Source: a virus
Direction: 5' to 3' (one strand)
IMG/VR virus record: IMGVR_UViG_3300040758_000113
DNA: 64,000 nucleotides
Below, piece after piece: positions 1-64,000 of the stretch. The notes under the pieces were generated by a model. That model was given only the letters and a program-made list of their open reading frames with translations. It searched no databases and had not been told where the DNA came from. The translations under genes were made by a program, and so were the position numbers. The stretch's first letter is position 1. Each line of letters starts with the position of its first letter.

Positions 1-127
1 CTTAATGAATGAGGATAGCATCATTCCTCCGGGAGAGCGGGAGCCGCTGTATGAGTTGGCACAAGAGGTGGTGGATGCTCCCGGTGGTGACCCCACGGAA
101 TGAAAATCCGAACTATTGGATTAATTA

Positions 128-880
128 GTGGGGGATACGGTAATGAACAACGGAAAATACCATCGTGAGGATTTAACTGGACAACAATTTGGGTGGTGGA
201 CGGTGGGGGAACGTCAACCCGTAGGTTCAAGTCACTCGGGAGTAGTTTATAAATGCAGGTGCAAATGTGGCACTGAAAAGCTGGTGTCCGCTAGTGTCCT
301 CCATCAAGGGGTATCTACAAGCTGCGGATGCAGGCGAAAGCAGCGTATGGATTTGACTAGTAAACGTTTCGGAAAATTAGTTGTGGTAGAAAGAACCAAG
401 GCACCCCCACATTATAAAAGCAAAAATGCACAATATTGGTTATGCCGATGTGATTGTGGAAACACCTTGATTGCTACAACAGGGAATCTCAATTTTTATC
501 CCCGTAGTCAATCAGGGGGGTGTAAGGCTTGTTCACCAAGACGAAACAAATATAGGTTGGAAAAACATAAGTCTACCCCGGAATTCAGGCTGTGGGAAAA
601 AGCTAAGAGCCGTGCCAAAAAGCGGGGGATTTTATTCAACATTTCTCCAGATGACATCATCATTCCAGAGGTTTGCCCCCTCTTGGATATAAAACTTACC
701 CATAAAAAACATGGTTGGGATGGAAATACTCCCTCGTTAGATAGGAAAAACCCCTCATCCGGGTATGTTAAAAGTAATGTTTGGGTGGTGAGTTTTAGAG
801 CTAACTTGTTAAAAAATAACGCCAGCCGGAAAGAGCTTGAAAGGCTTATAGAAAGGATGAAAGCCCATGGAATCGACTGA
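128..880 (+). CDS. HNH homing endonuclease (HNH_3-like C-terminus, two Cys-rich N-terminal repeats)
   Basis: C-terminal LDRKNPSSGYVKSNVWVVSFRAN motif; tandem YKCRCKCG / YWLCRCDCG zinc-finger-like repeats. Confidence 0.7.
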   Translation: MGDTVMNNGKYHREDLTGQQFGWWTVGERQPVGSSHSGVVYKCRCKCGTEKLVSASVLHQGVSTSCGCRRKQRMDLTSKRFGKLVVVERTKAPPHYKSKNAQYWLCRCDCGNTLIATTGNLNFYPRSQSGGCKACSPRRNKYRLEKHKSTPEFRLWEKAKSRAKKRGILFNISPDDIIIPEVCPLLDIKLTHKKHGWDGNTPSLDRKNPSSGYVKSNVWVVSFRANLLKNNASRKELERLIERMKAHGID

Positions 881-1838
881 AATTTATGACCGAGTAGCGG
901 TAAGTTTTTCAGAGAAGGTTAATGAGGTATTTGAGTCTGAACAAACCCTCAAGGATTGGTTTTTAAAACACTTTTCTAACCTTACCTTTGACCGAACAAA
1001 TAACTGGGGTGGTCTTATTTACCTGCTTTTTAGAGATTCTTGGCTGGAGGCCGGGCCAGAAGTTAAGGCGGAGCCGACCGGCTATGACCGGAGTGTAGTT
1101 CTCAAGAAGCTCACAACCCTGCTGGACTACAACCTCTTCACACAGGTGATGCTCAACCTGCAATCGTATGTTGGCATGGCATACCAAGCTTTGAGCGCCG
1201 AACAGGACCTCAAGACCATGGAAGAGTGGTGGAAGAACAACAAGCGTAGCCCCTTCATGCCGGGGTCGAAAATGGTGAAGCTTTCCGCCAACATGACGAC
1301 GGAGGATGAGAAGTTCAATCAGGACCTCAGCACCATCCGGTCATTGAAAATCATCGCCAACTTTACCCCCAACCTTTCATGGCGGGTCAGCCCCAAGGGC
1401 AGCACCCCGGCGCTGGTGGACAGCAATAATGTCAGCAGCCTTGGTATCGGGGCGGACAGGTATCTTAAGGTGATGCCCGGCCTGCGGGCCTCTTATGTCT
1501 TTTGGGGGCCGGGGAGCGGGCCGACCATGGCAACTATTCCCCCGGCGTCTTCTGACCACATCACTTTCCAAGCGGAAGGTATTCCCTATGTGTTCCGTTC
1601 CAAGTCGGGCGGAGAAATCCTCAATCAAGTTCTGTTCTCCCGCCGTATGGCCTACAACATTTTCTGTGCTCACGATGTGGCAAACGAGACGTGCATCATC
1701 GTCCCGAGAATGAGTTCCATCCTCGTGGTGCATGACGACAACAGTTACAACTTACGCCATGCTATCGAGCCTTATTTGGATGGTGGTGTGATTCAGTTGG
1801 CAGAGGGGTCAAGAAGTGACCCCGCTTCAAAGGAGTAG
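867..1838 (+). CDS. hypothetical protein (323 aa)
   Basis: long ORF, ATG overlapping upstream stop (coupled). Confidence 0.6.
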   Translation: MESTEIYDRVAVSFSEKVNEVFESEQTLKDWFLKHFSNLTFDRTNNWGGLIYLLFRDSWLEAGPEVKAEPTGYDRSVVLKKLTTLLDYNLFTQVMLNLQSYVGMAYQALSAEQDLKTMEEWWKNNKRSPFMPGSKMVKLSANMTTEDEKFNQDLSTIRSLKIIANFTPNLSWRVSPKGSTPALVDSNNVSSLGIGADRYLKVMPGLRASYVFWGPGSGPTMATIPPASSDHITFQAEGIPYVFRSKSGGEILNQVLFSRRMAYNIFCAHDVANETCIIVPRMSSILVVHDDNSYNLRHAIEPYLDGGVIQLAEGSRSDPASKE

Positions 1839-1841
1839 CCT

Positions 1842-2153
1842 GTGCCTGTAGCCAAGAACAGAAAGTGCGGGCTTTTTATTAAGGGAAAAATCTGTGGCAA
1901 GCCCGCCTATAACATAGAGGGAAACTGGTTTCCTCTACAGGGTTGGGGACAACTCTGGTTCTACTGCGATGAGCATTGGGCTGTCCGTAACAAACTACGA
2001 CGTATCCTCGGTCAAGGGTACGCCCATGCCGTCGCCGTCTTGAACTACTGCTCCCTCGGGAGCGGCTACAATCGCCAGGGTGGTCTCCTAGCTCTGCTCT
2101 TTGTAAGCAGTGGCCTTTACGTTGATGAGCGGCTGGGTTGCAACCGCCGATGA
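1842..2153 (+). CDS. hypothetical Cys-containing protein
   Basis: GTG start 8 nt after AAGGAG; converges on and overlaps minus-strand gene by ~66 nt. Confidence 0.3.
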   Translation: MPVAKNRKCGLFIKGKICGKPAYNIEGNWFPLQGWGQLWFYCDEHWAVRNKLRRILGQGYAHAVAVLNYCSLGSGYNRQGGLLALLFVSSGLYVDERLGCNRR

Positions 2154-2453
2154 TTTGGTGGTCTTGCTGTGGGTGTGTTCCACACCCATTTGACAATACT
2201 GACAATCCGGGAATTTTTCCACCCTCTTTATTTCCGGCTTGATTTCCACGAACACCGGGCACTCATAGACCGGCGTGGTCATGCCATGCTTGACACAGTA
2301 TTCATAAAGCTCCTGCTCCTTGGGGCAGTTTTCCGGGGTCCCCGGCTTGAAGGAGGCGCACTTGAAGCACAGACAGTTGCCCCGGTGCGTTCCCTTGAGC
2401 CGGTCTTCCACAAACACCTTTACTCCGTGATGCTCGTACTGAACGATTGCCAT
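2088..2453 (-). CDS. hypothetical Cys-rich protein (121 aa)
   Basis: ORF with multiple CxxC-like pairs. Confidence 0.5.
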   Translation of the reverse strand: MAIVQYEHHGVKVFVEDRLKGTHRGNCLCFKCASFKPGTPENCPKEQELYEYCVKHGMTTPVYECPVFVEIKPEIKRVEKFPDCQYCQMGVEHTHSKTTKSSAVATQPLINVKATAYKEQS

Positions 2454-2521
2454 TATTTTCTCGCTTTCTTTGCTTTCTTCTCGGCGGTCCGCAGCTTCTT
2501 AATGCCGACTTCCTCAATTTT

Positions 2522-2788
2522 CTATCCAGCGGCAATGCAGGCATCGACCTTCTTCTTGATTTGCTCTTCCGGTCCCCACCAGCATTCGCCGCCCCACACG
2601 GTGTTTCCATTGTCTAGCTTGATGCGGGGGTTGGTGACTTCGGCCTCGTGGCACATCTGAGCAAAACCCCCGGCCCCGGCTGGGGGAACGAAGTCTCCCT
2701 CGTACACGCCGTACCCGAAAAATTTCAGGATTTTGGTCTTTTCATCACCACTGCAAATTGCTCCTACCCGTATACCTACTTCCCTCAT
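2522..2788 (-). CDS. hypothetical protein (start moved to MREVGIRV, ATGA overlap with upstream gene)
   Basis: ATGA translational coupling with 2785..4338. Confidence 0.5.
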   Translation of the reverse strand: MREVGIRVGAICSGDEKTKILKFFGYGVYEGDFVPPAGAGGFAQMCHEAEVTNPRIKLDNGNTVWGGECWWGPEEQIKKKVDACIAAG

Positions 2789-4338
2789 TTTGCCTCCTCG
2801 GTGGGTTCGTCTTTCTTCTTTTGCTCGTAGACTTCCTTGAGGAGACAAGGGTCACCGGGTTTGCCGCCGCCGAGGACCGTCTCCTTGACAACCTGCACAG
2901 TGGGTTTACCATAGTAGCCGAGCCGGTTGGCTTGGTCCATGTATTCCCAGTACTTCTTTTCGTCCAACTCGAACTCCGGGTCCGTGAACATGGGAGTGAG
3001 GATGGAGTTCAACCGGCGCATGTTGAGTTTCTCTTCCTCGGTCTTACCATTCTCTCCCCGTTCTTCCGCCCCTACCCAAATAAGAAACAGTTCCGCCTTG
3101 ATGGGGTTGCGGAGGATGGACTCCAATACAGCGGCGTGGGGGTCAAGGTCGGTTTCCACAGCCGGTTCGGTTTCTTGATTGATAGGTTCGAGCTTGCCGG
3201 ATTGCAGGTCCCGGCAGTCTTCGAGCGCATCCTCGGAGGCACGAGCAAGTTGTTCCCTTAACCGGTCCTCATAGGGCCTTCTTGTTACGCCGCTTAAATA
3301 GGTCATCAAATTCATGACCAGAGGGACCTTCTCGTCAGGCCAGTCAGACTGATAGACCATGCGGAGCATGTGGTCCCGTTCAAAATCGGTGAGCCGGGGG
3401 TCAGGTAGTGACCGCAGTTGTGCCACGATTCCCACCTGCTTCAAAATCTTTGCCGCCGTGGCTCGCATGGTTGCCCGGTAAGTCAGCGCCTTCTCCAAGA
3501 TGTCGGCTTCGAGGAAGACCTTGGGTTTTTCATCCTCTGTAGCCCCGGTGGTTATATCCCCGGTTTCGAGTTCGATGAAGGCGTCCACTAATGGCGTGGG
3601 TGTGTAGTCGGCGATAAGCCCCAAGAGGTCCGCCCGGAACAAGTCGAATAACCGTCTTGCCAATGGATTGGGGCTGCCTCCCTGTGAGAAGTAGTTGGGG
3701 CATTCCCGTCTAATGAACGCCCACAGGAAGTCGTCGGAGGCATCTTTAAGCTGCCGGGGGTCCTTGACCCATGCTACCAATTGAGAGTCGGCGTTGATGA
3801 CCAGACCCTCTTGTTTCTCGCTACAGGTGCATTTCAGGTCTGGTTCGGGCTTCGGGACTTCCCACTTGTTGGCGGCGAGCATATCCGGGTAGAGCCGGAA
3901 ATTCCATAGACGCACGGGGCAGGTTTCGTTGGGGTGGGCAATGATGGTATGGAAATACCGGCCTTCCCCAAGGATTTCCGTGTATTCTTCCAAGTCCGCC
4001 GTGGTGATGGATACGAAGATACCATCCGCTGTCATGTACTGGCGTCCAATGCTGGCGTTGCCGCCGAATACTGCTTTGCGCTCGGTGAGGAACAGGTTCT
4101 CAATCTTCTGGAAACGAGGGTCGTGAATCATCTCCCACGTCTGTCCGAGGGTATCCACGTAGCCCTTGTCGCCAAATACCAGTTGGTCCAACATCTGGCA
4201 GTACTGGTACTCTTCTTTCTGCACATCACCTTCGATGAAACGATAGATGCGCTTGGCATCATCAGCTATACCCAATAATTTTTGAATCGACCGGTCCATT
4301 ATGCCTCTCTCTACTTCCGTTCCATATTGGTTGTCCAT
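2785..4338 (-). CDS. hypothetical protein (517 aa)
   Basis: long ORF; no motif recognised; true start may be an internal Met because of overlap with 4262..5320. Confidence 0.6.
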   Translation of the reverse strand: MDNQYGTEVERGIMDRSIQKLLGIADDAKRIYRFIEGDVQKEEYQYCQMLDQLVFGDKGYVDTLGQTWEMIHDPRFQKIENLFLTERKAVFGGNASIGRQYMTADGIFVSITTADLEEYTEILGEGRYFHTIIAHPNETCPVRLWNFRLYPDMLAANKWEVPKPEPDLKCTCSEKQEGLVINADSQLVAWVKDPRQLKDASDDFLWAFIRRECPNYFSQGGSPNPLARRLFDLFRADLLGLIADYTPTPLVDAFIELETGDITTGATEDEKPKVFLEADILEKALTYRATMRATAAKILKQVGIVAQLRSLPDPRLTDFERDHMLRMVYQSDWPDEKVPLVMNLMTYLSGVTRRPYEDRLREQLARASEDALEDCRDLQSGKLEPINQETEPAVETDLDPHAAVLESILRNPIKAELFLIWVGAEERGENGKTEEEKLNMRRLNSILTPMFTDPEFELDEKKYWEYMDQANRLGYYGKPTVQVVKETVLGGGKPGDPCLLKEVYEQKKKDEPTEEAK

Positions 4339-5320
4339 CCTCGTCCCATGCGATGGTCCATCCCAACTCTTTGAGTACGGAAGTTATCTTGTCTCTTACG
4401 TGATTTAATTCCAGCCTTGTGGCACAGGCGTCAGCGAGCCGTCTTACTCCCGTCACTTCTTCTTTACCTACAGCGTGTGCGTGGCGGCATTGGTCCCTGA
4501 TATCCTCCAAACCCGGCAACTTCTCGCCAACGAGGACCCGGAGACGACCCATTTCGGCACTGCTCTTGTCCACCTTGGATGCCAAAGCATTCAAATCCGG
4601 GTGGACCTTTTCCAACTCGTGTACCTTGCCCTCCAGACGGGTAAGCCGCTCCTCCGGGGTTTCCTGTGTTGCATTCGGTCCCCATCTCTTCTTGGGGTGT
4701 CGTTTGTCCCACTCTTCCATTACCGCCTTGATGCATACCTTAAAGCAGGTCTCCCACGTTGCCGTCTCGAAGTTGACTACAGTGTTGCCTGATGCACGGC
4801 AGCTATCGAATGCTTGCCGGATAGCCCGCTCGCTCTCCCAGACGCAAATCCACGCCAGTGCATCCACGAGGGTGGTTTCCCCGCAGGCACGTTCGGTAGC
4901 TTCGATGAGACTCAAGTGGTCTATCATATTATCGGCTAACTCCGCCGTTTTCTTCTCCTCATCTGTGGGGTTCGGGCTATCCCCCGCACAATCAAGCTGA
5001 GAACAACGTCTTGCCATTAAGGTGAGACGTTGCTCCACTTCTTCCATGCAGCAGGATTGCGCTTTTTCTTGCAGAAGGGTGAGAAGGTCTTTGATGGGAA
5101 ATTTCTTAGGAATGTCGGTGAAAATAGTGCTTAGTCCCAGAACCACGCCGCTGGCGTACCCCGGCATTTCTCCGGGTTGATGCGGGTGGTGGTAACCCAT
5201 GGCGAGGAATTCAGCATCCCATGTCAATGACTCGAACTCAAATAGCCGGTCCCACCGGGCGTGGATAATCTGGTCGGTGTCGAAGTCCGACCGGTGAACC
5301 ATCACGGGAGTAAGTTTCAT
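4262..5320 (-). CDS. hypothetical protein (352 aa)
   Basis: long ORF. Confidence 0.6.
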   Translation of the reverse strand: MKLTPVMVHRSDFDTDQIIHARWDRLFEFESLTWDAEFLAMGYHHPHQPGEMPGYASGVVLGLSTIFTDIPKKFPIKDLLTLLQEKAQSCCMEEVEQRLTLMARRCSQLDCAGDSPNPTDEEKKTAELADNMIDHLSLIEATERACGETTLVDALAWICVWESERAIRQAFDSCRASGNTVVNFETATWETCFKVCIKAVMEEWDKRHPKKRWGPNATQETPEERLTRLEGKVHELEKVHPDLNALASKVDKSSAEMGRLRVLVGEKLPGLEDIRDQCRHAHAVGKEEVTGVRRLADACATRLELNHVRDKITSVLKELGWTIAWDEDGQPIWNGSRERHNGPVDSKIIGYS

Positions 5321-5371
5321 AAAGAATAATACTGGGATTTTTCCAATTTTTGTGTATTATTTATACAGCCG

Positions 5372-5968
5372 TCAATCATCGTCCGGCTTGACTTTGTAGT
5401 GTTCTTCTCCATGGCAATTTTTACATAGTGGTTCTAGGTTATCGGGATTGTTACTTCCCCCATCTACAACATAAATTTTGTGGTGAAGTTCGATATTATA
5501 GGGTTTGTCATACTTACATCGAACACAAATAAGGGCAGCCTTGCCGAACTGACGAACCCACTTTAATCTAAGACTAGCTCGATTAGTAATGACACCCCAA
5601 TCCATGCGTTGTCCAACATTTTTGCACTGTTTTGAACAATAGTTCTTCTTTCTTTTTCGGAAACGAATGGCCGATTTATATCGTTTATATGATTTCCCAC
5701 AGATGCAACACTTAAATTCAACTTTACCTCGACAGTTGGGGCAATAGTGGTTTTTTATCCTATCAGTTGGCATCCCGACCTTGATGAAGTAGTTTTTGCA
5801 TACGGAACACCCCACTGTGTGGGTCTTTACAGTTAATTCCCGCCGACATTTTTTACTGCAAAAGTGCCTCTGATTCCTACGTTTTAACCACGTTTGTATC
5901 CGATTTTCAGACTTTGAAAACGTTTTGTTGCAACCACTACAAATTACGTCAGGCATAATCACCCCCAC
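5372..5968 (-). CDS. HNH endonuclease with repeated Zn-ribbon modules
   Basis: HHKIYVVDGGSNNPDNLEPLCKNCH motif; CxxC...YCSxxC repeats. Confidence 0.75.
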   Translation of the reverse strand: MGVIMPDVICSGCNKTFSKSENRIQTWLKRRNQRHFCSKKCRRELTVKTHTVGCSVCKNYFIKVGMPTDRIKNHYCPNCRGKVEFKCCICGKSYKRYKSAIRFRKRKKNYCSKQCKNVGQRMDWGVITNRASLRLKWVRQFGKAALICVRCKYDKPYNIELHHKIYVVDGGSNNPDNLEPLCKNCHGEEHYKVKPDDD

Positions 5969-6126
5969 TATATGAAAGTCATAGTCAACGTATATTTTGT
6001 TTGTAGAGTATTTTATAGTGGAGGGTTACGCCAAGGAAAATCACCTTGACCCCACCAGCCGAGAGTACGCCTTGACGGGCATATCCACGGCGAAGTCCAA
6101 CGCCATTTCGTTACGGGAGGCACAGA

Positions 6127-6450
6127 ATGCGGAAATCAGCACCGGTAAAAAAACCAAAGCTGGTAGGAAAGCCAGCGTCACAGTATAAGCTGCTGGACGT
6201 GATACGAGCCGCCCTCGATTGCCGCAGCCATTTCGGCGATGTCAAGATTGTTCAATCGAAAGAGGACAAGCGGGACGGATTTCTTGTTGGTGAGAGTGCC
6301 ACAGTCATCTGCGGTCTGTGCGTGGACCGGATGTGGGAGGCGCTGGGGCTGGAGAAGAGTGAACACATCCCCCAGCATGGGGAGTATTTCAACTTGCTGT
6401 GGGAGGCGAAGCAACGTGCCAGCAGCGCTCGCAAAAATCGAAAAGAGTAG
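6127..6450 (+). CDS. hypothetical protein (107 aa)
   Basis: GGGAGG RBS 7 nt upstream of ATG. Confidence 0.5.
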   Translation: MRKSAPVKKPKLVGKPASQYKLLDVIRAALDCRSHFGDVKIVQSKEDKRDGFLVGESATVICGLCVDRMWEALGLEKSEHIPQHGEYFNLLWEAKQRASSARKNRKE

Positions 6451-6808
6451 TTGGCTGTGTTCCATCTGCCCGGAACCGGGAGCTTGTTGTCGCAGGTTTT
6501 GCCTGCCTTTCCATGAGAAAGACCCGGTCATCCCCGAGACTTTCTGGAAAGTTTCCATGTTTGAAGATGGGCAGGCGATGCTGACCGCTGCCGGGATGCC
6601 TTTTAAGGTGGGAGGGATAGAGGAGGAGTTTCAATCCAAGGAGGGGGAAATTGTGAAGCTTTGGTACTACTGCCCCAAGATTACCCCCGAGGGCCGATGC
6701 TCCATCTATGAGAACCGCCCCGAGTGCTGTTCGTCCTACCAACCCATGACCGACAACCTGTGTGTATTTTGGAGACCCGATGTCCCGAGAGAATTGTCCG
6801 GTACATGA
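6377..6808 (+). CDS. YkgJ/UPF0153-like putative Zn/Fe-chelating domain protein (start uncertain)
   Basis: CSICPEPGACC ... CSIYENRPECC motifs typical of CxxCxxCC family; overlaps end of previous ORF so start may be non-ATG after 6450. Confidence 0.45.
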   Translation: MGSISTCCGRRSNVPAALAKIEKSSWLCSICPEPGACCRRFCLPFHEKDPVIPETFWKVSMFEDGQAMLTAAGMPFKVGGIEEEFQSKEGEIVKLWYYCPKITPEGRCSIYENRPECCSSYQPMTDNLCVFWRPDVPRELSGT

Positions 6809-7049
6809 CGTAACCTGCTGGCAATGCGGATGGAAATTGTACCGGTGTTCCCGCTGCCGGGGATGCTATCAGTGTGAGCATGAGGTACTGTACGAAAATG
6901 GCGTGTGGATTTGGCTTTGCCGGGACAATCGCAAGCGCCCGGCGATATGTGAAGAGTGCGGATGTGGGCAGCAAAAACAGACCCAGCCTATCCTAACCGG
7001 TTGGAAATTTCCCACCCCTATTATGCAAGATTGGCCGGTTAAATTCTGA
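6780..7049 (+). CDS. hypothetical Cys-rich protein
   Basis: CWQCGW..CSRCRGCYQCEH..CEECGCG. Confidence 0.4.
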   Translation: MSRENCPVHDVTCWQCGWKLYRCSRCRGCYQCEHEVLYENGVWIWLCRDNRKRPAICEECGCGQQKQTQPILTGWKFPTPIMQDWPVKF

Positions 7050-7158
7050 TGAAAATTAGCCGGTTTTCTTTACACCAAAATTAACAACTACCCACCCCTT
7101 TAGTGAATCCGCCAGAGGATGCGGTCCCTATCCTCTAATTCAAACCACAGGAGGAATT

Positions 7159-7467
7159 ATGGCTTCAATTATGATAGAGGTAGACCTCTGGGAAGGCACC
7201 ATGACGGTCATGAGTGATGCTGAACTGGAGGAGTTGGATGAGGTGACCGAAGGTGAAGAGGTTGCCGAGGTTGAAGAAGTAGCCGAAGACGGTGAAGTCT
7301 CCGCCGACGTGGAAGTGGATGGAGAGACCGAAGAGTTCGCCGAAGAAGAGGATGAAATCGAAGCCGAGCAGGCGGAGATTGACGCTGAGCAGGCGGAACT
7401 GAACGAGCGGCAGGAAGAGCTTGACGCACGCCGGGCTGACTTCGAGGACCGCCTCAACAATGCGTAA
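7159..7467 (+). CDS. highly acidic protein (102 aa, Asp/Glu-rich, coiled-coil C-terminus)
   Basis: AGGAGG RBS; about 45% D/E; followed by strong hairpin. Confidence 0.7.
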   Translation: MASIMIEVDLWEGTMTVMSDAELEELDEVTEGEEVAEVEEVAEDGEVSADVEVDGETEEFAEEEDEIEAEQAEIDAEQAELNERQEELDARRADFEDRLNNA

Positions 7468-7474
7468 CTGACAT

Positions 7475-7500
7475 CCCCGGAGGGCAGCCTCCGGGGTTTC
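7475..7500. terminator. bidirectional stem-loop between convergent genes
   Basis: CCCCGGAGG-GCAG-CCTCCGGGG followed by TTT. Confidence 0.5.
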
Positions 7501-7509
7501 AGCTTGGCG

Positions 7510-7902
7510 TTATAGCTCTACAAATTCAATGTCTAAGACGTAGTAGGAAATGAGTGGGAGAGTTCCCGTTACTGTGATGAATCCCTCGTCCAGTTCCGGT
7601 TCTTCTTCAAGGTAATCGAACGGGTTGTATCCAGAGATGGTTTCGGCCCCGATGATTTCGACCAACTTGTCAATGAACGCCGGGTCGTCGGACTTCACTG
7701 TGAAGTCTTCCTTTTTCAGCGTCCCAAAAATTTCCGAATGCTTGCCGAGAATTTCCCCGAAGTAAACTTCCTTGCCGAGGGACTTCTCGATTTTTTCCTT
7801 GGTGGTGACGAACAAGCCTTCAACATCGCCCATCCGTTCTTCATCCCAAAAGAATGAAACCAGTACCCTGTGCTCCGACTCAGCGTCCTTCTTTTTGCTC
7901 AT
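7510..7902 (-). CDS. hypothetical protein (start at MSKKKD, GGAGAG RBS)
   Basis: RBS-supported internal Met of ORF 7510..8025. Confidence 0.55.
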   Translation of the reverse strand: MSKKKDAESEHRVLVSFFWDEERMGDVEGLFVTTKEKIEKSLGKEVYFGEILGKHSEIFGTLKKEDFTVKSDDPAFIDKLVEIIGAETISGYNPFDYLEEEPELDEGFITVTGTLPLISYYVLDIEFVEL

Positions 7903-7937
7903 GGCTCTCCAGTCTTCTGCTGCAAACTTGGAACTCC

Positions 7938-8327
7938 CTATGGACATGGGTTGGTTTTGATGTCCAGCAACTCCGGGGGAAGCTCGGGGTCGGTATAAAA
8001 TAGAATGGCTCCGTTTTTTCCCCAAAAATCCAGAACTTTAAGCAACTTCCCCACGAGTTCGGGATGGGTTGGATTGTACCACCTGTCCGGTCCAATGTTG
8101 ACCCAAACAATCTTACGTTGCTGGTCTCCCGGTACAAGGTCAAAGAGGAAGCGTTCCCCGACAATAACAATAACATCCGACCAATCGAACAGCACTCGCT
8201 TGGTAGCCTCGGAGGTGTATCCCAATCCTACTGATAGAACGTCTCGCTGACCATGGTTCAGCTTTAGCAGCATAGCCAACGATACCGACCTGCTGTTTCC
8301 ACCGTAGTAGCAGCAAAGAATCCTCAT
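7938..8327 (-). CDS. hypothetical protein with CX6R P-loop-like motif (ILCCYYGGNSRS)
   Basis: resembles but does not exactly match LMW-PTP/ArsC CX5R loop. Confidence 0.45.
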   Translation of the reverse strand: MRILCCYYGGNSRSVSLAMLLKLNHGQRDVLSVGLGYTSEATKRVLFDWSDVIVIVGERFLFDLVPGDQQRKIVWVNIGPDRWYNPTHPELVGKLLKVLDFWGKNGAILFYTDPELPPELLDIKTNPCP

Positions 8328-8536
8328 GCGGTCTCCAATCCCTCCGGGCGACCCTTCGTCCAGGTCTTCGCCACGGGGTACTGGATTACCCGCCCTCCAG
8401 GGTAGACCTTGTACAGCCACTCCGGGCGGTCGTCTACCTGCGCCCATACGACACGCCCGAGGTTCTCCGAGTGCCCCTTGGCATCGTTCAAGGAGGCTAC
8501 GACCCTCACGTTTCGCTTATCGCAATCGAGCAGCAT
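8324..8536 (-). CDS. hypothetical small protein
   Basis: coupled (ATGA) to downstream gene. Confidence 0.3.
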   Translation of the reverse strand: MLLDCDKRNVRVVASLNDAKGHSENLGRVVWAQVDDRPEWLYKVYPGGRVIQYPVAKTWTKGRPEGLETA

Positions 8537-8636
8537 ATGGTGTTCCTTGGGAATTGGAAGGGGAACCGGGAGTCCAACCCGGATTGCCCGTTTAGAAGAC
8601 GGGTGCCTTTTGCGTTAGACGATTCCCCCGTAAATT

Positions 8637-8726
8637 TGGTACCCCCGGCAGGACTCGAACCTGCGATGCCTTTCGGCATAGACAGTTTAGGAAACTGTTG
8701 CGATGTCCATCTCCGCTCACGGGGGC
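8637..8726 (-). tRNA. type-II (long variable arm) tRNA-like gene; anticodon loop read by hand as UUCCUAA (CCU)
   Basis: encoded CCA, GCAGG-TTCGAGT-CCTGC T-arm, paired acceptor GCCCCCG/CGGGGGT, variable-arm hairpin ATGCC-GAAA-GGCAT. Confidence 0.6.
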
Positions 8727-8736
8727 GTAAACTTGT

Positions 8737-9534
8737 TTATTTCCTTCCTAGCCTCCAACCATCACAGAGGCGGTTAATAACTTCGGATGCCGCAATTTTG
8801 ATTGCTACGCCATCTTTACATAACCAGCGCACAGGTGGTCTTTTTCTATTAGCTTCCCTCAAGGCTGCTATTACATGCACCGGTCGTGGTTTCCCACGCT
8901 TTGCCTTGGCTATTTTTTCACCAAAGCCTTCTGGCATTTTTTTGCCTTTATTCCAAGCCGAGGTTCTTCCTTTTAATGCTTCCCGCATTTTTTGCTTACT
9001 GGTATCGGAGTGTTTCCAGCCAGACTTGTGGGGAGCTTGTGGTTTTCCAGCTCTTCTCCTGTTTGATTCTGCAACAGCCTTTCTAGTGCTTTCTGGGACT
9101 GAGTGTCCCCTTTGGGAGGCACTCATCCTTTGTCTAGTCTGCTCTGAACAATGCTTACCAAACATTGGATTTCTTTCGCCTTTGTTCGCCTCTTTGAATT
9201 TTTGACGAGTAGCCTCATTCGCAACTACCCCTCCGCCTCCAAGAGTTGAGTTGTATCCATATTCAGGGTCGCACGCCTTAAACTTTTCAATATAGGAGAC
9301 CTCAAGGGTATCCAATTCTTCTTTGGAGAAGGCAACATTTATACGATAGGCTTTGAAGCTACCTTCTCCATATTTTCGGATGGCATTATAGAAGTATGCA
9401 CAATTTGTCCCACCCGCTTTGGCTCTCCTACAATGAGCCAGCCATCGCTCGTGCAGGGTTCTTATGGTTTGCCCGATATATACCTTGTTGTTGACTTGGT
9501 TTACGATAATGTATACTTCCCCATATGGCTCCAC
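8737..9534 (-). CDS. GIY-YIG homing endonuclease
   Basis: VYIIVNQVNNKVYIGQT N-terminus; basic repeat-rich C-terminus. Confidence 0.8.
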   Translation of the reverse strand: MEPYGEVYIIVNQVNNKVYIGQTIRTLHERWLAHCRRAKAGGTNCAYFYNAIRKYGEGSFKAYRINVAFSKEELDTLEVSYIEKFKACDPEYGYNSTLGGGGVVANEATRQKFKEANKGERNPMFGKHCSEQTRQRMSASQRGHSVPESTRKAVAESNRRRAGKPQAPHKSGWKHSDTSKQKMREALKGRTSAWNKGKKMPEGFGEKIAKAKRGKPRPVHVIAALREANRKRPPVRWLCKDGVAIKIAASEVINRLCDGWRLGRK

Positions 9535-9567
9535 TTAAACTCTCCTTCAATGAATGGGGTAAGTAGT

Positions 9568-10119
9568 TCATTTATCAAGTACAACATTCCAGTATAGGTA
9601 CGGTGCGTAATCTTTCCACTCGTTCCTTATCTTGCTGATATGCAGCTTGAAGTTGAAGCGGGGGTCCGTGGGCTTCGGCGTATAGGGCTTGCTGAGCAAG
9701 GTCATGCCCGCCTGCGCCGGGGTACGTCCGGCCTTTTCCTTGTTGCACGGCATACAGGCGATGGCAAGGTTGTCCCAGTCGGACTTGCCCTTCTGGCAAA
9801 GCGGGATGACGTGGTCAATCGTGTATTCCGAGGTGTGGACCACCTTGCCGCAGTACTGGCATGTTGCATTGTCACGCACTAACAGGTTGCGCCGGGTGCA
9901 GGGGACGGACTGCTTCTTACGGCGATGCCAAGCGTTGCGAACGACTATCACCCTTGGCATGCCCATTTCAAAGGACGGTGAGTGCAGGACCTTCCCGCCC
10001 TCGTCCTCCTTGACAATCTTGGCACGGTCCTCGAACCAGAGCTTGACGGCGTTCTGCCAGCCCATGAAGCCCACGGGTATCCAGTTCATGTCTAGTACAA
10101 GTACGTCAGCGTATCCCAT
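9568..10119 (-). CDS. HNH endonuclease
   Basis: YCGKVVHTSEYTIDHVIPLCQKGKSDWDNLAIACMPCN. Confidence 0.8.
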   Translation of the reverse strand: MGYADVLVLDMNWIPVGFMGWQNAVKLWFEDRAKIVKEDEGGKVLHSPSFEMGMPRVIVVRNAWHRRKKQSVPCTRRNLLVRDNATCQYCGKVVHTSEYTIDHVIPLCQKGKSDWDNLAIACMPCNKEKAGRTPAQAGMTLLSKPYTPKPTDPRFNFKLHISKIRNEWKDYAPYLYWNVVLDK

Positions 10120-10742
10120 AGAGCCTCCTTATCTAAGATTCGGAAAACCGTTAATCCTCGCTCGTTGCCACACCGAATGTGATCGATGGCTAATTGCCGG
10201 TAAGCCTGCGCACGACCCCTATAGCCGTCCATCGCTCTTCGCACTCCGGTATCCGCCCATAGGACTAGGCGGCGAGTCAAGCTTTTAGGGTTTGGGCGGG
10301 GTGTAACCGGTCTTCTCTCAGGTTCATATCCATCGAATTGGCCGGTCTCATTGCCGTACACCATACGGGTTGATGTGGTCGGGTTTCTTATGGTGTCTCA
10401 CCCCGAGGCCCACTGCGTTGTCCTAACGCTCTCACCCCGCCCGAACAGCGCCCCTGTGACCACGCCCTTAAGACATCGCCCCCGGTTATGTCAACTCACC
10501 AGAGACTTAGGTCGGTCAGGAGCACCAACTTAAACCCAACGGCGTGCAGCCAGCGTACTGGCGGTTTGGCTTCGCTTTCTACGGGGTTAATGACCGGTCC
10601 CCCTCGTCGCCCGGAAGCCGCTTGTGCAGGCACGGTATCCCGATTTCTGCCACGACAACCGTTCCCATCAGTCTTGCCGACCCTACGGGACCTTGCACGC
10701 CATTCTTGGTAATACCACAGAGATTGAGAAACAAACGAATAA

Positions 10743-11144
10743 TTAAATTTCAGGATGGTGCTCCTTCCTGTGACAGTTAGAGCATAGTATTTCGCATTTT
10801 CTTATCTCAGCAAGGATTCGTTTCTTTCCCCAACCTTGGTTCACAGCTTGCCTTATTGACATGTCTTTTTTGCTTGAATCTCTATGATGAAAATCTAAAC
10901 ATGCAGGATGATTTTCCGGGCAACGAGCACATTTTAGAGAGCGTTTGAACTCCTTGAACCAATCTCTAATTTCTTTCCTTTGGTTCTTTGCTCGGATAAG
11001 ATATGGCTCTTTGTGATTTTGATAATGTTTTCTCCTGTATGCTTTCATTTCTTCTTGATGAGATGTTTTCCAAGCTTCTGTCGCCATACAATCCTCCAAT
11101 ATATGAGTTGCATAGCGTAGATTTGGAGACTCTATCTGCACCAA
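10743..11144 (-). CDS. HNH endonuclease
   Basis: CARCPENHPACLDFHHRD...CSNCHRKEHH. Confidence 0.8.
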   Translation of the reverse strand: MVQIESPNLRYATHILEDCMATEAWKTSHQEEMKAYRRKHYQNHKEPYLIRAKNQRKEIRDWFKEFKRSLKCARCPENHPACLDFHHRDSSKKDMSIRQAVNQGWGKKRILAEIRKCEILCSNCHRKEHHPEI

Positions 11145-11163
11145 AAATTTACATTAGAATCTT

Positions 11164-11251
11164 GGCAGGGGTGGAGGGATTTGAACCCCCAGTATCCCGA
11201 AGGAAGACGGTTTTGGAGACCGCTGGGCCGAACCAGATTGCCCGTCACCCC
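11164..11251 (-). tRNA. type-II tRNA-like gene; anticodon loop read as CUCCAAA (CCA); atypical A8/C9
   Basis: encoded CCA, GGGGG-TTCAAAT-CCCTC T-arm, 7-bp acceptor, 18-nt variable arm. Confidence 0.5.
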
Positions 11252-11349
11252 TAAACTCACGCCGGTGTCTTATCCAAATAAACGAAGGTCAAGACCAAGA
11301 GTACCATGGTTATCTTGGTCACAGCTACCATGAGGCTACGCTGTACCAT

Positions 11350-11422
11350 GTCCTACGGGGACTCGAACCCCGTTTTTCCGGCTGCATCATGGGAGACGCT
11401 CTACCATTGAGCTACGCCCCGC
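11350..11422 (-). tRNA. tRNA-like element (canonical D-arm GTAGCTCAATGGTAGAGC and T-arm; acceptor/anticodon not resolved by hand)
   Basis: GGGG-TTCGAGT-CCCC T-arm; G-1-like 5' end. Confidence 0.35.
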
Positions 11423-11502
11423 ATGGCGGGGCGACGGGACTCGAACCCGCAACCTTCTCCCTGAATCAATCCCCGGTATCCTACCATTGAATGACGGGTC
11501 GC
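11423..11502 (-). tRNA. tRNA-like element (T-arm and CCA present; acceptor pairing not resolved)
   Basis: TGG + CGGGGCG + ACGGG-ACTCGAA-CCCGC on plus strand. Confidence 0.35.
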
Positions 11503-11581
11503 TGGGGGCGTTCTGCCTGACGGGAAGGCTACTCCATGCGATTATCCGGTGGGACTCGAACCCACATTTTCCGGGCTAGCT

Positions 11582-11658
11582 TGGCTCCGAGGGGAGGACT
11601 CGAACCTCTCATTAACCGGGTCAGAGCCGGTTCTCCTACCGTTAGAGGACTCTGGAAT
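11582..11658 (-). tRNA. tRNA-Gln(CUG)-like (imperfect acceptor stem)
   Basis: anticodon arm ACCGG-GTCAGAG-CCGGT gives loop CUCUGAC; GGAGG-TTCGAGT-CCTCT T-arm; encoded CCA. Confidence 0.45.
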
Positions 11659-11718
11659 ATCTTGCTATTTACGTCAACTTTTAGCCCCAGAGGGGTAAAC
11701 TTGACGTATAAATCAATC

Positions 11719-11798
11719 TTGGTCGGCGTGGGGAGATTTGAACTCCCGACCCCTCCGCCCCGAACGGAGTGCTCTAAACCGGGCTGAGCTACACACCG
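11719..11798 (-). tRNA. tRNA-Pro(CGG)
   Basis: full cloverleaf by hand; loop UUCGGGG; acceptor CGGTGTG/CACGCCG; encoded CCA. Confidence 0.8.
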
Positions 11799-11808
11799 AA
11801 AATTTAAA

Positions 11809-12399
11809 TCAGACGACCCCGGAATAATCTTTGCTTTTATTTCCCGGAACCCAATCCGCAAATAACCCAAGCTCCCTAACTTTTCGCATTGTATCAGCGA
11901 TTAGTAACCACGCTTTGTAGGGCATATTTCCTCGAACAATGTTACATCTTGTGCAACAGGGAATTACGTTACTTTTCAAATGACCCCGCATGTTATCTAA
12001 TCGGTCCAACCCAATGCGTAGTTCTCTTTGGGTTACTCCACAGTATCGGCAGCCAGTGGATATAAGAGCAGCTACGTAGTTCCGGTCAAGGTCGCAGGCA
12101 AACCCATGGCGTTTATCCCAACTCTTGCAGTCGTTTGTAACATGCCTTGCTTCGCCTTTATACCTTTGGGTGCTTAGAGTCTGTTTCCTTCGCTCGTAAA
12201 CCCCCTCGGTCATTCCATGTCGAGGTTTCCAACGTTTGTTATGCTTATTAAAGCAAATACGGCATAGAAATCGGTAATACTTATTCCCATTAGACCAACG
12301 TGTTGGGAAGTTCTTACCGTCCTCAGTTAATGCCTTCCCACATTTTTTGCAGATGTGTGGAAGTCTTACATTCACTCCACCAACTTCTTGACTCTTCAT
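11809..12399 (-). CDS. HNH endonuclease (start moved to MKSQEVGG; upstream part of ORF is antisense of a tRNA)
   Basis: LDRLDNMRGHLKSNVIPCCTRCN HNH_3-like motif; Cys-rich N-terminus. Confidence 0.65.
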   Translation of the reverse strand: MKSQEVGGVNVRLPHICKKCGKALTEDGKNFPTRWSNGNKYYRFLCRICFNKHNKRWKPRHGMTEGVYERRKQTLSTQRYKGEARHVTNDCKSWDKRHGFACDLDRNYVAALISTGCRYCGVTQRELRIGLDRLDNMRGHLKSNVIPCCTRCNIVRGNMPYKAWLLIADTMRKVRELGLFADWVPGNKSKDYSGVV

Positions 12400-12443
12400 A
12401 CTAATAGATACTGAAGTCAGAAGATTGGTCGGAGTGATATTTT

Positions 12444-12518
12444 TGGTCGGGGCGAGAGGATTTGAACCTCCAACGACTTGCTCCCAAAGCAAGTGGGTTA
12501 CCGTTACCCTACGCCCCG
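12444..12518 (-). tRNA. tRNA-Pro(UGG)
   Basis: anticodon arm CTTGC-TTTGGGA-GCAAG; acceptor CGGGGCG; encoded CCA. Confidence 0.8.
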
Positions 12519-12555
12519 GCACAAGTTAGGCCGTTCAGCTACAGCCCGTAAACTT

Positions 12556-12630
12556 TGGTCAGGTCCGGCAGAGTCGAACTGCCAATCACTAGTCCCCCAG
12601 ACTAGGGCATTACCATTATGCTAGGACCTG
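12556..12630 (-). tRNA. tRNA-Pro(GGG)
   Basis: anticodon loop CUGGGGG; perfect acceptor CAGGTCC/GGACCTG; encoded CCA. Confidence 0.75.
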
Positions 12631-12786
12631 ATAATGGAGGTTTGGCAGTACTCCCCCAGCTAATCAGAGCCAGTACTCGTCAACCTCCAAACGGTGACGG
12701 ACAATGGGAGGTTTTCACCTCTCGGGCCTCAGCCCACATACTCAAACCGGTTAGCCTTGCCAGTCCAGTATGCTTCCGCCATAACT

Positions 12787-12861
12787 TGGTAGCTCGCACA
12801 GGAATCGAACCTGTGACATCCGCCTTATGAGAGCGGCGTTCTGCCACTGAACTAGCGAGCC
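12787..12861 (-). tRNA. tRNA-Met(CAU), elongator-like
   Basis: anticodon loop CUCAUAA; D-stem GTTC/GAAC; encoded CCA. Confidence 0.8.
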
Positions 12862-12981
12862 AGAACGTACGTGGTGTTTGGGAGCCATGATGGTTGCGCT
12901 GCGCCACACCATGAGTATGTTACCCGACAATTACGCCGCCCAAACAATGGCCTTTTAAGGGGCACTCACGTACGGCTTGAG

Positions 12982-13052
12982 TTGCATGGGTGGAATCGAA
13001 CCACCGACCTCCCGGTACCCCGGTCGCTCTTCCGCTGAGCTACAAGACAACC
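12982..13052 (-). tRNA. tRNA-like fragment (T-arm GGTGG-TTCGATT-CCACC plus palindromic CCGGGGTACCCCGG hairpin instead of anticodon arm)
   Basis: no encoded CCA; acceptor pairs only 5/7. Confidence 0.3.
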
Positions 13053-13058
13053 CTAAGA

Positions 13059-13135
13059 TGGTAGCGGGGATGGGAATTGAACCCACCTTTACAGAGCTTA
13101 TGAGACTCCGAAACTCACCAGAGTTATACCCCGCA
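13059..13135 (-). tRNA. tRNA with CAU anticodon (Met/fMet/Ile2 candidate; U1-U72 mismatch)
   Basis: anticodon arm GGAGT-CTCATAA-GCTCT; encoded CCA. Confidence 0.7.
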
Positions 13136-13144
13136 TCAAACCAT

Positions 13145-13185
13145 ACGCTACACCGCATATCTGTTGCTAATACGCTGTAGCGTAT
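13145..13185. promoter_or_regulatory. 10-bp perfect inverted repeat ATACGCTACA...TGTAGCGTAT between two tRNAs
   Basis: seen directly in sequence. Confidence 0.4.
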
Positions 13186-13190
13186 CAAGG

Positions 13191-13264
13191 TTGCGGAGGC
13201 TGGATTTGAACCAGCGGCCTGTTGGTTATGAGCCAACCGAGCTACCTGACTGCTCTACTCCGCT
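13191..13264 (-). tRNA. tRNA with CAU anticodon (A1-A72 mismatch, initiator-like end)
   Basis: anticodon arm GTTGG-CTCATAA-CCAAC; D-stem GAGC/GCTC. Confidence 0.7.
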
Positions 13265-13270
13265 ATAACT

Positions 13271-13348
13271 TGGTGCCTCCCCAGAGAGTCGAACTCTGTT
13301 CTCCCGCTCTTCAGGCGGGCGCTATGCACCGCATCAGCTAAAGAGGCA
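13271..13348 (-). tRNA. tRNA-Phe(GAA)
   Basis: anticodon loop CUGAAGA; encoded CCA. Confidence 0.8.
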
Positions 13349-13378
13349 AAACCAAACTTTCAAACTTCTCGGCATTAT

Positions 13379-13415
13379 CTTGAGAGCACCTTAAGTCCTA
13401 TAATACGCTCTCAAG
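13379..13415. promoter_or_regulatory. hairpin CTTGAGAGC...GCTCTCAAG with CCTATAAT in loop
   Basis: 9-bp inverted repeat; same CCTATAA loop motif recurs upstream of two GIY-YIG genes. Confidence 0.35.
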
Positions 13416-13422
13416 AGCATCT

Positions 13423-13498
13423 TGGTGGGTCGGGAGGGAATCGAACCCTCAACCTTGGGCTTAAGAGGCCCCTGCTCTGCCAGTTAAGCTACCGACCC
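13423..13498 (-). tRNA. tRNA-Lys(CUU)
   Basis: loop CUCUUAA; perfect acceptor GGGTCGG/CCGACCC; encoded CCA. Confidence 0.8.
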
Positions 13499-13503
13499 AA
13501 ATT

Positions 13504-13580
13504 TGGTACCGCCGAGAGGACTCGAACCTCCAACTCCTCGGGCAAGAGCCGAGTACTCTGTCCAGTTGAGTTACGGCGGC
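13504..13580 (-). tRNA. tRNA, anticodon read as CUU with G37 (isotype uncertain)
   Basis: anticodon arm CTCGG-CTCTTGC-CCGAG; encoded CCA. Confidence 0.6.
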
Positions 13581-13586
13581 ACATCT

Positions 13587-13666
13587 TGGTGGAGCCGGTG
13601 GATTGGGTGCCCACGACCGTCCGCTTAAAAGGCGGCTACGCTTAACCACATCTGCGTCACGACTCC
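13587..13666 (-). tRNA. tRNA-Lys(UUU) (non-canonical T-loop)
   Basis: loop CUUUUAA; acceptor GGAGTCG/CGGCTCC; encoded CCA. Confidence 0.65.
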
Positions 13667-13672
13667 ATATTT

Positions 13673-13747
13673 TGGCTCTGGAGGAGGGAATCGAACCCCC
13701 AACCATTCGGTTAACAGCCGAACGCTCTACCGTTGAGCTACTCCAGA
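13673..13747 (-). tRNA. tRNA-Asn(GUU)
   Basis: loop CUGUUAA; perfect acceptor TCTGGAG; encoded CCA. Confidence 0.8.
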
Positions 13748-13912
13748 AGAAACTGTCTCCTTCTCAGGCGGATATATAGACGAGTTGTTATGACACATCG
13801 TCCCTGAGTGCTCGCCTGAACCATACAACGGCTGGTGCTGTTTGCCCTCACAACCTGCCAACCAAGGGCGACCCTCATCACACCAGCGACACTCGCTCAT
13901 ACGACCTCAAAC

Positions 13913-13985
13913 TGGCTGGGACGGCAGGACTCGAACCTGCATTCTCCGGGTAACAGCCGGGCATCTTACCATTGGATGACATCCC
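13913..13985 (-). tRNA. tRNA-Asn(GUU)-like second copy
   Basis: loop CUGUUAC; encoded CCA. Confidence 0.6.
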
Positions 13986-14133
13986 AACAAACAGTGACCA
14001 GTGACAACCGCCCTCCGCAGGGGCGGGAAGTGCATAGCTGGGGACCTCGCCTGTTCCGAAGAACTGGTGCCCTGCTTACCACCGAACCCATCAGACTCGC
14101 CATCCCTTTGGGTGCGTCACGTGGTCTCAATCT

Positions 14134-14213
14134 TGGAAGCCCCGAGGGGATTTGAACCCACTGACCTTCGGTTTCGTAGACCGCTGCTCTAGTCCGGGCT
14201 GAGCTACGGGGCC
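14134..14213 (-). tRNA. tRNA-Arg(ACG)
   Basis: loop CUACGAA; acceptor GGCCCCG/CGGGGCU; encoded CCA. Confidence 0.8.
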
Positions 14214-14620
14214 TCAATCTTGTACCAACCTCTTTCTTTCTCTGTTTTACGACGGTGACAGTTGGCGCATCGCACGTCGCACTTAACTATCTCAGCCTTT
14301 ATCGTCTTTAATGATGCCTTCATTTGTGTCATTAAAGTTGAAACGGCTGCTAATTTCTTTTCTCCTTCCCGATGGTCAAACTCAAGGACTATCGGGTCAG
14401 ATTCTCCACAGTCGATACAGGGGTGAGTCATCAAATACTGTAAGACCCACTCTATGGCTTCTTTCCTATACCTTGCACCATTCCGTTTCGCTTTTTCAAC
14501 ATACGAGGTCTTATTCCTCTCGTAGTTTTGCTTATTGTAGCCTCGCTGGCATTCGAGGCAGTATGGTGCTGACCGGTGCTCTTTTTCCTTACCACATTTG
14601 TAACAGTTCTTAGACCTCAT
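14204..14620 (-). CDS. HNH endonuclease
   Basis: CIDCGESDPIVLEFDHREGEKK...CANCHRRKT; 3' end overlaps tRNA-Arg by ~10 nt. Confidence 0.8.
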   Translation of the reverse strand: MRSKNCYKCGKEKEHRSAPYCLECQRGYNKQNYERNKTSYVEKAKRNGARYRKEAIEWVLQYLMTHPCIDCGESDPIVLEFDHREGEKKLAAVSTLMTQMKASLKTIKAEIVKCDVRCANCHRRKTEKERGWYKIEAP

Positions 14621-14659
14621 ACTAAAGGACTACGAAGTCCAATTACTGTTTTCAAATCT

Positions 14660-14735
14660 TGGAACCCCTGACAGGATTCGGACCTGCGACCATCCGGGTC
14701 GAAACCGGGCGCTCTGTCCACTGAGCTACAGGGGC
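14660..14735 (-). tRNA. tRNA-Arg(UCG)
   Basis: loop UUUCGAC; acceptor GCCCCTG/CAGGGGU; encoded CCA. Confidence 0.7.
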
Positions 14736-14741
14736 CTAATC

Positions 14742-14819
14742 TGGAAGTCCCGGTCGGATTTTAACCGACGACCTTCTCCTTCGGAGGGAGTTGCTCTATA
14801 CGGGCTGAGCTACGGGACC
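14742..14819 (-). tRNA. tRNA-Arg(CCG)
   Basis: loop CUCCGAA; acceptor GGTCCCG; encoded CCA. Confidence 0.75.
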
Positions 14820-14902
14820 ATATATTGGGGTGAATGACGAAGTGGGCTGCCCCCGCCCCCTCGGACCAGACCGAGTACCCTGTGGGGTTCACTCACCAAA
14901 CT

Positions 14903-14977
14903 TGGGGTGACTGAGGGGAATCGAACCCCCGTATCCTGATTCACAGTCAGGCACTCTGCCACTGAGTTACAGTCACC
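14903..14977 (-). tRNA. tRNA-His(GUG) with G-1
   Basis: loop CUGUGAA; extra 5' G opposite C73. Confidence 0.8.
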
Positions 14978-15011
14978 ATAAACGCAAAAAACCCACCCAA
15001 AAACCCATCTT

Positions 15012-15389
15012 ATGACTTCCACTGTCTTTAATATGGGACAGTGGATTCATAGAATGCTTTTTGTTAACAAAGAAACTAAAACCGGGCTTTGTGCCGCCTG
15101 TGGAGATGTTAAAGTGCGACTCAAAGGTGGTAAGTATCTTTGCCGTAACTCACAAGCCCGTTGGACTGGAAGGTGTAACTACCCCTCTCATCCATACCGA
15201 GATAAGTCAAACCCCCCGAGAGTCTGCGATGAATGCGGCTTTGTTGCTAAATGCTCGTGCCAGATTGACATCCATCACATTGATGACAACCACGCTAACA
15301 ATCAGCCAGAGAACCTCCGTCCTCTATGCGTATGTTGTCACCGACTCATTCACTGCAAGTGCAAAATAAAAAAGCCCACAGAACCTTGA
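15012..15389 (+). CDS. HNH endonuclease
   Basis: CDECGFVAKCSCQIDIHHIDDNHANNQPENLRPLCVCCHRLIH. Confidence 0.8.
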   Translation: MTSTVFNMGQWIHRMLFVNKETKTGLCAACGDVKVRLKGGKYLCRNSQARWTGRCNYPSHPYRDKSNPPRVCDECGFVAKCSCQIDIHHIDDNHANNQPENLRPLCVCCHRLIHCKCKIKKPTEP

Positions 15390-15529
15390 GTTCGGTGGGC
15401 ATCCTTGCACTCTGTTCGCTTTTTCGCTATGCGACTCCTGCGAACGGAAGCCCACCGAAGCTTGGGCGGCTAAAATGCCGCTTAGGCTGCCACTGCATCG
15501 GGTTTGGTTTCCTATTTCGCATGTCTCTC

Positions 15530-15606
15530 CAAAACTGGTGCCCCTTTCGGGGCGTAAAATGGTAGGGGCTTTCGCCCCCTCAAACTGGTGGGCCTTTCGG
15601 CCCGGA
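15530..15606 (+). repeat. three tandem ~25-nt units, each AAA(C/A)TGGTR + GC-hairpin with CUUUCG loop
   Basis: GCCCC-TTTC-GGGGC, GGGGC-TTTC-GCCCC, GGGCC-TTTC-GGCCC; just downstream of HNH gene. Confidence 0.6.
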
Positions 15607-15967
15607 ATCTTGTGAGGCTGACCGGGTAACAATATCGTCCGGCTCCCCGCCTCAATTTTACCCCTACAAGTATAGGGTCGGTAGTTCGTTTTCTTCCTTC
15701 ACTTACATAATACCACGGTTTTGGGAGAATATGGGGATTTTTTTAATCGGCCATTTATTTACTGTGAACCTAACTTTAGTTCCCGATAACTTGTCTGATT
15801 TCCATTGGTTAGCCGTTCAGCCCGTATATCCCCGGTATTACCTCAAGGGCTGTCCAAATACTTCCCACCGGTCAACAAACCCGTCACTTCCTTTGTAACC
15901 CCGGATAAGCCGATTGGAGTTAATGACCGGATTAGAGTAAAGCGGCATCGTGGGAACCATAATGTAT

Positions 15968-16429
15968 TCAGGTTCCCTCCCATGAAATTTCCAACCAAGT
16001 ATGATACATGTTGTAGGGTGTCTCGGAGCCGCATTCGCCGCCGCTGTTCAAATAAGCGGCACTGTCATCATGCTCCACCCACCCTTCTTTGACCGTGACT
16101 TTGTAGCCGTCTCGGCGTAGCTTGGTGATGATTTTCTTTAGCTCGGCAGCGAACTCAAAATTCTTGAAAAACTTCTGTTCCCCGGCAAGCGGGCGGTCAG
16201 TCCAATTCTCCGTGGATAGCCGGTAGTCTTCAATTTTTGTTATGCCGTCTTTTATACGGGCGTCAATACGCCATTGAATGTCTTCGAGAGTTTTGGCGTA
16301 GTACTCTTTCCGCTTTTTCTCTTCCGCAGCCGCCCGCTGAACCTTGCGCTTGGCGGACTCCTCCACTTTCTCCCGAGCAATACGTTCAGCGTTGGTCTCA
16401 GCGAGCGCCCTTGCTTCCGCTGCCCTCAT
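15968..16429 (-). CDS. hypothetical coiled-coil protein (start at ATGA overlap with NTase stop)
   Basis: ATGA coupling with upstream NTase gene. Confidence 0.55.
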   Translation of the reverse strand: MRAAEARALAETNAERIAREKVEESAKRKVQRAAAEEKKRKEYYAKTLEDIQWRIDARIKDGITKIEDYRLSTENWTDRPLAGEQKFFKNFEFAAELKKIITKLRRDGYKVTVKEGWVEHDDSAAYLNSGGECGSETPYNMYHTWLEISWEGT

Positions 16430-17364
16430 AGCCACTTCCTCTCTTTCCAATGTTTCACGATGGCCCCGGCGACGAGCTTGCTGACCTTATCCCGGTCACA
16501 TTCCGGGGGAAGCGGGGTGTTCTTCTCTGCTTCGGGTACTTCATTCCGTAAAACCCCATATAGGTCTAATACTTCTTTTAGACCAAGTTTTCCGGTGCGA
16601 ATGTTAAGCAGGAGGGTCTTCTCCGGTCGGGGGAAAGTCATCCTGCCGGTCCGCAAAAGCTCAAGACATTCTTGGATGCCTCGAATCATGTGCATAGCCG
16701 CTTGGGGGTCGTAGCCGTACTCTTCCTTCTCGGCTTTCCGGGTCCCGTGCTTACCCGTGCCCTCCCCAAGCATCCGGTGGAACTGGTTATCCGCCAACCC
16801 GATAAAGGCTTTCGCCGCCCGTGCGGACAGGAAGTCATTGGTGTTGGGCAGAATCATGGTGTCCCACACCGTGTTTGTATGCGCCTCCCGGTTACGCCTC
16901 ACGCACGTGCTGTCCCGGTAGCCCTCATGGTCGCTTATGCAGCTTGGATACTCACACTGCTGCGCATCATAGGGGCAGGACCAGCGTGCCTTTGGCTCCA
17001 AGGATAGGTCCTTGATGCTGTCCGGGACAAACAGGAAGGAAAGCGCCGAAGGATTGCCCTTAAGCGCCAGACCCGCCCAACGGCGTAGGGAGTAAGCTTT
17101 GATGTCAACGTCCGCCTTGGTGTTCTTGCGCTTGTCTCCTGCCGTGCTAGCGCTCGCATGACCCATTTTACGAGGGTTCTCGTTGTCAAGTTGGAGTTCT
17201 TCTTCCGGGCGACCCACAAACACGCCGGACACATCAAGGTCGGCCTTGTCGTCCATCCGGGCACCATGCTGCCAACTCCCGGAGGCGAAGGCGAGAATCA
17301 GGCTATTGGGGGCAACCTCCCCAATCTCCACCAACGCTTGTTTGAGCTTTCCGTAGAATTCCAT
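16426..17364 (-). CDS. Pol-beta-superfamily nucleotidyltransferase (possibly CD-NTase/MNT-like), start at MEFYGKL (TAATG coupling)
   Basis: GSWQHGARMDDKADLDV matches GS-x-G...[S/A]DhDh; later DVDIK acidic residue; helical C-terminal domain. Confidence 0.65.
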   Translation of the reverse strand: MEFYGKLKQALVEIGEVAPNSLILAFASGSWQHGARMDDKADLDVSGVFVGRPEEELQLDNENPRKMGHASASTAGDKRKNTKADVDIKAYSLRRWAGLALKGNPSALSFLFVPDSIKDLSLEPKARWSCPYDAQQCEYPSCISDHEGYRDSTCVRRNREAHTNTVWDTMILPNTNDFLSARAAKAFIGLADNQFHRMLGEGTGKHGTRKAEKEEYGYDPQAAMHMIRGIQECLELLRTGRMTFPRPEKTLLLNIRTGKLGLKEVLDLYGVLRNEVPEAEKNTPLPPECDRDKVSKLVAGAIVKHWKERKWL

Positions 17365-17675
17365 TAGAACACCGGTACCTTTGTGATATTTTCCTTGGTT
17401 TGCTGCGTTGTCTCCACCACCCCGCACCGTCCACAAGTCCTTATCCAACGGGGAATTTCCTGCCGGGGCACATCCGTGGGAAGTTGCCGGTCAACCCCCA
17501 TGGTGCCGGGCGGGTCGCCAGCGATATGGTACGCTTCGTGGATGATGGGGTCATACACCGGTTTACTCCACGCATGGCAGCACCGCAACTCCGCCTCCGC
17601 CAGCCGTATCTTCGCTGATTGAAGTTCGTTCTCCAGCCGGACTACCTCTGCCCTGAACACTTGTACGGGTAGCAT
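17364..17675 (-). CDS. hypothetical protein
   Basis: ATGA/TAATG coupling at both ends. Confidence 0.5.
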   Translation of the reverse strand: MLPVQVFRAEVVRLENELQSAKIRLAEAELRCCHAWSKPVYDPIIHEAYHIAGDPPGTMGVDRQLPTDVPRQEIPRWIRTCGRCGVVETTQQTKENITKVPVF

Positions 17676-18019
17676 CACTCCCCCCATTTCTTGGGAAACC
17701 ACCGCATCGGCGAGGTCTCCGGTAACTCTTCTTCCAACATCCTTCGGCGTTCCGGTTTATCGAAGAACTTTACCAGCCTGCGCAGGAAGTCCTTGGATAT
17801 CTCAATCTCCCCGTCTGCGTAAGCGAAGATGTGTTCGGACTTCACTGCCAAGACCTGCCGGTACTTGTCCTCATCCTTTATGCCGGGCTGGTCAATGTCG
17901 TTGGGATACTTGCGCTGGAGGTCACAGATGTTGAAGGACTCCCGGCGCTTCTCCAATCCGAGAATGGGGTCGTCGGTATCCAGAATCAATCCCATGGTAC
18001 CTCCTACAGTTTCCACCAC
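17675..18019 (-). CDS. hypothetical protein
   Basis: ORF in operon. Confidence 0.5.
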   Translation of the reverse strand: MVETVGGTMGLILDTDDPILGLEKRRESFNICDLQRKYPNDIDQPGIKDEDKYRQVLAVKSEHIFAYADGEIEISKDFLRRLVKFFDKPERRRMLEEELPETSPMRWFPKKWGE

Positions 18020-18531
18020 TTCCCGTGACAGTCTTCCACTATCGTGGGGCAGGACGTAGGGAGTGGCTGGAAGTGTTGGTCAAGTTCCAGTCCGCAAACC
18101 TCACAAGGCACCTGTCCACTCGCCCGGTTGCATTCCTTGGCGGGCAAGTCTTGATTGGGTGCCAAGGTTCCGTGCCGCATCGCTTTGATTATGCGCTCCA
18201 AGTACCGGCACCGCTTTACCAAGAGACTTGTGGGATGTTTGGAACACTCGGTGATATGCTTCTTGACCTTCTCCGCCATGGTCTCCGGGGTGTCTTTGTC
18301 TCCGGGTTCAAAGGTGGTCTGGCAATAGATACACCTGACGTACATGCCCGCCCGGACATCCGCCATGACTTCGCACATCCCGCCGTACATTTCCCGGAGG
18401 ATGAAGTTCTCCTGCATTACGTGGGCCGGGTCGCAGTTGGCTTCCAAGTGGTGAATGAAATCTCGGAGGCGCTGCGGCAGGGCGTTGATATCCTCGCTCG
18501 TACCTTTGAAGTCCGACAGGTCGGCTTTCAT
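18004..18531 (-). CDS. hypothetical Cys-rich protein (start at MKADLSDF)
   Basis: CIYC..CPTIVEDCHGKWW. Confidence 0.5.
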   Translation of the reverse strand: MKADLSDFKGTSEDINALPQRLRDFIHHLEANCDPAHVMQENFILREMYGGMCEVMADVRAGMYVRCIYCQTTFEPGDKDTPETMAEKVKKHITECSKHPTSLLVKRCRYLERIIKAMRHGTLAPNQDLPAKECNRASGQVPCEVCGLELDQHFQPLPTSCPTIVEDCHGKWWKL

Positions 18532-18532
18532 G

Positions 18533-18925
18533 TTACCTCTTTTTCTTGGTAGTTTTCTTGGCCTTCTTGACGGCTTTCTTGGCGGGCTTGGCCTCGGTCT
18601 TGGGTTCATCGTGAGGCAGCAAGCTCTTCCAGCCGTCCGAGGGCGGTTCATCCAAAGTTCCGTCCCGCCAGTCGATGGCTTCAAAGCCAACGCTGGACAG
18701 TTCGTACTTCTGGTCGTCAGTCAGGTCCAATTCCCCCTGCTGTTCGTCAACGTAATCGTTGAGTTCGTCCTCGCTCATATCCTCTTCGAGGACTTTAATC
18801 TGCACGTCGATTTTCGCCCAGTTGTCATCCCCGAAAAAGCTGTAACGGCGGATGCGGGGCTTCATCTCCGATAGCAGAGCGGCTTGAGCCTTAACCTGCT
18901 CTTCGGTCTTGGGTGTGATTGGCAT
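18533..18925 (-). CDS. acidic protein with lysine-rich C-terminal tail
   Basis: KPAKKAVKKAKKTTKKKR tail. Confidence 0.6.
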   Translation of the reverse strand: MPITPKTEEQVKAQAALLSEMKPRIRRYSFFGDDNWAKIDVQIKVLEEDMSEDELNDYVDEQQGELDLTDDQKYELSSVGFEAIDWRDGTLDEPPSDGWKSLLPHDEPKTEAKPAKKAVKKAKKTTKKKR

Positions 18926-18926
18926 A

Positions 18927-19265
18927 CTACTCCTTGTCTAGCATGTAGACGGTGTCAGAAACCATGTAGTACAACACCGCCTTCTGGTCGTAATGCTCCA
19001 TGGTCATGATAGCGACTTTGTCCATGGTAACCTTGTCGGTGAGAAGCCGGACGGGAATCATCGGTTCTCGGAGGATGGCGTTGCCCTCCTTGCCGTTACC
19101 CCATTCATCCTTCGCCGGGGCGGAGATAGTCATCCCGCCGCCCGTAAGCTCCCGGACTTTCTCGTCCCATATTCGGTGGTGGTTAAGCAAGAGCGGAATT
19201 CCCCTGCCGTCCGAGGCGGGCACCAAAACCTCCCATAGTTGTTTGCCGGTGATGAGGTTGCTCAT
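18927..19265 (-). CDS. hypothetical protein (start at MSNLITGK)
   Basis: internal Met coupled to upstream ORF. Confidence 0.5.
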   Translation of the reverse strand: MSNLITGKQLWEVLVPASDGRGIPLLLNHHRIWDEKVRELTGGGMTISAPAKDEWGNGKEGNAILREPMIPVRLLTDKVTMDKVAIMTMEHYDQKAVLYYMVSDTVYMLDKE

Positions 19266-19492
19266 TCTGCCTTCGCTTCCTCCAGCTTCCTGCGCTCTTC
19301 GGCGGCTTCTTTTTCTACTTGGACCAGAAAGCGCCGAAGCTGGTCGGTGGATATGGTGATGGTGTGGGCGGAAACAAGAGTACCATTTTCCCCCCACAAC
19401 GTAACTTTAGTTTCGTCCCGAAAACAGGCCCGGTCGATAAATACTCGGTGACCGAAACCTTCAAAATTGTACGTCCCCTCACATGTGCCCAT
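19262..19492 (-). CDS. hypothetical small protein
   Basis: coupled overlap. Confidence 0.4.
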   Translation of the reverse strand: MGTCEGTYNFEGFGHRVFIDRACFRDETKVTLWGENGTLVSAHTITISTDQLRRFLVQVEKEAAEERRKLEEAKAE

Positions 19493-19498
19493 ATGCCT

Positions 19499-19849
19499 CT
19501 ATTCTCGGCGGTGGGCAATCAGTTCCAAGTAGCGGACCATCTCTTCCCCCCACCCCAGTTGTTCGGCGATACCCGCCATGCCCATTATCGACCCCCGGTA
19601 CCAGCAGCACCGAATGCAACGAATATCATCCAAAGCCGTGTATCGGCAGTCTGGACAGTCAATCATTCCCCACAATGCCGTCCGAATCTGCCGGTGAATG
19701 GTGCGATGGATGATGTCAACTGTAGCCGGTGGTCCGCCATGAAGGCCGCACGCCTGCCCCTTGGTTTCAACCTCGTGTGGGCAATCGTGCTGTGTGCAGA
19801 GCGGAAAACCGTGTACCTTTATCGGTGCGTCGGGGATAGTGACGTTCAT
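19499..19849 (-). CDS. hypothetical Cys/His-rich protein
   Basis: ORF. Confidence 0.5.
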   Translation of the reverse strand: MNVTIPDAPIKVHGFPLCTQHDCPHEVETKGQACGLHGGPPATVDIIHRTIHRQIRTALWGMIDCPDCRYTALDDIRCIRCCWYRGSIMGMAGIAEQLGWGEEMVRYLELIAHRRE

Positions 19850-19871
19850 CGGGTCACTCCTTCAACTAATA

Positions 19872-20402
19872 CTACTCTTTCGGTCGGGGTTTGTAGATGG
19901 AATTCAGAAATTTAACGAAAGCGGCCATTCCTTCCGGCGTGTCGATGTGGTAGAAATCAATGGCGAAGCCTTCGTTCTGTTCCAGTGGAGAGGGGCAGCC
20001 GCAGTGTCCATTCACCCGGACCTGCCGACCCCAAGTCTTGTGGAACTCTTCGGCGATGTCCGAGGGGATTCCCCTTCCGCTCGCCCGGTAGTAGTACCAC
20101 GCTCGCTCGAACTTCCAGTGATGCCAGAAACCGTAGATGTTGGTCGGGGCCTCCTTGTAATAGCCATTGCCGCATCCTCGGAAGCTCTCAGGCATGGCGA
20201 CTATTCCTTCACCCCTATCCAAGGTTCCCATGGGCAATCCCGCCGCCGTCAATTCCGCCGTGATAGCGTCGTCAACCTCTTTGAAAATGGCGCTCTCCTC
20301 GCCGCTGCCAACCTCTTCACTACTTAACCGGGCAAGATTGGGGAACACTCCGGGTTCGGAGTTGCTCGGGCACACCCCGGTGCTTGATATGACAAGACTC
20401 AT
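19872..20402 (-). CDS. hypothetical protein (start MSLVISS, GGAGG RBS)
   Basis: strong RBS. Confidence 0.6.
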   Translation of the reverse strand: MSLVISSTGVCPSNSEPGVFPNLARLSSEEVGSGEESAIFKEVDDAITAELTAAGLPMGTLDRGEGIVAMPESFRGCGNGYYKEAPTNIYGFWHHWKFERAWYYYRASGRGIPSDIAEEFHKTWGRQVRVNGHCGCPSPLEQNEGFAIDFYHIDTPEGMAAFVKFLNSIYKPRPKE

Positions 20403-20410
20403 GGTTCCTC

Positions 20411-20551
20411 CTACCAGAATTTTTTGATGAAGTGAATTGCTACATACAGCAAGCCGCCGCCCACGGCGATGCTCGCTAGCACGCCAAAAATCCAAACAAT
20501 AAAGGCGACTTTGAATGTCGTACTCGGTTTGATTGTAGGAAACTGGTTCAT
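20411..20551 (-). CDS. small single-pass membrane protein (46 aa)
   Basis: GGGGAGG RBS; hydrophobic core FIVWIFGVLASIAVGGGLLYVAI. Confidence 0.5.
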   Translation of the reverse strand: MNQFPTIKPSTTFKVAFIVWIFGVLASIAVGGGLLYVAIHFIKKFW

Positions 20552-21147
20552 GGGTTCCTCCCCGCTTTTTGTTTTATCCACTCTTTTGCGGCTTGTTCGG
20601 CGGAAAACTTTGATAGCCACTTGTTCTCACCCCGGACGTTCACTTCTACACCATCCACCTTGGCATAGTAGTGAATACCTCTCGGCCACTGTGTGACTTC
20701 AATCTTATTGCACTCAGGAAGCTCAAATCCTTTAACCATGTGGGTTTCTAAAAGTTCCAACCCCTGCATGTGAGCGAAGTAAGAGCCATTGTGATGGATG
20801 TAGACATGTCCATGTTTCTGAATGCAATCAAGCATGGATTTGATGATGCCATCGTCTACCCGGCAGGCGGACTCGAACAATGATTGCTCGTGTGCCATCC
20901 CATGGTAACAATAGACCGCCGCCAGCCCATTAACGAAGTGAGAGGGGCCGTCCGTGGACATTTCGCTCGGACCAACCTTGTTGGCGTCCTGATAGCGTTT
21001 TACTTCCGCAAAGGCCGCTCGGACCTGTTTGGGACGGCGAGCCTTCCAATAGGCGTTGAGTTCATCCTCCGACCGGATATCGAACCTCCAGCCGTAGTCC
21101 AACCCCATGGCAGGCCACGTTACGTGAGATACTCTCACTTCGCTCAT
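20548..21147 (-). CDS. hypothetical protein (199 aa)
   Basis: ATGA coupling to downstream gene. Confidence 0.6.
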   Translation of the reverse strand: MSEVRVSHVTWPAMGLDYGWRFDIRSEDELNAYWKARRPKQVRAAFAEVKRYQDANKVGPSEMSTDGPSHFVNGLAAVYCYHGMAHEQSLFESACRVDDGIIKSMLDCIQKHGHVYIHHNGSYFAHMQGLELLETHMVKGFELPECNKIEVTQWPRGIHYYAKVDGVEVNVRGENKWLSKFSAEQAAKEWIKQKAGRNP

Positions 21148-21157
21148 GTTCCTTTCT

Positions 21158-21787
21158 TTATTTGACCCAAATCATGTCCGAAGTTACTTCCACCTGGCTT
21201 ACGTCGTCGTCCACTGTTCCGTACTCCACGGTGTAGACGAGATTCCCATCTTCAACCTTTGCTTTGAAGGTCACACCGTTGTTGTATGTCATGCAATCTT
21301 TGGAGTTGTAAAAACGCACGGCGGTTCCCTCGGGAATCAGCTTTTCTACTTTAGCTAATTGGGACCTTAGAACTGGTTGGAGGGCGGGAGCAAAAGCAGG
21401 ACCGGGCATACACTCGGTGCGAGCAAAATCATAAACTTCTCCGTCTGCCATTACGCCCGTTATTACACCAGCGCTGATGCCGTAGCTTTGCCGGTCATCG
21501 TTCATAACCACTTGGTCACCGTCATCAAGGACTTGACAAGCCTCTTCCCGTTCTTTCTTGCAGACCGGGCATTGACAAAGCCCATCCTCTGTGGCTTCGT
21601 CATCTACAGAACCGGTGTCACAGGAAAAGTCAGGGGTGGGTTTTCTGAACCAACCGATGAGGGCATCTCCAACGCTTTGGAAATAATGGAGTTTGCCGGG
21701 AAACCAGCGGACAACGGATGCCGCCACGGTGAGTTCCAATAAGGCATAAGACAGACCACCAAGCAGAAAGACAAGAACGGTGCGCAT
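21158..21787 (-). CDS. membrane-anchored protein with Cys-rich acidic region
   Basis: N-terminal TM VLVFLLGGLSYALLELTVAASVV. Confidence 0.55.
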   Translation of the reverse strand: MRTVLVFLLGGLSYALLELTVAASVVRWFPGKLHYFQSVGDALIGWFRKPTPDFSCDTGSVDDEATEDGLCQCPVCKKEREEACQVLDDGDQVVMNDDRQSYGISAGVITGVMADGEVYDFARTECMPGPAFAPALQPVLRSQLAKVEKLIPEGTAVRFYNSKDCMTYNNGVTFKAKVEDGNLVYTVEYGTVDDDVSQVEVTSDMIWVK

Positions 21788-21934
21788 AATATCCTCCACT
21801 CTCAGTATACCACAGTGAGAGGGATTTTTGAGGATTATTCTTCGAGCGGCGGGTCCCACCCGTCGTGCGCCATGGGGAACTCGAACACCGGGTTCTCCGT
21901 CTTGCAGTAGGGTACAAACCCCCCAGTCATCGGC

Positions 21935-22240
21935 CTAATGGCGTAATACACGTTCTCCGTGTAGGTGTAGCGGAACTTTGCCCGTACGGACCAGAAAACC
22001 TTCCTTGTTGGCGTCCCACCGGGCTAGTTTGCCGTTTCTTCCCCACCCATAGTAGTAAGCGCCATGCTCAAGCTTCTCCAGAGGTATTGGCTCCGTGGCA
22101 TCCTTGGTGGGGTCGGGGCAGTGGTCATCCCACCAGCCCCTTCCCTCCGAGACTACCTTAATTTTCCCGCATCGGATACATACCTGGTCTTGTTTTCTCT
22201 CTTCTTCATCCGTTGGGAATGCCATACACAAATCCTCCAC
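21935..22240 (-). CDS. hypothetical protein, paralog of next gene (LEHGAYYxGxGRNGKLARW motif)
   Basis: shared motif with 22206..22565. Confidence 0.5.
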   Translation of the reverse strand: MEDLCMAFPTDEEERKQDQVCIRCGKIKVVSEGRGWWDDHCPDPTKDATEPIPLEKLEHGAYYYGWGRNGKLARWDANKEGFLVRTGKVPLHLHGERVLRH

Positions 22241-22565
22241 TGGCGTTAAATTCTTCCTCCGTCAAGGGAATGGTGAATCGAGGGTTATCCAACTTGGCAA
22301 AAGGTTGAAACTCATCAAATCGAATCTCACCCGGCTTCGCATCTACCCAGTAACCGATGCACTCCGGGTAAGTGTCGTAAAACTTGGTGCGCCAATGGAT
22401 GAAGAATCCTTTCTCATTCCACCGGGCAATGCTGGCGTTGCGGCAAGTGCCAGTGTAATAGGCACCGTGTTCGAGTTGGTCTTTAGGCAGCAATGATTCT
22501 CCACCTAATAATACTAGATTTTCCGCTATTTCCGCAGAGCTTCCAAATACCAATGGGGAGGCCAC
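22206..22565 (-). CDS. hypothetical protein, paralog (LEHGAYYTGTCRNASIARW)
   Basis: shared motif. Confidence 0.5.
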   Translation of the reverse strand: MASPLVFGSSAEIAENLVLLGGESLLPKDQLEHGAYYTGTCRNASIARWNEKGFFIHWRTKFYDTYPECIGYWVDAKPGEIRFDEFQPFAKLDNPRFTIPLTEEEFNASGGFVYGIPNG

Positions 22566-22885
22566 TCAAGTTCAGGGTCTAGGTAACCGGGGCGCATCTC
22601 GAAGCGGTATTGGTAGAGCTTGTTGACCGCTTTCATGTGACGGTCCCATGCACGGGCATCGGGATAGCACCAGTGTTGCTTGCCATCACGCTTCCAGTTG
22701 TAGACATCGTTCCAGTGGCATTCACGGAAGTGGGGGAATATAATATCGGTTTCGGGGTCTTTGAGAGCTTGGTGGACCCAAGCATTTTGAGAACGACGGA
22801 CACCTCGGTGAGCTATCCGTTTGTCGTCCTTGCAGGAGCCGACACCACAGACAGCCACGTAGGGTTTGCGGTAAGAGCGGGACAT
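22526..22885 (-). CDS. hypothetical protein
   Basis: ORF. Confidence 0.5.
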   Translation of the reverse strand: MSRSYRKPYVAVCGVGSCKDDKRIAHRGVRRSQNAWVHQALKDPETDIIFPHFRECHWNDVYNWKRDGKQHWCYPDARAWDRHMKAVNKLYQYRFEMRPGYLDPELEWPPHWYLEALRK

Positions 22886-22970
22886 TAAGCACCTCCTTTA
22901 GGTAGCCTAATGCACAGCCCCTCGTTCATCTTTAAAAGTAACATCCATACTAAGGACTCCGGTAGGTGGT

Positions 22971-23891
22971 TTACTTGGGTCCTTTTTCGTTCATACGATT
23001 TATCTCCTCCTTCATAAACCGCAGTTGTTGCAGAGTTTTTTCTGGTATTCCTTTGCATCCAGGATTGATGTTTTTTACCAAAGTTTGAAAAGCCACTGCC
23101 AAGTTTGCTTGGGCGGTCTTGATGATTAAGTACGGCCATATCCTACGAAGAATATCTTCAGCTTTTGAACTCGTCCATATCATCGTATAGCAGTCCTTGT
23201 GGATTTTCCTTCGCCCTTTTCTTCTAACCGTAGTCGCTCCCCATCTTTTCTCAAGGTAATTTTTGAGGGTTTCTGAAGTATTATAGACCCTTATGGATAG
23301 ACGGTAAGCCTCCCGGCGCTTTGTTTCCCTTTTTACGATTGAAATGGTCCCTTCTCCATCTACGAGGGCAGCGAGATGAGAAGCACTTTGTACGGGGTCA
23401 TTAAGGTCTGGAAACTCGTTCCTTTGTATTCCCCAGGTTTCTAGCCACTCTATCTCTTGAGAACTAAGCGGACATGGAGACGGATTTCCCGGCTTCCAAG
23501 GGTGGATATGGTCGGGGAGATTATTAAGTTCTGGGGGCCTCTGTCCGGTGTATACCCATATAGATGTTTGTAGGGCGTTAAGCAGGTTCCACATAGCTTG
23601 TGAAAGATGGGGTTCACTTCTGTCACCCTCTAAATGAGCGGTTATATGCCTTATAGCGCTATCAAGCAAATCCGCAATCTTCATCCCGTTCTCCCAATTA
23701 CGGGTGTCTCCATTACCTGTTCCACCTGAGAGAAGGTCTCGTTGTTTGTTACCTATTTCATAGATGCGAGAAACCATCTTAACGGCTGTCCAGGGCATCC
23801 AGTGAAATGCTCCCTTGCCTATACGACTGTCTCGTTGTGCTCCAGTGGAATATATAGTCTCTGCTGTGGCACTTTTTTTGAATTGTTCCAT
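22971..23891 (-). CDS. LAGLIDADG-type homing endonuclease with ~175-aa N-terminal extension
   Basis: LAALVDGEGTISIVKR motif. Confidence 0.55.
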   Translation of the reverse strand: MEQFKKSATAETIYSTGAQRDSRIGKGAFHWMPWTAVKMVSRIYEIGNKQRDLLSGGTGNGDTRNWENGMKIADLLDSAIRHITAHLEGDRSEPHLSQAMWNLLNALQTSIWVYTGQRPPELNNLPDHIHPWKPGNPSPCPLSSQEIEWLETWGIQRNEFPDLNDPVQSASHLAALVDGEGTISIVKRETKRREAYRLSIRVYNTSETLKNYLEKRWGATTVRRKGRRKIHKDCYTMIWTSSKAEDILRRIWPYLIIKTAQANLAVAFQTLVKNINPGCKGIPEKTLQQLRFMKEEINRMNEKGPK

Positions 23892-23907
23892 GTTTATAGA
23901 TACTGCT

Positions 23908-24120
23908 TTATTCTGATTTCTTCTCAGCTTTCCCTATGGCTTCTTTCACCTGTGGGAGGTCTTTTACCCACATGAGCCGGGGGTCATCCAGCATTTCCTT
24001 GGTGATGACGATGGGAGCCGGGGGCTGCATTGCTGAAAGCTGGATGATGGACTTAACCTGTTCCCGATGCATCAGGCACAGGTACAGAGCCAGCGCTCGA
24101 AGCATTTTGGAACTCTCCAC
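23908..24120 (-). CDS. hypothetical small protein
   Basis: ORF. Confidence 0.4.
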   Translation of the reverse strand: MESSKMLRALALYLCLMHREQVKSIIQLSAMQPPAPIVITKEMLDDPRLMWVKDLPQVKEAIGKAEKKSE

Positions 24121-24155
24121 TCACGAAGATGATACAGATTACAACCAAGGCAGTT

Positions 24156-24428
24156 TCACTTAGCATTTCTCTTCCCCCTTGCTTTGAATTCTTGAATCTG
24201 ACCCACCATCTTCATGTGGTTCCAGAGAGACACCTGTAATGCCTCTATCAGATGGTAAGTCTGTAAAGACTCCCACTGCATCCCGCCAAGCTCCCATGGC
24301 TTGGCTTCCACCCCCTTGGGGTTGGCGACGGAGACGCTTTGCACACAGAATTTCTTCCAGTTTGCTAAGACTTTGGCGAAGTCAATCAACGTCTCCATGT
24401 TTAAGGCGTCATGTTTGCGGGTTGCCAT
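24156..24428 (-). CDS. hypothetical protein
   Basis: ORF. Confidence 0.45.
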   Translation of the reverse strand: MATRKHDALNMETLIDFAKVLANWKKFCVQSVSVANPKGVEAKPWELGGMQWESLQTYHLIEALQVSLWNHMKMVGQIQEFKARGKRNAK

Positions 24429-24643
24429 TAACTCTCCTTGGGTACCGGAACTAGCCCCGACCCGTTACAGGTCGGACAAACTTTGTGCTTGGTCGGTTCG
24501 GGAGCCAATAGTCGGGGGTCATAGCTGCCGCATCCGGCGCAAACGTAGCACCCGCATTCCGGGCAAGTAATATGCCGGTATCCATCACAGCTACCGGCTG
24601 GCGCACAATGCTTACATGCAGGCTTGTCCATAGGACCTCCCAT
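24428..24643 (-). CDS. Cys-rich putative Zn-binding protein
   Basis: CKHC..CDGYRHITCPECGCYVCAGCG..CPTCNG. Confidence 0.5.
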   Translation of the reverse strand: MGGPMDKPACKHCAPAGSCDGYRHITCPECGCYVCAGCGSYDPRLLAPEPTKHKVCPTCNGSGLVPVPKES

Positions 24644-24674
24644 ATAAAATACTCAGTTTTATGGGAAAATTAAA

Positions 24675-25523
24675 TCATATTTGACAATGTTGGCATCTTA
24701 AAACTGAAATTCCTCGATTTATATGCCAACGTTGATGGTTTCCTAAGTTACTTTTACCTAGGTTCTTTGAAGCTTCCAAATGTTTAGGAGTTAAAAGGTA
24801 TGGTCTTTTTATCCTTTTTGGCATTAATATACGGATGGGCATCACAGGTTTAATGCCTTGTTCTTTCTCTCTTTTGCGTCTAAGGAGTTGTGCATTTGAC
24901 CTATTAGTATAACATTGTGGGGATTGAATAGCTCTACGAAGACTTTTTAACCTTTTTATTTCACTTTCTTCGTTTTTTGGTTGTTTAGAATAACACAAAT
25001 GTGAACAGTATATTTTTTCTTTCCTTCCAAATGAAACAGAAAATGATTTACCACACACCGGACAGACCTTGTTTATCTTTGGTCTACTATTTAATTTCTT
25101 GGTTTCACTAATTTTTATATTAGAAAGTCTTTTAGTTTCAGAATTTCTAGGGTCTCTGTGCCAAGCCATTTTCATTTTGCTTTGATTTTGCTTCCATTCC
25201 TCAGAATGCGGCCCTGTAAATCCCTCTCCTCCCCGGCATATGTTGTACCCACACTCAGGGTCCTGCGACCGCAGGAACTTAATAAAGTCTCTTTCGGTCT
25301 GGTCAAGCTCTGTTTTATTCTGGATATCGGAACGTAGGGCGTAAATAGACCAGAGAGAAGACTGTGGATATTTTCTCATTGCATTGAAAAGGTGAGAACT
25401 TCCATTGTGCTGATGCCGAGCAGCGGATAACTTGGTTTGAAGATACTTTCTAAGATTGTTTCCCTTATGCTGACCGACATAATATTTGCCGGTCTTATGA
25501 TTAACGATAAGATAAATGAACAT
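24675..25523 (-). CDS. GIY-YIG homing endonuclease (paralog of 61214..61921) with C-terminal Zn-ribbon
   Basis: MFIYLIVNHKTGKYYVGQH; VCPVCGKSFSVSFGRKEKIYCSHLC. Confidence 0.8.
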   Translation of the reverse strand: MFIYLIVNHKTGKYYVGQHKGNNLRKYLQTKLSAARHQHNGSSHLFNAMRKYPQSSLWSIYALRSDIQNKTELDQTERDFIKFLRSQDPECGYNICRGGEGFTGPHSEEWKQNQSKMKMAWHRDPRNSETKRLSNIKISETKKLNSRPKINKVCPVCGKSFSVSFGRKEKIYCSHLCYSKQPKNEESEIKRLKSLRRAIQSPQCYTNRSNAQLLRRKREKEQGIKPVMPIRILMPKRIKRPYLLTPKHLEASKNLGKSNLGNHQRWHINRGISVLRCQHCQI

Positions 25524-25525
25524 TT

Positions 25526-25560
25526 TGAACTCTACTCCTATAAATACTTTGGAAAGTTCA
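25526..25560. promoter_or_regulatory. hairpin TGAACT...AGTTCA with CCTATAAAT in loop immediately upstream of GIY-YIG gene
   Basis: inverted repeat seen in sequence. Confidence 0.35.
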
Positions 25561-25568
25561 TTTTTCCA

Positions 25569-25943
25569 TTATCTTAAAATATAGGCGAGAGTTAATTCAT
25601 CATGGTCAAGGATGCGGTAGCTTTGCAGTTCGGCATCCTCGGGGACCACTCCCTCTTGCTTGAGGGTCTCGAAGGGGGGTAAAAAGCACTCTATCACGGG
25701 AAACACCCTCATGTGGGGCATGAGAATGCACACCTCTTCCATGTAGGGTGCCCCAATGCCGGTGTATCCTGATAAGAGAAAGCTTCTCAAGTGCTTGGCT
25801 TCCTTGGTCAAATAGCGAAGCTGCACTTTGACGTGATTGGGCATCACGGAAGCGATGCCAATTTTAGTATCCGGGATTTCAGCGGCGGCGGTCAAGGAAT
25901 TTCTCCACAACACTGGCAATGTTTTGTACCGGAGGAGTTCCAC
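25569..25943 (-). CDS. hypothetical protein
   Basis: ORF; overlaps upstream ORF, start uncertain. Confidence 0.4.
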   Translation of the reverse strand: MELLRYKTLPVLWRNSLTAAAEIPDTKIGIASVMPNHVKVQLRYLTKEAKHLRSFLLSGYTGIGAPYMEEVCILMPHMRVFPVIECFLPPFETLKQEGVVPEDAELQSYRILDHDELTLAYILR

Positions 25944-26505
25944 CCGTGGGAGGAGCCTGTGGAGTCGTGGGGGTCGGGGGAGCCACGGCGGATTGACCCC
26001 TCTCCACTCGCTTATTGATTGTCATGGGTTGGCCGGTCTTCTGCTGGGTCAAATATTCCCGCAGATGAATGTCTCCCTCGGCAAGGACGATGTTTTTGAG
26101 ACCGCTGAACATTAGCCGGGTTCGGCTTCCGGCTCCGGTGCTGAAAGAGGTAACCCGGACCCCTTCTCCCTCTTTTCCAAGGTAGGCGAAATCCATTTGA
26201 TAGACATCAAGTCCGTGCCTGCCCAACAGAGTGTAGATGGTGTCGGAGTTAAGGTGGATAGCGATGGCAACCTCGTTCAGGGCAATCTCTTCCTCTCGAA
26301 GGGTGGTTTCACCGTCTTCGTCCCAGTACTCCTCCAAAAGGTCAATGATGGATTCCTTGGCGGCACTGATGACACCCCGGTCAGAGGTCATGCCGTACAG
26401 GAAAATCTCCATCTCCCACACTTTTCCGTGACTGAGGCTCTCCATTATCCTCATTCCCTCGTAAAGGGTAGCCAGCCGGTCTTCGTCAATCCACATGAAA
26501 TCCAT
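25879..26505 (-). CDS. hypothetical protein with Pro/Thr-rich C-terminus
   Basis: ORF. Confidence 0.55.
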   Translation of the reverse strand: MDFMWIDEDRLATLYEGMRIMESLSHGKVWEMEIFLYGMTSDRGVISAAKESIIDLLEEYWDEDGETTLREEEIALNEVAIAIHLNSDTIYTLLGRHGLDVYQMDFAYLGKEGEGVRVTSFSTGAGSRTRLMFSGLKNIVLAEGDIHLREYLTQQKTGQPMTINKRVERGQSAVAPPTPTTPQAPPTGGTPPVQNIASVVEKFLDRRR

Positions 26506-26536
26506 AATTTCCCCCTAATAAGGGGTCCAAAATCTG

Positions 26537-26776
26537 TTATTTGGGTGGGTGTTTTCCGAAAAGGCTTGAAAACAAATCACCGAAGTCTCCCCCATCTTTT
26601 CCGAATATCTGGTCTACAAACCGCTCACCAGCGGTCTGAGGCTGCGGGGGACTGCCGGGCGCTGGGGCTAAAGATACGGAAAGCTCCGCAACCTCGGCTA
26701 TGCGGATAGTCACCGTCTCTCCCGAGGCTATCTTTCGGAGAGTCATCTCGCTAAGTCTCACTTGCGCTTTAGTCAA
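26537..26776 (-). CDS. hypothetical small protein
   Basis: ORF. Confidence 0.45.
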   Translation of the reverse strand: MTKAQVRLSEMTLRKIASGETVTIRIAEVAELSVSLAPAPGSPPQPQTAGERFVDQIFGKDGGDFGDLFSSLFGKHPPK

Positions 26777-26788
26777 AACCCACCTCCG

Positions 26789-35782: not shown

Positions 35783-36169
35783 ATGCCTCGTTATCCTTTT
35801 GTTGTGTGCGTTGCTGACTCTCGCCCCATTTGGCTCCCATGTCCCAAGCCTCCAGAAACAACGCCAAATCAACCCGAGTGGCCCACGGAAATCTTGTCTC
35901 AAAAACTATGCTGTCCCGAATGCGGCCATACGTTTCTTTACACGGAACGACATGTCCAGTGGGAGTTAATTCCGCTGCACGCCCTCAAGCGTTCAACGCT
36001 TATTGACGAGGTGGTTTTGGACAAGACATCCGAAGCTCTAAGGACGCAATTTCAGCCTTTACTTCATCAACTGGAAACAGCGGCGGGCAAGGAGGGTGCG
36101 CCGGAGAACGAGAGGACCGCAATTCTACGAGAAATCGTAGAAAAGCTAAGTAGTCTCCATCGTCCATGA
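35783..36169 (+). CDS. hypothetical protein with Zn-ribbon (CCPECGH)
   Basis: internal Met of ORF 35609..36169. Confidence 0.4.
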   Translation: MPRYPFVVCVADSRPIWLPCPKPPETTPNQPEWPTEILSQKLCCPECGHTFLYTERHVQWELIPLHALKRSTLIDEVVLDKTSEALRTQFQPLLHQLETAAGKEGAPENERTAILREIVEKLSSLHRP

Positions 36170-36689
36170 CGACCCACTTCCCCGAGCTTTTGAATTTTCC
36201 GTCGTGCAATCCGCCGATGACTCTGTGCATCATGATGTAACCTGCGTCGTCCATAACCAATCTCCCTTCGATTGAAATCAACTGGAATTTATTTCCTTCA
36301 CCTGGCCAGCGCCCACATAGTCTCTTCCGGCTGGTTCAAAAACTCATGCGAACTTCGGGACCGGAGTAGTGGTTGATTGCTTCGAGCCTTAACCGGTCTC
36401 GATAGGCTTTGTGGTTTTTCCTGTCTCTTTCCAGTTTTTCCACATTGCCTCACTCAGGCACCGGGGGGTCGTAAAAGATAGGAGGGTAACTGAGGCCCCC
36501 CGGTCCTGTCTACTGCAACGACGGACGAAACGACTCACTTCTCAAACGGTGCTTCTACTTCTCACTCATATAATACCTCCGGTAGTCGAAATATTGCAGA
36601 ATTTTTTATTCCGGCCATAGATTTTGCGTCGGCGGGGACTGCCTGCTTTAGCTGGCAGAGGAAGCCGACGTACCCCCTTTCAAAATAAA

Positions 36690-36720
36690 CTCCAAATTTC
36701 CTACTTTCTGTGGTATTATA
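36690..36720 (+). promoter_or_regulatory. candidate sigma70-like promoter with extended -10 (TGgTATTAT)
   Basis: TGGTATTAT at 36711-36719 ahead of + strand small-gene operon. Confidence 0.35.
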
Positions 36721-36931
36721 TAAGTGGCGGTCTCAAAGCTGAAAATGCTGGTTATCGCCACTGATTTACCAGTCATTCTAACTTGATACAGGGGCTCGGA
36801 TAAGCCCTTCAAGCGTTAACGCAAGCGTAGTAGAGCTAAGCGTAGCTTGAGAAGCCGTCGCCTTTAGGCGACGGAGAAGTCACGCAGAAGCGTGGATACA
36901 AATATAGTGGAGACAGTAAAGGAAACTGTAT

Positions 36932-37168
36932 ATGAAACTACCATGGAAGTGCCCGGCCTGCGGAACGGTTCACGTGCATCCCACTGATGGGTGCCGACAC
37001 TGCAACCGTCCGACTGAGGAACCCGACCCGATTTTCAGTCTCGGCTCCCGTCCAATTGAGGGAACCAAGCTTACCATGCGGGTAGCAAAATGTCGAACCC
37101 CACAGGAGGGATGTGATGTTCTTTTTTTCACACATAGCCGAGGCTTTCAAACGGTGGAAGAGAAATAA
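36932..37168 (+). CDS. hypothetical CxxC protein
   Basis: AAAGGAAA RBS; CPACG...CRHC. Confidence 0.45.
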   Translation: MKLPWKCPACGTVHVHPTDGCRHCNRPTEEPDPIFSLGSRPIEGTKLTMRVAKCRTPQEGCDVLFFTHSRGFQTVEEK

Positions 37169-37448
37169 GTCCTTCATGGAAGGCGGCACGCTGTTCATGG
37201 GGACGCCGGGCGGGGAGATGGTCAACATGGGAACCATCACCGACTTTAAGATGACCATGAAAGAACCAAGTGATGAACAGCAGGTTCGTAAGAGCCTCGA
37301 AGAAGGCAAGTGCCCCGACTGCGGCAACATGAAATTCCTCCCCGGTCCCTGCGGCGGTGGAAGCCAGAACTACATGTGCGCTGCGTGCGGGCACCGTTTT
37401 AACATCGCCTCCATGGGCGACACTTTGATTCTCGCTGAGCGCATCTAG
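37116..37448 (+). CDS. hypothetical Zn-ribbon protein
   Basis: AGGAGGG RBS; CPDCG...CAACGH. Confidence 0.55.
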   Translation: MFFFSHIAEAFKRWKRNKSFMEGGTLFMGTPGGEMVNMGTITDFKMTMKEPSDEQQVRKSLEEGKCPDCGNMKFLPGPCGGGSQNYMCAACGHRFNIASMGDTLILAERI

Positions 37449-37456
37449 GAGACGCT

Positions 37457-37840
37457 ATGAGAGACGCCGCCATCCCGATGAGTGGGAGAGTGTGGTCTAC
37501 CCGAGGGGGAAGAGGCCACTACGTTGAACTCGAAGGCCGGGACATACAGGCTGTGATAGCGGACGAATTATACGAACGGTGGGAAAAAATCGAAGAGGAG
37601 AGCCCCAAAGGAAAGCCGGAAAGCCCACTCACCAAGCGGGATGACATCACCGCCTTCCTCCTCTTAGACAAGCTCCAACCCGGCACAGATGATATGGTCT
37701 CCTGCGCCGAGCACGACCAAATCTGGCTGGGCATTGACACGGCGGAATTGGCGAAGGTCATCACTGATGAGATTCGCATTCTCGTGCTGTGCGGTGTTCA
37801 CATGGAAACGGGCGGGCAAAGCCTCTATATGTTTCGATGA
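37457..37840 (+). CDS. hypothetical protein
   Basis: ORF in operon. Confidence 0.55.
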   Translation: MRDAAIPMSGRVWSTRGGRGHYVELEGRDIQAVIADELYERWEKIEEESPKGKPESPLTKRDDITAFLLLDKLQPGTDDMVSCAEHDQIWLGIDTAELAKVITDEIRILVLCGVHMETGGQSLYMFR

Positions 37841-37846
37841 GGTAAT

Positions 37847-38143
37847 ATGAACGAAAAATGCACACAAACCTTGGACAGACATCCATTTCCTATGGGGAGA
37901 GCATACCCGGACTCCCTCACCCCCGTGGCGGAGTTTAACATCAGGGGCCGCATATTGAGCCTCTACACAGTCAAGGGCTACAGGCCGTCTGAGAACTACT
38001 CCCTATACTGGAATGATGAGACCAATCCCGTCCAGCATAACATGACTCCCTATGAGGTATTCAAGGCATTAGAGAGCCTCCTGGAAACAGAAGCCAAGAA
38101 ACACCGGGACCAAGAACTTGATTGGCTGGTGGAATACTCATGA
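37847..38143 (+). CDS. hypothetical protein
   Basis: ORF in operon. Confidence 0.55.
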   Translation: MNEKCTQTLDRHPFPMGRAYPDSLTPVAEFNIRGRILSLYTVKGYRPSENYSLYWNDETNPVQHNMTPYEVFKALESLLETEAKKHRDQELDWLVEYS

Positions 38144-38481
38144 GCGACCTGATTATCACTACCGGATGGTACTGGGTAGTGTTCAAAATCAGCCAACGTC
38201 TGGAGATATTGCATTACACTGCCCTCGAAGAAAAAGGGTTATGGCAGGCTTTCGGCGACGACTTTGAGTACGATGCCGAAGATTTCGTCGTGTGGGGGCC
38301 GATTGCCGCCCCGCCGTATCTCGGCTGCGGGTGGTGCAATGCCACGGGTTTCAAGCCCAACCAGCCCACGATAGAGCAATGCTCTCACTGTGGTGGTACC
38401 GGGCTATATTCCGTAATGCGGAGGCTACATGGAGAAGACGAAGAAGAAGGCACCCAAGTTAACACCAGTGGCGGAGTTTGA
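38140..38481 (+). CDS. hypothetical protein (ATGA-coupled start MSDLII)
   Basis: coupling. Confidence 0.5.
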   Translation: MSDLIITTGWYWVVFKISQRLEILHYTALEEKGLWQAFGDDFEYDAEDFVVWGPIAAPPYLGCGWCNATGFKPNQPTIEQCSHCGGTGLYSVMRRLHGEDEEEGTQVNTSGGV

Positions 38482-38602
38482 CATCTATTGCCCTTATTGC
38501 CAAGAGAGCTTGCACGCCAAAGTGGCGAAGGGGCCGAAAAAGCACCAGCTTACGCTGGAAGCATGCGATTCCTACCCCACCACGGCTGAGGAAGAGAAAT
38601 GA
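38429..38602 (+). CDS. small CxxC protein (57 aa) not in ORF track
   Basis: ATG 38429; stop TGA overlaps ATG of next gene (ATGA). Confidence 0.35.
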   Translation: MEKTKKKAPKLTPVAEFDIYCPYCQESLHAKVAKGPKKHQLTLEACDSYPTTAEEEK

Positions 38603-39141
38603 AAAAGTTCGGCAGACTCTACATCGACATTGACGACACCATTATGGGCAGGTATCGCCAGCACACCTTCCTCGAACTGCGCCCCGGCGTCATCAGTCAG
38701 CTTCGAGTCCTCGCCAAACTGTTCGACTGCTACTGGCTCACCTGCTGGCCATGGGAAAATCCGCCGAGCAACATGGACATCCAAACCCTTCTCCGAGTTC
38801 TCTACGCCCACGACCTCGTCAAGGACATCAAGTATATGAACTGGGGGCACGGAGACCCGGACGAGAAAGCCGGGGCGGTGCTCAAACCCGGTGAACCACA
38901 GGACTTCTGGTGGTTGGAAGACCAGCTTGGTAAGGCTGAATTGGCCGCTTTAGAGCGGGCCGGTAAACTTGACCGTTACATTGAAGTCGAGTCCGTAGGT
39001 CCGTGGAAGTTCGCCGACGCCTGTTTGGAGCTTTTCAAGCGCACCAAAATCAACCACGAAAACCTCATGAAAGCTGGAGGAAGTTTCAAGGTATTCCGCA
39101 AAGAAGACTTCTTCACCCCCGTCATAGTCACCCCCGTCTAA
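38599..39141 (+). CDS. HAD-superfamily hydrolase-like protein
   Basis: LYIDIDDTIMG = DxDxT motif I. Confidence 0.6.
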   Translation: MKKFGRLYIDIDDTIMGRYRQHTFLELRPGVISQLRVLAKLFDCYWLTCWPWENPPSNMDIQTLLRVLYAHDLVKDIKYMNWGHGDPDEKAGAVLKPGEPQDFWWLEDQLGKAELAALERAGKLDRYIEVESVGPWKFADACLELFKRTKINHENLMKAGGSFKVFRKEDFFTPVIVTPV

Positions 39142-39559
39142 GGTAAGAAATTGCCTTTTCAAATAACTTCATATCATCCCTCCACCTAGCAAGAATCCAA
39201 TTACAACGACGACAGAGGAGACCACGCACACACTTTCCACAAGATGTTTTTCCGGGACAGCATGAGTGGTCGTGGTCTACGGCTAAATTTATCACTCTAC
39301 CCCTTACAACCACTGTCTCAGGCTCTCCGCATATAGCGCAAACCCCACCTTGTTGGATAAGCATCTCATTGTATTTTTCTACTGTAATGCGGTAGCACCT
39401 TCTCAGATTCTCAAAGTTGTAGCCTCGCTGCAATCGTCTAGCTTTTTGGGCATCATTATGACACTTTTTACAATAAGACTGTAAACCACTACTCTTGGCG
39501 GAGTTCTTAGTAAATTTTGACTTATCCGTTTCTCCACACTTTGCACACTTGGTACTCAT
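39128..39559 (-). CDS. endonuclease VII-family resolvase/nuclease
   Basis: CAICG...LAVDHDHSCC...GLLCRRCN. Confidence 0.75.
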   Translation of the reverse strand: MSTKCAKCGETDKSKFTKNSAKSSGLQSYCKKCHNDAQKARRLQRGYNFENLRRCYRITVEKYNEMLIQQGGVCAICGEPETVVVRGRVINLAVDHDHSCCPGKTSCGKCVRGLLCRRCNWILARWRDDMKLFEKAISYLRRG

Positions 39560-39645
39560 TTATTCCTCCTTTTAAGTAAAATGATAGACAGCTAATTGGG
39601 GGTTAGGGTGATTAAACGGGATACTAAGCTCTTTAGAGAGGAGTA

Positions 39646-40416
39646 ATGGGCAACTCGAATTTCATTCCGATTTGGACTCAACTCGCCGGGTATCCTAACG
39701 GCCCCTACCAGCAAACCCTTGCACCTGCTATCACTAAATCTGTGGGAGCGGCGAGTGCCGGGGCAATACCGGTTCTTGGAGCCAATGGACAACTTGACCC
39801 CTCCTTTGGGGGAGGGAGCGGACCGACCCCCTCCATGACTTTTTCCGCTTCCCCCAGTGTGGCGGAAATAGGCTCTACGGTTGCTTTGGTCATTTTGAAT
39901 TGGACTCTCTCCAACATCACTGCCACATCACAGGTCATCACCGGCAGCGGTATCACCGGCTCGGTATCCGTCAGCCCCGGCACGCTGACCTACCTAGTGA
40001 ACGGGCCTTTCACCAGCAACTCAAGCTGGAGCATCAACATAAACAGCGGAACGTTGACCGCCACGGCGACCCTGAGCTTCAACAGCAAGCGATACTGGGG
40101 TGTCAACGCCAGTGCTTCGCTCTCCAATTCCGACATCCTCGCTCTGCCCGGAACTCTCTCCGGGGGCAGCGATTTCACCCCCAACTTTGACCTCACGGTT
40201 TTTTACAACTGCTCGGGCGGGCCGAACTATCCGTACTTCTGCTTCCCGGCGTCCTACGGTATCCCGACCAACGTCACGGTAAGCGGATTGAGCTTCACCT
40301 CCTTTACCACGACACCGCAATCGTTCACTAACGCCTCGGGATATACGACTACCTATAACGTTATTAGGTTCAACTTCTTACAGACAGGAGCGTCCATAAA
40401 GACCGTCTGGGCTTAA
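39646..40416 (+). CDS. Ser/Thr-rich structural (fibre-associated) protein
   Basis: immediately precedes collagen-like fibre gene. Confidence 0.55.
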   Translation: MGNSNFIPIWTQLAGYPNGPYQQTLAPAITKSVGAASAGAIPVLGANGQLDPSFGGGSGPTPSMTFSASPSVAEIGSTVALVILNWTLSNITATSQVITGSGITGSVSVSPGTLTYLVNGPFTSNSSWSININSGTLTATATLSFNSKRYWGVNASASLSNSDILALPGTLSGGSDFTPNFDLTVFYNCSGGPNYPYFCFPASYGIPTNVTVSGLSFTSFTTTPQSFTNASGYTTTYNVIRFNFLQTGASIKTVWA

Positions 40417-40417
40417 C

Positions 40418-42631
40418 ATGCCGACACCACTCACAGGAGTAAACGTAGCTGCGCAGGTTGTCCCGTTCACCGACGCCGACACCTTCCCGACGCACGAGGC
40501 TATCTACGGCCTCGGGGGATGGCGTGAGGTAGACGACTACACCGCCCGTGACGCTATCCCCCAGCTTCGTCAAGAAGTCGGCATGATGGTGTACGTCCGC
40601 TCCGACCAGACCTTCTGGCAGTTGGTCACCGTGGGGTCGCCGGGCACCTACTCCCAAGTTCAGATGGGTTCCTCGGGAGCGACTGGGCCAACTGGGTATA
40701 CCGGCTACACTGGCCCCGGCAATTTTACGGGTTATACAGGGTATTCTGGGCCGACCGGCTACACCGGGTTCACGGGCTATACCGGCCCCGGTAACTTCAC
40801 AGGGTTCACTGGGTATACGGGTTACACGGGAGCAAGTGGCTACACGGGGTATACCGGCCCCGGCAACTTTACTGGGTTTACAGGGTACACCGGATATTCC
40901 GGCCCGAGCGGGTACACTGGCTATACCGGGCCGGGTAACTTCACAGGTTACTCTGGGTACACGGGATACAGTGGGTTCACAGGCTACACGGGCTTTACCG
41001 GTTATACGGGATACCTCTCTGCCACGCCTCCAGCCGTGGTGCAGGCGCAGGCTGTCAAGTCCAACTCCACCTCGTTCACCATCACCTTGGCTACCACGCC
41101 GGTAGCCGGGAACACGCTCCTCTTCTTCCTTGAGGGCAACTACTACGGGGGGACGGTCACCCCACCGGCAGGCTTGACGCAGCAGACTTCCTACTCGTCC
41201 GGCTCGGACATCGTCGTCACCGTGTGGTCAAGGACGGTGATCGGCGGTGATGGCGAGACGTGGGCAGGAAGCGTCGGCGTCAACAACGGCAATATGTATT
41301 GGAGCGTGGTGGAGGTCGCCGGTACGCCCTCGCTCGTCTTCGCCAGCGGCATAGCCACGATTAACAACGGTGCAGGCACGCTCACGTCCTCCACCATCAG
41401 CATCAATACCGCCGCCACGGTCTTCGGCTCGTTCTGCTGCAACAGGGCGGCGGTCTCCTACGCATTCTCGTTCAATACCCCTCCCCTTAGCTCTCCCTAC
41501 ACCAACACCATCACCTTCAGTGGCGGCTCGGGGTTTGACGGGCAGCAGTTCTGCCTCGGCTACGCATCGTCGGCAAGCATCCCCGTGGCACCCATCGTGG
41601 CGAACTTCAATACCCAAGACCCTGCCGCCACCGCCTACTATGCCTCGGTCATCTGCTCCGTGCTGCCCGTGGGAGCACAGGGACCCACAGGCTACACGGG
41701 ACCCAGCGGGTATACCGGCTATAGCGGGTTCACCGGATATACGGGTCCGGGCAATTTCACCGGTTACACTGGATACACCGGCCCAACCGGGCCGGGAGCG
41801 TTCACCGGCTACACCGGTTACACGGGCGCTGGAACAACTGGTTATACGGGCTATACCGGGCCGGGGAATTTTACGGGGTATACGGGGTATTCCGGCTATA
41901 CTGGAGATACTGGCCCGCCCGGTTCGGCGTCTTCCACAGGTGCGACGGGGTATACGGGTTACACAGGGCCGAACATTACTGGATATACCGGCTACACTGG
42001 GCCATCTAGCGGCAGCACCTACCCGTTTTCTGGCCTCACCCCGCCGACCACCTCCAGCTTCTTTTGGGTCAACCAAGGAACGTCCACGCTGATAGCCCAG
42101 AATAACATGCTGGCACTCAGTGCCACAGGTAACGGGGCGGACAACATCCACTTCTATGGTGTAAACCTCCCGGTCACTCCTTGGACGGTCATTGCGGCTC
42201 TCATCATCAAACCCCCCATGTTCATGTACAGCACCAGTACCATTTACAACGGCAATTGGTGGGAGGGTATTGCTTTGTCGGACGGGACGAAATTCAAGAC
42301 GTTTGACATCGGCAAGGGAAACAACGCTGTGCCGGTATTGGAAATAGACTACTACACCACTACCAGCGCCTTCTCCCACAATGTTGCAACTTCCATGTAC
42401 ATCTTCCCGCCACTTTTCTGGATGAAGATTCATGACGACGGCAGCACCCGGACTTACTGGTACAGCACTGACCCGACGAATCTCGATTGGCAGCAGGTTT
42501 ACTCGGAGACCCACACCAACGACGTGACTCCGACCATGGCGGGATACGTCATCAATCTGTATGGAGCAAACTTGAACGGCATTACCGTCACTACCGGGGC
42601 GTTCCTAAGCTGGCAACTACTGAGTTCATAG
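40418..42631 (+). CDS. tail-fibre-like protein with two collagen-like G-X-Y (GYT) repeat blocks
   Basis: GYTGYTGPGNFTGYTGYSGPTGYTG... repeats at ~aa 90-190 and 420-500. Confidence 0.75.
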   Translation: MPTPLTGVNVAAQVVPFTDADTFPTHEAIYGLGGWREVDDYTARDAIPQLRQEVGMMVYVRSDQTFWQLVTVGSPGTYSQVQMGSSGATGPTGYTGYTGPGNFTGYTGYSGPTGYTGFTGYTGPGNFTGFTGYTGYTGASGYTGYTGPGNFTGFTGYTGYSGPSGYTGYTGPGNFTGYSGYTGYSGFTGYTGFTGYTGYLSATPPAVVQAQAVKSNSTSFTITLATTPVAGNTLLFFLEGNYYGGTVTPPAGLTQQTSYSSGSDIVVTVWSRTVIGGDGETWAGSVGVNNGNMYWSVVEVAGTPSLVFASGIATINNGAGTLTSSTISINTAATVFGSFCCNRAAVSYAFSFNTPPLSSPYTNTITFSGGSGFDGQQFCLGYASSASIPVAPIVANFNTQDPAATAYYASVICSVLPVGAQGPTGYTGPSGYTGYSGFTGYTGPGNFTGYTGYTGPTGPGAFTGYTGYTGAGTTGYTGYTGPGNFTGYTGYSGYTGDTGPPGSASSTGATGYTGYTGPNITGYTGYTGPSSGSTYPFSGLTPPTTSSFFWVNQGTSTLIAQNNMLALSATGNGADNIHFYGVNLPVTPWTVIAALIIKPPMFMYSTSTIYNGNWWEGIALSDGTKFKTFDIGKGNNAVPVLEIDYYTTTSAFSHNVATSMYIFPPLFWMKIHDDGSTRTYWYSTDPTNLDWQQVYSETHTNDVTPTMAGYVINLYGANLNGITVTTGAFLSWQLLSS

Positions 42632-42643
42632 TATTATTCTTTA

Positions 42644-43401
42644 TGAAACCGCAGCTTTCTGAAATCCTGTCAATGGTTCTCAACCCCAAGGGGAAGCCCG
42701 AGGTAGAGGAGACCATTCAACACATCCTATTATTTTACAATGACCCCAAGCGTAAATGGCAGAACGCCGATTACCTGTTACTGGGTATCCATGAGCATCA
42801 CCGGCTTCTCGGCGTATATCCGGTTCGTGATGCCATGGCAGCATGGCTCTACCACGCCGCTGAACCTAATGATGAGGAGACCGGGGTAGTGGCTTTCCTC
42901 CGGGATAGCCAAAAACTGGGATTCACTTTCGATGAAGCGGAGAATTACGTCATTCCCCTCATCACCCAATCCCGCCCCTCTCTAAAAAGTTCCTCCGTGG
43001 TGGGGGATATGCGCATTGCGATATTGGGACAGAGCCGGGTGAAGTATCTCGCCTATTCCAGAAAACTCCAGCAATCATGGAAATTTCTTGATCCCCAACA
43101 ATGGGAACAAGGGAGAATAGCCGCTCTAAAGGAACTGCTTTCCCGTCCCCGGTTGTATTTCCGGAAGGAGTTTGAGTCCAAGATGGCGGCGATTGCAAAA
43201 GAGAATATGCAAGTGGAGCTTTCCCTGCTTGGTTACATTCTTCCTCCCAAGGAACCGGAGCCGGTGGAAGTGCTTGCTTCCCCTGTAGTGCCTATAAGAA
43301 TATTGAGCATGGAAGAAATAGTCAAAAAGCAAGAGGAAGCCAAGGCAGCGTCAGGTGTGACCGGTCCAGCGGAACCAGCGTCTCCTCAGTCCGGTGAATG
43401 A
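42644..43401 (+). CDS. hypothetical protein (possible fibre chaperone)
   Basis: ATG right after fibre gene stop. Confidence 0.5.
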
Positions 43402-43493
43402 ATTGGAGACTTCAAAATAGTCTACCATAGCTTTTCATGGGTGGTTGAAGAGGGGAGCCCGCCTTGGCTCCCCTCGAAAAGCGAGAACCAACT

Positions 43494-44147
43494 ATGGTTG
43501 TATGTCTCTACAGGTACCCTCACCCGTTTATTCAAGATAAATGGTTGTATGTAGGACAAGGTATTGACCGTGACAAACGGCATCGTTCTGGAAAGTCTTC
43601 TTTTGGAAGAAGATTCCAAACTCTATTTCCTAACGCTACTCTACCCCAACCTGTAAGGTGGGAAGAAACCGCTAATAATTGTCTTGACGCCAATTGTGCT
43701 GAAATTTTAGCCATGTTCAAATATCACACTTGGAGAGGATACCCTGGTGGTATGAACCTTACCTTTCCCGGCTCCCATGATTATAAAAACATCTCTAGAC
43801 TTGGGGGGATTATGCAACCTCGGGAAGCAAAAATTAAAGGGGGGAAAAGTCAATCCCGAGAGGCAAGGATAAAAAACTGGAAAAAATACGCCGATTCAAC
43901 TCCTCTGTCACTTCAGAAGCGGGTCTCTCACATTATCGCAGTTAAAAATGGAACTGAAACAGCTCGTGAAAATGTTAAAAGCGGGCAAGCCTCCAATCTT
44001 GGTAAGAGTGGGTTAGGGGGACGAACAGTTGCAAAAATACCTGGCCATATGGCAGTTCTAAACCGTATTGCTATGTGTCTCCGTTGGAACGTCCACCGTG
44101 GCAAGCCCTGCACCTGTGGAAAACACCAACTCTCCAATAAATTTTAA
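43494..44147 (+). CDS. GIY-YIG-like homing endonuclease with C-terminal GKPCTCGKH motif
   Basis: VCLYRYPHP...WLYVGQG; C-terminal RWNVHRGKPCTCGKH shared with 47671..48363. Confidence 0.6.
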   Translation: MVVCLYRYPHPFIQDKWLYVGQGIDRDKRHRSGKSSFGRRFQTLFPNATLPQPVRWEETANNCLDANCAEILAMFKYHTWRGYPGGMNLTFPGSHDYKNISRLGGIMQPREAKIKGGKSQSREARIKNWKKYADSTPLSLQKRVSHIIAVKNGTETARENVKSGQASNLGKSGLGGRTVAKIPGHMAVLNRIAMCLRWNVHRGKPCTCGKHQLSNKF

Positions 44148-44158
44148 AATAACCAGTA

Positions 44159-46645
44159 TTGATAACTGAAGGGAAAGGAAGAAAGCACCCTTCTCTCTGC
44201 CGCAAGTCAACGGGGTGCGTTTCAGTATGGGCGCACCCCGTGCATTTTACGCATCAAATAGGAAACGAACTACGGAACTTATCATGTAATGAGGAACCGG
44301 AAATTACCCTGATGCTTAGACGAGAAGCAGTGCCAAGAATGCCTAAAAAGCAGTGCAAACGGCTTGACCCTAACATCAAGAGCGAGGCTGAGGAAGAACT
44401 TGCCAGCAGCCTAAAGCATCTTATCGTCGGACAGACACGGGCAATTGAGGTACTCGTAGACGCATACGAAACCTTCCGTGCTGGTTTAGCCCCGCCTGAC
44501 CATCCTGTCGGAAATCTAATATTCCTCGGTCCCACCGGTTGCGGGAAGACCTACATCATTGAAGTAATGGCGGAGCTTCTCTTCGGCACCAAAAAGGCTC
44601 TCAAAAAAGTTGATTGTGCAGAATTTCAACACTCTCACGAGATTTCCAAATTGGTGGGGTGTTTCATTACGGGAACACGGGTGATGTTTCCCGGAGGCAC
44701 TGTTCTACCTATAGAAAAAGTCGAAAAAAACGCTAGCATAAGTGGGGAAAATGGGGAACCGCACCCTGTTATTGAAACCCATAGCCACGAATATGCCGGA
44801 GAAATAGTAAAACTAACGGCTGGAAACACCAACATACCCGTGGGATGCACTCCTTGGCATGAAATAAGGGCCATTCAGGACCCATGCACGAAAAACCGGG
44901 CGACGACAAAGAGGGGACGGCTCCTCAGCACGTTTTGCTCACCGAATAATCTTAAAGATATAGCGGCGGGAGACCTTAAAGCGGGGGATGTAGTGGTATA
45001 CCCTCGCCATAAATCTTCCCTCCAAGACGTAACCCTCGACTTAGCCGAATATACTAGGGGCCTTCCCAGATTTAAGTCTGATAACAAAGACATCTGGTCA
45101 ACGGCGACGAAAAAAAAGCTCCCCCGCTTTATACCTGTAAGCTCTGATTTTATGCGCTTGGCCGGATTTTACGTTAGCGAAGGTGGAAACTCCAAAAGCA
45201 AGAAATCCATCAATTTTACATTCGGAAAACACGGGCAGGACAGCCCGTGCATTCAAGAGGTGAGAGAGCTTATATACAGGGTGTTTGGGGACGTTCACAT
45301 AAGGGTGAAAGAGCGAAAGAGCAGTTATCGGATATACCTTTCCTCTCGACCCATAAGTCTTATGATGACTGACCTTTTTGGTGACCATGCTCTTCGCAAG
45401 CGTTTTCCAGCGTGGGTCTCCGACTTACGCCCAGAACTAGCCTACGACTTTTTAGATACGGCAATCTTGGGGGATGGGGGGAAGACTGTTTGCCGCCGCA
45501 TTGACTACGCCACAAGCTCCGAAACTTTGGCTTTCCAGATACAATTCCTCCTTCATAACTTGGGGTACGCAGTCCAAATGCAGGAGCAACACCCGAAGGA
45601 TAAGCGGGGGTATAAGGCATCCACTCGTTACCGGCTATACGTAGCCGGAGACCAAATAGCACAGTTTGCCAGTAACCTCCGCATAGTCGGGAAAAGCCTC
45701 AACCTTCTAAACTTGGGAAATTCGGGAATTCAACGTATGTCTTATGTGGATGATGACTATATCTACACCCGAATAAAAAAGATTGAACGAGAACTGTACA
45801 AGGGGATGGTGTACGATTTATCCATAAAAGATAAATCATACTATATGGTTTGTTTTCAAGTACATAACTCTCCTCCGGGTTATCTAGGACACCGGGATAC
45901 ACCAGCCTACTTACGTCAGGAAAGTCTGGATGCCCACCACACCGAAGAGTTAAAATTGACACTTTTACTCTTTGACGAGTTTGAGAAATCTAACGACGCC
46001 CTGTGGAACTTGTTACTTGGAATACTTGACAAAGGCACACTTACCTTGGGTGACAACAAGCAAAGCACCTTCGATAAATGCCTCATCATCATGACGGGAA
46101 ATCTCGGCTCCCGAGAAATGCAATATCTCGCCCGAGGTGGATTGGGGTTTGCCGGGTCTTCCACAAAGAGCAGTGAGGAGTTCAACAAAGAAGTGGAGAC
46201 AGCAGGACTGGAAGCCGCCAAGAAACGCTTCACCCCGGAGTTCCTCAACCGCATAGATGAGATAGTGGTGTTTCACTCCTTGGATAAGAAGCAACTCAAA
46301 CAGGTGGTGGAACTGGAAATCGAACAGGTGCAGAGCCGGGTGTTAAAGATGCGAGACCTCCGGCAGTTTGTCTTGGAGTTCACCCCCGCCGCCAAAGACC
46401 TGCTGATAACCCAAGGCACGGACTTAAAGAACGGGGCACGTCCTCTCAAGCGGATAATAGAGAAGCTGGTAGTGAAGCGGCTTTCCCGTTTTCTTAACAC
46501 CAAACAAGTCAACATGGGAGACCTCATCGTAGTGGATAAAGACAACGAAGACCTTAGTTTCACCCGTGTTGCCGAGGGTGTACTGGTCGCCGAAGATGTT
46601 GCTGTTAACGAGGAAGCCTCTGCTACCAAAGCTGCTACCAGCTAA
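44159..46645 (+). CDS. Clp/Hsp100 D2-type AAA+ ATPase interrupted by an intein
   Basis: LIVGQTRAIEVLVDA...GLAPPDHPVGNLIFLGPTGCGKT; SKLVG|C...HN|SPPGYLGH junctions. Confidence 0.8.
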   Translation: MITEGKGRKHPSLCRKSTGCVSVWAHPVHFTHQIGNELRNLSCNEEPEITLMLRREAVPRMPKKQCKRLDPNIKSEAEEELASSLKHLIVGQTRAIEVLVDAYETFRAGLAPPDHPVGNLIFLGPTGCGKTYIIEVMAELLFGTKKALKKVDCAEFQHSHEISKLVGCFITGTRVMFPGGTVLPIEKVEKNASISGENGEPHPVIETHSHEYAGEIVKLTAGNTNIPVGCTPWHEIRAIQDPCTKNRATTKRGRLLSTFCSPNNLKDIAAGDLKAGDVVVYPRHKSSLQDVTLDLAEYTRGLPRFKSDNKDIWSTATKKKLPRFIPVSSDFMRLAGFYVSEGGNSKSKKSINFTFGKHGQDSPCIQEVRELIYRVFGDVHIRVKERKSSYRIYLSSRPISLMMTDLFGDHALRKRFPAWVSDLRPELAYDFLDTAILGDGGKTVCRRIDYATSSETLAFQIQFLLHNLGYAVQMQEQHPKDKRGYKASTRYRLYVAGDQIAQFASNLRIVGKSLNLLNLGNSGIQRMSYVDDDYIYTRIKKIERELYKGMVYDLSIKDKSYYMVCFQVHNSPPGYLGHRDTPAYLRQESLDAHHTEELKLTLLLFDEFEKSNDALWNLLLGILDKGTLTLGDNKQSTFDKCLIIMTGNLGSREMQYLARGGLGFAGSSTKSSEEFNKEVETAGLEAAKKRFTPEFLNRIDEIVVFHSLDKKQLKQVVELEIEQVQSRVLKMRDLRQFVLEFTPAAKDLLITQGTDLKNGARPLKRIIEKLVVKRLSRFLNTKQVNMGDLIVVDKDNEDLSFTRVAEGVLVAEDVAVNEEASATKAATS
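44660..45868 (+). mobile_element. intein (403 aa) with LAGLIDADG homing endonuclease domain
   Basis: Cys1 after SKLVG; terminal HN then Ser; LAGFYVSEGG and LDTAILGDGG motifs. Confidence 0.75.
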
Positions 46646-46705
46646 ATATGCACCCCTTTATAGAGGTGCCTGAACAAGCCAAAACTACTACCGTATTCTT
46701 TATAT

Positions 46706-47326
46706 ATGGGAAACTTGTGTGAATGTGGATGCGGGACGGTTGTCAAAAACCGCTTCGCTCTTGGTCATCATTTGCCTATGAACAGGGTAGGGCAGTTGTT
46801 CGGAAACTGGAGAGTCCTTGCTCCCGCCACTCCTGTTCATTATAAATGTGCAACTTACACTCGTTTTCACCGTCGTTGGCTTTGTGAATGCCAATGTGAA
46901 AAGAAAACTACAAAAACGGTTTCTGACAATCAACTTATGACCGGAGGAGGAACAAAGTGCTGTTCTTTCCGTTGGACTAATGGTAAAGCTTCAAAAAGAC
47001 CGTATGAGGCCCTCTTTATCTTGCTCACAAAAACAGCAAAACATAGAAACATACCATTAGACTTAACTTACGAGCAGCTTCTTTCCTTTATATCTGTAAC
47101 TTCTTGCCACTACTGCGGGGCTCCCGTCTCATGGAAGAAATATGATGTCAGTAGGAGTGGGCACAGATACAACCTAGATAGGAAAAACAATGAACTACCC
47201 TATACATTAGAGAACTTAGTAGTATGCTGCAAGCGGTGCAACTATGCTAAAGGACGTTGGTTTACCTATGAGGAGTGGGTGGCAATGACTGCTGCTCTCA
47301 GGAGCCTAAAATGTTCAACTGGATAA
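46706..47326 (+). CDS. HNH endonuclease
   Basis: LDRKNNELPYTLENLVVCCKRCN. Confidence 0.7.
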   Translation: MGNLCECGCGTVVKNRFALGHHLPMNRVGQLFGNWRVLAPATPVHYKCATYTRFHRRWLCECQCEKKTTKTVSDNQLMTGGGTKCCSFRWTNGKASKRPYEALFILLTKTAKHRNIPLDLTYEQLLSFISVTSCHYCGAPVSWKKYDVSRSGHRYNLDRKNNELPYTLENLVVCCKRCNYAKGRWFTYEEWVAMTAALRSLKCSTG

Positions 47327-47652
47327 GAAAGTTAGGAGTTTACAGTACAAATCTCTTTGAAAGAGCCTTGAAAGAACCTGACGTAAATTCACGTTTAATC
47401 TTTCTCGGAACCTCAGTCGTAACTTGTTTCCTGATGTTGGAACACAGCGTCATTTATGCGATTGCATTCTTACGACACGGTACTACGGACCCCAGCTACC
47501 CTACGATAATGGGAGTATTTTGCGGGGGTCATGGATTTAATGCTCTAGGGCGGTTTTTTACAAAAAAGAAAGGTGATGGTCAAAATGGGGATGGACATGG
47601 CGTAGATGCCGACTCAGACTCCCCTGTAGTTCCTTCCCCACCGCAAACATAA
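47311..47652 (+). CDS. hypothetical protein
   Basis: ORF overlapping HNH 3' end. Confidence 0.35.
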   Translation: MFNWIRKLGVYSTNLFERALKEPDVNSRLIFLGTSVVTCFLMLEHSVIYAIAFLRHGTTDPSYPTIMGVFCGGHGFNALGRFFTKKKGDGQNGDGHGVDADSDSPVVPSPPQT

Positions 47653-47670
47653 CAAGGCAACAAATCTGCT

Positions 47671-48363
47671 ATGTTCTATACTTACATGTGGTTACGTGAC
47701 TACCCATGTCCAGTTTGTGGACAGGTGGGATGCCCCTACTATGTTGGTAAAGGACACGGAAGACGAGCATTTGTAAAACATAAAGTAGGCAATAGATATT
47801 TTTCTCCTCCAACTAATCCTGATTGTATCTTAACTCAGGAGTGGCCAAACGAAGTCCACGCATTGGATGGAGAGAAATTCTTAATAGCTATGTATGGGCG
47901 AATAGACCAAGGAACTGGGTGTCTAAGAAATGGGACTGACGGAGGAGATAGGTTATGTAATCCATCCTCGGAGATTCGTAAAAAGATGGCAAAAGCCGGT
48001 AGAAAAAGTGTAGAAAACGGTCGTATCTATCTCCTTGCAACCAAGGAAAGCTGTAGTAAAGGAGGAAAGATTGGTGGAAAAATAACTGGTAGAATACAAG
48101 GCAGAAAAAATGTAGAGACTGGTCACCTTGCTTCTATTGTTACAAAAGAAAGTTGTAGTCGGGGAGGAAAAACTGCAATAACCAAGATGAATCATGAGGC
48201 TCATGTTCGTGGCGGCAAGGTTGGCGGCAAATTGAATGGTCAAAAGAATGCTAAGAATGGGGTTCTTATCAAAGCTTCTTGCCAACGATGGAACATCAAT
48301 CATGGTAAGCCTTGCACCTGCGGCAGACATCCTAGCCCTCAATCCTCAATCCTCAACCAGTAA
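47671..48363 (+). CDS. GIY-YIG homing endonuclease with NUMOD3-like repeats
   Basis: MFYTYMWLRD...PYYVGKG; repeated KESCSKGGKIGG; C-terminal QRWNINHGKPCTCGRH. Confidence 0.7.
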   Translation: MFYTYMWLRDYPCPVCGQVGCPYYVGKGHGRRAFVKHKVGNRYFSPPTNPDCILTQEWPNEVHALDGEKFLIAMYGRIDQGTGCLRNGTDGGDRLCNPSSEIRKKMAKAGRKSVENGRIYLLATKESCSKGGKIGGKITGRIQGRKNVETGHLASIVTKESCSRGGKTAITKMNHEAHVRGGKVGGKLNGQKNAKNGVLIKASCQRWNINHGKPCTCGRHPSPQSSILNQ

Positions 48364-48595
48364 CTGTTTAATCGTTTTTAAAAATCCTCCACAGGTTATG
48401 CACAAGCTGTTTATTTGTTAATGTGGTGGAAACGGCCAAACCACACCACCGGACCCAACCGCTCCTCCGCCCCCGGTAACGTCGCCGCCAGCGTCAAGTT
48501 AACTCAATAAAATCAACGGTTTGAAGATTTATTCACGAAAGTCGCAATATTTTGGGTATTTGTGGATACATGGGCTACAGCCCATTGGAGGCAAT

Positions 48596-48961
48596 ATGAG
48601 CGGAGAATTGATTGAGGACGGAGTTCCCGTTCCTCAGAAAGAATCCAAGTACGCAGTGTTGGGAAAGCTGAGAGTCGGGCAGAGCGCCGTCATCGCCGTA
48701 CCCCGGTCTTCCAGTCTGAGCAAGACCATTGCCGCTCTGCAAACGAAAACAGGGAAGCGTTTCAAGCGTCTCAAGGTGGGGGGCGGCGTCCGGGTGTGGC
48801 GCATCGACCCCGAGGAAGCGAAGCCGAGGAAAGGCAAGAAGTCAGCCACTCCTATTCCGGTTGCGCCCCCGTCCATCGACCCGGTAGCATCAACTCCCAT
48901 GCCAGCGCCTCCCACCGAGGATGGCGAGGCATCCCTGCACGCCGTGGATGCTGAGGCATAA
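48596..48961 (+). CDS. hypothetical protein (start MSGELIEDG, GGAGG RBS)
   Basis: RBS. Confidence 0.5.
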   Translation: MSGELIEDGVPVPQKESKYAVLGKLRVGQSAVIAVPRSSSLSKTIAALQTKTGKRFKRLKVGGGVRVWRIDPEEAKPRKGKKSATPIPVAPPSIDPVASTPMPAPPTEDGEASLHAVDAEA

Positions 48962-49011
48962 AATAATCCGTGTTTCCCTCCACCTTGTGGTATACTGAGA
49001 GTGGAGGGAAC

Positions 49012-49308
49012 ATGGCAAAGAGCCGCAGAGACCTTTTCAGATTCGTACAGGAACTCAGGGATGCGGTAAGATTCGATACCCGCTATATCGGGTCTAACTT
49101 TGAAGCAGAGTTTCAAGCCCTCTGTGGTAAGTTAGAGCGGTTTGAGAATGCTCTCTGCATGACTTCTGGTCAATCTCTAAAAGCGGATGCCGTAAAGTTA
49201 ACCTTGCTCCGCCTTCAAGCCTCAAGGCTTAATCTGTATCAATTCAAACGTCATCCCACCTCAAATTGGATATCGAAATACGGTTCTTGGTGCGATGATA
49301 CGTTGTAA
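49012..49308 (+). CDS. hypothetical protein (start MAKSRRD, GGAGGG RBS)
   Basis: RBS. Confidence 0.5.
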   Translation: MAKSRRDLFRFVQELRDAVRFDTRYIGSNFEAEFQALCGKLERFENALCMTSGQSLKADAVKLTLLRLQASRLNLYQFKRHPTSNWISKYGSWCDDTL

Positions 49309-49425
49309 AAACCGATGCCCCCGGATAACTGCTTATTCGACAGCGCATGGGAGCAGTGGCTACCCGGCAAGAGGTTTTGGGGAACTTTCTAGGTTTTCAG
49401 TATTATAGGTATGGGGGTAAAGTCG

Positions 49426-49584
49426 ATGCTATCCCGTATCCTGTTTGGAATGTTATGGTTAGTCAAAGCGGCCCCGTTGGGTTTGGGACTTATAGTCCTC
49501 GCATCGGTATGCTTTGGCTATTACTGCGGCATTAAAGCCGCTGCCGTCGAACGCCGCTATGCGGAGGAGGATGACTCATGTTGA
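49426..49584 (+). CDS. small membrane protein (52 aa, holin-like topology), not in ORF track
   Basis: TM LWLVKAAPLGLGLIVLASVCFGYY then charged tail; stop overlaps next ATG. Confidence 0.35.
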   Translation: MLSRILFGMLWLVKAAPLGLGLIVLASVCFGYYCGIKAAAVERRYAEEDDSC

Positions 49585-50036
49585 ACAAAATGACAGACCG
49601 GAACGGCTCTTTCCGAAAGCTCCTCGGAGCGGTCGGGGGAGCACTCTTGTTTGCCGATGGGACTTACGTGACGATGATTGGCGCTCTCCTCATCTTGTGG
49701 GCATTTTTTGAGGATTTCGGAAATCTCACGCTGTGGGTCTTTGACGACCGTTGCACCAACAAGGCATACGATGCCCTCAAGAAAGACCCGCACGCCTCTG
49801 TAAACGCCTTCCACGCTCACCAAGTGGCATTGCGGCAGTATGCTGAGCGGCAACACCGCACTTTTCGGCAGCGTATCGCCTTCGCTTGGGAGCAACTTCT
49901 AAGTCGGGTTAAAGCCTTTTTCGCCCGATTGAACTTTTGGAAAGCCAAATTCACAATCTTGAACTTCTACGACAAACTGACTCGGCTATACCGTTTCGGA
50001 TGGAGGAAGTATGAAGATTATTCTGGAATTGACTAA
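49578..50036 (+). CDS. membrane protein (152 aa)
   Basis: TM LLGAVGGALLFADGTYVTMIGALLILWAFF. Confidence 0.55.
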   Translation: MLNKMTDRNGSFRKLLGAVGGALLFADGTYVTMIGALLILWAFFEDFGNLTLWVFDDRCTNKAYDALKKDPHASVNAFHAHQVALRQYAERQHRTFRQRIAFAWEQLLSRVKAFFARLNFWKAKFTILNFYDKLTRLYRFGWRKYEDYSGID

Positions 50037-50202
50037 GGATGAAGCCTTTGCCATCTTGGAAGAGCGCAACATCGCCGCCGCCCACAATGGTTACTCAGAT
50101 AGGGACTTTGAGTCAGCAAGAAGAAAAATCAAGGAAGCCCTCCGCAACCCACAACCAGACGAGGCGTCGGATATCGAACCCGAGGGGCGATTAGGAGACT
50201 GA
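50011..50202 (+). CDS. hypothetical small protein
   Basis: ORF. Confidence 0.4.
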   Translation: MKIILELTKDEAFAILEERNIAAAHNGYSDRDFESARRKIKEALRNPQPDEASDIEPEGRLGD

Positions 50203-50415
50203 ACATGAACAGCCGGGTCCACGAAAGCCATTAGGCAGCCACCATCGTCATGATTATCAGGATGGAGAAGCGGACGTGGAAACGGACGGATACGTGCCCT
50301 ATAACCTGAACGTCGGCGGGGGTGATTACGTAGAGTTCACTGTCTGTTTGGAATGCGGGCAGATACAGGGAACTTTCCCCGTGTCCAAGGAAACGGTAGC
50401 AGAGGTATTCTTCAA

Positions 50416-50613
50416 ATGAGTATGATTGGTGACATCGCCACGGAGGCGACCGTCGAAGAGTTTGTGAAGGAAATTGACCGGCTTATCATCAAGCACCGGG
50501 ATAGCCCGGAGGCGATAAAAGCTCTCAAGGAAGCCGGGCGCTTCGCCCTCACACAATTCGATTACACCACCCCGGCGTGGGCATATACGTTCGCTGCCAA
50601 GTTCCGGGAGTAA
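50416..50613 (+). CDS. hypothetical protein (start MSMIGD)
   Basis: internal Met of ORF 50353..50613. Confidence 0.45.
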   Translation: MSMIGDIATEATVEEFVKEIDRLIIKHRDSPEAIKALKEAGRFALTQFDYTTPAWAYTFAAKFRE

Positions 50614-50690
50614 TAAAAACTACCCCCCTCCCACGTTTATTTCAAAGTTTAGTATAGTCTGCTAACTATCCATTCCTTAGTGGAGGTCTT

Positions 50691-51077
50691 ATGACAACTA
50701 AGGAACGAGAACAAAATTGGCGTAAGTTTTCAAAATACTACACCACAACTAAGGGCCGGGCGGCTTTCATGCTCAACAATGCTCGGAAAAGAGCAATAAA
50801 GGATAAAGTGCAGTGTCTTATAACTCAGGACTGGATTAGAAAAAAATTAGAACGGGGAGTATGTGAAGTAACTAACCTACCCCTTGAGTTAAATGTTGGT
50901 AATGGTAAAGGAAGTAGAACAAACTCATTTAGTCCCTCCTTAGACCGCAGAAATCAAACAGGAGATTATTCACCAGAAAATACTCGCCTTACTTGTTGGA
51001 TTTATAATAGGGCACGAGGTGCTTTTCCTGATGTTGATTTTGACAGGATGGTAAACGCACTAAAAACTAAATGTTAG
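50691..51077 (+). CDS. HNH endonuclease (HNH_3-like)
   Basis: SLDRRNQTGDYSPENTRLTCWIYNRARG. Confidence 0.6.
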   Translation: MTTKEREQNWRKFSKYYTTTKGRAAFMLNNARKRAIKDKVQCLITQDWIRKKLERGVCEVTNLPLELNVGNGKGSRTNSFSPSLDRRNQTGDYSPENTRLTCWIYNRARGAFPDVDFDRMVNALKTKC

Positions 51078-54000
51078 TCTTGAGGTTCTTGGTGGTGACA
51101 AACTCCTTGGGCATGGGCCGGTCATCGGCGGCGGTCATTTGAGAAGCTCCCCGGTAATGGGGTGCTTCTTCGGTGTTCTCCAACCCCTTGAGGTAACCAT
51201 GCTGGGACTCGTTGAAGTTGATAATGCGGACCTTGTCCCAGTCAATCAGTTGATTGAGTTTGTGTGCCCCGCCCGACCCCAGCACCGGCTGATTGAACAG
51301 AAGCACTTGGTGGGGAACCTGCGTAGTGCCGTGCTTATCGTAGATACCATCGTATCCGGCGTCAACGAGTTCTCTCTGCGTCGGTGCCTTGCTAATAAAC
51401 CGATGACTTTCTCCTCCCATGGAGGATACCCACTCGCCTTGCGGATTCTTCACTGCCAACTTTAGAGGACGGGTGAAATGAAGCTCCATGAAAGCTCCCT
51501 GCGCCCGGCCCGCTGCCCATGGGCTGGTGCGGTTCATGGACGGGTGGGTATAGACCCCCACCCCCATCTCGTTGTAGCCCTCGGTCTCACCGTAGAAGCT
51601 CTTCTGGGCCTTTATTTTCTTCGCCCGGTAAGCCGAGGTGCCGTGGTAGAGCGGACGGCTCCACGTCGCCTCCTCAGCCTTGACCGGCTCCGCCGCTGAC
51701 CGCTTCTGCAACCTCTGTTCCCGCTCCGCTATCTCCTCGGGTGTCATGTGGTAAATGGTGGTGGTACCCTCACGAGTCCAATAGCCGGGGAGACCAGAGT
51801 TGTTCCTCCAAGCTCCGGGGGGCAAACCCTCCTGCGAGATTTCCTCTTCTTCCTCTTCCGGCTCATTGATGGGTATGATGTCCCGGTCACTGACGAGCAG
51901 GATATCATCGCCGTCCGGGTAGTTGTGGGGGATAATCCAGCCGGGGAGGACTTGGGCAAGGTCTTCCACATAATCATGCCCACTTAGCGGGCTGGGGAAG
52001 TTGAACATATCAGCGAGTCTTTCAAGGTCTTCCGAACCATCTATCCTTGGGAGACGGATAGGCTTGGTGACTTGGAATTTGAGAATGCGTTGCTCGCCCT
52101 CCTCGCCGCCATGCCACGCCTTAAAGTACTCGGCAACAGATTCAGAGGTGCTAAACCATGCCGGGGTTTGGATGTCCATTGCCGGGAAATCTTCCGTTGT
52201 GCCGTGGTAGAGGATGGTACCCTTGGAGATAAGATAGGTCTTGCGCCAACGCCTCCACCACTCGCCGGAACTCCACTTGTGAACGGAGCCGGGCGGCATC
52301 CAGTCAACCACCTCATAAGCTTCGGTGTAGGGGTACTTTCGCTTGATGGCTTCTATCACCTCGGGAGGAGTAAATTCAAGGTCGAATCTCCTTCCTCCCC
52401 ATGGACCAAAAACCACCGTATCGTCTAGGCTCTCTTCTGAGGGGTTCTTAGAGTAGTCATAAGTCTCGGCATCCGTCCAGACGTAGATTTGCCTCTTAGC
52501 TTTGTCAATGTAAAAGTTGCCCCTTGGGATGCGGTCAAACTCCGGTCCTCGGTCGGGGATTCCCATACGAGAGAACCAGTCGGTGTGTGCCATTCCCCTC
52601 GGGCTAAGGAGAACCTTGCCCTCCCATATCGCCCACGGGTATCCTACCAATCCAGCTATCTTCATAGCCGACCGTAAGTCGGGGTGCATGTCCCGTTCAA
52701 TGTCGGTGCTGCCCTTGCAATCCATGCAGAAATAGGTGTCAGTGGTCGCAGAGTGCATCGCCCACGCTGTCTGGTCCGAACCACAACGGGGACAGAAACC
52801 TCCCCATTCCGAGGCGGTCTTGGCAGTCTTAGCGGTCATCAGGGGTTGAATCACGTCCTTCCCCCAGTACCGGTAATCAGCATCCACAGCGGGAGACACG
52901 AGAGCGAAGTAGGTCACTGTTCCTTGGTCCACGACGTAGGGAATATATCCGCTGGCGGACGCTCCCAGCCGTGCCATGCGTGCATACAGGGCGGCTCTAC
53001 CAACGCCCTCCGCCGAAAAGTACATCGCCGGGGGACGGAGGTCGTGCAGGGCGCTCATGACCAGACCACCCACCTTGGTGAACACCTCGGCAACGTGTCC
53101 TGTGTTGGTAGTCCCATAGGCACCAAGCAGGTTGGCATCGGCGTTCAAAAAGAGAAAGCTGACCGCTTTGTTACCAAAGGTAGGAAGACCCGGCTCGGCA
53201 TCCGTCCAACTCTGCATGACAGCGGTGTAGGGGATGTATCCCTTTTTTGTCTCAGGGGCCTTGATGTAAAATTGGGAACGCCAACGGCCTCCGCTGGCAT
53301 ATTGCCAGTCTTCCCAATCGGCTGGCTCCGGGACTTGCCGGGCGGCGGTCTTAGGCTGGGCATATGTCACATCGCTATCATAAACACCGTAGTCCATGCC
53401 ACTCCTGCTCCACTTCACCGTCAGAAACCGCTTGTTGCCGCCGTGGTACTTCTGACGAACATCCTCACCCGCATCATTGGTCTCCATGATATCCCGAATG
53501 TCCAACAGGGTACCTTTTTCTCCCGTGGACTTACGGATGACCGTGCAACCGATTTCACCCGGCTTGGCAACCTTGATGTATTTCGGAGGGACAGCGCCAT
53601 GCAGGATGACAGTGTTGGGGGACATCCCCTGCTCGTAGTCGTAATGGTAATCGTCATCCCCCAGTACATGAGCGAGATACTCCCGTGTCTCGCCCTCGGC
53701 GATATCAGTCTCCTTACCGGCAAAGGGTAAGCTACTGGGAGGAAGCTCTCGCTTCATGGCCTCGGTGTCAATCTCTAACACGGTGTCGTAGTAGCCGGAC
53801 TCATCCCAGTCGGTGCTGGTGAAGACCGCCGCTCCCGTGCTTCGGTTACTCAACCCCCGAGTCTCATCCATAGGGAGCAATCCCTGTTGCAGAATGGTCT
53901 CTACCTTGTCCTCATCCGTCCCATGATACAAGGTGGAGGGGTAGGCCCAAAATTCCTTGTTAAATTTTTCTTCCGAATCAGGCAGGAACTTCTCGGCATT

Positions 54001-55104
54001 GTAATCGAAGAGGAGGTCTCGAACGTCAGACCACATGGTGAAGGTTCCGTCATCATCCACGGCGACCACCGCACCGCCCACCTCATAAAACTTGCCACCA
54101 TTGTAGGCGAGCGCCATCTCCGCTCCATGCTGAGCGAGGATGGCTTCCACTTTTGGCAAGTCACCCTCCACCTCATAGAGGGCGTTTTCCAAAGTGTTGT
54201 ATCCTGCGTATCCCCGCTTGCTGACAAAGAATGCTTTCTTGAGAGCGGCGGTGAACTCTGCCCTCTGTGGGTCGTATTGTTGTGCAATTGCTGACTTAAT
54301 TTGGTTAGGCTCGAAGGCTATCCAAGCAACTCCACCTTCCACCAGATTCTTGTAACGGATACCGTCGTGCCCTGCGGCTTGCAGCTTTGCTCTTGCTTGC
54401 ATGGCGAGGTCATAGGCAGCATCTTTGAGCATCTCCTCTTCCCCCTCTTCGGGGTGCATACGCTCGAACAGCCACTCATTCTGTCCCTGCCGGAAAGCTG
54501 TATCGGTATCGTACTCTCGATACCACTCATCGGCTTTCTGTGGGGAACCCTCCTCATCCTCCGGGCTTATGCCATCGGCTATCATGGCGGACTGCAAAAG
54601 CTCCTCTTCATACCCACCTATCTTCCCCTGATAGATGAACTGGAGCATGTTCTTCTCGCTGCCAAAGTCTTTGGGGTTGGTGATACGGAGATACACGGGA
54701 ATGACACGGGGTTTTTCTTCATTGCCCTCATACCGGGTCTGAGTCCACCCCTTGCCCATGGCGAACATATCAGCGACCTTGGGGTCCACGGCGAAATGTG
54801 CTCCCATGAAAGCGCTGGGGTCCCAGCCGCTACCGGAGGACAGCGGCTCGCCTGTCTCCGTGGTCACAACGCCGTCTGTGCTGAACTCCTCGAAGTCCAC
54901 CGATGACCGGGCGCCGAAGGCCCGGAGCGGTCGGCCTTGCTGGTCCACCACTTTGGACCCGGCAAACCAACGCCGGAAATTGGGGGACTCCACACCGGCT
55001 CCTATTTTTGGTGAGGCAGTTTTTCTGGGCCGAGTAATCTGGTGCGCTACCCGAGCCAACTCCTCATCCGTTATGGAGTTAGCATCCTTTTCGAGTAAGT
55101 CCAT
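51067..55104 (-). CDS. giant multidomain protein (1345 aa) with three hhYHGT ART/Tpt1-fold domains, Zn-ribbon and shared GPEFDRIPRG module
   Basis: STLYHGTDEDKVETILQQGLLP; ILYHGTTEDF...WFSTSESVAEYF; PLYHGTSAYR; CPRCG...CMDCKG. Confidence 0.8.
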   Translation of the reverse strand: MDLLEKDANSITDEELARVAHQITRPRKTASPKIGAGVESPNFRRWFAGSKVVDQQGRPLRAFGARSSVDFEEFSTDGVVTTETGEPLSSGSGWDPSAFMGAHFAVDPKVADMFAMGKGWTQTRYEGNEEKPRVIPVYLRITNPKDFGSEKNMLQFIYQGKIGGYEEELLQSAMIADGISPEDEEGSPQKADEWYREYDTDTAFRQGQNEWLFERMHPEEGEEEMLKDAAYDLAMQARAKLQAAGHDGIRYKNLVEGGVAWIAFEPNQIKSAIAQQYDPQRAEFTAALKKAFFVSKRGYAGYNTLENALYEVEGDLPKVEAILAQHGAEMALAYNGGKFYEVGGAVVAVDDDGTFTMWSDVRDLLFDYNAEKFLPDSEEKFNKEFWAYPSTLYHGTDEDKVETILQQGLLPMDETRGLSNRSTGAAVFTSTDWDESGYYDTVLEIDTEAMKRELPPSSLPFAGKETDIAEGETREYLAHVLGDDDYHYDYEQGMSPNTVILHGAVPPKYIKVAKPGEIGCTVIRKSTGEKGTLLDIRDIMETNDAGEDVRQKYHGGNKRFLTVKWSRSGMDYGVYDSDVTYAQPKTAARQVPEPADWEDWQYASGGRWRSQFYIKAPETKKGYIPYTAVMQSWTDAEPGLPTFGNKAVSFLFLNADANLLGAYGTTNTGHVAEVFTKVGGLVMSALHDLRPPAMYFSAEGVGRAALYARMARLGASASGYIPYVVDQGTVTYFALVSPAVDADYRYWGKDVIQPLMTAKTAKTASEWGGFCPRCGSDQTAWAMHSATTDTYFCMDCKGSTDIERDMHPDLRSAMKIAGLVGYPWAIWEGKVLLSPRGMAHTDWFSRMGIPDRGPEFDRIPRGNFYIDKAKRQIYVWTDAETYDYSKNPSEESLDDTVVFGPWGGRRFDLEFTPPEVIEAIKRKYPYTEAYEVVDWMPPGSVHKWSSGEWWRRWRKTYLISKGTILYHGTTEDFPAMDIQTPAWFSTSESVAEYFKAWHGGEEGEQRILKFQVTKPIRLPRIDGSEDLERLADMFNFPSPLSGHDYVEDLAQVLPGWIIPHNYPDGDDILLVSDRDIIPINEPEEEEEEISQEGLPPGAWRNNSGLPGYWTREGTTTIYHMTPEEIAEREQRLQKRSAAEPVKAEEATWSRPLYHGTSAYRAKKIKAQKSFYGETEGYNEMGVGVYTHPSMNRTSPWAAGRAQGAFMELHFTRPLKLAVKNPQGEWVSSMGGESHRFISKAPTQRELVDAGYDGIYDKHGTTQVPHQVLLFNQPVLGSGGAHKLNQLIDWDKVRIINFNESQHGYLKGLENTEEAPHYRGASQMTAADDRPMPKEFVTTKNLKTNI

Positions 55105-58100
55105 ATTTCCTCGGGTTCTTCAAGATGTACTGTGTCACTTCTGCCACATCTTTCTCATTGCCGTACAAGGGACGCTCGCCTTCTCCAGATTCGGGTATCT
55201 CCCCCATAAACTGGTTCATGAAGTCGTCGGGTTGATAAGGACCTCCATCCAAGCTCACCTCGGGGTTCGCCGGGTCCATGTCAAAATCCTTCGCCATGAC
55301 CGCTGGTGACCGCTGACCCTTGATGTCGTAGGTCTTTCCGTCCGGTGCCATGCAGTAGACGTGGGTCATGTTCCAGTCCACCAAATTGCCGCTATCTTCA
55401 AGCTCTGCAATCTGTTCTGGACTCATCTCCCCAATATTATGCCATGGGTCGCCTTCGGGGTCGGACATAAAGTACACGACACCTCGATTCAATCGGGCCA
55501 ATGCCACAGCAAATATACCGCACCCCTCGGTCATGTAATAGCCGGGGTCAAACGCACTGGAATCATCCCCGTGTCCAGGCTGGAGGAGTCCGAGGCCGGG
55601 GAGAGCGGCGGTCTTGGAAGCCACGCTCAGGTAGGCCATGTTTTGGGGCATCGGCTCATTACCCCAAAAAACCTCTTGAGCTTCTTGCAAAGTCCACAGG
55701 TAATACATCTCATCTTGGGTTGAAACTGAGACCTTACGAACGCCTCTCGGCAGATTCTCCAAGCCCATACCTATCAGGTTCTTGGTATCGGCATCAAGAG
55801 TCTTTGACTCAAAGAAGATGGTGTTGCCGGTGTTAGAGAATCCAACCCGAATGTTCCCCTTGGCAATGACCTGCTCTTTCCGCTGGGTGTCGTTCTTTAT
55901 CTTCTTGGCTTCTTCCTTGGTTAAAAACCCGAGGCGCAGGGCGCTGTCTTCGTGCTTTTCACCGAAAGCGTTGGGGAGGAAACGACCATCGGGGGTCAGC
56001 CATCCCTCACCTTCAACGGAGAAGGAAGCGGTCTTGGTTGTAGCCTCCCACAAAGTTTTCATGGGATTGGGGAGACCCAACTCCTCCCGGTAATCATACT
56101 GCCCGGCGTGCGGTCCACCTTTTACATGGATGATGAAGTCCACCATCCGACCTTCCACCTGTTGGTACTTGTCCCAAAGTGGTTGGTCTCTTTCCACCAT
56201 ATCCCATGCGGGAGTGCCCTTGGGGAAATCAATGACCACATCAATGTCAGACTTGGGTTTGAGTTCGTCACGAGCGGCGGAGCCTGCCAAGGAGATGCGC
56301 TGGCACTCAGGGTATATCTTGCGTATATCCGCTACCATCTCAGCGATAGTGGATTGAGTCTCGGGCTTGAGCGGCTCTCCGCCCGGCTCCGTGCTCCACG
56401 CCTCCTTGGGAATAAGGGGGGCATTCCTACCCTTATTGAACTCCTTGTTTAACTCTTTTGCCTCCTCCACGCCGCCGTATTGCTCCCACCGCTCATATTC
56501 ATTCATGCCGGTGAAGAGCCGATTCAAGGTGGTCCTTCCGCCTTGCACCAGCCAGCTTGACAGGTCGCTGCGGGGGTGGGAAAACTGCAAGACCTTATCA
56601 AGCGCTTGTAACTTGTCTTCATCACTCTTGGCAAGGTACACCCCTTGCACGAGATTCATCAAACGCCCCTCAGCTTGGTCACTTATCCTCCAGCCGCCTT
56701 CCGGGGTATCAAAGTAGTCTGGTGCCCTCTTAAAGTAGTCCTCCGGGAATTTCTTGGATATACCTTCCCTTTCCAGCATCTCCAAAGCATACTCTTCTGG
56801 CCCCATCGCACTATGACCGCAGAGGATGGAATTGACGTAAATCTTAAAGCAGTTGTCAATGACGGTTTCCGCTATCTGATTAAGACCCGCTGAGTCCCGG
56901 ACAAACCCCGTCTTCATGTAGTCTTCCCAAATTTTGATGAGCCGGGCGGCGGGCACGACATTCCACTGCTGACGATACCTCTTCTGGCGGACGTGCTGCA
57001 TGTATTCGGTGATTACTTCTACGGCTACCACGCTCTCCCGGTCAAAGAACGCCTCTGCCGCATCGTAGTAAGCATCGTCACTGGCAACTTTTTTGAAGGC
57101 TACAATACCCGTGTCGGAGCTTTCCGTATCAACGAATATAAACTCCTTCAGATTGTACCGATTCTTGATGTATTCCACTACGTCATTGGGCGTGTATCCC
57201 CCGGCGTTCTTGACGAGGTGAACGACTCTGTGCCCTCGGTCTACAATCGCTACCCCTCGTTCTATTCGGTCGTAGGAAGGACCGGAGAACGGTAGGCTCA
57301 GTTCTTCCAACCACTGGGCATGGCTCTTGCCCCCAACCTGTACGGTGGTGTAAAGCTTTCCCTCATGACGAACCCACATGATGACTGTCTTTTTAATAGC
57401 AGCGTCCTTGAAACCAAACCCGTCATCTTCATCATAGACTTCGGGGAGGTCTTCCTCCGTCAATTCCTTCACGTACCGGAAATCCTTACCCTCCACCAAC
57501 TGAGTGCGAGGAGTGATGAGAATGGCGCTATATGCTTTGTCTCCACCGCTAGGGTCCATGGCATACTGCACATCATCACACAGATAGTCATCTTCGGTGG
57601 GATATATCTCCACCACCCACGCCTTGGAGTCACGGCTGTAATCTTCTGTCAGCCGACTGAACCAATAGTCGGGGTCACCCACATGGACGGCCCGTAGATG
57701 TGGGTAGTCGTTTGCGGAGCCTGCCAAGCCCACGGTGTCCAACATGTGAGTCTTGAGGACCGGCTGGCGCTCCCACACCACCCGCTCGAAGTTCCCCATC
57801 TCCTCCGCCAAGGAGATAAGCTCGTGCTCGTATTCCAGTTTCTTTACTTCCTCGGTGTAGGCCGGGGATAGAGAGGCGGTCAGGGGGTGCTCATTGTGGG
57901 GATTCTGAACTTGGTCGTCCTCGTAGAAATCATTATGCCGGTCCGGGAACGGCTCGTCATATGACCATCCCTGCTGACCGGATATCCCGAGGTCATCTAT
58001 GGCTTTTCCAGTGGGTAGAGCCGCCTGCTTGGGGAGCGATATAGTCTTGATGAGCTTGATATTTTGTGGAGGAATATCCCAGAGATACTTCCACGCCGTG

Positions 58101-59764
58101 GGGTATTCGTGCCGAACCTCGAAGTCCGGCCAAAACGTTCCTTCCCCTTGTGGGACTTTCACTTCCCAGATGTCACAAGCTTGTCCTGTGTAGGGCTGCT
58201 GCTCACCTACCCAGTTCTCGGCATCAGTGAGGCTACCGAACAAATACACCGCTGGCTCGTGCTCCACATCCTCATACTGCTGCTTGTGGTACATCTGCAA
58301 TCCATTTTTTAGAATGGAGTTCCGGCTACGGCGACGGCTGACATGGTAGGCAATCTGAGGGTATTCAAACTCATCGGCTGCCCATTTGCCCATTATCCGA
58401 GGAGCAACCTCATCTACAAACTCAAAGTCCCGGAGTGAGGGATACTTCTGCTTTATCTTGGCTACTACTTCCTCGGGGGTAAAGTCAAAGTCAACCTCTC
58501 CTGTAATGGATTCACCTGCTCTTGACCCCTTGGGTGCGGCATCGGTGTACAGCCGGACTCGCTTCTTCTTCTTATTGACTTCCGCCCTTCCCCGAGGAAC
58601 TTTATCAAACTCCGGTCCCCATGAAGGAATGGGGTCATGCCGTTGAGAATGCTGATTGAGTTCTTGAAACCATTTAACATGCCAGAGACCCATGTCATCG
58701 GTCAACAGCACTTTGTTATGCCAAGTTGCCCACAGTAACTCAAAATCGCAAGGCTCATAAGCGACTACGGGAATGCCCTTACCCCGGAAGGGAAGTTTAC
58801 CCTGCTCCTTGGGCGGCTTCCACTCGGGTTCTGCTGGGGCGTGGAACTGGTTATAGAACTCCAACAGGTCTTCATCAGAGTGAAGGTCCAGAACGTTCTG
58901 ATATGTGCGGTCCAGCTTGATAGCCTCTTTAACTGGCATGACCGCCGCTACCTTAACCGCCTGCGGGTTCTCCACCCAAAACTCATTGCCGAATCCCCGG
59001 CTTACCTGATGGTAGGATTCCCTCGGCACTTCCGACATGTCAATGACGGCGACATACGCCCGGTCGCTTTCGTAGTAATCCGTCCAATTCTCCAAGTGAG
59101 AAGTAACCATCAACTTTCCCGGCACAGGTGTCCCGCCTCCCATGCTGGACATATCCCGAGGACCCTTCGCCGGGTCGATAGTGAAGTTGGGGTTGTCGGT
59201 GACATGGAAATACAGTCCATGCTTAATGTCTATGGAGAAGTCATGCTTGAAGTCCTCGAAGGTAGGAGCCTTGCGTGTTTCCGCCTTAAGCCCATTCAAC
59301 AGGGGATGAGACCACCTTGTCTGTGTGGACGCCGTTTTATCCAATAAGGGATACCTCTGGATAAACTCCTCAGCCCATCTCCTCACCCTCGGCATACAAG
59401 ACGCCATTGATTCCCTATGCTTGGGGTTATTGAAAAATTCACTATCGTGAAGATAACTAACCTCTCCCGAAAACCCCTCAGCAAGGTCGAGAGGCTTACC
59501 ATCTGGAGTGATGTTGTACTGATGCCCCCAGTTTCCTTGAATGTCAAGCCCGAAAATCGTCTTTCCGAACAGAGAGATAAATTTGCAGGCACCCGACATA
59601 TCCGTAGGGTTGGATTTACCTAACTCTTGGGCACGCTCTTTCCACTTCTCGGCTAAGAACACCTTCGCCTTTGAAACCCACTCGGGAGTAACTGGGTATA
59701 TGGTTAGATTATCAGGCATAGTCTGTAACCTTTTCGGGGTCGGACGTATCCTCGTCGGGGTCAC
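55079..59764 (-). CDS. giant multidomain protein (1561 aa) with MNT-type nucleotidyltransferase domain, ART-like domain and two copies of shared module
   Basis: RISLAGSAARDELKPKSDIDVVIDF; IAYHVSRRRSRNSILKNGL; WGPEFDKVPRGR and FSGPSYDRIERG modules; GTG start after GAGGGGGG. Confidence 0.8.
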   Translation of the reverse strand: MTPTRIRPTPKRLQTMPDNLTIYPVTPEWVSKAKVFLAEKWKERAQELGKSNPTDMSGACKFISLFGKTIFGLDIQGNWGHQYNITPDGKPLDLAEGFSGEVSYLHDSEFFNNPKHRESMASCMPRVRRWAEEFIQRYPLLDKTASTQTRWSHPLLNGLKAETRKAPTFEDFKHDFSIDIKHGLYFHVTDNPNFTIDPAKGPRDMSSMGGGTPVPGKLMVTSHLENWTDYYESDRAYVAVIDMSEVPRESYHQVSRGFGNEFWVENPQAVKVAAVMPVKEAIKLDRTYQNVLDLHSDEDLLEFYNQFHAPAEPEWKPPKEQGKLPFRGKGIPVVAYEPCDFELLWATWHNKVLLTDDMGLWHVKWFQELNQHSQRHDPIPSWGPEFDKVPRGRAEVNKKKKRVRLYTDAAPKGSRAGESITGEVDFDFTPEEVVAKIKQKYPSLRDFEFVDEVAPRIMGKWAADEFEYPQIAYHVSRRRSRNSILKNGLQMYHKQQYEDVEHEPAVYLFGSLTDAENWVGEQQPYTGQACDIWEVKVPQGEGTFWPDFEVRHEYPTAWKYLWDIPPQNIKLIKTISLPKQAALPTGKAIDDLGISGQQGWSYDEPFPDRHNDFYEDDQVQNPHNEHPLTASLSPAYTEEVKKLEYEHELISLAEEMGNFERVVWERQPVLKTHMLDTVGLAGSANDYPHLRAVHVGDPDYWFSRLTEDYSRDSKAWVVEIYPTEDDYLCDDVQYAMDPSGGDKAYSAILITPRTQLVEGKDFRYVKELTEEDLPEVYDEDDGFGFKDAAIKKTVIMWVRHEGKLYTTVQVGGKSHAQWLEELSLPFSGPSYDRIERGVAIVDRGHRVVHLVKNAGGYTPNDVVEYIKNRYNLKEFIFVDTESSDTGIVAFKKVASDDAYYDAAEAFFDRESVVAVEVITEYMQHVRQKRYRQQWNVVPAARLIKIWEDYMKTGFVRDSAGLNQIAETVIDNCFKIYVNSILCGHSAMGPEEYALEMLEREGISKKFPEDYFKRAPDYFDTPEGGWRISDQAEGRLMNLVQGVYLAKSDEDKLQALDKVLQFSHPRSDLSSWLVQGGRTTLNRLFTGMNEYERWEQYGGVEEAKELNKEFNKGRNAPLIPKEAWSTEPGGEPLKPETQSTIAEMVADIRKIYPECQRISLAGSAARDELKPKSDIDVVIDFPKGTPAWDMVERDQPLWDKYQQVEGRMVDFIIHVKGGPHAGQYDYREELGLPNPMKTLWEATTKTASFSVEGEGWLTPDGRFLPNAFGEKHEDSALRLGFLTKEEAKKIKNDTQRKEQVIAKGNIRVGFSNTGNTIFFESKTLDADTKNLIGMGLENLPRGVRKVSVSTQDEMYYLWTLQEAQEVFWGNEPMPQNMAYLSVASKTAALPGLGLLQPGHGDDSSAFDPGYYMTEGCGIFAVALARLNRGVVYFMSDPEGDPWHNIGEMSPEQIAELEDSGNLVDWNMTHVYCMAPDGKTYDIKGQRSPAVMAKDFDMDPANPEVSLDGGPYQPDDFMNQFMGEIPESGEGERPLYGNEKDVAEVTQYILKNPRKYGLTRKGC

Positions 59765-59772
59765 CCCCCTCT

Positions 59773-61197
59773 CTACTTAGCTTGTTTGCTATCCCATTTC
59801 AGGTACGCACGGTCATCTTCTCCTATTCCGGCCAATAAAATGTGGGCTGTCTTAGATGCGAGACTTCCCCCTCTTTTATGTACAGAGGAGGTTACCACAA
59901 GATTTGAAGGGATATCGTCAACGATGTTAAAGTCTCGAAGCTGAGGGAAGGTCTGCAACATAGCCTTTACAACATGCTCCGGGGCGAAGGTGAAATCCGC
60001 CTGCCCCGTGATACCACCACTTCCTGCCTCGGTAAAAATTACGACCTCATCACGGGCCGATTGAACCCAGATTCTCCCTCGGGGGATACGGTCGAACGCC
60101 GGGCCGGAATCGGAAAGTCCAACTCGTTTAAACCAGATAACGTGGGGTTCAATCTCCAAGGAAAAAATCACCCGGTCATTCACGATAGCCCACAGAAAGC
60201 TTCGTGTACCGTCTATGATGTCGGGGGGGAGTCGCAACTTTTTAGCGGCAGCCTTGTAAAGCTGCATCGGACCTACTGCTCCCTTTACTCGTGCCCCATG
60301 TCCGATTGCCAAGCTTTCAGCGAGGCTGTTCCCCACTTCCTTACCCACTGACCGCTGATTGGCAAGCTGGTCAGTATCCGGCAGTAATCGCCGGGCGGTG
60401 ACATTGACAGCGTAGACAGTGATATCCTCTCCGGGGTAAGCCAGTTCTCCAAAGTTCTTGGCGTTCCCCGGATATACGGAGAGATACACGTAACCGGGAC
60501 TGGATTGATACGATTTAGCCCTGCTGGGACTGGTCGGAAGCAACCCCTCCTCCATCACTGGCAAATCAGAGGCGGTACCGTGATAAAGGGTAATGAAGCG
60601 GTTGGGGTCGGAGCGAAGGAAGCTGGCAAGGGCCTTTATGCGCTCTGGCGAGGGATTTCCGTAGAACACGTCGTGCCACTGGGGGTCGGAAGAGAAGTCG
60701 GTTGCCTCTGCCCAAGCGGCAGTCTTTATCCCTCCCGTAGCTATAGCGAAAGCACGGTCTGCCATACGCTTGGCAAAAAGCTCTTCGGGGTCAGAGAGAT
60801 ATTCTTTCTCGGTGGGGGGATGAGCGGGGTCAAACGGTTTAGATGGTCGCCCCTCCGCTGCCCAAATAGCGTGAGCGCCTTCCTCAAACAGAGTTTTGAC
60901 AATGTTGGTGGTGCTGATGGCGGGGTTGATAAATATCATCGAACCACCGTGGGAAACCCCGTATCCACCTTGCCACTTTAAGGGGGAACCACCCTCCAAC
61001 TCCACCTCTTCCGGTTTATTGAAGGTCTTGATGGGGGTTTCAAGTACTTTCTCATATATTTCCCTAAGTCGTTGATTCCTAAGTAAAGTACTGAGATGAC
61101 CCACAACCACTCCGGGGGCATGGTTGTGTATCTTCTCAAGGAATCCCCGGTCAAGGTTATCCCAAACTCCCGCCGTCTTGTAGATAAGCTCTTCCAT
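59773..61197 (-). CDS. 474-aa protein with Tpt1/KptA-like ART-fold domain and shared module
   Basis: ITLYHGTASDLPVMEEGLLP (cf. KptA LYHGTASRFLDEIKKQGL as remembered); SGPAFDRIPRGR ... DFTFAPEHVVKAMLQTFPQLRDF. Confidence 0.75.
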   Translation of the reverse strand: MEELIYKTAGVWDNLDRGFLEKIHNHAPGVVVGHLSTLLRNQRLREIYEKVLETPIKTFNKPEEVELEGGSPLKWQGGYGVSHGGSMIFINPAISTTNIVKTLFEEGAHAIWAAEGRPSKPFDPAHPPTEKEYLSDPEELFAKRMADRAFAIATGGIKTAAWAEATDFSSDPQWHDVFYGNPSPERIKALASFLRSDPNRFITLYHGTASDLPVMEEGLLPTSPSRAKSYQSSPGYVYLSVYPGNAKNFGELAYPGEDITVYAVNVTARRLLPDTDQLANQRSVGKEVGNSLAESLAIGHGARVKGAVGPMQLYKAAAKKLRLPPDIIDGTRSFLWAIVNDRVIFSLEIEPHVIWFKRVGLSDSGPAFDRIPRGRIWVQSARDEVVIFTEAGSGGITGQADFTFAPEHVVKAMLQTFPQLRDFNIVDDIPSNLVVTSSVHKRGGSLASKTAHILLAGIGEDDRAYLKWDSKQAK

Positions 61198-61213
61198 GTG
61201 CCTATTAAAGAGT

Positions 61214-61921
61214 TTAAGAGTCTAGTGGTAGTGCTTCAACAAACTTCTGTCCCGTACCTCGGCTTTGATTTTTAGCTAGATTACTCATTTTGGCACGGTA
61301 TTCGGGGTTTGTCCATCGCTCTCTTTGAAGTGCTGCTTGTTTTTTCCTTCTCTCTGGGTCAGACCATGTTTTCTTATTAACCGTGCTCATTTTACTGTGA
61401 AAATCAAGATTTTCAAAAGCCTTCATACGATTAGAACGAGAATAAGGGTCCGCCCATGAATCCCTAATCGCTTGAACCCGATTAGAAAAAGACTCAGGTT
61501 TAGCCCAGTCAGCTTTGAGATTTGCCGATTGCTTGGCTCTTTTTTCGGGGTTAGCCCAAGCTCGTTTAACCCCTTCACTCATTTTAGCACAAGTTTGAGA
61601 AGAATGCAGTCCGGTAAACCCCTCCCCTCCACGACAAAGATTGTAGCCATACTCAGGGTCTTGAGCACGAAGGAACTTGATGAAGTCCCGCTCGGTCTCA
61701 TCAAGCTCGGCTTTAGCTTGGATATCGGAACGGAGGGCGTGGATGGACCAAAGATGAGGAAAGGGGTGTTTACGCATGGAATTATAAAGACGAGAATTTC
61801 CCCCTCGTCCGTGTCTGGCATCTGAAAATTTTTGTTGAAGGTACTTCTTTAGATTATTACCTGTATGTTGACCGACATAATACTTTCCTGTTTCATGATT
61901 TACAATCAAATAGATAAACAT
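61214..61921 (-). CDS. GIY-YIG homing endonuclease (paralog of 24675..25523)
   Basis: MFIYLIVNHETGKYYVGQH; about 75% identity over N-terminal 100 aa with the other copy. Confidence 0.8.
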   Translation of the reverse strand: MFIYLIVNHETGKYYVGQHTGNNLKKYLQQKFSDARHGRGGNSRLYNSMRKHPFPHLWSIHALRSDIQAKAELDETERDFIKFLRAQDPEYGYNLCRGGEGFTGLHSSQTCAKMSEGVKRAWANPEKRAKQSANLKADWAKPESFSNRVQAIRDSWADPYSRSNRMKAFENLDFHSKMSTVNKKTWSDPERRKKQAALQRERWTNPEYRAKMSNLAKNQSRGTGQKFVEALPLDS

Positions 61922-61954
61922 GAACTTTCCCCCTATAAGTGCTTCAGAAAGTTC
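61922..61954. promoter_or_regulatory. hairpin GAACTTTC...GAAAGTTC with CCCTATAAG in loop upstream of GIY-YIG gene
   Basis: 8-bp perfect inverted repeat. Confidence 0.35.
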
Positions 61955-61964
61955 ATTTATTCTG

Positions 61965-62678
61965 TCATTGAATATTTTCTAGCCAATCTGCGGCATCCTG
62001 CGTGGAAATGAGGCTTTTAGACCAGTTTGGGCGGTCGTGTGGACCCATCTCCAAGGTCACTTCTCCCTTGAATGGCATCATCAACAGAGCCTCGGTGATG
62101 AGTCGGCGGCTCTTTGTGACATTTCGTGCCTGTATGGAAAACTGACCAGCATCCCGGTCAACCCGGAGGTGCCCATTCTCCATGGCAAGGTTCTCGGCAT
62201 ATCCGAGGTAATCCTCTCCCCCCTGCTCCTCCACCTCTGAATCATCCATGCCGCACAGGTCTTCCGCCATCGCCCACTCTCCGTGGAGTTCGTAGGGGTG
62301 AGTCATGGGGAGAGGTCGCCCGTCCCGAGATATCCAACCTCCATTTTGAGAAAGCCTAGACCAATCGGCGGAGCGTTCAGGCCACGGACCGGACGGTTGC
62401 AGAAGGGGATTTACTCTGCGCCGGGCAGCCTTCACCCGGAAGCCTCCCTTTATCTTCCCACCGTAGACTTGCTCTTCTTCATTAACGTGGGGAGTCTTGT
62501 ACAAAGATGAGTCGTAGCCATCAGGAGAGTAGTTAAATAAGAGGCTTTCTAACTCTTTTTTCTCCATTATATTGGGTGAATGAACAAACCACCGCTTTAT
62601 GGAAAGATTGTTATCAATAACATAACGAGCAGCGGTTAGTCCAAGACCGCCTGCCTCTGGTTGTGTTAAATCTCTCAT
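61965..62678 (-). CDS. hypothetical protein (237 aa)
   Basis: ORF. Confidence 0.6.
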   Translation of the reverse strand: MRDLTQPEAGGLGLTAARYVIDNNLSIKRWFVHSPNIMEKKELESLLFNYSPDGYDSSLYKTPHVNEEEQVYGGKIKGGFRVKAARRRVNPLLQPSGPWPERSADWSRLSQNGGWISRDGRPLPMTHPYELHGEWAMAEDLCGMDDSEVEEQGGEDYLGYAENLAMENGHLRVDRDAGQFSIQARNVTKSRRLITEALLMMPFKGEVTLEMGPHDRPNWSKSLISTQDAADWLENIQ

Positions 62679-63463
62679 ACATCAGGCTTTCTGTATTCAG
62701 CCATCTCCACTCTTTGCTTTTCGAGACATCTAATACAACGACTGTAATTAGGGGCAACTGGATTGCTACAACACTTACATTCCCCACGGGCAGCTTTAGC
62801 TACCCTTAACCGTTTCTGTCCTTCCGCTCTTTGACACCTTTTTCCGCAATAGATACTCTGACCACTCTTGTTAAGGAAAGATACCCCACATCTGGGACAA
62901 ACCAAAATCTCGTACTCTCGTGGACAAGTTATCCGTACATACCCCAATGCCTCAAGTCTCTTTCGTTCGGCGGCTAACTCTCTGGTGTGCTTGTTATGAC
63001 AAATCTTGCACAATATCCGTCCATTACTTACTTCATATCTAAACTCTGGATAGAGAGACCATGGCTTTATGCGGTCAGCCTCTAACCCATCACTAGACCC
63101 GCATAAGACACAGTGGGGTCCATCTCTTTCAAAGACCGCTTTCCGCCAACGACGAAGCTTACCGGAACGAATCTCTTTCTTTCTATTTCCCGCTATACCG
63201 CCTCGCCAGTTTCCATTTTTATCCCCCTCCTTATGTTTACGCTTGCATTCAATACTACAGGTGACATATCTATAAGCTACTGAGGCGCTTACGGAAAATA
63301 CCTTATTACAAACGATGCACTCCTTTTTGACCTTGTCCTTTTGTAGCCACTCCCTTCTGCACTTATTAGAACAGAGCTTCACAATAGGAACGGAGTTCTT
63401 AGCATAACGACGCTTGAAGTTCCCCCCACAAACGGTGCAATTGCCTCTAATAGTCATTCGCAT
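62675..63463 (-). CDS. HNH endonuclease with multiple Zn-ribbon repeats
   Basis: LCGSSDGLEADRIKPWSLYPEF...ILCKICHNKH; CxxC...CSNKC repeats like 5372..5968. Confidence 0.75.
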   Translation of the reverse strand: MRMTIRGNCTVCGGNFKRRYAKNSVPIVKLCSNKCRREWLQKDKVKKECIVCNKVFSVSASVAYRYVTCSIECKRKHKEGDKNGNWRGGIAGNRKKEIRSGKLRRWRKAVFERDGPHCVLCGSSDGLEADRIKPWSLYPEFRYEVSNGRILCKICHNKHTRELAAERKRLEALGYVRITCPREYEILVCPRCGVSFLNKSGQSIYCGKRCQRAEGQKRLRVAKAARGECKCCSNPVAPNYSRCIRCLEKQRVEMAEYRKPDV

Positions 63464-63504
63464 CCTCTATATAATAGATACGAAGTCAAAAGATATCACC
63501 CCCA

Positions 63505-63975
63505 TTATCCAAAACTAATAGCCTCGGGCATGGGATGCGTCGTCATGTACTGGAAGAACTCTTCATAATTCCTGACCCAATCAACATCAGGAGCGGTGGG
63601 TCGGCGCATGTCGTCAACATAGAGGAGTCTGGCGGGCTGCTCTTCCGCCTTCTTCCTCACCTTTTTGGTCGGGTTAACATAGATTTTCAACAGGTTGGGG
63701 AAGGTGTACGGAGCCATGCACTGCCACGCTTCCTCGGGGGTGAGGGGGTAGACTTCCATGAAGTCCAGACCCATTTGGAGGCGCTTCTTAGCCCGGTGGT
63801 TTCCGTCAATGAGGATGTAGTGTTTCTGCGGTTCGGAGTGAGTCTTGTCCGGCTTGAAAATGAGGGGAGCAACAATACCGGGCTTCTCAGCATCAACGGT
63901 CTGCATGTGTTCCTTATTCAGGCCCACATTCATGAGGTTGATTCTACCCTCTTCCTCAGCCTTGTCATCTTCCAC
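63505..63975 (-). CDS. hypothetical protein (156 aa)
   Basis: ORF near window edge. Confidence 0.5.
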   Translation of the reverse strand: MEDDKAEEEGRINLMNVGLNKEHMQTVDAEKPGIVAPLIFKPDKTHSEPQKHYILIDGNHRAKKRLQMGLDFMEVYPLTPEEAWQCMAPYTFPNLLKIYVNPTKKVRKKAEEQPARLLYVDDMRRPTAPDVDWVRNYEEFFQYMTTHPMPEAISFG

Positions 63976-64000
63976 GGTGCCAACAAAGGCTTTGAGAAAT

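Follow-up and report, generated by a model that had tools for sequence, protein, structure and literature searches.

A dense load of homing-endonuclease-type genes in a 64-kb window of a jumbo phage contig

A jumbo phage, represented by a contig of 338,351 bp, has very probably been colonised repeatedly by free-standing homing endonuclease genes of three superfamilies (HNH/His-Me finger including its endonuclease-VII-like members, GIY-YIG, and LAGLIDADG) together with a LAGLIDADG-bearing intein. The part of the contig that was analysed, referred to here as the window, is 64,000 bp long, and the 21 ORFs that a first-pass annotation had named as endonucleases are all present where it had placed them (Table 1; genes are designated by their first coordinate). 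On the basis of HMM and profile, PDB and structure comparisons, 20 of these 21 ORFs are assigned to homing-endonuclease-type families. The nuclease elements cover 12,736 bp, or 19.9% of the window, bearing out the dense load first proposed, and 12 further nuclease genes lie in 50.9 kb sampled elsewhere on the same contig. The density is extreme; the type of element is already known. The base composition of the nuclease genes is foreign (G+C 0.37-0.48, pooled 0.44, vs 0.533 for the rest of the window), that of HNH 9568 (0.56) being backbone-like. No group I intron was found at the Rfam gathering score, so the nuclease genes are free-standing.

Table 1. Features of the window. In the last column, lengths are those of the site in the window vs the corresponding site in the relative, IMGVR_UViG_3300041809_000571.
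Feature	Coordinates	Strand	Support	Corresponding site
LDR-type (endonuclease-VII-like His-Me finger) gene, two N-terminal CxCxCG…CGC zinc modules	128..880	+	phrog_3322 3.6e-32; phrog_374 3.3e-29; no Pfam match; GC 0.44	888 vs 327 bp
HNH homing endonuclease gene, three FCS-like zinc ribbons	5372..5968	-	Pfam HNH 4e-10; phrog_1271 9e-14; GC 0.40	326-aa radical-SAM-like gene; its last 63 codons (5997-6188) are all that is left in the window
tRNA array 1, 19 tRNAs, nuclease genes within and flanking	8555..14976	-	tRNA calls	same order, more tRNAs, spacers 5-23 nt
GIY-YIG homing endonuclease gene, two NUMOD3 motifs, tRNA-array edge	8737..9534	-	Pfam GIY-YIG 8e-10; NUMOD3 8e-18	95-aa ORF
HNH nuclease gene	9568..10119	-	Pfam HNH 1.4e-13, HNH_5 2.8e-12	ortholog (protein identity 75%, DNA 86.7%)
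HNH gene adjoining tRNA-Trp	10743..11144	-	phrog_3106 7e-23; phrog_2255 3e-21	490 vs 263 bp, the latter with a second tRNA-Trp
LDR-type EndoVII-like gene between tRNA-Pro(tgg) and tRNA-Pro(cgg)	11809..12399	-	phrog_1035 2e-13; phrog_3322 3e-12	23-nt spacer
HNH gene between tRNA-Arg(tcg) and tRNA-Arg(acg)	14204..14620	-	phrog_2255 5e-29	20-nt spacer; a different HNH gene in the next spacer along
Small HNH gene (tentative) beside tRNA-His	15012..15389	+	Pfam HNH_3 7.6e-4 (below cut-off); phrog_7545 4e-5	443 vs 54 bp, clean junctions
dATP/dGTP-diphosphohydrolase-like gene, I-CreI-type LAGLIDADG domain (~22971-23400) fused in frame at 3' end	22971..23891	-	Pfam, PHROGs, PDB	176-aa counterpart without LAGLIDADG part
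GIY-YIG homing endonuclease gene, FCS-like zinc ribbon in C-terminal half	24675..25523	-	phrog_314 2.6e-15; GC 0.37	910 vs 8 bp
Conserved 38-nt 5' element upstream of GIY 24675	25526..25563	-	repeat family D10
HNH + NUMOD3 homing endonuclease gene between dCMP-deaminase-like and ThyX-like genes	27234..27887	-	phrog_655 5e-45; Pfam NUMOD3 1e-9	710 vs 19 bp
tRNA array 2, 8 tRNAs, contains HNH 33917; 35006 remnant just past it	33310..34869	-	tRNA calls
HNH gene between tRNA-Leu(cag) and tRNA-Leu(gag)	33917..34543	-	phrog_10822 6e-46	5-nt spacer
HNH-like remnant, unverified, 67 aa	35006..35257	-	DH…CxxCN motif only	within segment 35021-36449, missing
Endonuclease-VII-type gene, N-terminal zinc ribbon	39128..39559	-	Pfam Endonuclease_7 6e-21; GC 0.435	511 vs 263 bp, unrelated
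Probable GIY-YIG gene, family without Pfam match, RWNVHRGKPCTCGKH knuckle at end	43494..44147	+	hhalign, AF2, Foldseek, conserved residues	787 vs 51 bp
403-aa intein with LAGLIDADG domain in ClpB-like AAA+ gene (44312-46645)	44660..45868	+	Pfam LAGLIDADG_3 3.8e-8	1,211 vs 2 bp
LDR-type EndoVII-like gene, N-terminal CxCxCG module	46706..47326	+	phrog_3322 1.7e-11; phrog_3118 1.2e-9; Pfam HNH 1.2e-3 (below cut-off)	flanking ClpB-like and membrane-protein genes 43 bp apart
GIY-YIG gene, second family without Pfam GIY-YIG match; GRKNVExGH repeats and RWNINHGKPCTCGRH knuckle	47671..48363	+	hhalign	different genes
Minimal LDR-type EndoVII-like gene	50691..51077	+	phrog_3322 9e-23	C-terminal GP88 domain of polyvalent protein
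GIY-YIG gene, catalytic-domain paralog of 24675, WxDPExR repeats C-terminally	61214..61921	-	phrog_314 2e-15; Pfam GIY-YIG 5.8e-4	779 vs 24 bp
HNH gene, zinc ribbons flanking nuclease core on both sides	62675..63463	-	Pfam HNH 7e-5; phrog_1271 2e-22	999 vs 230 bp, unrelated

Comparison with a related genome, one of the checks originally suggested, was made with an IMG/VR contig of 317 kb (IMGVR_UViG_3300041809_000571, hereafter the relative), to which 38.8 kb of the window align at 89.3% identity. Of the 21 elements, 20 have no counterpart at the orthologous sites, HNH 9568 alone being common to both genomes; with the low G+C, this upholds the reading of the elements as mobile homing-type nuclease genes, and it rests on one informative relative, so that gain here and loss there are not formally separable. 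HNH 9568 is probably a resident gene rather than a demonstrated mobile one. Most junctions are clean: some fall in spacers separating genes, some between neighbouring tRNA genes, and the relative's ClpB-like gene is free of the intein. Many, such as those of 24675, 27234, 61214, 43494, 15012 and the intein, are base-precise. In 138 ORFs over ~102 kb of the relative there is a single Endonuclease_7 and a single HNH_5 match, and no nuclease-type family figures among the families matched by two or more of these ORFs; two HNH genes lie in the relative's own tRNA arrays. Identity between the two genomes steps from 83-86% on the left of GIY 24675 to 97-98% on its right and from 80% to 94% across GIY 43494, and drops to 85% in the 100 bp flanking the intein at either end, vs ~94% farther out. 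These steps, and the host gene of the fused LAGLIDADG domain at 22971 (protein identity with its counterpart just 55%), fit co-conversion or exchange boundaries.

In the Pfam scan that had been proposed to confirm the families, a minority of the ORFs score above the model's own cut-off (HNH in 5372, 9568 and 62675; GIY-YIG and NUMOD3 in 8737; NUMOD3 in 27234; Endonuclease_7 in 39128; LAGLIDADG_3 in the ClpB-like ORF), and most of the others are recovered by PHROGs profiles. The 20 supported ORFs comprise eight classical HNH genes, four LDR genes (endonuclease-VII-like genes, counted apart from classical HNH), one endonuclease VII gene, five GIY-YIG genes, one LAGLIDADG fusion and one LAGLIDADG intein. 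At least 14 HNH genes had been claimed at first; 12 stand, the four LDR genes among them, and the claimed six GIY-YIG genes come down to five. The endonuclease VII gene at 39128, recognised from the outset, has at least four paralogs elsewhere on the contig and probably encodes, as a free-standing gene, a homing endonuclease of F-CphI type.

Both LAGLIDADG elements of the first-pass annotation are retained. ORF 22971 matches Pfam dGTP_diPhyd_N over residues 18-108 (4.7e-10; LAGLIDADG_1 weakly) and phrog_5046 over residues 169-304 (3.5e-17), and its C-terminal half matches I-MsoI, I-CvuI and I-CreI in the PDB (E 0.008-0.02). The intein starts with CFITG and ends with VHN followed by Ser, its Intein_splicing match (6e-8, 33.1 bits) lying under the 35.8 cut-off; in the relative, KLVG-SPPGYLGH of the ClpB-like protein is uninterrupted.

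The LDR genes 128, 11809, 46706 and 50691 match phrog_3322, phrog_1035 and phrog_374 ('endonuclease', 'endo VII', 'HNH') with E 1e-11 to 4e-32. LDR 50691 belongs to a family of 3,117 representatives, none of 75 sampled members of which has a Pfam HNH match, and aligns with an EndoVII profile in hhalign (probability 89%, E 2e-6). In all four, Arg replaces the general-base His and there is no invariant His; weak matches to PHROG families labelled Srd anti-sigma factor or sigma-70 decoy are present as well, and the four proteins may not be nucleases at all. The start of LDR 11809 is likely the ATG at 12399, since the listed start at 12522 overlaps a tRNA.

Two of the GIY-YIG assignments depend on profile and structure comparison. 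The family of 47671 aligns with a bona fide GIY-YIG profile in profile-profile comparison by hhalign (probability 97.3%, E 2.7e-11), NUMOD3 is found in 14 of its 32 homologs, and its best Foldseek matches are UvrC GIY-YIG domains, weakly. ORF 43494 is probably a GIY-YIG gene, on modest support: hhalign to GIY-YIG gives a probability of 57% (E 1e-4); the N-terminal domain of the AF2 model has pLDDT >90, and its best Foldseek matches are the UvrC and I-TevI GIY-YIG domains (E >=0.14); residues Y6, Y8, Y19, G21, R26, H30, E70 and N88 are invariant among 58 homologs.

Each protein joins a small catalytic domain to a changing set of predicted DNA-binding modules: NUMOD3, zinc ribbons of the FCS-like type, zinc modules of the CxCxCG…CGC form, GRKNVExGH repeats combined with a Cys/His knuckle at the terminus, and WxDPExR repeats. 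Modules of one kind turn up in more than one nuclease superfamily. FCS-like ribbons are present in HNH, GIY-YIG and EndoVII genes; among 533 ORFs the CxxC[GN]Kx[FY]…C[SGP]xxC ribbon occurs six times, confined to HNH 5372, HNH 62675 and GIY 24675, just as had been pointed out, and it does not occur in 200 shuffles. The two HNH proteins and the zinc-ribbon region of GIY 24675 (residues 125-280) all match the HNH family phrog_1271. The shared RWN…GKPCTCGxH ending of 43494 and 47671, also described previously, is conserved in the families of both, with C206 and C208 invariant. One GIY-YIG catalytic domain has five paralogs on the contig, each with a different C-terminus; that of P0156, a GIY-YIG paralog elsewhere in the genome, is a tandem CxCxCG…CGC module homologous to the N-termini of LDR 128 and 46706 (E 1e-12 to 1e-14). 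The module sharing noticed at first is borne out, modules being interchangeable across HNH, GIY-YIG and LDR proteins. GIY 24675 and 61214, described as ~75% identical paralogs, are so over residues 1-109; beyond that the C-termini are unrelated.

Seven nuclease genes lie within or beside the two tRNA arrays (27 tRNAs in total vs 37 in the relative), and 11809, 14204 and 33917 occupy tRNA spacers that are just 5-23 nt long in the relative. HNH 10743 and 14204 are 33% identical, and ORF 15012 is taken as an HNH gene with modest confidence. HNH 33917 is probably truncated: its phrog_10822 match (residues 2-164) covers just 161 of 245 profile positions, and its 3' end overruns tRNA genes. ORF 35006, for which the designation as an HNH gene is withdrawn, has no match in Pfam, PHROGs or NCBIfam and no usable start codon upstream of its CxCxxC (CQCPGC); lying in a 1.4-kb window-specific segment, it is at best a remnant. 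Since the one looks truncated and the other degenerate, some copies are probably dead.

The putative mechanism is modelled on the T4 seg and mob genes, and cleavage activity, target sites and actual homing are ascribed to the proteins by this analogy. In a mixed infection, the nuclease would cut a related phage's gene-free allele near the site of its own gene; recombinational repair would then be templated by the gene-bearing genome, and the cut genome would thereby acquire the nuclease gene with part of its flanking sequence.

The load had originally been attributed to active intragenomic duplication. Recent duplication within the genome as its main source, with domains swapped between copies, would be in keeping with at least five contig copies of the GIY-YIG catalytic domain with its conserved 5' element and C-termini that all differ, with the paralog sets (five EndoVII-type, four LDR-type), and with modules crossing superfamilies inside the genome. 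It is nevertheless unlikely: the catalytic domains of the paralogs share only 72-82% identity (~76% in DNA) and each has a closer homolog outside the genome (84-96%), the remaining endonuclease pairs in the window are at most 33% identical or undetectable in all-vs-all comparison, no DNA repeats of nuclease genes exceed ~76% identity, and the uniformly low G+C points to import. The pattern fits repeated import from a pool common to ~340-kb phages, or old paralogy. A common ancestor that was already loaded, and a relative since purged, is likewise improbable. Just two lineages are compared, cycles of gain and loss of homing endonuclease genes are expected from established theory, and precise loss could occur by recombination with gene-free genomes; but purging requires twenty independent, nearly scar-free deletions, including exact removal of the intein to restore KLVGSPPGYLGH and a return of tRNA spacers to 5-23 nt, and the low G+C speaks against long residence.

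It is possible, if doubtful, that the genes are kept for the benefit of the phage and are not purely selfish, serving to exclude competitors' markers or, in the arrays, to amplify or remodel tRNA genes against tRNA-targeting host defences in the manner of T4/T6 SegB, whose association with tRNAs and role in driving their amplification are documented (PMC13096335). That precedent, the nuclease genes in and beside the arrays, the unequal tRNA content, and the conserved, backbone-like HNH 9568 agree with a benefit; against it, the tRNA count is lower in the window than in the relative, several of the genes (33917, 35006) look decayed, and some nuclease genes occupy places where the relative has intact genes (the radical-SAM-like gene, the GP88 domain of the polyvalent protein). 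Such a benefit is compatible with homing. That the load is an artefact, a chimeric contig pooling the endonuclease genes of many strains, is hardly credible, even for a sequence derived from metagenome assemblies: independently assembled contigs of further samples (JGI, ENA, Logan) are 99.3-100% identical over 1-11838, 37759-51043 and 62323-64000 and include 13 of the 21 elements, so the assembly is sound, and the clean junctions lie between intact genes. Across samples, these nearly identical contigs showed no difference in which elements are present or absent.

Repeated colonisation remains the preferred reading. The ranking of GIY-YIG identities suggests that paralogs within the genome interleave with outside sequences. 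The 38-nt 5' element of GIY 24675 has further copies at 61921-61958 and 9536-9573; a hairpin fold was not found in prediction for the GIY 8737 copy, and for the 24675 and 61214 copies the predicted fold is a hairpin that covers the start codon and the ribosome-binding site (-10.3 kcal/mol, z -1.7, and -13.4 kcal/mol, z -2.5, respectively).

The first-pass annotation saw an extreme density of homing endonuclease genes in the window, and this observation stands with small corrections of the count. All of the ORFs that it named are present, and about 20 nuclease genes are packed into 64 kb: 20 elements are supported (8 classical HNH, 4 LDR, 1 endonuclease VII, 5 GIY-YIG, 1 LAGLIDADG domain and 1 LAGLIDADG intein) which, together with one remnant, occupy 12,736 bp, or 19.9% of the window. 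(Elements are named by their start coordinates; LDR genes are EndoVII-like genes with Arg in place of the general-base His.) The claim of at least 14 HNH genes is thereby reduced to the 8 classical and 4 LDR genes, with 35006 left unmatched, and five GIY-YIG genes are counted where six had been proposed; the two LAGLIDADG elements and the single endonuclease VII gene are as annotated.

Searched with Pfam alone, the claim comes close to failing. HNH exceeds the Pfam cut-offs only in 5372, 9568 and 62675, as do GIY-YIG and NUMOD3 in 8737, NUMOD3 in 27234, Endonuclease_7 in 39128, and LAGLIDADG_3 in a ClpB-like ORF (with Intein_splicing just below). Several other ORFs are sub-threshold, and 9 of the 21 elements have no nuclease-family match at E ≤ 0.01, which exposes a blind spot of annotation. 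PHROG profiles recover most of the others with strong scores, so that Pfam and PHROGs together place an HNH or His-Me finger motif in 5372, 9568, 62675, 10743, 14204, 33917 and 27234, and weakly in 15012. Pfam at E up to 10 and NCBIfam leave 35006, 43494, 47671, 128 and 50691 unclassified. ORF 35006 matches nothing in PHROGs either, its reading frame has no start codon upstream of the first Cys pair, and it is at best a remnant. In two window-specific segments (table) no ORF has a PHROG match and no further endonuclease genes are found.

Nuclease elements of the window with profile matches and segment lengths at the orthologous site, and coordinates of other features
Feature	Coordinates (strand)	Class or content	Profile match (E)	Window	Relative
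33917	33917-34543 (-)	HNH	PHROG 6e-46		
27234		HNH	PHROG 5e-45	710 bp	19 bp
128		LDR	PHROG 4e-32		
14204		HNH	PHROG 5e-29		
10743		HNH	PHROG 7e-23		
50691		LDR	PHROG 9e-23		
24675		GIY-YIG	PHROG (phrog_314) 2e-15	910 bp	8 bp
61214		GIY-YIG	PHROG (phrog_314) 2e-15; Pfam GIY-YIG 5.8e-4	779 bp	24 bp
11809		LDR	PHROG 2e-13		
46706		LDR	PHROG 2e-11		
15012		HNH	PHROG, weak: 4e-5	443 bp	54 bp
8737		GIY-YIG	Pfam GIY-YIG 8e-10		
43494		GIY-YIG (probable)		787 bp	51 bp
39128		Endonuclease VII	Pfam Endonuclease_7 6e-21		
22971	22971-23891 (-)	LAGLIDADG domain fusion	phrog_5046 3.5e-17		
Intein		LAGLIDADG intein	Pfam LAGLIDADG_3 3.8e-8	1,211 bp	2 bp
38-nt upstream elements	25526-25563, 61921-61958, 9536-9573 (minus strand)	upstream of 24675, 61214, 8737			
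tRNA arrays 1 and 2	8555-14976, 33310-34869 (-)	27 tRNA genes			
tRNA-Leu pair	33899-34069				
tRNA-Sec or tRNA-Ser(cga)	33313-33396 (-)				
Inverted segment	2033-36618	~35 kb			122838-80401
Collinear segments	1-1838, 37691-64000				
Window-specific segments	35021-36449, 36618-37691				
RlaP-like gene	16426-17448 (-)				
dCMP-deaminase-like and ThyX-like genes	26789-28594				
Vault-like protein	30809-33241 (+)	810 aa			
Giant ORFs	51067-55104, 55079-59764, 59773-61197 (-)	1,345, 1,561, 474 aa			

The window matches, at 100% identity, a stretch of a 338,351-bp ENA metagenome contig (ERZ27250039 k141_400892, in which base 1 of the window lies at ~245,474), and has one informative relative, represented in IMG/VR by two near-identical viral contigs of 316,945 and 237,553 bp. 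The length of the contig together with these viral contigs identifies the element as a jumbo phage. In the INPHARED phage collection there is no match to 8.7 kb of the window by megablast or to its 1,561-aa ORF by tblastn, and a scan of metagenome contigs yields nothing beyond this relative, listed there by its JGI name. Where independent assemblies from several JGI, ENA and Logan samples cover the window, they agree with it at 99.3-100% identity, which rules out a chimeric assembly. Among the other-sample contigs carrying window proteins, which are this nearly identical, no presence/absence variation of the elements is seen. In gene order, the window is collinear with the relative (IMGVR_UViG_3300041809_000571) except for a ~35-kb inversion; its borders carry no repeats in either genome, and the relative holds 12.8 kb of extra genes at one of its junctions.

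Set beside its close relative, the window offers a natural before-and-after comparison: nuclease genes crowd the one genome, and the corresponding sites are still empty in the other. Over 38.8 kb aligned at 89.3% identity, 20 of the 21 elements are missing at their orthologous positions. The sole exception, HNH 9568, is shared at 75% protein identity and is also the only element with backbone-like G+C (0.56); the G+C of the others is 0.37-0.48 (0.44 pooled), against 0.533 for the rest of the window and ~0.52 for the window as a whole. Many of the insertion junctions are clean, with hundreds of base pairs facing 54 bp or less (table), and flanking genes are intact rather than split. No intron family reaches its Rfam gathering score anywhere in the window (tRNAs are the only hits), so that, group I introns being absent at this threshold, the genes are free-standing apart from the intein. 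Such a placement, between conserved genes and variably present among close relatives, is what would be expected of intronless homing. The extra DNA of the relative is mostly ordinary cargo (radical-SAM-like, epimerase, Thg1, CCA-adding enzyme and collagen-like genes), and among the Pfam matches listed for its 138 ORFs nuclease-type families are represented by a single Endonuclease_7 and a single HNH_5. Because the close relative preserves empty sites, about 20 candidate pairs of nuclease and target site can be read from the alignment.

The window has two tRNA arrays, both on the minus strand, and nuclease genes lie in them. The order of tRNA genes is the same in both genomes, and the nuclease genes 11809, 14204 and 33917 sit in what are spacers of 23, 20 and 5 nt in the relative, whose homologous arrays have two HNH genes of other families in neighboring spacers. 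The relative has 37 tRNA genes (in stretches L007/L005 and L002) against 27 in the window, from which Lys(ttt) x2, Leu(taa), Ser(tga) and second copies of Trp, Gln and Phe, for example, are missing; the thinner arrays coincide with nuclease-gene insertions. The ORF of HNH 33917 runs at its 3' end through two tRNA-Leu genes, and of the 245 positions in its PHROG profile only the first 161 are covered, so that this copy is probably truncated and decaying.

Several insertions are accompanied by local divergence or replacement. Identity to the relative is 83-86% to the left of 24675 and 97-98% to its right, ~80% and 94% to the left and right of 43494, 70% over the 100 bp that adjoin 27234 on its left, and 85% within 100 bp on either side of the intein, rising to ~94% further out. 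HNH 5372 takes the place of a gene that is radical-SAM-like in the relative, with only its final 63 codons left, and LDR 50691 lies where the polyvalent protein of the relative extends into a GP88 domain. Double-strand-break repair with co-conversion and occasional collateral deletion would fit these identity steps and replaced genes, as seen in one pairwise comparison. The LAGLIDADG domain of 22971 has no start codon of its own and extends a dATP/dGTP-diphosphohydrolase-like gene at its 3' end in the same reading frame. Its full domain, in the C-terminal half of the protein, is matched by the homodimeric enzymes I-MsoI, I-CvuI and I-CreI in phmmer (E 0.008-0.02), with a single LAGLIDADG motif (LAALVDGEG); Pfam LAGLIDADG_1 reaches only 0.007, below the cut-off. 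The host gene is only 55% identical in protein sequence to the 176-aa version of the relative, in adjoining DNA that is ~90% identical, which suggests that the endonuclease arrived jointly with a foreign allele of its host gene. The invasion may also have remodeled the genome of its host, with two genes truncated or replaced, thinner tRNA arrays, and an in-frame fusion to a gene of nucleotide metabolism.

(The N-terminal half of the fusion is a dGTP_diPhyd_N domain, which we take to be the MazZ-type (d)GTP diphosphohydrolase domain of phages that replace adenine. Genes resembling dCMP deaminase and ThyX are also present in the window.)

The second LAGLIDADG element interrupts the ClpB-like gene, which in the relative reads KLVG-SPPGYLGH without interruption at the exact point where the window reads KLVG-[C…VHN]-SPPGYLGH. 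The insert begins with C, ends with VHN and is followed by S at +1; its Intein_splicing match (6e-8, 33.1 bits) falls below the gathering score of 35.8. Together with the embedded LAGLIDADG_3 domain, these features are those of a LAGLIDADG intein.

The GIY-YIG genes differ in how readily they are recognized. Assignment of 8737 and 61214 follows from profile matches (table), and that of 24675 from phrog_314 and 75% identity to 61214. Genes 43494 and 47671 match neither Pfam nor any annotated PHROG, and each belongs to a sizeable metagenomic family. Against a profile of bona fide GIY-YIG sequences (8737, 24675 and 61214 with their homologs), the 47671 family aligns in hhalign at 97% probability (E 3e-11), and 14 of its 32 members contain NUMOD3. 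The 43494 family aligns at 57% (E 1e-4); the N-terminal domain of 43494 is confidently predicted by AlphaFold, and its best Foldseek neighbors are the GIY-YIG domains of UvrC and I-TevI, at E values (0.14 or more) that are not significant. Residues Y6, Y8, Y19, G21, R26, H30, E70 and N88 are invariant in this family, and presumably nearly coincide in position with the catalytic set of I-TevI. On this evidence 43494 is a probable GIY-YIG gene. A comparison of alignment A1 with A2, inflated by sequences that both contain, is no part of the evidence. Each of the five proteins has a separate C-terminal region of putative DNA-binding function: NUMOD3 in 8737, a zinc ribbon in 24675, WxDPExR repeats in 61214, and GRKNVExGH repeats with a Cys/His knuckle in 47671 and 43494.

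Three of these genes are immediately preceded by a conserved 38-nt element (table). In 24675 and 61214 it is predicted to form a hairpin in which AUGAACUUUC pairs with the ribosome-binding site and start region (-10.3 kcal/mol, z-score -1.7, and -13.4 kcal/mol, z-score -2.5, respectively); these predicted structures are reminiscent of the hairpins by which T4 regulates translation of its homing endonucleases. No such fold is predicted for the copy upstream of 8737. The motif is not general in the window (4 matches, with 6.9 expected by chance), and a scan for promoters and terminators at ~24-28 kb gives nothing above shuffled controls.

The four LDR genes share the invariant residues C…L-D-R…N…N, and a HMMER search with 50691 retrieves 3,117 cluster representatives. 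They are not filed as classical HNH genes because L-D-R is invariant and no His is, because none of 75 sampled family members matches a Pfam HNH model, and because the kinship with EndoVII comes from hhalign only. In that comparison, the LDR profile aligns with a profile of the phage's own Endonuclease_7 paralogs at 89% probability (E 2e-6), placing LDR over the DH of the catalytic motif and a conserved N over the metal-binding Asn. By this alignment, the LDR genes can be regarded as EndoVII-like His-Me-finger relatives in which the canonical general base is no longer present. They also have weak matches in PHROG families whose annotation is Srd anti-sigma factor or sigma-70 decoy; in low G+C and in absence from the relative they resemble the other elements. 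(An Endonuclease_7 paralog in L023, a sampled stretch of the same contig outside the window (6284-6796, minus strand), reads IDRD where the others read VDHD or VDHN, and so shows the His-to-Arg replacement by which the LDR family is defined.)

Gene 39128, the one Endonuclease_7 gene of the window, is free-standing, of low G+C and absent from the orthologous site, and is thus a candidate endonuclease VII-type homing endonuclease, although a role as a Holliday-junction resolvase is conceivable. The model for such enzymes is F-CphI, a homing endonuclease of cyanophage S-PM2 whose catalytic motif is that of Endo VII (PMC6083498). By description 39128 is like it (small, free-standing and variable between relatives), whereas the LDR genes are more distant EndoVII relatives without the catalytic His.

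Sharing of modules among these genes, as the first-pass annotation proposed for an FCS-like ribbon and a terminal knuckle, holds and extends further. The ribbon CxxC[GN]Kx[FY]…C[SGP]xxC occurs in six copies, confined to HNH 5372, HNH 62675 and GIY-YIG 24675, and in none of 200 shuffles; the ribbon region of 24675 matches the HNH family phrog_1271, as do the two HNH genes. Looser ribbons are found at the N-terminal start of EndoVII 39128, HNH 14204 and LDR 11809. The ending RWN…GKPCTCGxH is common to 43494 and 47671 and conserved in both families. To these is added a tandem CxCxCG…CGC module of ~60 residues (L.G..FGKL.V…W.C.C.CG…SCGC), which forms the N-terminus of LDR 128 and 46706 and the C-terminus of P0156, a GIY-YIG paralog on the same contig (E 1e-12 to 1e-14).

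Genes 24675 and 61214, described as ~75% identical paralogs, are so over residues 1-109; beyond a GEGFTG linker their C-termini are unrelated. What they have in common is the 38-nt upstream element and the catalytic domain, at ~76% DNA identity. Their family has at least three more members in the same contig. The proposal that such pairs reflect recent intragenomic duplication is not borne out: the five catalytic domains are 72-82% identical to one another, and each has a closer homolog outside the genome (84-96%), often on contigs of ~340 kb. Mobility and modularity are thus retained from the original interpretation, and recent duplication is not. The GIY-YIG family is, from these comparisons, better seen as one that has multiplied within a group of jumbo phages while its C-termini became hypervariable.

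The load is not confined to the window. Other sampled parts of the contig, 50.9 kb in all, have 12 more nuclease genes. Two of these lie within 9.1 kb upstream of the window, and stretches L023 and L026 contribute 6 and 4; as both stretches were reached through an endonuclease gene, each of their counts carries an upward bias of one. Extrapolation from 33 elements in 115 kb sampled would give roughly 65-100 genes for the whole genome. It is conceivable, though we would wager somewhat against it, that this phage carries the heaviest load of homing endonuclease genes yet seen in a phage genome, mostly acquired since its split from a nearly free relative, inclusive of unrecognized families and with remodeling of the host genome. 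Two GIY-YIG subfamilies, with GRKNVExGH repeats and a terminal RWN…GKPCxCGxH knuckle, may be unrecognized by domain libraries, as may the LDR family, which is very large and derived from EndoVII, lacks the catalytic His and yet behaves here like mobile genes.

Elements of this kind are familiar, as is their mechanism, and the current understanding of homing endonuclease action is unchanged; what stands out is the size of the load, the range of nuclease families in it and the difference from a close relative. Phage T4 has 15 homing endonuclease genes, 11% of the coding potential of 169 kb, and has been described as an oddity for it (PMC2988022). Like its free-standing seg (GIY-YIG) and mob (HNH) genes, mobile by intronless homing, those of the window have a two-domain build and lie in spacers between conserved genes, absent from close relatives; one class is, like segB, in the tRNA region, and the predicted hairpins of two GIY-YIG genes cover the ribosome-binding site as in I-TevI, segB and mobE (PMC2988022). 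Unlike T4, the window has about 20 genes in 64 kb, no intron-encoded members are found in it, and EndoVII-type, LDR-type and LAGLIDADG elements are also present. Pectobacterium phage CB7 (Certrevirus) has 23 genes (21 HNH and 2 LAGLIDADG in inteins; five are intron-borne), making up ~7% of 142.8 kb; relatives such as CR3 lack many of them, and in 2020 the number was described as among the largest on record (PMC7344957). A literature search, incomplete in coverage, found no larger count. The window resembles CB7 in being nuclease-loaded with many genes missing from relatives, and differs in a load that is approximately three times denser and drawn from more nuclease families. With genomes of ~30 kb, lactococcal Skunavirus phages would have a density per kb comparable to that of the window. 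Each of these genomes contains 1-8 HNH genes (PMC12724721).

The T5orf172 homing endonucleases, which along with IPA-HNH genes are found in ICP1-like Vibrio phages, are an earlier example of repeated zinc modules and domain swapping (Barth et al. 2023, PMC10448857). The likeness extends to swapping of nuclease and binding domains in both directions (with zinc fingers of CxxC…CxC type there) and to location at boundaries of genetic exchange, for which the signal here comes from a single pairwise comparison; the nuclease families and zinc modules are different, and no T5orf172 match is seen. In the tRNA region of T5, HNH genes lie between tRNA genes. SegB of T4 and T6 is likewise lodged between the tRNA genes of a phage array (PMC2988022, PMC13096335). 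Unlike either, five to seven genes of HNH, LDR and GIY-YIG types occupy the arrays of the window. The pair of genomes may serve as a system for following the speed of invasion, decay and host-genome damage by homing endonuclease genes, and could yield new site-specific nucleases and DNA-binding modules.

Large genes of the window encode major-vault-protein-like, ClpB-like AAA+, collagen-repeat and giant 'polyvalent' proteins. The vault-like protein, unusual for a jumbo phage, has Shoulder and Vault_3 domains (Pfam 8e-22 and 2e-10) and is 94% conserved in the relative. Three adjacent giant ORFs have a repeated domain of ~130 residues in common; the 1,345-aa ORF, a polyvalent protein, contains an ART-PolyVal ADP-ribosyltransferase domain with a weak Tpt1/KptA match, and the 1,561-aa ORF a nucleotidyltransferase domain. 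Insertions of 3.5 kb and 0.4 kb distinguish the versions of the relative. One tRNA gene is scored by Rfam as tRNA-Sec at the gathering score (47.1 vs 47) and by ARAGORN as tRNA-Ser(cga). The window also encodes an RlaP-like RNA-repair nucleotidyltransferase, and near its tRNA arrays (L007, L009) the relative has additional proteins with Thg1-like, CCA-adding (PolyA_pol) and cREC_REC domains, which suggests a toolkit for tRNA repair or maturation.

Follow-up and report, generated by a model that had tools for sequence, protein, structure and literature searches.

A Clp D2-type AAA+ ATPase gene of a huge phage very probably carries, in frame, a canonical class-1 intein with a LAGLIDADG homing endonuclease. 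The gene lies in the 64,000-nt stretch of viral DNA that was analysed (IMG/VR record IMGVR_UViG_3300040758_000113, hereafter the window). The initial annotation had proposed a Clp AAA+ ATPase split by a LAGLIDADG intein, and this was borne out by the domain matches of both parts, by the splicing residues and by an exact empty site in a sister phage. The positions of all features are given in Table 1.

Table 1. Features of the intein-interrupted ATPase gene and its surroundings (positions in the window).
Feature	Position	Strand	Remarks
Free-standing GIY-YIG-like gene	43464..44147	+	Immediately upstream; not part of the intein
Spurious 5' extension of the initially annotated ORF	44159..44338	+	60 codons; non-coding, conserved leader
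Precursor gene	44339..46645	+	768 aa plus stop; intein-interrupted single-ring Clp D2-type AAA+ ATPase
N-extein	44339..44659	+	107 aa, ends ...HSHEISKLVG; Walker A GPTGCGKT at 44528-44551
Divergent tract, upstream half	44555..44659	+	17 differences in 105 nt from the intein-less sister allele
Intein	44660..45868	+	403 aa, Cys1...His402-Asn403; predicted Hint splicing domain with inserted LAGLIDADG endonuclease
Block A (CFITG)	44660..44674	+	Cys1, first splicing nucleophile; invariant in 25 family members
Block B, T64-P-W-H67 (TxxH)	44849..44860	+	T64 and H67 invariant in 25 family members
LAGLIDADG motif 1 (LAGFYVSEGG)	45158..45187	+	Acidic E174 at least 75% conserved; G169, G175 and G176 invariant
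LAGLIDADG motif 2 (LDTAILGDGG)	45452..45481	+	Acidic D272; G271, D272 and G273 invariant
Block F (GMVYDLSIKDKSYY) with D386	45803..45844	+	G382, V384, D386 and Y395 invariant; aligned to block F of PI-PkoII
Block G (VHN)	45860..45868	+	N403 invariant; penultimate H402 at least 75% conserved
C-extein	45869..46645	+	258 aa plus stop; begins with Ser+1; includes the D2-small domain
Divergent tract, downstream half	45869..45959	+	15 differences in 91 nt; third codon positions predominate
Pore loop GYLG	45878-45889	+	In C-extein
Walker B	45962-45988	+	In C-extein
Sensor 1	46091-46108	+	In C-extein
LGF loop	46142-46150	+	In C-extein
Arg finger	46238-46258	+	In C-extein
Sensor 2	46433-46453	+	In C-extein
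Free-standing HNH endonuclease gene	46706..47326	+	Immediately downstream; Pfam HNH and PHROG endonuclease families

Precursor gene and start codon

The ORF of the initial annotation (44159..46645, plus strand, 828 aa) is present as claimed in the ORF listing, and the intein corresponds to its residues 168-570. However, its first codon, TTG 44159, was ruled out as the start of the gene by the N-termini of homologues, by gene calls and by the upstream sequences of sister genomes. Five homologues begin with MPKKQ, MAKASKKQ or MNKK, which matches a start at ATG 44339; gene callers chose the same ATG on 15 public contigs with the identical protein; and the 180 nt upstream of it contain frame-shifting indels and in-frame stops in the sister genomes L001 and L005. 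With this start the precursor has 768 aa and the extein 365 aa (107 + 258) rather than the approximately 425 aa assumed earlier. The leader upstream of the ATG holds an inverted repeat, ACGGGGTGCG...CGCACCCCGT, and a scan for promoters and terminators around the precursor gene returned sites no more frequently than in shuffled sequence. Automatic annotation over-extends the ORF and mislabels such genes, for example as 'DNA polymerase III delta prime'.

The 2307-nt frame of the precursor gene is open throughout. As 15 contigs from ENA and JGI samples share it unchanged, the precursor is not an assembly artefact. Nor is the ORF a product of chance, since its joined flanks match AAA_2 and ClpB_D2-small and its insert matches LAGLIDADG_3 and Intein_splicing. 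Homing endonuclease genes are abundant in this genome, which would suit an assembly chimera, an intron of group I or II, or a free-standing LAGLIDADG gene fused in frame. The probability of any of these is vanishingly small, because the 15 contigs are independent and come from differing samples and assemblers, and because the insert is in frame and stop-free, with Hint blocks at both ends and boundaries that are codon-exact against the empty site. The intron alternative falls away as Rfam finds only tRNAs over the window.

The extein

When the flanks were joined, a single Pfam AAA_2 match spanned the junction (E 1.8e-32), together with a match to ClpB_D2-small (2e-16). The extein had been described as a single Clp D2 module, and Walker A (GPTGCGKT), the sensors, the Arg finger and the D2-small domain were indeed all found. 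With both domains, all ATPase motifs and an aromatic pore loop, it belongs to the Hsp100/Clp D2-type modules. Its two halves align contiguously with Clp D2, without a gap at the junction, against ClpC, ClpB and ClpA structures (sKLVG/sPPGYlGH in the extein versus sRLVGaPPGYvGH in Clp D2; here and below, a slash in a motif marks an insertion point or the junction). The matches to D2 and D2-small of ClpC, ClpA and ClpB, e.g., S. aureus ClpC (6em8) and T. thermophilus ClpB (1qvr), have E values of 4e-58 and below, and Walker A and B, sensor 1, the Arg finger, sensor 2 and the GY[VL]G pore loop are common to all. Unlike these proteins, the extein has one ring and no N-domain, D1 or middle domain, and it carries Ser before PPGY, where canonical Clp proteins carry Ala.

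In the numbering of the mature protein, the intein separates Gly107 from Ser108, and the pore-loop tyrosine stands four residues on (G/SPPGYLG). The site, initially called a pore/sensor motif, is the D2 pore loop with the tyrosine of GYVG, not a sensor.

Class I Hsp100/Clp proteins (ClpA, ClpB and ClpC) consist of an N-domain and tandem D1 and D2 rings, to which ClpB and ClpC add a middle domain. The 365-aa extein is not of this two-ring class, as it covers only D2 and D2-small (positions 558-852 of the ClpB profile), and its scores are far under the NCBIfam equivalog cutoffs (for ClpB, 241 bits where 1232 are required). A ClpB-type disaggregase was also considered and set aside, given the single ring of the extein, its lack of a middle domain and its ClpC-like GF loop. 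In ClpP-partnered unfoldases of the ClpA, ClpC and ClpX type, an [ILV]-G-[FL] tripeptide in a surface loop docks on ClpP. The corresponding [L/M]GF tripeptide is invariant in 120/120 homologues of the extein, and in the alignment it falls on the GF in the ClpP-docking loop of ClpC. Because of this invariant loop, the host protein, single-ring and ClpC/ClpA-D2-like, may be a ClpP-partnered unfoldase; no ClpP-type serine motif was found within the window.

Predicted splicing domain of the intein

The initial annotation placed a 403-aa insert, starting with Cys, directly after EISKLVG and ended it with VHN directly before SPPGYLGH, and both ends proved correct; the insert begins with CFITG. Hint blocks A, B, F and G, whose absence would have spoken against an intein, were all found and are conserved across 25 family members. 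The C-terminal His-Asn followed by Ser+1 is that of class 1 inteins. The insert matches Pfam LAGLIDADG_3 (5e-9) and Intein_splicing (8e-9; 35.9 bits, 0.1 bit above the cutoff of 35.8) as well as the intein portions of NCBIfam intein-containing models. The sole solved relative found by sequence is PI-PkoII, PDB 2cw7 (E 5e-14). A PHROGs search with the intein gave no family, and the intein-family HMM found no second copy in the six-frame translation of the window.

Endonuclease domain and structure model

Both LAGLIDADG-type motifs named in the initial annotation are present, and each keeps, in the family, the acidic residue in which it ends (E174 and D272). The endonuclease core (residues ~130-340) is the best-predicted section of the structure model, with pLDDT 70-91. 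It shows the pseudo-dimeric alpha-beta-beta-alpha-beta-beta-alpha fold of LAGLIDADG endonucleases and is matched by the I-DmoI fold with a target TM of about 0.6-0.7. The top Foldseek matches of the intein model were PI-SceI, the TliVMA intein, PI-PkoII, PI-PfuI and I-DmoI, and the predicted fold aligns with the first four of them over ~400 columns. At full length, the comparison with PI-SceI and TliVMA gave E ~1e-11 and a TM of only ~0.4. The pLDDT is ~30 over the last 60 residues at the C-terminus. Since this C-terminal confidence is low and the Intein_splicing match is marginal, the Hint fold rests mainly on the motifs and on the family and PDB sequence matches.

In PI-PkoII, which is intein 2 of the Thermococcus kodakarensis DNA polymerase, and in PI-SceI, PI-PfuI and TliVMA, a two-motif LAGLIDADG endonuclease splits a Hint domain, the architecture that is also predicted for the window intein. 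They share with it Cys1, TxxH, the Asp of block F, His-Asn and a nucleophile at +1. However, the identity in structural alignment is only 13-16%, and these relatives reside in DNA polymerase or V-ATPase, whereas the window intein resides in a huge-phage Clp-type AAA+ unfoldase with Ser at +1.

The borderline Intein_splicing score and the low model confidence in the C-terminal part would fit a decayed, non-splicing insertion, either in a pseudogene or in a protein that tolerates or exploits a permanent 403-aa insert. This reading deserves hardly any credence. The precursor frame is intact and identical on its 15 contigs, and the residues for all four splicing steps are present and conserved. 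Moreover, loss of function is to be expected if the AAA+ large subdomain held a permanent insert four residues from the pore-loop tyrosine, yet the extein keeps every ATPase motif.

Empty-site allele and possible traces of homing

The sister huge-phage genome L001 (~93% DNA and 97% protein identity) carries the exact empty site. Window positions 44154-44658 and 45869-46595 abut there at 10320/10322, leaving an exact gap of 1209 bp. The intein-less proteins P0002 (97% identical) and P0001 (86%) read KLVG-SPPGY, and the intein-less homologues read ...KLVG-SPPGYLGH... across the junction. Empty-site DNA of the L001 type contains AAACTGGTGGGTTCCCCACCCGGATACTTGGGA, and its junction centre is AAACTGGTGGGT/TCCCCACCCGGATACTTGGGACAT. 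The intein-less allele was found on 6 contigs and the identical intein-bearing precursor on 15; ERZ27249816, ERZ27250039 and JGI samples hold both alleles. As an almost identical sister phage is without it, the intein looks recently acquired.

The differences from the sister allele, nearly all at third codon positions, are concentrated around the junction: the tract there has 32 in 196 nt (16%) against 26 in 775 nt elsewhere (3.4%; Fisher p = 1e-9), and none occurs in the 216 nt between the start of the gene and the tract. Against the more distant allele L005, no clustering around the junction was seen. A junction-centred tract is the expected trace of homing with co-conversion, for which it gives, together with the presence/absence polymorphism at 97% protein identity, indirect support at the sequence level. 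The tract could also stem from ordinary recombination, because these phage genomes are generally mosaic; identity to L001 across this neighbourhood ranges from 67% to 97%. Likewise, the two flanking free-standing endonuclease genes could be drivers of local gene conversion, and the GIY-YIG-like one is polymorphic, present in L005 and absent from L001. A donor allele with flanks matching the window was not found among IMG/VR viral contigs or in the metagenome scan.

The mosaic region, the flanking endonuclease genes and the missing donor in these scans would all suit a still-splicing intein with a dead endonuclease, i.e., a fixed, vertically inherited passenger with a tract caused by unrelated recombination or by the neighbouring endonucleases. 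We regard this as unlikely, although it keeps an appreciable share of the probability. Both LAGLIDADG motifs retain their acidic residues and vary little or not at all within the family, and the endonuclease core is the best-predicted section of the model; the tract is centred on the junction and separated from the upstream endonuclease gene by the 216 identical nt; and the intein is polymorphic in presence between proteins 97% identical. A homing intein is the reading that we prefer.

Proposed splicing and homing

Judging from established intein chemistry, the intein would be ordinary in mechanism. Translation would yield the 768-aa precursor, in which an N-S acyl shift would take place at Cys1 and the N-extein would then move to the side chain of Ser+1. 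Asn403 would cyclise with the help of His402 and release the intein, and an O-N shift would create a normal Gly-Ser peptide bond. The product would be a 365-aa ATPase with the same junction sequence as the natural intein-less homologues. Ser+1 is native to the ATPase family (118/120 homologues), and therefore splicing would leave no scar. The ligated-junction peptide of the spliced ATPase would contain EISKLVGSPPGYLGHR. In a co-infection, the freed intein, or the endonuclease domain still within the precursor, would cut intein-less copies of the gene, and repair templated by the occupied allele would copy the intein together with some flanking sequence.

The unspliced ATPase should be inactive because the 403 residues sit at the base of the translocation loop. 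The intein might accordingly have been co-opted as a conditional switch that holds splicing and unfoldase activation until an infection cue, e.g., redox state or temperature. We consider the chance of this very small. In its favour, an insertion at the functional heart of the motor would keep the unspliced protein off, many divergent Clp proteins are occupied at this site, some with a second intein in Walker A, and C63 adjoins block B in this intein and its nearest relatives. However, C63 is not conserved across the family, close relatives live without the intein, and the presence/absence polymorphism and intact endonuclease also fit a purely selfish element.

Relatives and distribution

A search of 1.84 billion proteins returned 2942 relatives of the intein. 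The best 26 all reside in Clp-type ATPases, at the insertion point used in the window, and at least 26 sequence clusters have an intein there. The site had been called a classic intein hotspot, a term that the literature searched does not document, although the data show recurrent occupancy (26/26 best relatives). The relatives occupied at this site (P0121, P0122, P0124-P0149) are uncharacterised metagenomic Clp-type ATPases, none of which is curated or, automatic labels aside, named as a host of inteins. Their inteins are homologous to that of the window (31-59% identical), occupy the same position (KL[ILV]G/C...[HS]N/SPPGY) and are its alleles in the intein sense. Their exteins differ: the AAA core is 30-49% identical, and some are single-ring with other N-terminal regions, while P0125 and P0145 are full two-ring ClpC/ClpB-like proteins. 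In these relatives the intein is conserved equally to the AAA core or more highly. The distribution is sporadic, and all checked extein relatives at 54-97% identity are without the intein.

The metagenome scan gave one more occupied allele, L013 (47% identical), and the search of IMG/VR viral contigs for the intein gave none. Among 50,697 phage records, a near-DNA search with the region had no match, and a tblastn search with the intein retrieved only a 23%-identical portal-protein intein of Eggerthella phage LE2-3.

A second, different intein occurs in Walker A (GxxGxGK/T) in the orthologous gene of a related phage (P0008, L014) and in three other relatives; the window's own Walker A is unoccupied. 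Novikova et al. 2016 (PMC4760082) stress P-loop (Walker A) inteins of ATPases. The Walker A inteins found here fit the known preference for conserved ATPase motifs, and the window intein sits at the pore loop. The only 'Clp' intein in the portions of the surveys searched is that of the Chlamydomonas eugametos chloroplast ClpP (Wang and Liu 1997, cited in PMC4760082). It is carried by a peptidase unrelated to the AAA+ ATPase, and neither the intein nor its insertion site is related to those of the window. Apart from it, the passages of literature searched for Clp-ATPase inteins gave only inteins as laboratory tools and none in a Clp/Hsp100 ATPase, and such an intein may yet have an entry in InBase or in a survey supplement.

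Significance

There is a small chance that these inteins are the first described family aimed at the Clp/Hsp100 pore loop, one that circulates in uncultured genomes, those of huge phages included, coexists with its empty site within a single phage population and maybe serves as a post-translational on-switch; the switch idea comes from a motor that cannot work until the intein leaves. The scarless Ser+1 intein in a compact ATPase could serve as a splicing tool, and a defined empty-site sequence is now available for an endonuclease assay. The general understanding of inteins is unchanged by this case. It adds a host protein, the Clp/Hsp100-type ATPase, and a site, the D2 pore loop, neither of which was found in the parts of the intein literature searched. 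The near-identical pair of genomes with and without the intein, together with the junction-centred tract, provides a clear-cut case from nature of an intein being gained in an uncultured population of huge phages.

Reading frame and intein-less allele

The open reading frame proposed in the initial annotation (44159..46645, plus strand) is present as described, while its TTG start at 44159 was replaced by an ATG at 44339. The N-termini of the homologous ATPases P0001, P0002, P0003, P0005 and P0008 (MPKKQ, MAKASKKQ or MNKK) match this ATG, 15 public contigs have the exact 768-aa product translated from it as their gene call, and the 180 nt upstream carry frame-shifting indels and in-frame stops in two sister genomes. 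This makes the precursor 768 aa long and leaves a mature extein of 365 aa (107 + 258) instead of about 425 aa. The leader is non-coding yet conserved among the sister genomes; an inverted repeat (ACGGGGTGCG...CGCACCCCGT) lies within it, and it could act as a terminator for the gene upstream or have a regulatory role.

The sister-genome locus L001, about 93% identical to the window in this region, carries the gene without the insert. At the DNA level, window positions 44154-44658 match L001 9810-10320 and positions 45869-46595 match L001 10322-11049; as the two flanks abut in L001, the 1209 nt are a clean insertion relative to the sister genome. Its product P0002 (97% identical to the spliced product) reads ...KLVG-SPPGYLGHRD..., exactly the predicted ligation product, and likewise P0001 (86% identical). 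The P0002 allele (L001 10001-11011) encodes 336 aa against 365, as an indel near the 3' end terminates it early and gives it a different C-terminal tail.

Identification of the insert as an intein

The boundaries and the length of the insert agree with the initial annotation: 403 aa, with Cys directly after ...HSHEISKLVG and Val-His-Asn directly before SPPGYLGH. The intein HMM search suggested there gave matches to both Pfam LAGLIDADG_3 (5e-9) and Intein_splicing (8e-9; score 35.9 bits, just over the cutoff of 35.8), and several 'intein-containing' models of NCBIfam match the insert with their intein portions. When aligned with 24 relatives, the insert shows these invariant or nearly invariant residues: Cys1, T64-x-x-H67 of block B, G169, E174, G175 and G176 of LAGLIDADG motif 1, G271, D272 and G273 of motif 2, G382, V384 and D386 of block F, and His402 with Asn403. 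Both LAGLIDADG motifs claimed previously are therefore present and kept across the relatives, and the Hint blocks A/B/F/G, whose lack had been named as an argument against an intein, are represented by Cys1, T64/H67, block F and His402-Asn403.

The only solved structure reached by sequence was PI-PkoII (E 5e-14), covering the endonuclease domain and block F. The AlphaFold model, built on a four-sequence alignment, is of moderate quality overall (mean pLDDT 64), with a good endonuclease core (70-91) and poorly modelled last 60 residues. In the PDB, its best matches extend over ~400 columns (PI-SceI, the TliVMA intein, PI-PkoII and PI-PfuI); next comes I-DmoI, which matched the endonuclease core.

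Judged by sequence, the insert is an intein; the natural empty site argues most strongly for this, and the motifs agree with it. An intron was considered as an alternative and rejected; Rfam finds only tRNAs in the window. No second copy of the intein was found within the window.

The conserved residues and the known chemistry of the intein family, on which each step of the proposed mechanism is based, point to class-1 protein splicing of the standard kind, which would be followed by LAGLIDADG-mediated homing. The ATPase is expected to be inactive until splicing, because 403 residues occupy the base of the translocation loop.

Host protein and insertion site

When joined without the insert, the flanks give a single uninterrupted Pfam AAA_2 match that spans the junction (E 1.8e-32) and, behind it, a match to ClpB_D2-small (2e-16); in NCBIfam they map to the D2 halves of ClpB and ClpA. 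The proposed alignment of the extein halves with the D2 ring was made with the ClpC, ClpB and ClpA structures and is contiguous, with no gap at the junction (SKLVG|SPPGYLGH against SRLVGAPPGYVGH). The GYVG motif is the established D2 pore loop of Hsp100/Clp proteins, whose tyrosine grips the substrate, and the intein sits four residues before this tyrosine. Of the 'pore/sensor motif' assigned to the site, the pore loop was retained and the sensor was not. Walker A, Walker B, sensor 1, the Arg finger and sensor 2 were all found in the extein.

The Ser following the intein is native to the host family (118/120 homologues), whereas canonical ClpB and ClpC have Ala at this position; splicing is thus predicted to be scarless. 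Unlike ClpA and ClpB, the extein has a single ring and scores far under the cutoffs of their models, so it is not an orthologue of ClpA, ClpB or ClpC. An [L/M]-G-F tripeptide, invariant in 120/120 homologues, aligns with the G-F of the ClpP-docking loop of ClpC, which suggests that the ATPase may partner with a ClpP peptidase. No ClpP-type motif was found in the window.

Distribution and probable mobility

An exhaustive HMMER search with the intein over 1.84 billion representative proteins gave 2942 matches. The best 26 of these (31-52% identical) were all Clp-type ATPases with the intein at the same position and the junction pattern KL[ILV]G|C...[HS]N|SPPGY, two of them (P0125, P0145) full two-ring proteins; from the 27th match onward, the hosts were unrelated proteins, e.g., DNA polymerase III alpha. 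Within the occupied relatives, the intein is conserved as much as the AAA core or more (e.g., 41% against 33%), and the two identities correlate weakly (rho 0.37, p 0.08). All extein relatives checked at 54-97% identity were without intein. This sporadic pattern fits a site-specific element spreading horizontally.

In a related phage lineage, the syntenic orthologue (P0008, L014 6001-8145) carries a different LAGLIDADG intein in Walker A (GSGK|C...HN|T), and the metagenomic ATPases P0134, P0142 and P0149 have an intein at each of the two sites, Walker A and pore loop.

In a gap-free comparison with the L001 allele, the first 216 nt of the clp gene were identical, the last 105 nt ahead of the junction held 17 differences and the 91 nt behind it 15, with a sparse background beyond. 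The tract around the junction thus differs at 32 of 196 nt (16.3%) and the rest at 26 of 775 nt (3.4%; Fisher p = 1e-9), almost all differences being at third codon positions, whereas those from the more distant allele L005 are spread evenly. Such a tract would be expected if the intein had homed from a diverged donor, carrying along ~100 nt of flank per side. General mosaicism or flanking free-standing endonuclease genes could also leave a divergent tract: the genomes of the window and its sisters are mosaic in general, and such genes lie on both sides of the clp gene, the upstream one (43464-44147) being missing from L001. The searches turned up no donor allele whose flanks match those of the window.

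Genome and neighbourhood

No close match at the DNA level was found among 50,697 phage genomes, and neither a capsid nor a terminase gene was recognised within the window. An identical clp gene lies on a 338-kb contig and its closest relatives on 317-kb and 364-kb contigs. From these contigs, the tRNA arrays, the collagen-repeat tail-fibre gene, the giant 'polyvalent' proteins and the free-standing homing-endonuclease genes, we infer an uncultured huge phage as the probable source.

Features of the window
Feature	Position (nt)	Strand	Remarks
clp leader, ~180 nt	44159-44338	+	
clp gene	44339-46645	+	
Intein	44660-45868	+	
tRNA genes, 27 in two arrays	8555-14976; 33310-34869	-	
Free-standing homing-endonuclease genes (HNH, GIY-YIG, other), at least 8 in 64 kb	128-880; 22971-23891; 24675-25523; 27234-27887; 33917-34543; 46706-47326; 61214-61921; 62675-63463		Pfam and PHROGs
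Vault-like protein, 810 aa	30809-33241	+	Major-vault-protein domains: Pfam MVP_shoulder 8e-22, Vault_3 2e-10
Tail-fibre-like protein, 737 aa	40418-42631	+	Long collagen-like G-[YF]-[TS] repeats
Paralogous ORF pair around clp gene	43464-44147; 47671-48363	+	Common C-terminal RWN[VI]x[RH]GKPCTCG[KR]H motif
Giant 'polyvalent' protein, 1345 aa	51067-55104	-	ART-PolyVal ADP-ribosyltransferase domain (1.4e-17)
Giant protein, 1561 aa	55079-59764	-	Nucleotidyltransferase domain

The ORF at 43464-44147 has a GIY-YIG-like N-terminus and is present in L005 and absent from L001, which makes it a second presence/absence element next to the intein. The L001 counterpart of the tail-fibre-like protein has 1532 aa, so the repeat region is highly variable in length. 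The HNH endonuclease ORF at 33917-34543 (minus strand) lies within the Leu array, its 3' tail overlapping tRNA-Leu genes, and tRNA-Arg(cct) (8637-8726) and tRNA-Trp (11163-11252) are unusually long (90 nt). Several large proteins near 51067-59764 have repeated C-terminal modules in common. The vault-like gene, for whose product no PHROG match was found, is unexpected in a phage-like genome.

Relation to known inteins

Laboratory uses aside, no intein in a Clp/Hsp100 ATPase was found in the searchable literature (ClpB, ClpA, Clp protease, AAA+/pore loop); an earlier census may list one. The only 'Clp' intein there is that of the chloroplast ClpP, a peptidase unrelated to the AAA+ ATPase of the window. 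A survey of jumbo phages mentions genes for ClpA and ClpX; the inteins it mentions are in different genes. All homologues with an occupied site come from metagenomes, and their automatic names include 'ClpA', 'DNA polymerase III delta prime subunit' and 'intein/homing endonuclease'.

The initial reading of an intein-split Clp D2 ATPase therefore holds, with the start codon and motif label corrected. The element itself is a textbook intein; its interest lies in a host and site that are apparently uncatalogued, in the recurrent occupation of this site, in a second intein site within the same phage gene family, and in a natural pair of occupied and empty alleles with a junction-centred recombination tract.

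Follow-up and report, generated by a model that had tools for sequence, protein, structure and literature searches.

The window analysed here, a 64,000-nucleotide stretch of viral DNA (IMG/VR record IMGVR_UViG_3300040758_000113), contains three contiguous giant ORFs, A474, B1561 and C1345, which together encode 3380 aa (Table 1). They were found as the initial annotation had described them, and its motif strings were all recovered, ILYHGTTEDFPAMDIQTPAWFSTSESVAEYF starting at residue 964 of C1345 and GSAARDELKPKSDIDVVIDF at residue 1161 of B1561.

Table 1. Positions of the ORFs and domains discussed in the text
Feature	Coordinates	Strand	Basis or character
A474 (474 aa)	59773..61197	minus	polyvalent-array ORF: N-terminal domain, Tpt1-like ART lobe, module
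B1561 (1561 aa)	55079..59764	minus	polyvalent-array ORF
C1345 (1345 aa)	51067..55104	minus	polyvalent-array ORF
A474 1-170 domain	60688..61197	minus	BLASTP to P0031 676-824, E 5.6e-9
A474 T domain (LYHGT...VYLS)	60298..60630	minus	Tpt1/DarT-like ART NAD lobe; member of family alignment A3
A474 326-434, module copy	59896..60222	minus	module HMM 140.7 bits
B1561 22-140, conserved Cys/His-containing domain	59345..59701	minus	homologs P0011, P0018, r3027
B1561 150-333 (YFHVT...MVTS)	58766..59317	minus	candidate ART domain; six family members
B1561 335-458, module copy 1	58391..58762	minus	module HMM 133.0 bits
B1561 T domain (AYHVS...VYLF...WEV)	57995..58390	minus	Tpt1/DarT-like ART lobe; H, Y and E present
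B1561 787-886, module copy 2, short variant	57107..57406	minus	module HMM 106.0 bits
B1561 900-1085 domain	56510..57067	minus	common to P0071 and P0037
B1561 Pol-beta/MNT nucleotidyltransferase, GSAARDELKPKSDIDVVIDF	56015..56338	minus	PF01909, 27-30 bits (cutoff 21)
B1561 1398-1558, invariant Cys and His (YYMTEGCG...H)	55091..55573	minus	homologs P0009, P0012, P0013
C1345 36-290, ART-PolyVal domain (PF18760)	54235..54999	minus	E 1.4e-17, 65 bits, above gathering threshold
C1345 T domain (LYHGT...VFTS...LEI)	53575..53979	minus	Tpt1/DarT-like ART lobe; sub-threshold Pfam, family profile vs PDB
C1345 small ~80-aa domain	53329..53574	minus	recurs elsewhere in relatives
C1345 zinc ribbon (CPRC...CMDC)	52699..52800	minus	weak Pfam zinc-ribbon matches; four Cys in sequence
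C1345 814-941, module copy, ~25-aa insert	52282..52665	minus	module HMM 142.6 bits; alignment
C2 domain (ILYHGT...WFSTS...GWIIPxNYPDGDDILL)	51817..52278	minus	ART fold, divergent ART-PolyVal type
C3 domain (PLYHGTS...GVYTHPS...AGYDGIY), C1345 1146-1300	51205..51669	minus	candidate compact ART-PolyVal-like domain
GIY-YIG homing-endonuclease gene inside array	61214..61921	minus	PF01541 E 5.8e-4, slightly under cutoff; motif visible
237-aa ORF of same array, outside the region first reported	61965..62678	minus	
HNH homing-endonuclease gene inside array	62675..63463	minus	PF01844 E 7.2e-5
346-aa array ORF, C-terminal part, cREC-like C-terminus	63505..64000	minus	runs past window edge
MVP homolog (810 aa)	30809..33241		MVP shoulder PF11978 E 8.2e-22; Vault_3 PF17795 E 2.2e-10

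The three genes had been proposed to be translationally coupled. The 26-nt overlap between B1561 and C1345 is present and is kept in a ~90%-identical relative; the 8-nt gap from the A474 stop to a GTG was also found, but this GTG is a doubtful start for B1561 and coupling of A474 to B1561 found no support. The JGI gene call on a near-identical contig starts B1561 15 codons downstream (1546 aa), the homolog P0005 begins at the residue equivalent to the downstream start, and GAGGGGGG, part of the palindrome GGGGTGACCCC, directly abuts the GTG with zero spacer. The ATG at 59719, giving 1546 aa, is the likely true start; with the GTG in doubt on these grounds, the A474/B1561 gap is probably 53 nt. 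At the other end, an indel separates the window from the 99.99%-identical contig L001, so that C1345 (1345 vs 1322 aa) has different residues over its final ~23 positions; the reading frame of the window is backed by the homolog P0121.

The array does not end at 61197, as first thought; related ORFs carry on upstream to the window edge. The 237-aa ORF shares 83% identity with residues 1213-1436 of the 1436-aa ORF in that ~90%-identical relative and 49% with the C-terminus of the polyvalent protein P0095. The 346-aa ORF is complete at L001 560-1600 (cREC_REC, E 2e-4) and is 93% identical to r1436 695-821 and 978-1179, cREC_REC reaching E 3e-18 in r1436. The HNH gene is missing at the equivalent site in this relative, a jumbo phage, and the ORFs on either side are joined there. 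A474 and B1561, too, are fused in it into one 3027-aa ORF whose N-terminal 469 aa correspond to A474 (88% identity), and a GIY-YIG gene interrupts the C1345 counterpart. The array ORFs of this relative (2048, 1269, 1436, 3027, 549 and 1566 aa; ~9,900 aa summed) carry GNAT, cREC, ART-PolyVal, NTase and GP88 domains and, weakly, a SprT-like domain (E 0.009); its C-terminal GP88 domain is missing from C1345. Related IMG/VR contigs are 237 and 317 kb. Tandem ORFs, each with PF18760, also occur in L002 (4120, 2795 and 1554 aa) and L003 (1645, truncated where the locus stops, 2069 and 928 aa). Gene boundaries here are arbitrary and evolutionarily fluid, and homing-endonuclease insertions together with domain transpositions fuse and split array ORFs among close relatives.

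Each polypeptide is a string of independently folding domains. Exact YHGT occurs four times in the three ORFs, compared with a mean of 0.015 in shuffles preserving composition, none of 20,000 reaching four. The hhYHGT motif ascribed to all three proteins fails for B1561, which has only the variants YFHVT (residue 186) and AYHVS (residue 473). The ART reading was otherwise largely right: domains of the H-Y-[E/D] type do occur, as seen from PF18760 in C1345 and from matches to Tpt1, DarT1 and diphtheria toxin, and they fall into three sequence types, canonical ART-PolyVal, the divergent C2, and a short type resembling the Tpt1/DarT NAD lobe (T domains).

Residues 36-290 of C1345 are a clear member of the PF18760 ART-PolyVal/Tox-ART-HYD2 clade, and the sole Pfam-significant ART domain here. 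Unlike the clade, however, this domain has VYHGT turned into AF-GA, through an in-frame 3-nt deletion and 3 substitutions inside 12 nt, whereas a YHG[TS]-type motif with its histidine is kept in 23 of 23 aligned homologs. With the motif histidine lost, at least this canonical domain may be inactive. C2, which has the ART fold, and possibly C3 resemble the same clade in their YHGT and aromatic-S/T motifs. C2 differs in scoring under the Pfam threshold, in ending with a distinctive GWIIPxNYPDGDDILL block and in occurring also as standalone proteins of ~230 aa. The ART signal of C3 is weak (PF18760 E 0.084, covering profile positions 9-115; 42% by hhalign against the T family; weak collinear blocks; AF2 pLDDT < 50), so that C3 is possibly ART-PolyVal-like. 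The YFHVT domain of B1561 gave no detectable ART signal, with hhalign probability to ART families < 1% and no PDB match.

The T family (A3 profile) has one domain in each protein, with the YHGT...GL.P...VYLS...IPP pattern of the Tpt1 NAD lobe. Its profile matched the Tpt1 NAD lobe (9ld4, E 1.6e-9), DarT1 (3e-6), diphtheria toxin (5e-3) and PARP15/16 (0.02) in PDB, the fold relatives that had been anticipated. Below threshold, the C1345 T domain also matched Pfam PTS_2-RNA (E 6.7e-4; 20.2 vs 26) and PARP (E 0.016). Unlike Tpt1/KptA, the T domains are ~100-130 aa long, lie embedded in giant proteins, and in two of three cases have Glu as the third catalytic residue, like protein- or DNA-modifying ARTs; A474 has Ala there. 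Most of the catalytic Arg-His-Arg-Arg tetrad of Tpt1 is in its N-terminal lobe. This RNA-binding/catalytic lobe was not detected in the T domains by Pfam scan or by profile against PDB: the family match covers Tpt1 chain residues 89-178 of 180, and that of the C1345 T domain PTS_2-RNA positions 98-158 of 177. We therefore rejected the T domains as Tpt1 enzymes, the match being confined to the NAD lobe.

These relationships bear on whether the array products, made inside the infected cell and not injected, serve there to repair RNA and to handle NAD and ADP-ribose. The Tpt1-like domains would strip 2'-phosphates or attach ADP-ribose to the ends of nucleic acids, RNA 3' ends would be repaired or tagged by the NTase and the neighbouring cREC would handle cyclic phosphates, jointly countering host tRNA-cleaving or NAD-depleting defences. 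The nearest solved relatives of the T family, Tpt1 and the DNA-modifying DarT1, are consistent with this, as are the cREC_REC domain in the adjoining ORF, an RlaP RNA-repair NTase encoded at 16426..17448, and the part in phage RNA repair that PMC9503650 connects with KptA, 2H, cREC and Nudix. However, the undetected N-terminal lobe, the sub-threshold PTS_2-RNA score, and an architecture, repertoire and domain shuffling that fit polyvalent effectors rather than compact repair operons make this proposal unlikely.

The loss of the ART-PolyVal histidine through clustered changes, the splitting of ORFs by HNH and GIY-YIG genes and the missing GP88 domain could also mean that these are mostly decayed multidomain genes, selfish domain accretions split by homing endonucleases and with little present function. 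We regard this as very improbable, given that ORFs of 474-1561 aa stay uninterrupted, long stretches match relatives at 88-96% amino-acid identity with domain motifs conserved, the remaining ART domains retain YHGT and the downstream motifs, and the B1561/C1345 overlap persists.

The ~100-aa module reported once in A474, twice in B1561 and once in C1345 was recovered in these numbers by all-against-all BLASTP, which linked A474 334-434, B1561 343-458 and C1345 816-943 (E 1e-14 to 1e-18) and, more weakly, B1561 797-884 (E 1e-4 to 1e-6). Alignment and HMM search support a genuine domain family, with 88 clusters out of 1.84 billion representatives, and the A474 copy was modelled by AF2 with pLDDT 87.2 and pTM 0.81. 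Its novelty was borne out, with no relatives in Pfam, PHROGs, PDB or BFVD. The module, of alpha/beta type, occurs as a standalone protein and in proteins bearing Acb1/2H, GNAT, InPase, ParB_N, SprT-like, Zeta_toxin, NUDIX and helicase domains; most likely it has no catalytic role and is reused as an adaptor or to bind a ligand.

The minimal nucleotidyltransferase motif noted in B1561 lies in a domain that clears the Pfam threshold (PF01909, E 6.2e-6 and 6.3e-7). About half of the residues in the three ORFs belong to domains without an assignable fold. The A474 1-170 domain has no Pfam match and recurs inside the polyvalent protein P0031. B1561 22-140 (P0011 1273-1391, P0018 1833-1951 and r3027 647-761, at differing positions) and B1561 1398-1558 gave nothing significant against PDB. 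B1561 900-1085 shares 46% identity with P0071 2051-2229 (E 8.5e-43), and the small C1345 domain 66% with P0003 1218-1293 and 49% with P0037 3837-3912. The zinc-ribbon matches have E 0.009-0.06.

The earlier guess of polyvalent proteins was right, according to the domain repertoire and shuffling of the C1345 homologs. These are 776-2352 aa long, on contigs up to 465 kb; all 34 carry PF18760, and most add NUDIX, GNAT or ParB. The same domains stand in other orders in P0002-P0005 and P0037, the last (3912 aa) uniting in one protein domains found in all three ORFs. According to Iyer et al. (2017, J Bacteriol; PMC5512222), ARTs (up to 12 copies per protein), GNATs and Pol-beta NTases are standard domains of the polyvalent proteins found in phages and conjugative elements. 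The combination of ART and NTase, first taken as unusual, is thus ordinary, since the proteins belong to this class. With this class the array shares phage-encoded giant multidomain polypeptides with ART as the commonest module in several copies, a Pol-beta NTase, GNAT, cREC, ParB and InPase encoded nearby or in relatives, and rampant domain shuffling. It differs in being spread over several consecutive genes (at least five array ORFs in or just beyond the window), in ORF boundaries that shift among ~90%-identical genomes, in the recurrent domain and several others missing from Pfam, and in showing no MuF, portal or head-gene linkage. Counting against packaging and injection, Pfam scans of the array detected no fusion to MuF, portal or any other head protein, and the neighbours are small ORFs and homing endonucleases, without head genes. 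The system is thus already of a known kind, and the ~100-residue domain is real but uncatalogued.

Taken together, the three ORFs are probably segments of a multi-gene polyvalent effector array in a jumbo phage, encoding injected effectors by analogy. A phage origin is supported by the relatives, which are IMG/VR contigs, and by the gene for a collagen-like tail fibre in the window, whose PHROG matches reach E 6.6e-32. On the lines of T4 Alt and of the model for polyvalent proteins in Iyer et al. (2017), the proteins would be made late, packed into the capsid and enter the cell together with the DNA. By the same kind of analogy, the ART domains would use NAD+ to modify proteins or nucleic acids of the host with ADP-ribose, and targets would be nucleotidylated by the NTase, the net outcome being that host defence would be blunted and host functions taken over. 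T4 Alt and podophage ejection proteins (cyanophage A4 pre-ejectosome, PMC12002296) are precedents for capsid-packaged injected proteins; T4 Alt differs in belonging to the R-S-E clade, and the cyanophage A4 paper describes no ART domain.

The MVP homolog pointed out earlier is indeed present, 18 kb from the array, with shoulder and Vault_3 domains. It might form a vault-like shell with the ART-rich giants as cargo or partner, as with vPARP in eukaryotic vaults, and both related jumbo-phage contigs carry the MVP gene together with the array. However, the two lie ~72 kb apart in those phages and differ in relative strand orientation from the window, and no MVP was seen within 10 kb of the arrays in L002 or L003. 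PARP4 scored lower than diphtheria toxin, MbcT, Tpt1 and RES toxins, so the array domains lack specific vPARP affinity, and polyvalent ART arrays are widespread in elements without reported MVP in the cited portions of PMC5512222. The suggested vault/vPARP link is thus backed by neither synteny nor PARP4 affinity, and we consider it the least probable of the readings weighed here.

The locus is a jumbo-phage polyvalent effector array that contains an uncatalogued domain family, and the initial annotation had interpreted it for the most part correctly. Its three contiguous giant ORFs, A474, B1561 and C1345, were found on the minus strand where the initial annotation had placed them, and they contain the peptide strings quoted there (see the table). 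The 26-nt overlap of B1561 and C1345 is real and is also kept in a relative. The 8-nt gap with GAGGGGGG described between A474 and B1561 hinges on a GTG start of B1561, which is probably incorrect, because the JGI call on a 99.99%-identical contig begins at an ATG 15 codons downstream, the homologous protein P0005 begins at the equivalent residue, and a G-run abuts the GTG, forming half of the palindrome GGGGTGACCCC. GAGGGGGG was rejected as the Shine-Dalgarno element of B1561, given its zero spacing to the GTG, its position inside the palindrome and the homolog-backed downstream ATG. Two indels distinguish the window from the 99.99%-identical contig; one shifts the C-terminus of C1345, so that the last ~23 residues differ (1345 vs 1322 aa), and the window's frame is backed by the homolog P0121.

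Features of the array and of other window genes
Feature	Window position	Strand	Size or residues	Remark
346-aa ORF	63505..beyond 64000		346 aa	in relative fused with 237-aa ORF and a further upstream ORF into 1436-aa ORF
HNH gene	62675..63463	-		separates upstream array ORFs
237-aa ORF	61965..62678		237 aa	in relative part of 1436-aa ORF
GIY-YIG gene	61214..61921	-		between 237-aa ORF and A474
A474	59773..61197	-	474 aa	in relative fused with B1561 into 3027-aa ORF
T domain			A474 ~190-300	iterative HMM
Module			A474 334-434	linked by BLASTP
Palindrome GGGGTGACCCC	59755..59775			directly after A474 stop codon
B1561	55079..59764	-	1561 aa	in relative part of 3027-aa ORF
Module			B1561 343-458	linked by BLASTP
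T domain			B1561 ~459-590	iterative HMM
Second, weaker module copy			B1561 797-884	BLASTP
Nucleotidyltransferase			B1561 1148-1190	PF01909
C1345	51067..55104	-	1345 aa	in relative split into 549 + 1566 aa by GIY-YIG gene
ART-PolyVal			C1345 54-275	PF18760
AF-GA site	54916..54930		C1345 ~59-63
T domain			C1345 ~376-510	iterative HMM
Module			C1345 816-943	linked by BLASTP
C2			C1345 943-1096	ILYHGT...WFSTS
Conserved element	51685..51792		C1345 ~1105-1140	after C2
C3			C1345 1146-1300
C-terminal indel region	51067..51135		last ~23 residues of C1345
RlaP-type RNA-repair nucleotidyltransferase	16426..17448	-		PF10127 E 1.7e-13; phrog_388 E 4.6e-39
Diphosphohydrolase-endonuclease fusion	22971..23891	-
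MVP homolog	30809..33241	+	810 aa
ClpB/AAA_2-type ATPase	44159..46645	+

The phage origin of the locus is established: tail-fibre PHROG matches occur in the window, and two IMG/VR jumbo-phage contigs of 237,553 and 316,945 bp hold ~90%-identical arrays. In the relative compared here, the same-strand ORFs encode 2048, 1269, 223 (HNH-like), 1436, 3027, 549, 288 (GIY-YIG) and 1566 aa, that is, an array of about 9,900 aa with the endonucleases excluded. Its domains are GNAT, cREC, several ART-PolyVal, nucleotidyltransferase, GP88 and, weakly, SprT-like (E 0.009); a gene for an InPase is found just upstream of the array. The fusions and splits of ORFs between the two phages indicate that the boundaries of the three giant ORFs are arbitrary: they are cut from a longer, plastic array that runs past their reported coordinates. 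GIY-YIG and HNH homing-endonuclease genes (including L006 19738..20604) sit between the array ORFs at sites that differ between the two ~90%-identical phages and that coincide with the split or fusion points of the giant ORFs. Other differences were observed as well: the relative has no stop at the A474/B1561 junction; an extra ~130-aa domain of the window (B1561 22-140) is located elsewhere in the relative's 3027-aa ORF; and the relative's orthologue of C1345 runs ~450 residues further, ending in GP88 (PF17338), which is missing in the window.

Tandem giant ORFs carrying ART-PolyVal (PF18760) were also found at two other loci, with 4120 + 2795 + 1554 aa at L002 and 1645 (truncated at the end of the locus) + 2069 + 928 aa at L003. 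The domains recur in differing orders in P0002-P0005, and a single 3912-aa homolog, P0037, combines domains from all three ORFs (33% identity to B1561 over 988 aa). The homologs of C1345 range from 776 to 2352 aa on contigs up to 465 kb; all 34 carry PF18760, and most also NUDIX, GNAT or ParB.

We delimited the domains through homology breakpoints and HMMs, obtaining 3 in A474, at least 9 in B1561 and at least 8 in C1345. With the three whole proteins, phmmer against PDB sequences returned nothing meaningful, PHROGs gave weak or uninformative matches only, and neither megablast of the 10 kb region nor tblastn of C1345 matched GenBank phages. Significant Pfam matches were absent from the A474 N-terminus, from B1561 22-140, 600-786, 900-1085 and 1398-1558, and from C1345 511-592 and 595-765. 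The minimal nucleotidyltransferase motif (G[SG]-x(9-13)-D-x-D) read earlier in B1561 was borne out, with GSAARDELKPKSDIDV at residue 1161 inside a Pol-beta/MNT domain that passes the PF01909 threshold (E 6e-6; 27.0 and 30.1 bits vs a cutoff of 21).

The three proteins had all been described as built from ADP-ribosyltransferase (ART) domains with hhYHGT motifs. There are four exact YHGT motifs, one in A474 (residue 205) and three in C1345 (residues 393, 966 and 1153), against 0.015 expected by shuffling, and none of 20,000 shuffles gave four; B1561 has only YFHVT (186) and AYHVS (473). Domains with the ART fold, probably of the H-Y-[E/D] clade, are present, namely ART-PolyVal, the T family and C2, but the YFHVT domain of B1561 gave no ART signal in hhalign against the ART families or in the PDB search, and C3 gave a weak one only. 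The sole Pfam-significant ART domain is the ART-PolyVal of C1345 (E 1.4e-17; 65.2 bits vs a gathering threshold of 31.2). Its motif is (V/C/A)YHG[TS] in 23 of 23 aligned homologs and AF-GA in C1345, so the motif histidine has been lost from this domain. The variant, which is present as well in an independent JGI contig, arose by an in-frame 3-nt deletion and 3 substitutions within 12 nt, in surrounding DNA ~95% identical to that of a 93%-identical relative. To judge from the DNA alignment, the change looks like a targeted loss of the motif histidine.

C2 has an ART fold and represents a divergent form of ART-PolyVal, because 16 of 18 family members gave sub-threshold PF18760 matches and the relative's copy reached 30.6 bits. 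With 13.3 bits in C1345 (cut-off 31.2), C2 lies outside PF18760 by the gathering threshold, as does C3 (14.1 bits). The C2 family, which defines a divergent subtype and includes standalone proteins of ~230 aa, has invariant GT.LYHGT, W.S.S and GWIIP.NY..GDDIL motifs; its invariant residues are also listed as YHGT, W-F-S-T-S and GDD. C3 shows weak, collinear similarity to ART-PolyVal and the T family, and its AF2 model is of low confidence (pLDDT below 50). All hhalign relations among the domain families are weak (T-C2 65%, T-C3 42%, ART-PolyVal-C2 32%). Profile or sequence searches against the PDB gave nothing significant for C3, the YFHVT domain, or the N- and C-terminal domains of B1561 (22-140 and 1398-1558). 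The H-Y-[E/D] triad places a His in strand 1, an aromatic residue in strand 2 and an acidic one in strand 5. The T family keeps its His, C2 has YHGT, W-F-S-T-S and GDD as candidate counterparts, and the ART-PolyVal of C1345 is without the His. Following C2, an element LPG.WTR.G...YHMTPEEIAERE is conserved in several relatives and was confidently modeled by AF2 as a beta-hairpin and a helix.

The T family was defined by iterative HMM searches among the collected homologs, with the consensus YHGT...N...I...GL.P...VYL[ST]...V.EV...PD...IPP. Its His is invariant and VY[LF] conserved; at the third catalytic position, B1561 (WEV) and C1345 (LEI) have Glu and A474 has Ala. Against solved structures, the profile of 22 members matched Tpt1 (E 1.6e-9), DarT1 (E 3e-6), diphtheria toxin (E 5e-3), PARP15/16 (E 0.02) and exotoxin A (E 0.09). 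In Pfam, Tpt1/KptA (PF01885) gave weak matches in 5 of the 22 members, the best among the three proteins (C1345 387-450; 20.2 bits, E 6.7e-4) missing the threshold of 26 bits. The Tpt1 N-terminal RNA-binding lobe carries the catalytic Arg-His-Arg, and no match to it was detected in the T domains by Pfam and PDB profile searches. The matches extend over no more than residues 89-178 of the 180-residue chain and positions 98-158 of the 177 in the Pfam profile. The T domains are hence similar to the Tpt1 NAD lobe and, judged by these alignments, are not Tpt1 enzymes. The main rival reading of the locus is an intracellular toolkit for NAD/ADP-ribose and RNA repair; the RlaP gene elsewhere in the window, the neighbouring cREC and the domains resembling Tpt1 and DarT suggest it, and the absence of the Tpt1 catalytic lobe weakens it.

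The reading as a polyvalent effector array, already guessed in the initial annotation, agrees in domain repertoire, multi-domain make-up and phage encoding with the class. According to Iyer et al. 2017 (PMC5512222), a polyvalent polypeptide has 2-15 distinct effector-type domains, drawn typically from ART, GNAT, Pol-beta nucleotidyltransferase, ParB, MPTase and others, and the main protein-modifying domains are ARTs (Tox-ART-HYD2 type, up to 12 copies per protein), GNATs and Pol-beta nucleotidyltransferases. In the window, PF18760 and PF01909 represent this repertoire, and cREC, GNAT, InPase and a weak SprT-like domain do so in adjacent ORFs or the relative. Since ARTs, GNATs and Pol-beta nucleotidyltransferases are standard in polyvalent proteins (PMC5512222), the combination of ART and nucleotidyltransferase, earlier thought unusual, is ordinary for the class. 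The same source predicts, by analogy with T4 Alt, packaging in the capsid and injection (PMC5512222), a view repeated for jumbo phages in later surveys. The class of system is thus already known, and no new class is opened. New here are a delimited module family, the C2 subtype together with its standalone forms, the spread of the array over several genes and its reshaping by homing endonucleases, and the ablated histidine. The locus offers a well-delimited example of jumbo-phage polyvalent deployment as a plastic multi-gene array, not one giant protein; in one close relative the effector load amounts to about 10,000 residues. The two ~90%-identical genomes are natural experiments, in fusion and fission at homing-endonuclease sites and in surgical loss of a catalytic histidine, that could guide functional dissection of such effectors.

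The ~100-aa module common to the three proteins is real: all-against-all BLASTP linked one copy in each protein at E 1e-14 to 1e-18 and a second copy of B1561 more weakly. When the module alignment was used in a word-indexed search, just 2 proteins were returned, and the family needed exhaustive HMMER, which found the module in 88 of 1.84 billion cluster representatives at E <= 1e-3 (23 at E <= 1e-10). These 88 clusters at 50% identity make a new annotation family with a confident structural model. In a 59-sequence alignment (consensus W-A...H..WF...GLP..G..FD.I.RG...P..V), a His and a Gly are invariant, and a Pro, Gly, Asp and Arg near-invariant. AF2 predicted a beta-beta-alpha-alpha-beta-beta-alpha-beta topology (pLDDT 87.2, pTM 0.81). 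The module's novelty held up in the catalogues searched, with no recognised relative in Pfam (none of 43 small members matched), PHROGs (none of 59 copies) or, by Foldseek, BFVD (best E 0.015).

The module occurs in 2-4 copies each in giant proteins (P0037, P0038, P0044 and P0046) and in many standalone proteins of 80-180 aa. Its partner domains are Acb1/2H, GNAT, InPase, ParB_N, PI3/4-kinase-like, SprT-like, LigD, helicases, Zeta toxin, SET and NUDIX, the standard polyvalent repertoire. Obligatory coupling of module and ART was rejected: among 75 module copies, just 13 have a detectable ART-type domain within 60 aa. The module is accordingly an accessory domain with promiscuous partners and is not specific to ARTs. 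We tentatively entertain, as a rather doubtful proposal, that the module is an independently folding, previously undescribed domain with its own catalytic or ligand-binding function, and that it would be the hallmark of a lineage of jumbo-phage effector arrays reaching ~10,000 residues, with boundaries reshaped by homing endonucleases and catalytic sites switched off (VYHGT -> AF-GA) in an arms race with the host.

A functional link to vault particles, which in eukaryotes carry vPARP, had been proposed from a homolog of the major vault protein (MVP) near the array. The homolog is real (MVP shoulder E 8.2e-22, Vault_3 E 2.2e-10), is 94% conserved in the two IMG/VR jumbo-phage contigs and co-occurs with the array there. 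The linkage is not conserved, at ~72 kb in the relatives vs 18 kb here and with a differing relative orientation, and the arrays at L002 and L003 have no MVP gene within 10 kb. Nor did the array show specific similarity to PARP4, which was not a preferred structural match. Nothing supports the vault link, and nothing refutes it. Our literature search found no report of a phage-encoded MVP, only putative vault proteins in Borg elements.

Two further window genes carry endonuclease-related sequences. An intein that bears a LAGLIDADG endonuclease domain interrupts the ClpB/AAA_2-type ATPase gene (PHROG 'ATP-dependent protease', E 2.3e-70). The other gene joins an N-terminal dATP/dGTP diphosphohydrolase domain (PF18909, E 4.7e-10) to a region resembling endonucleases (PHROG 'HNH endonuclease', E 3.5e-17; LAGLIDADG_1 weakly); an association exists between the PF18909 family and phages that modify the bases of their DNA.
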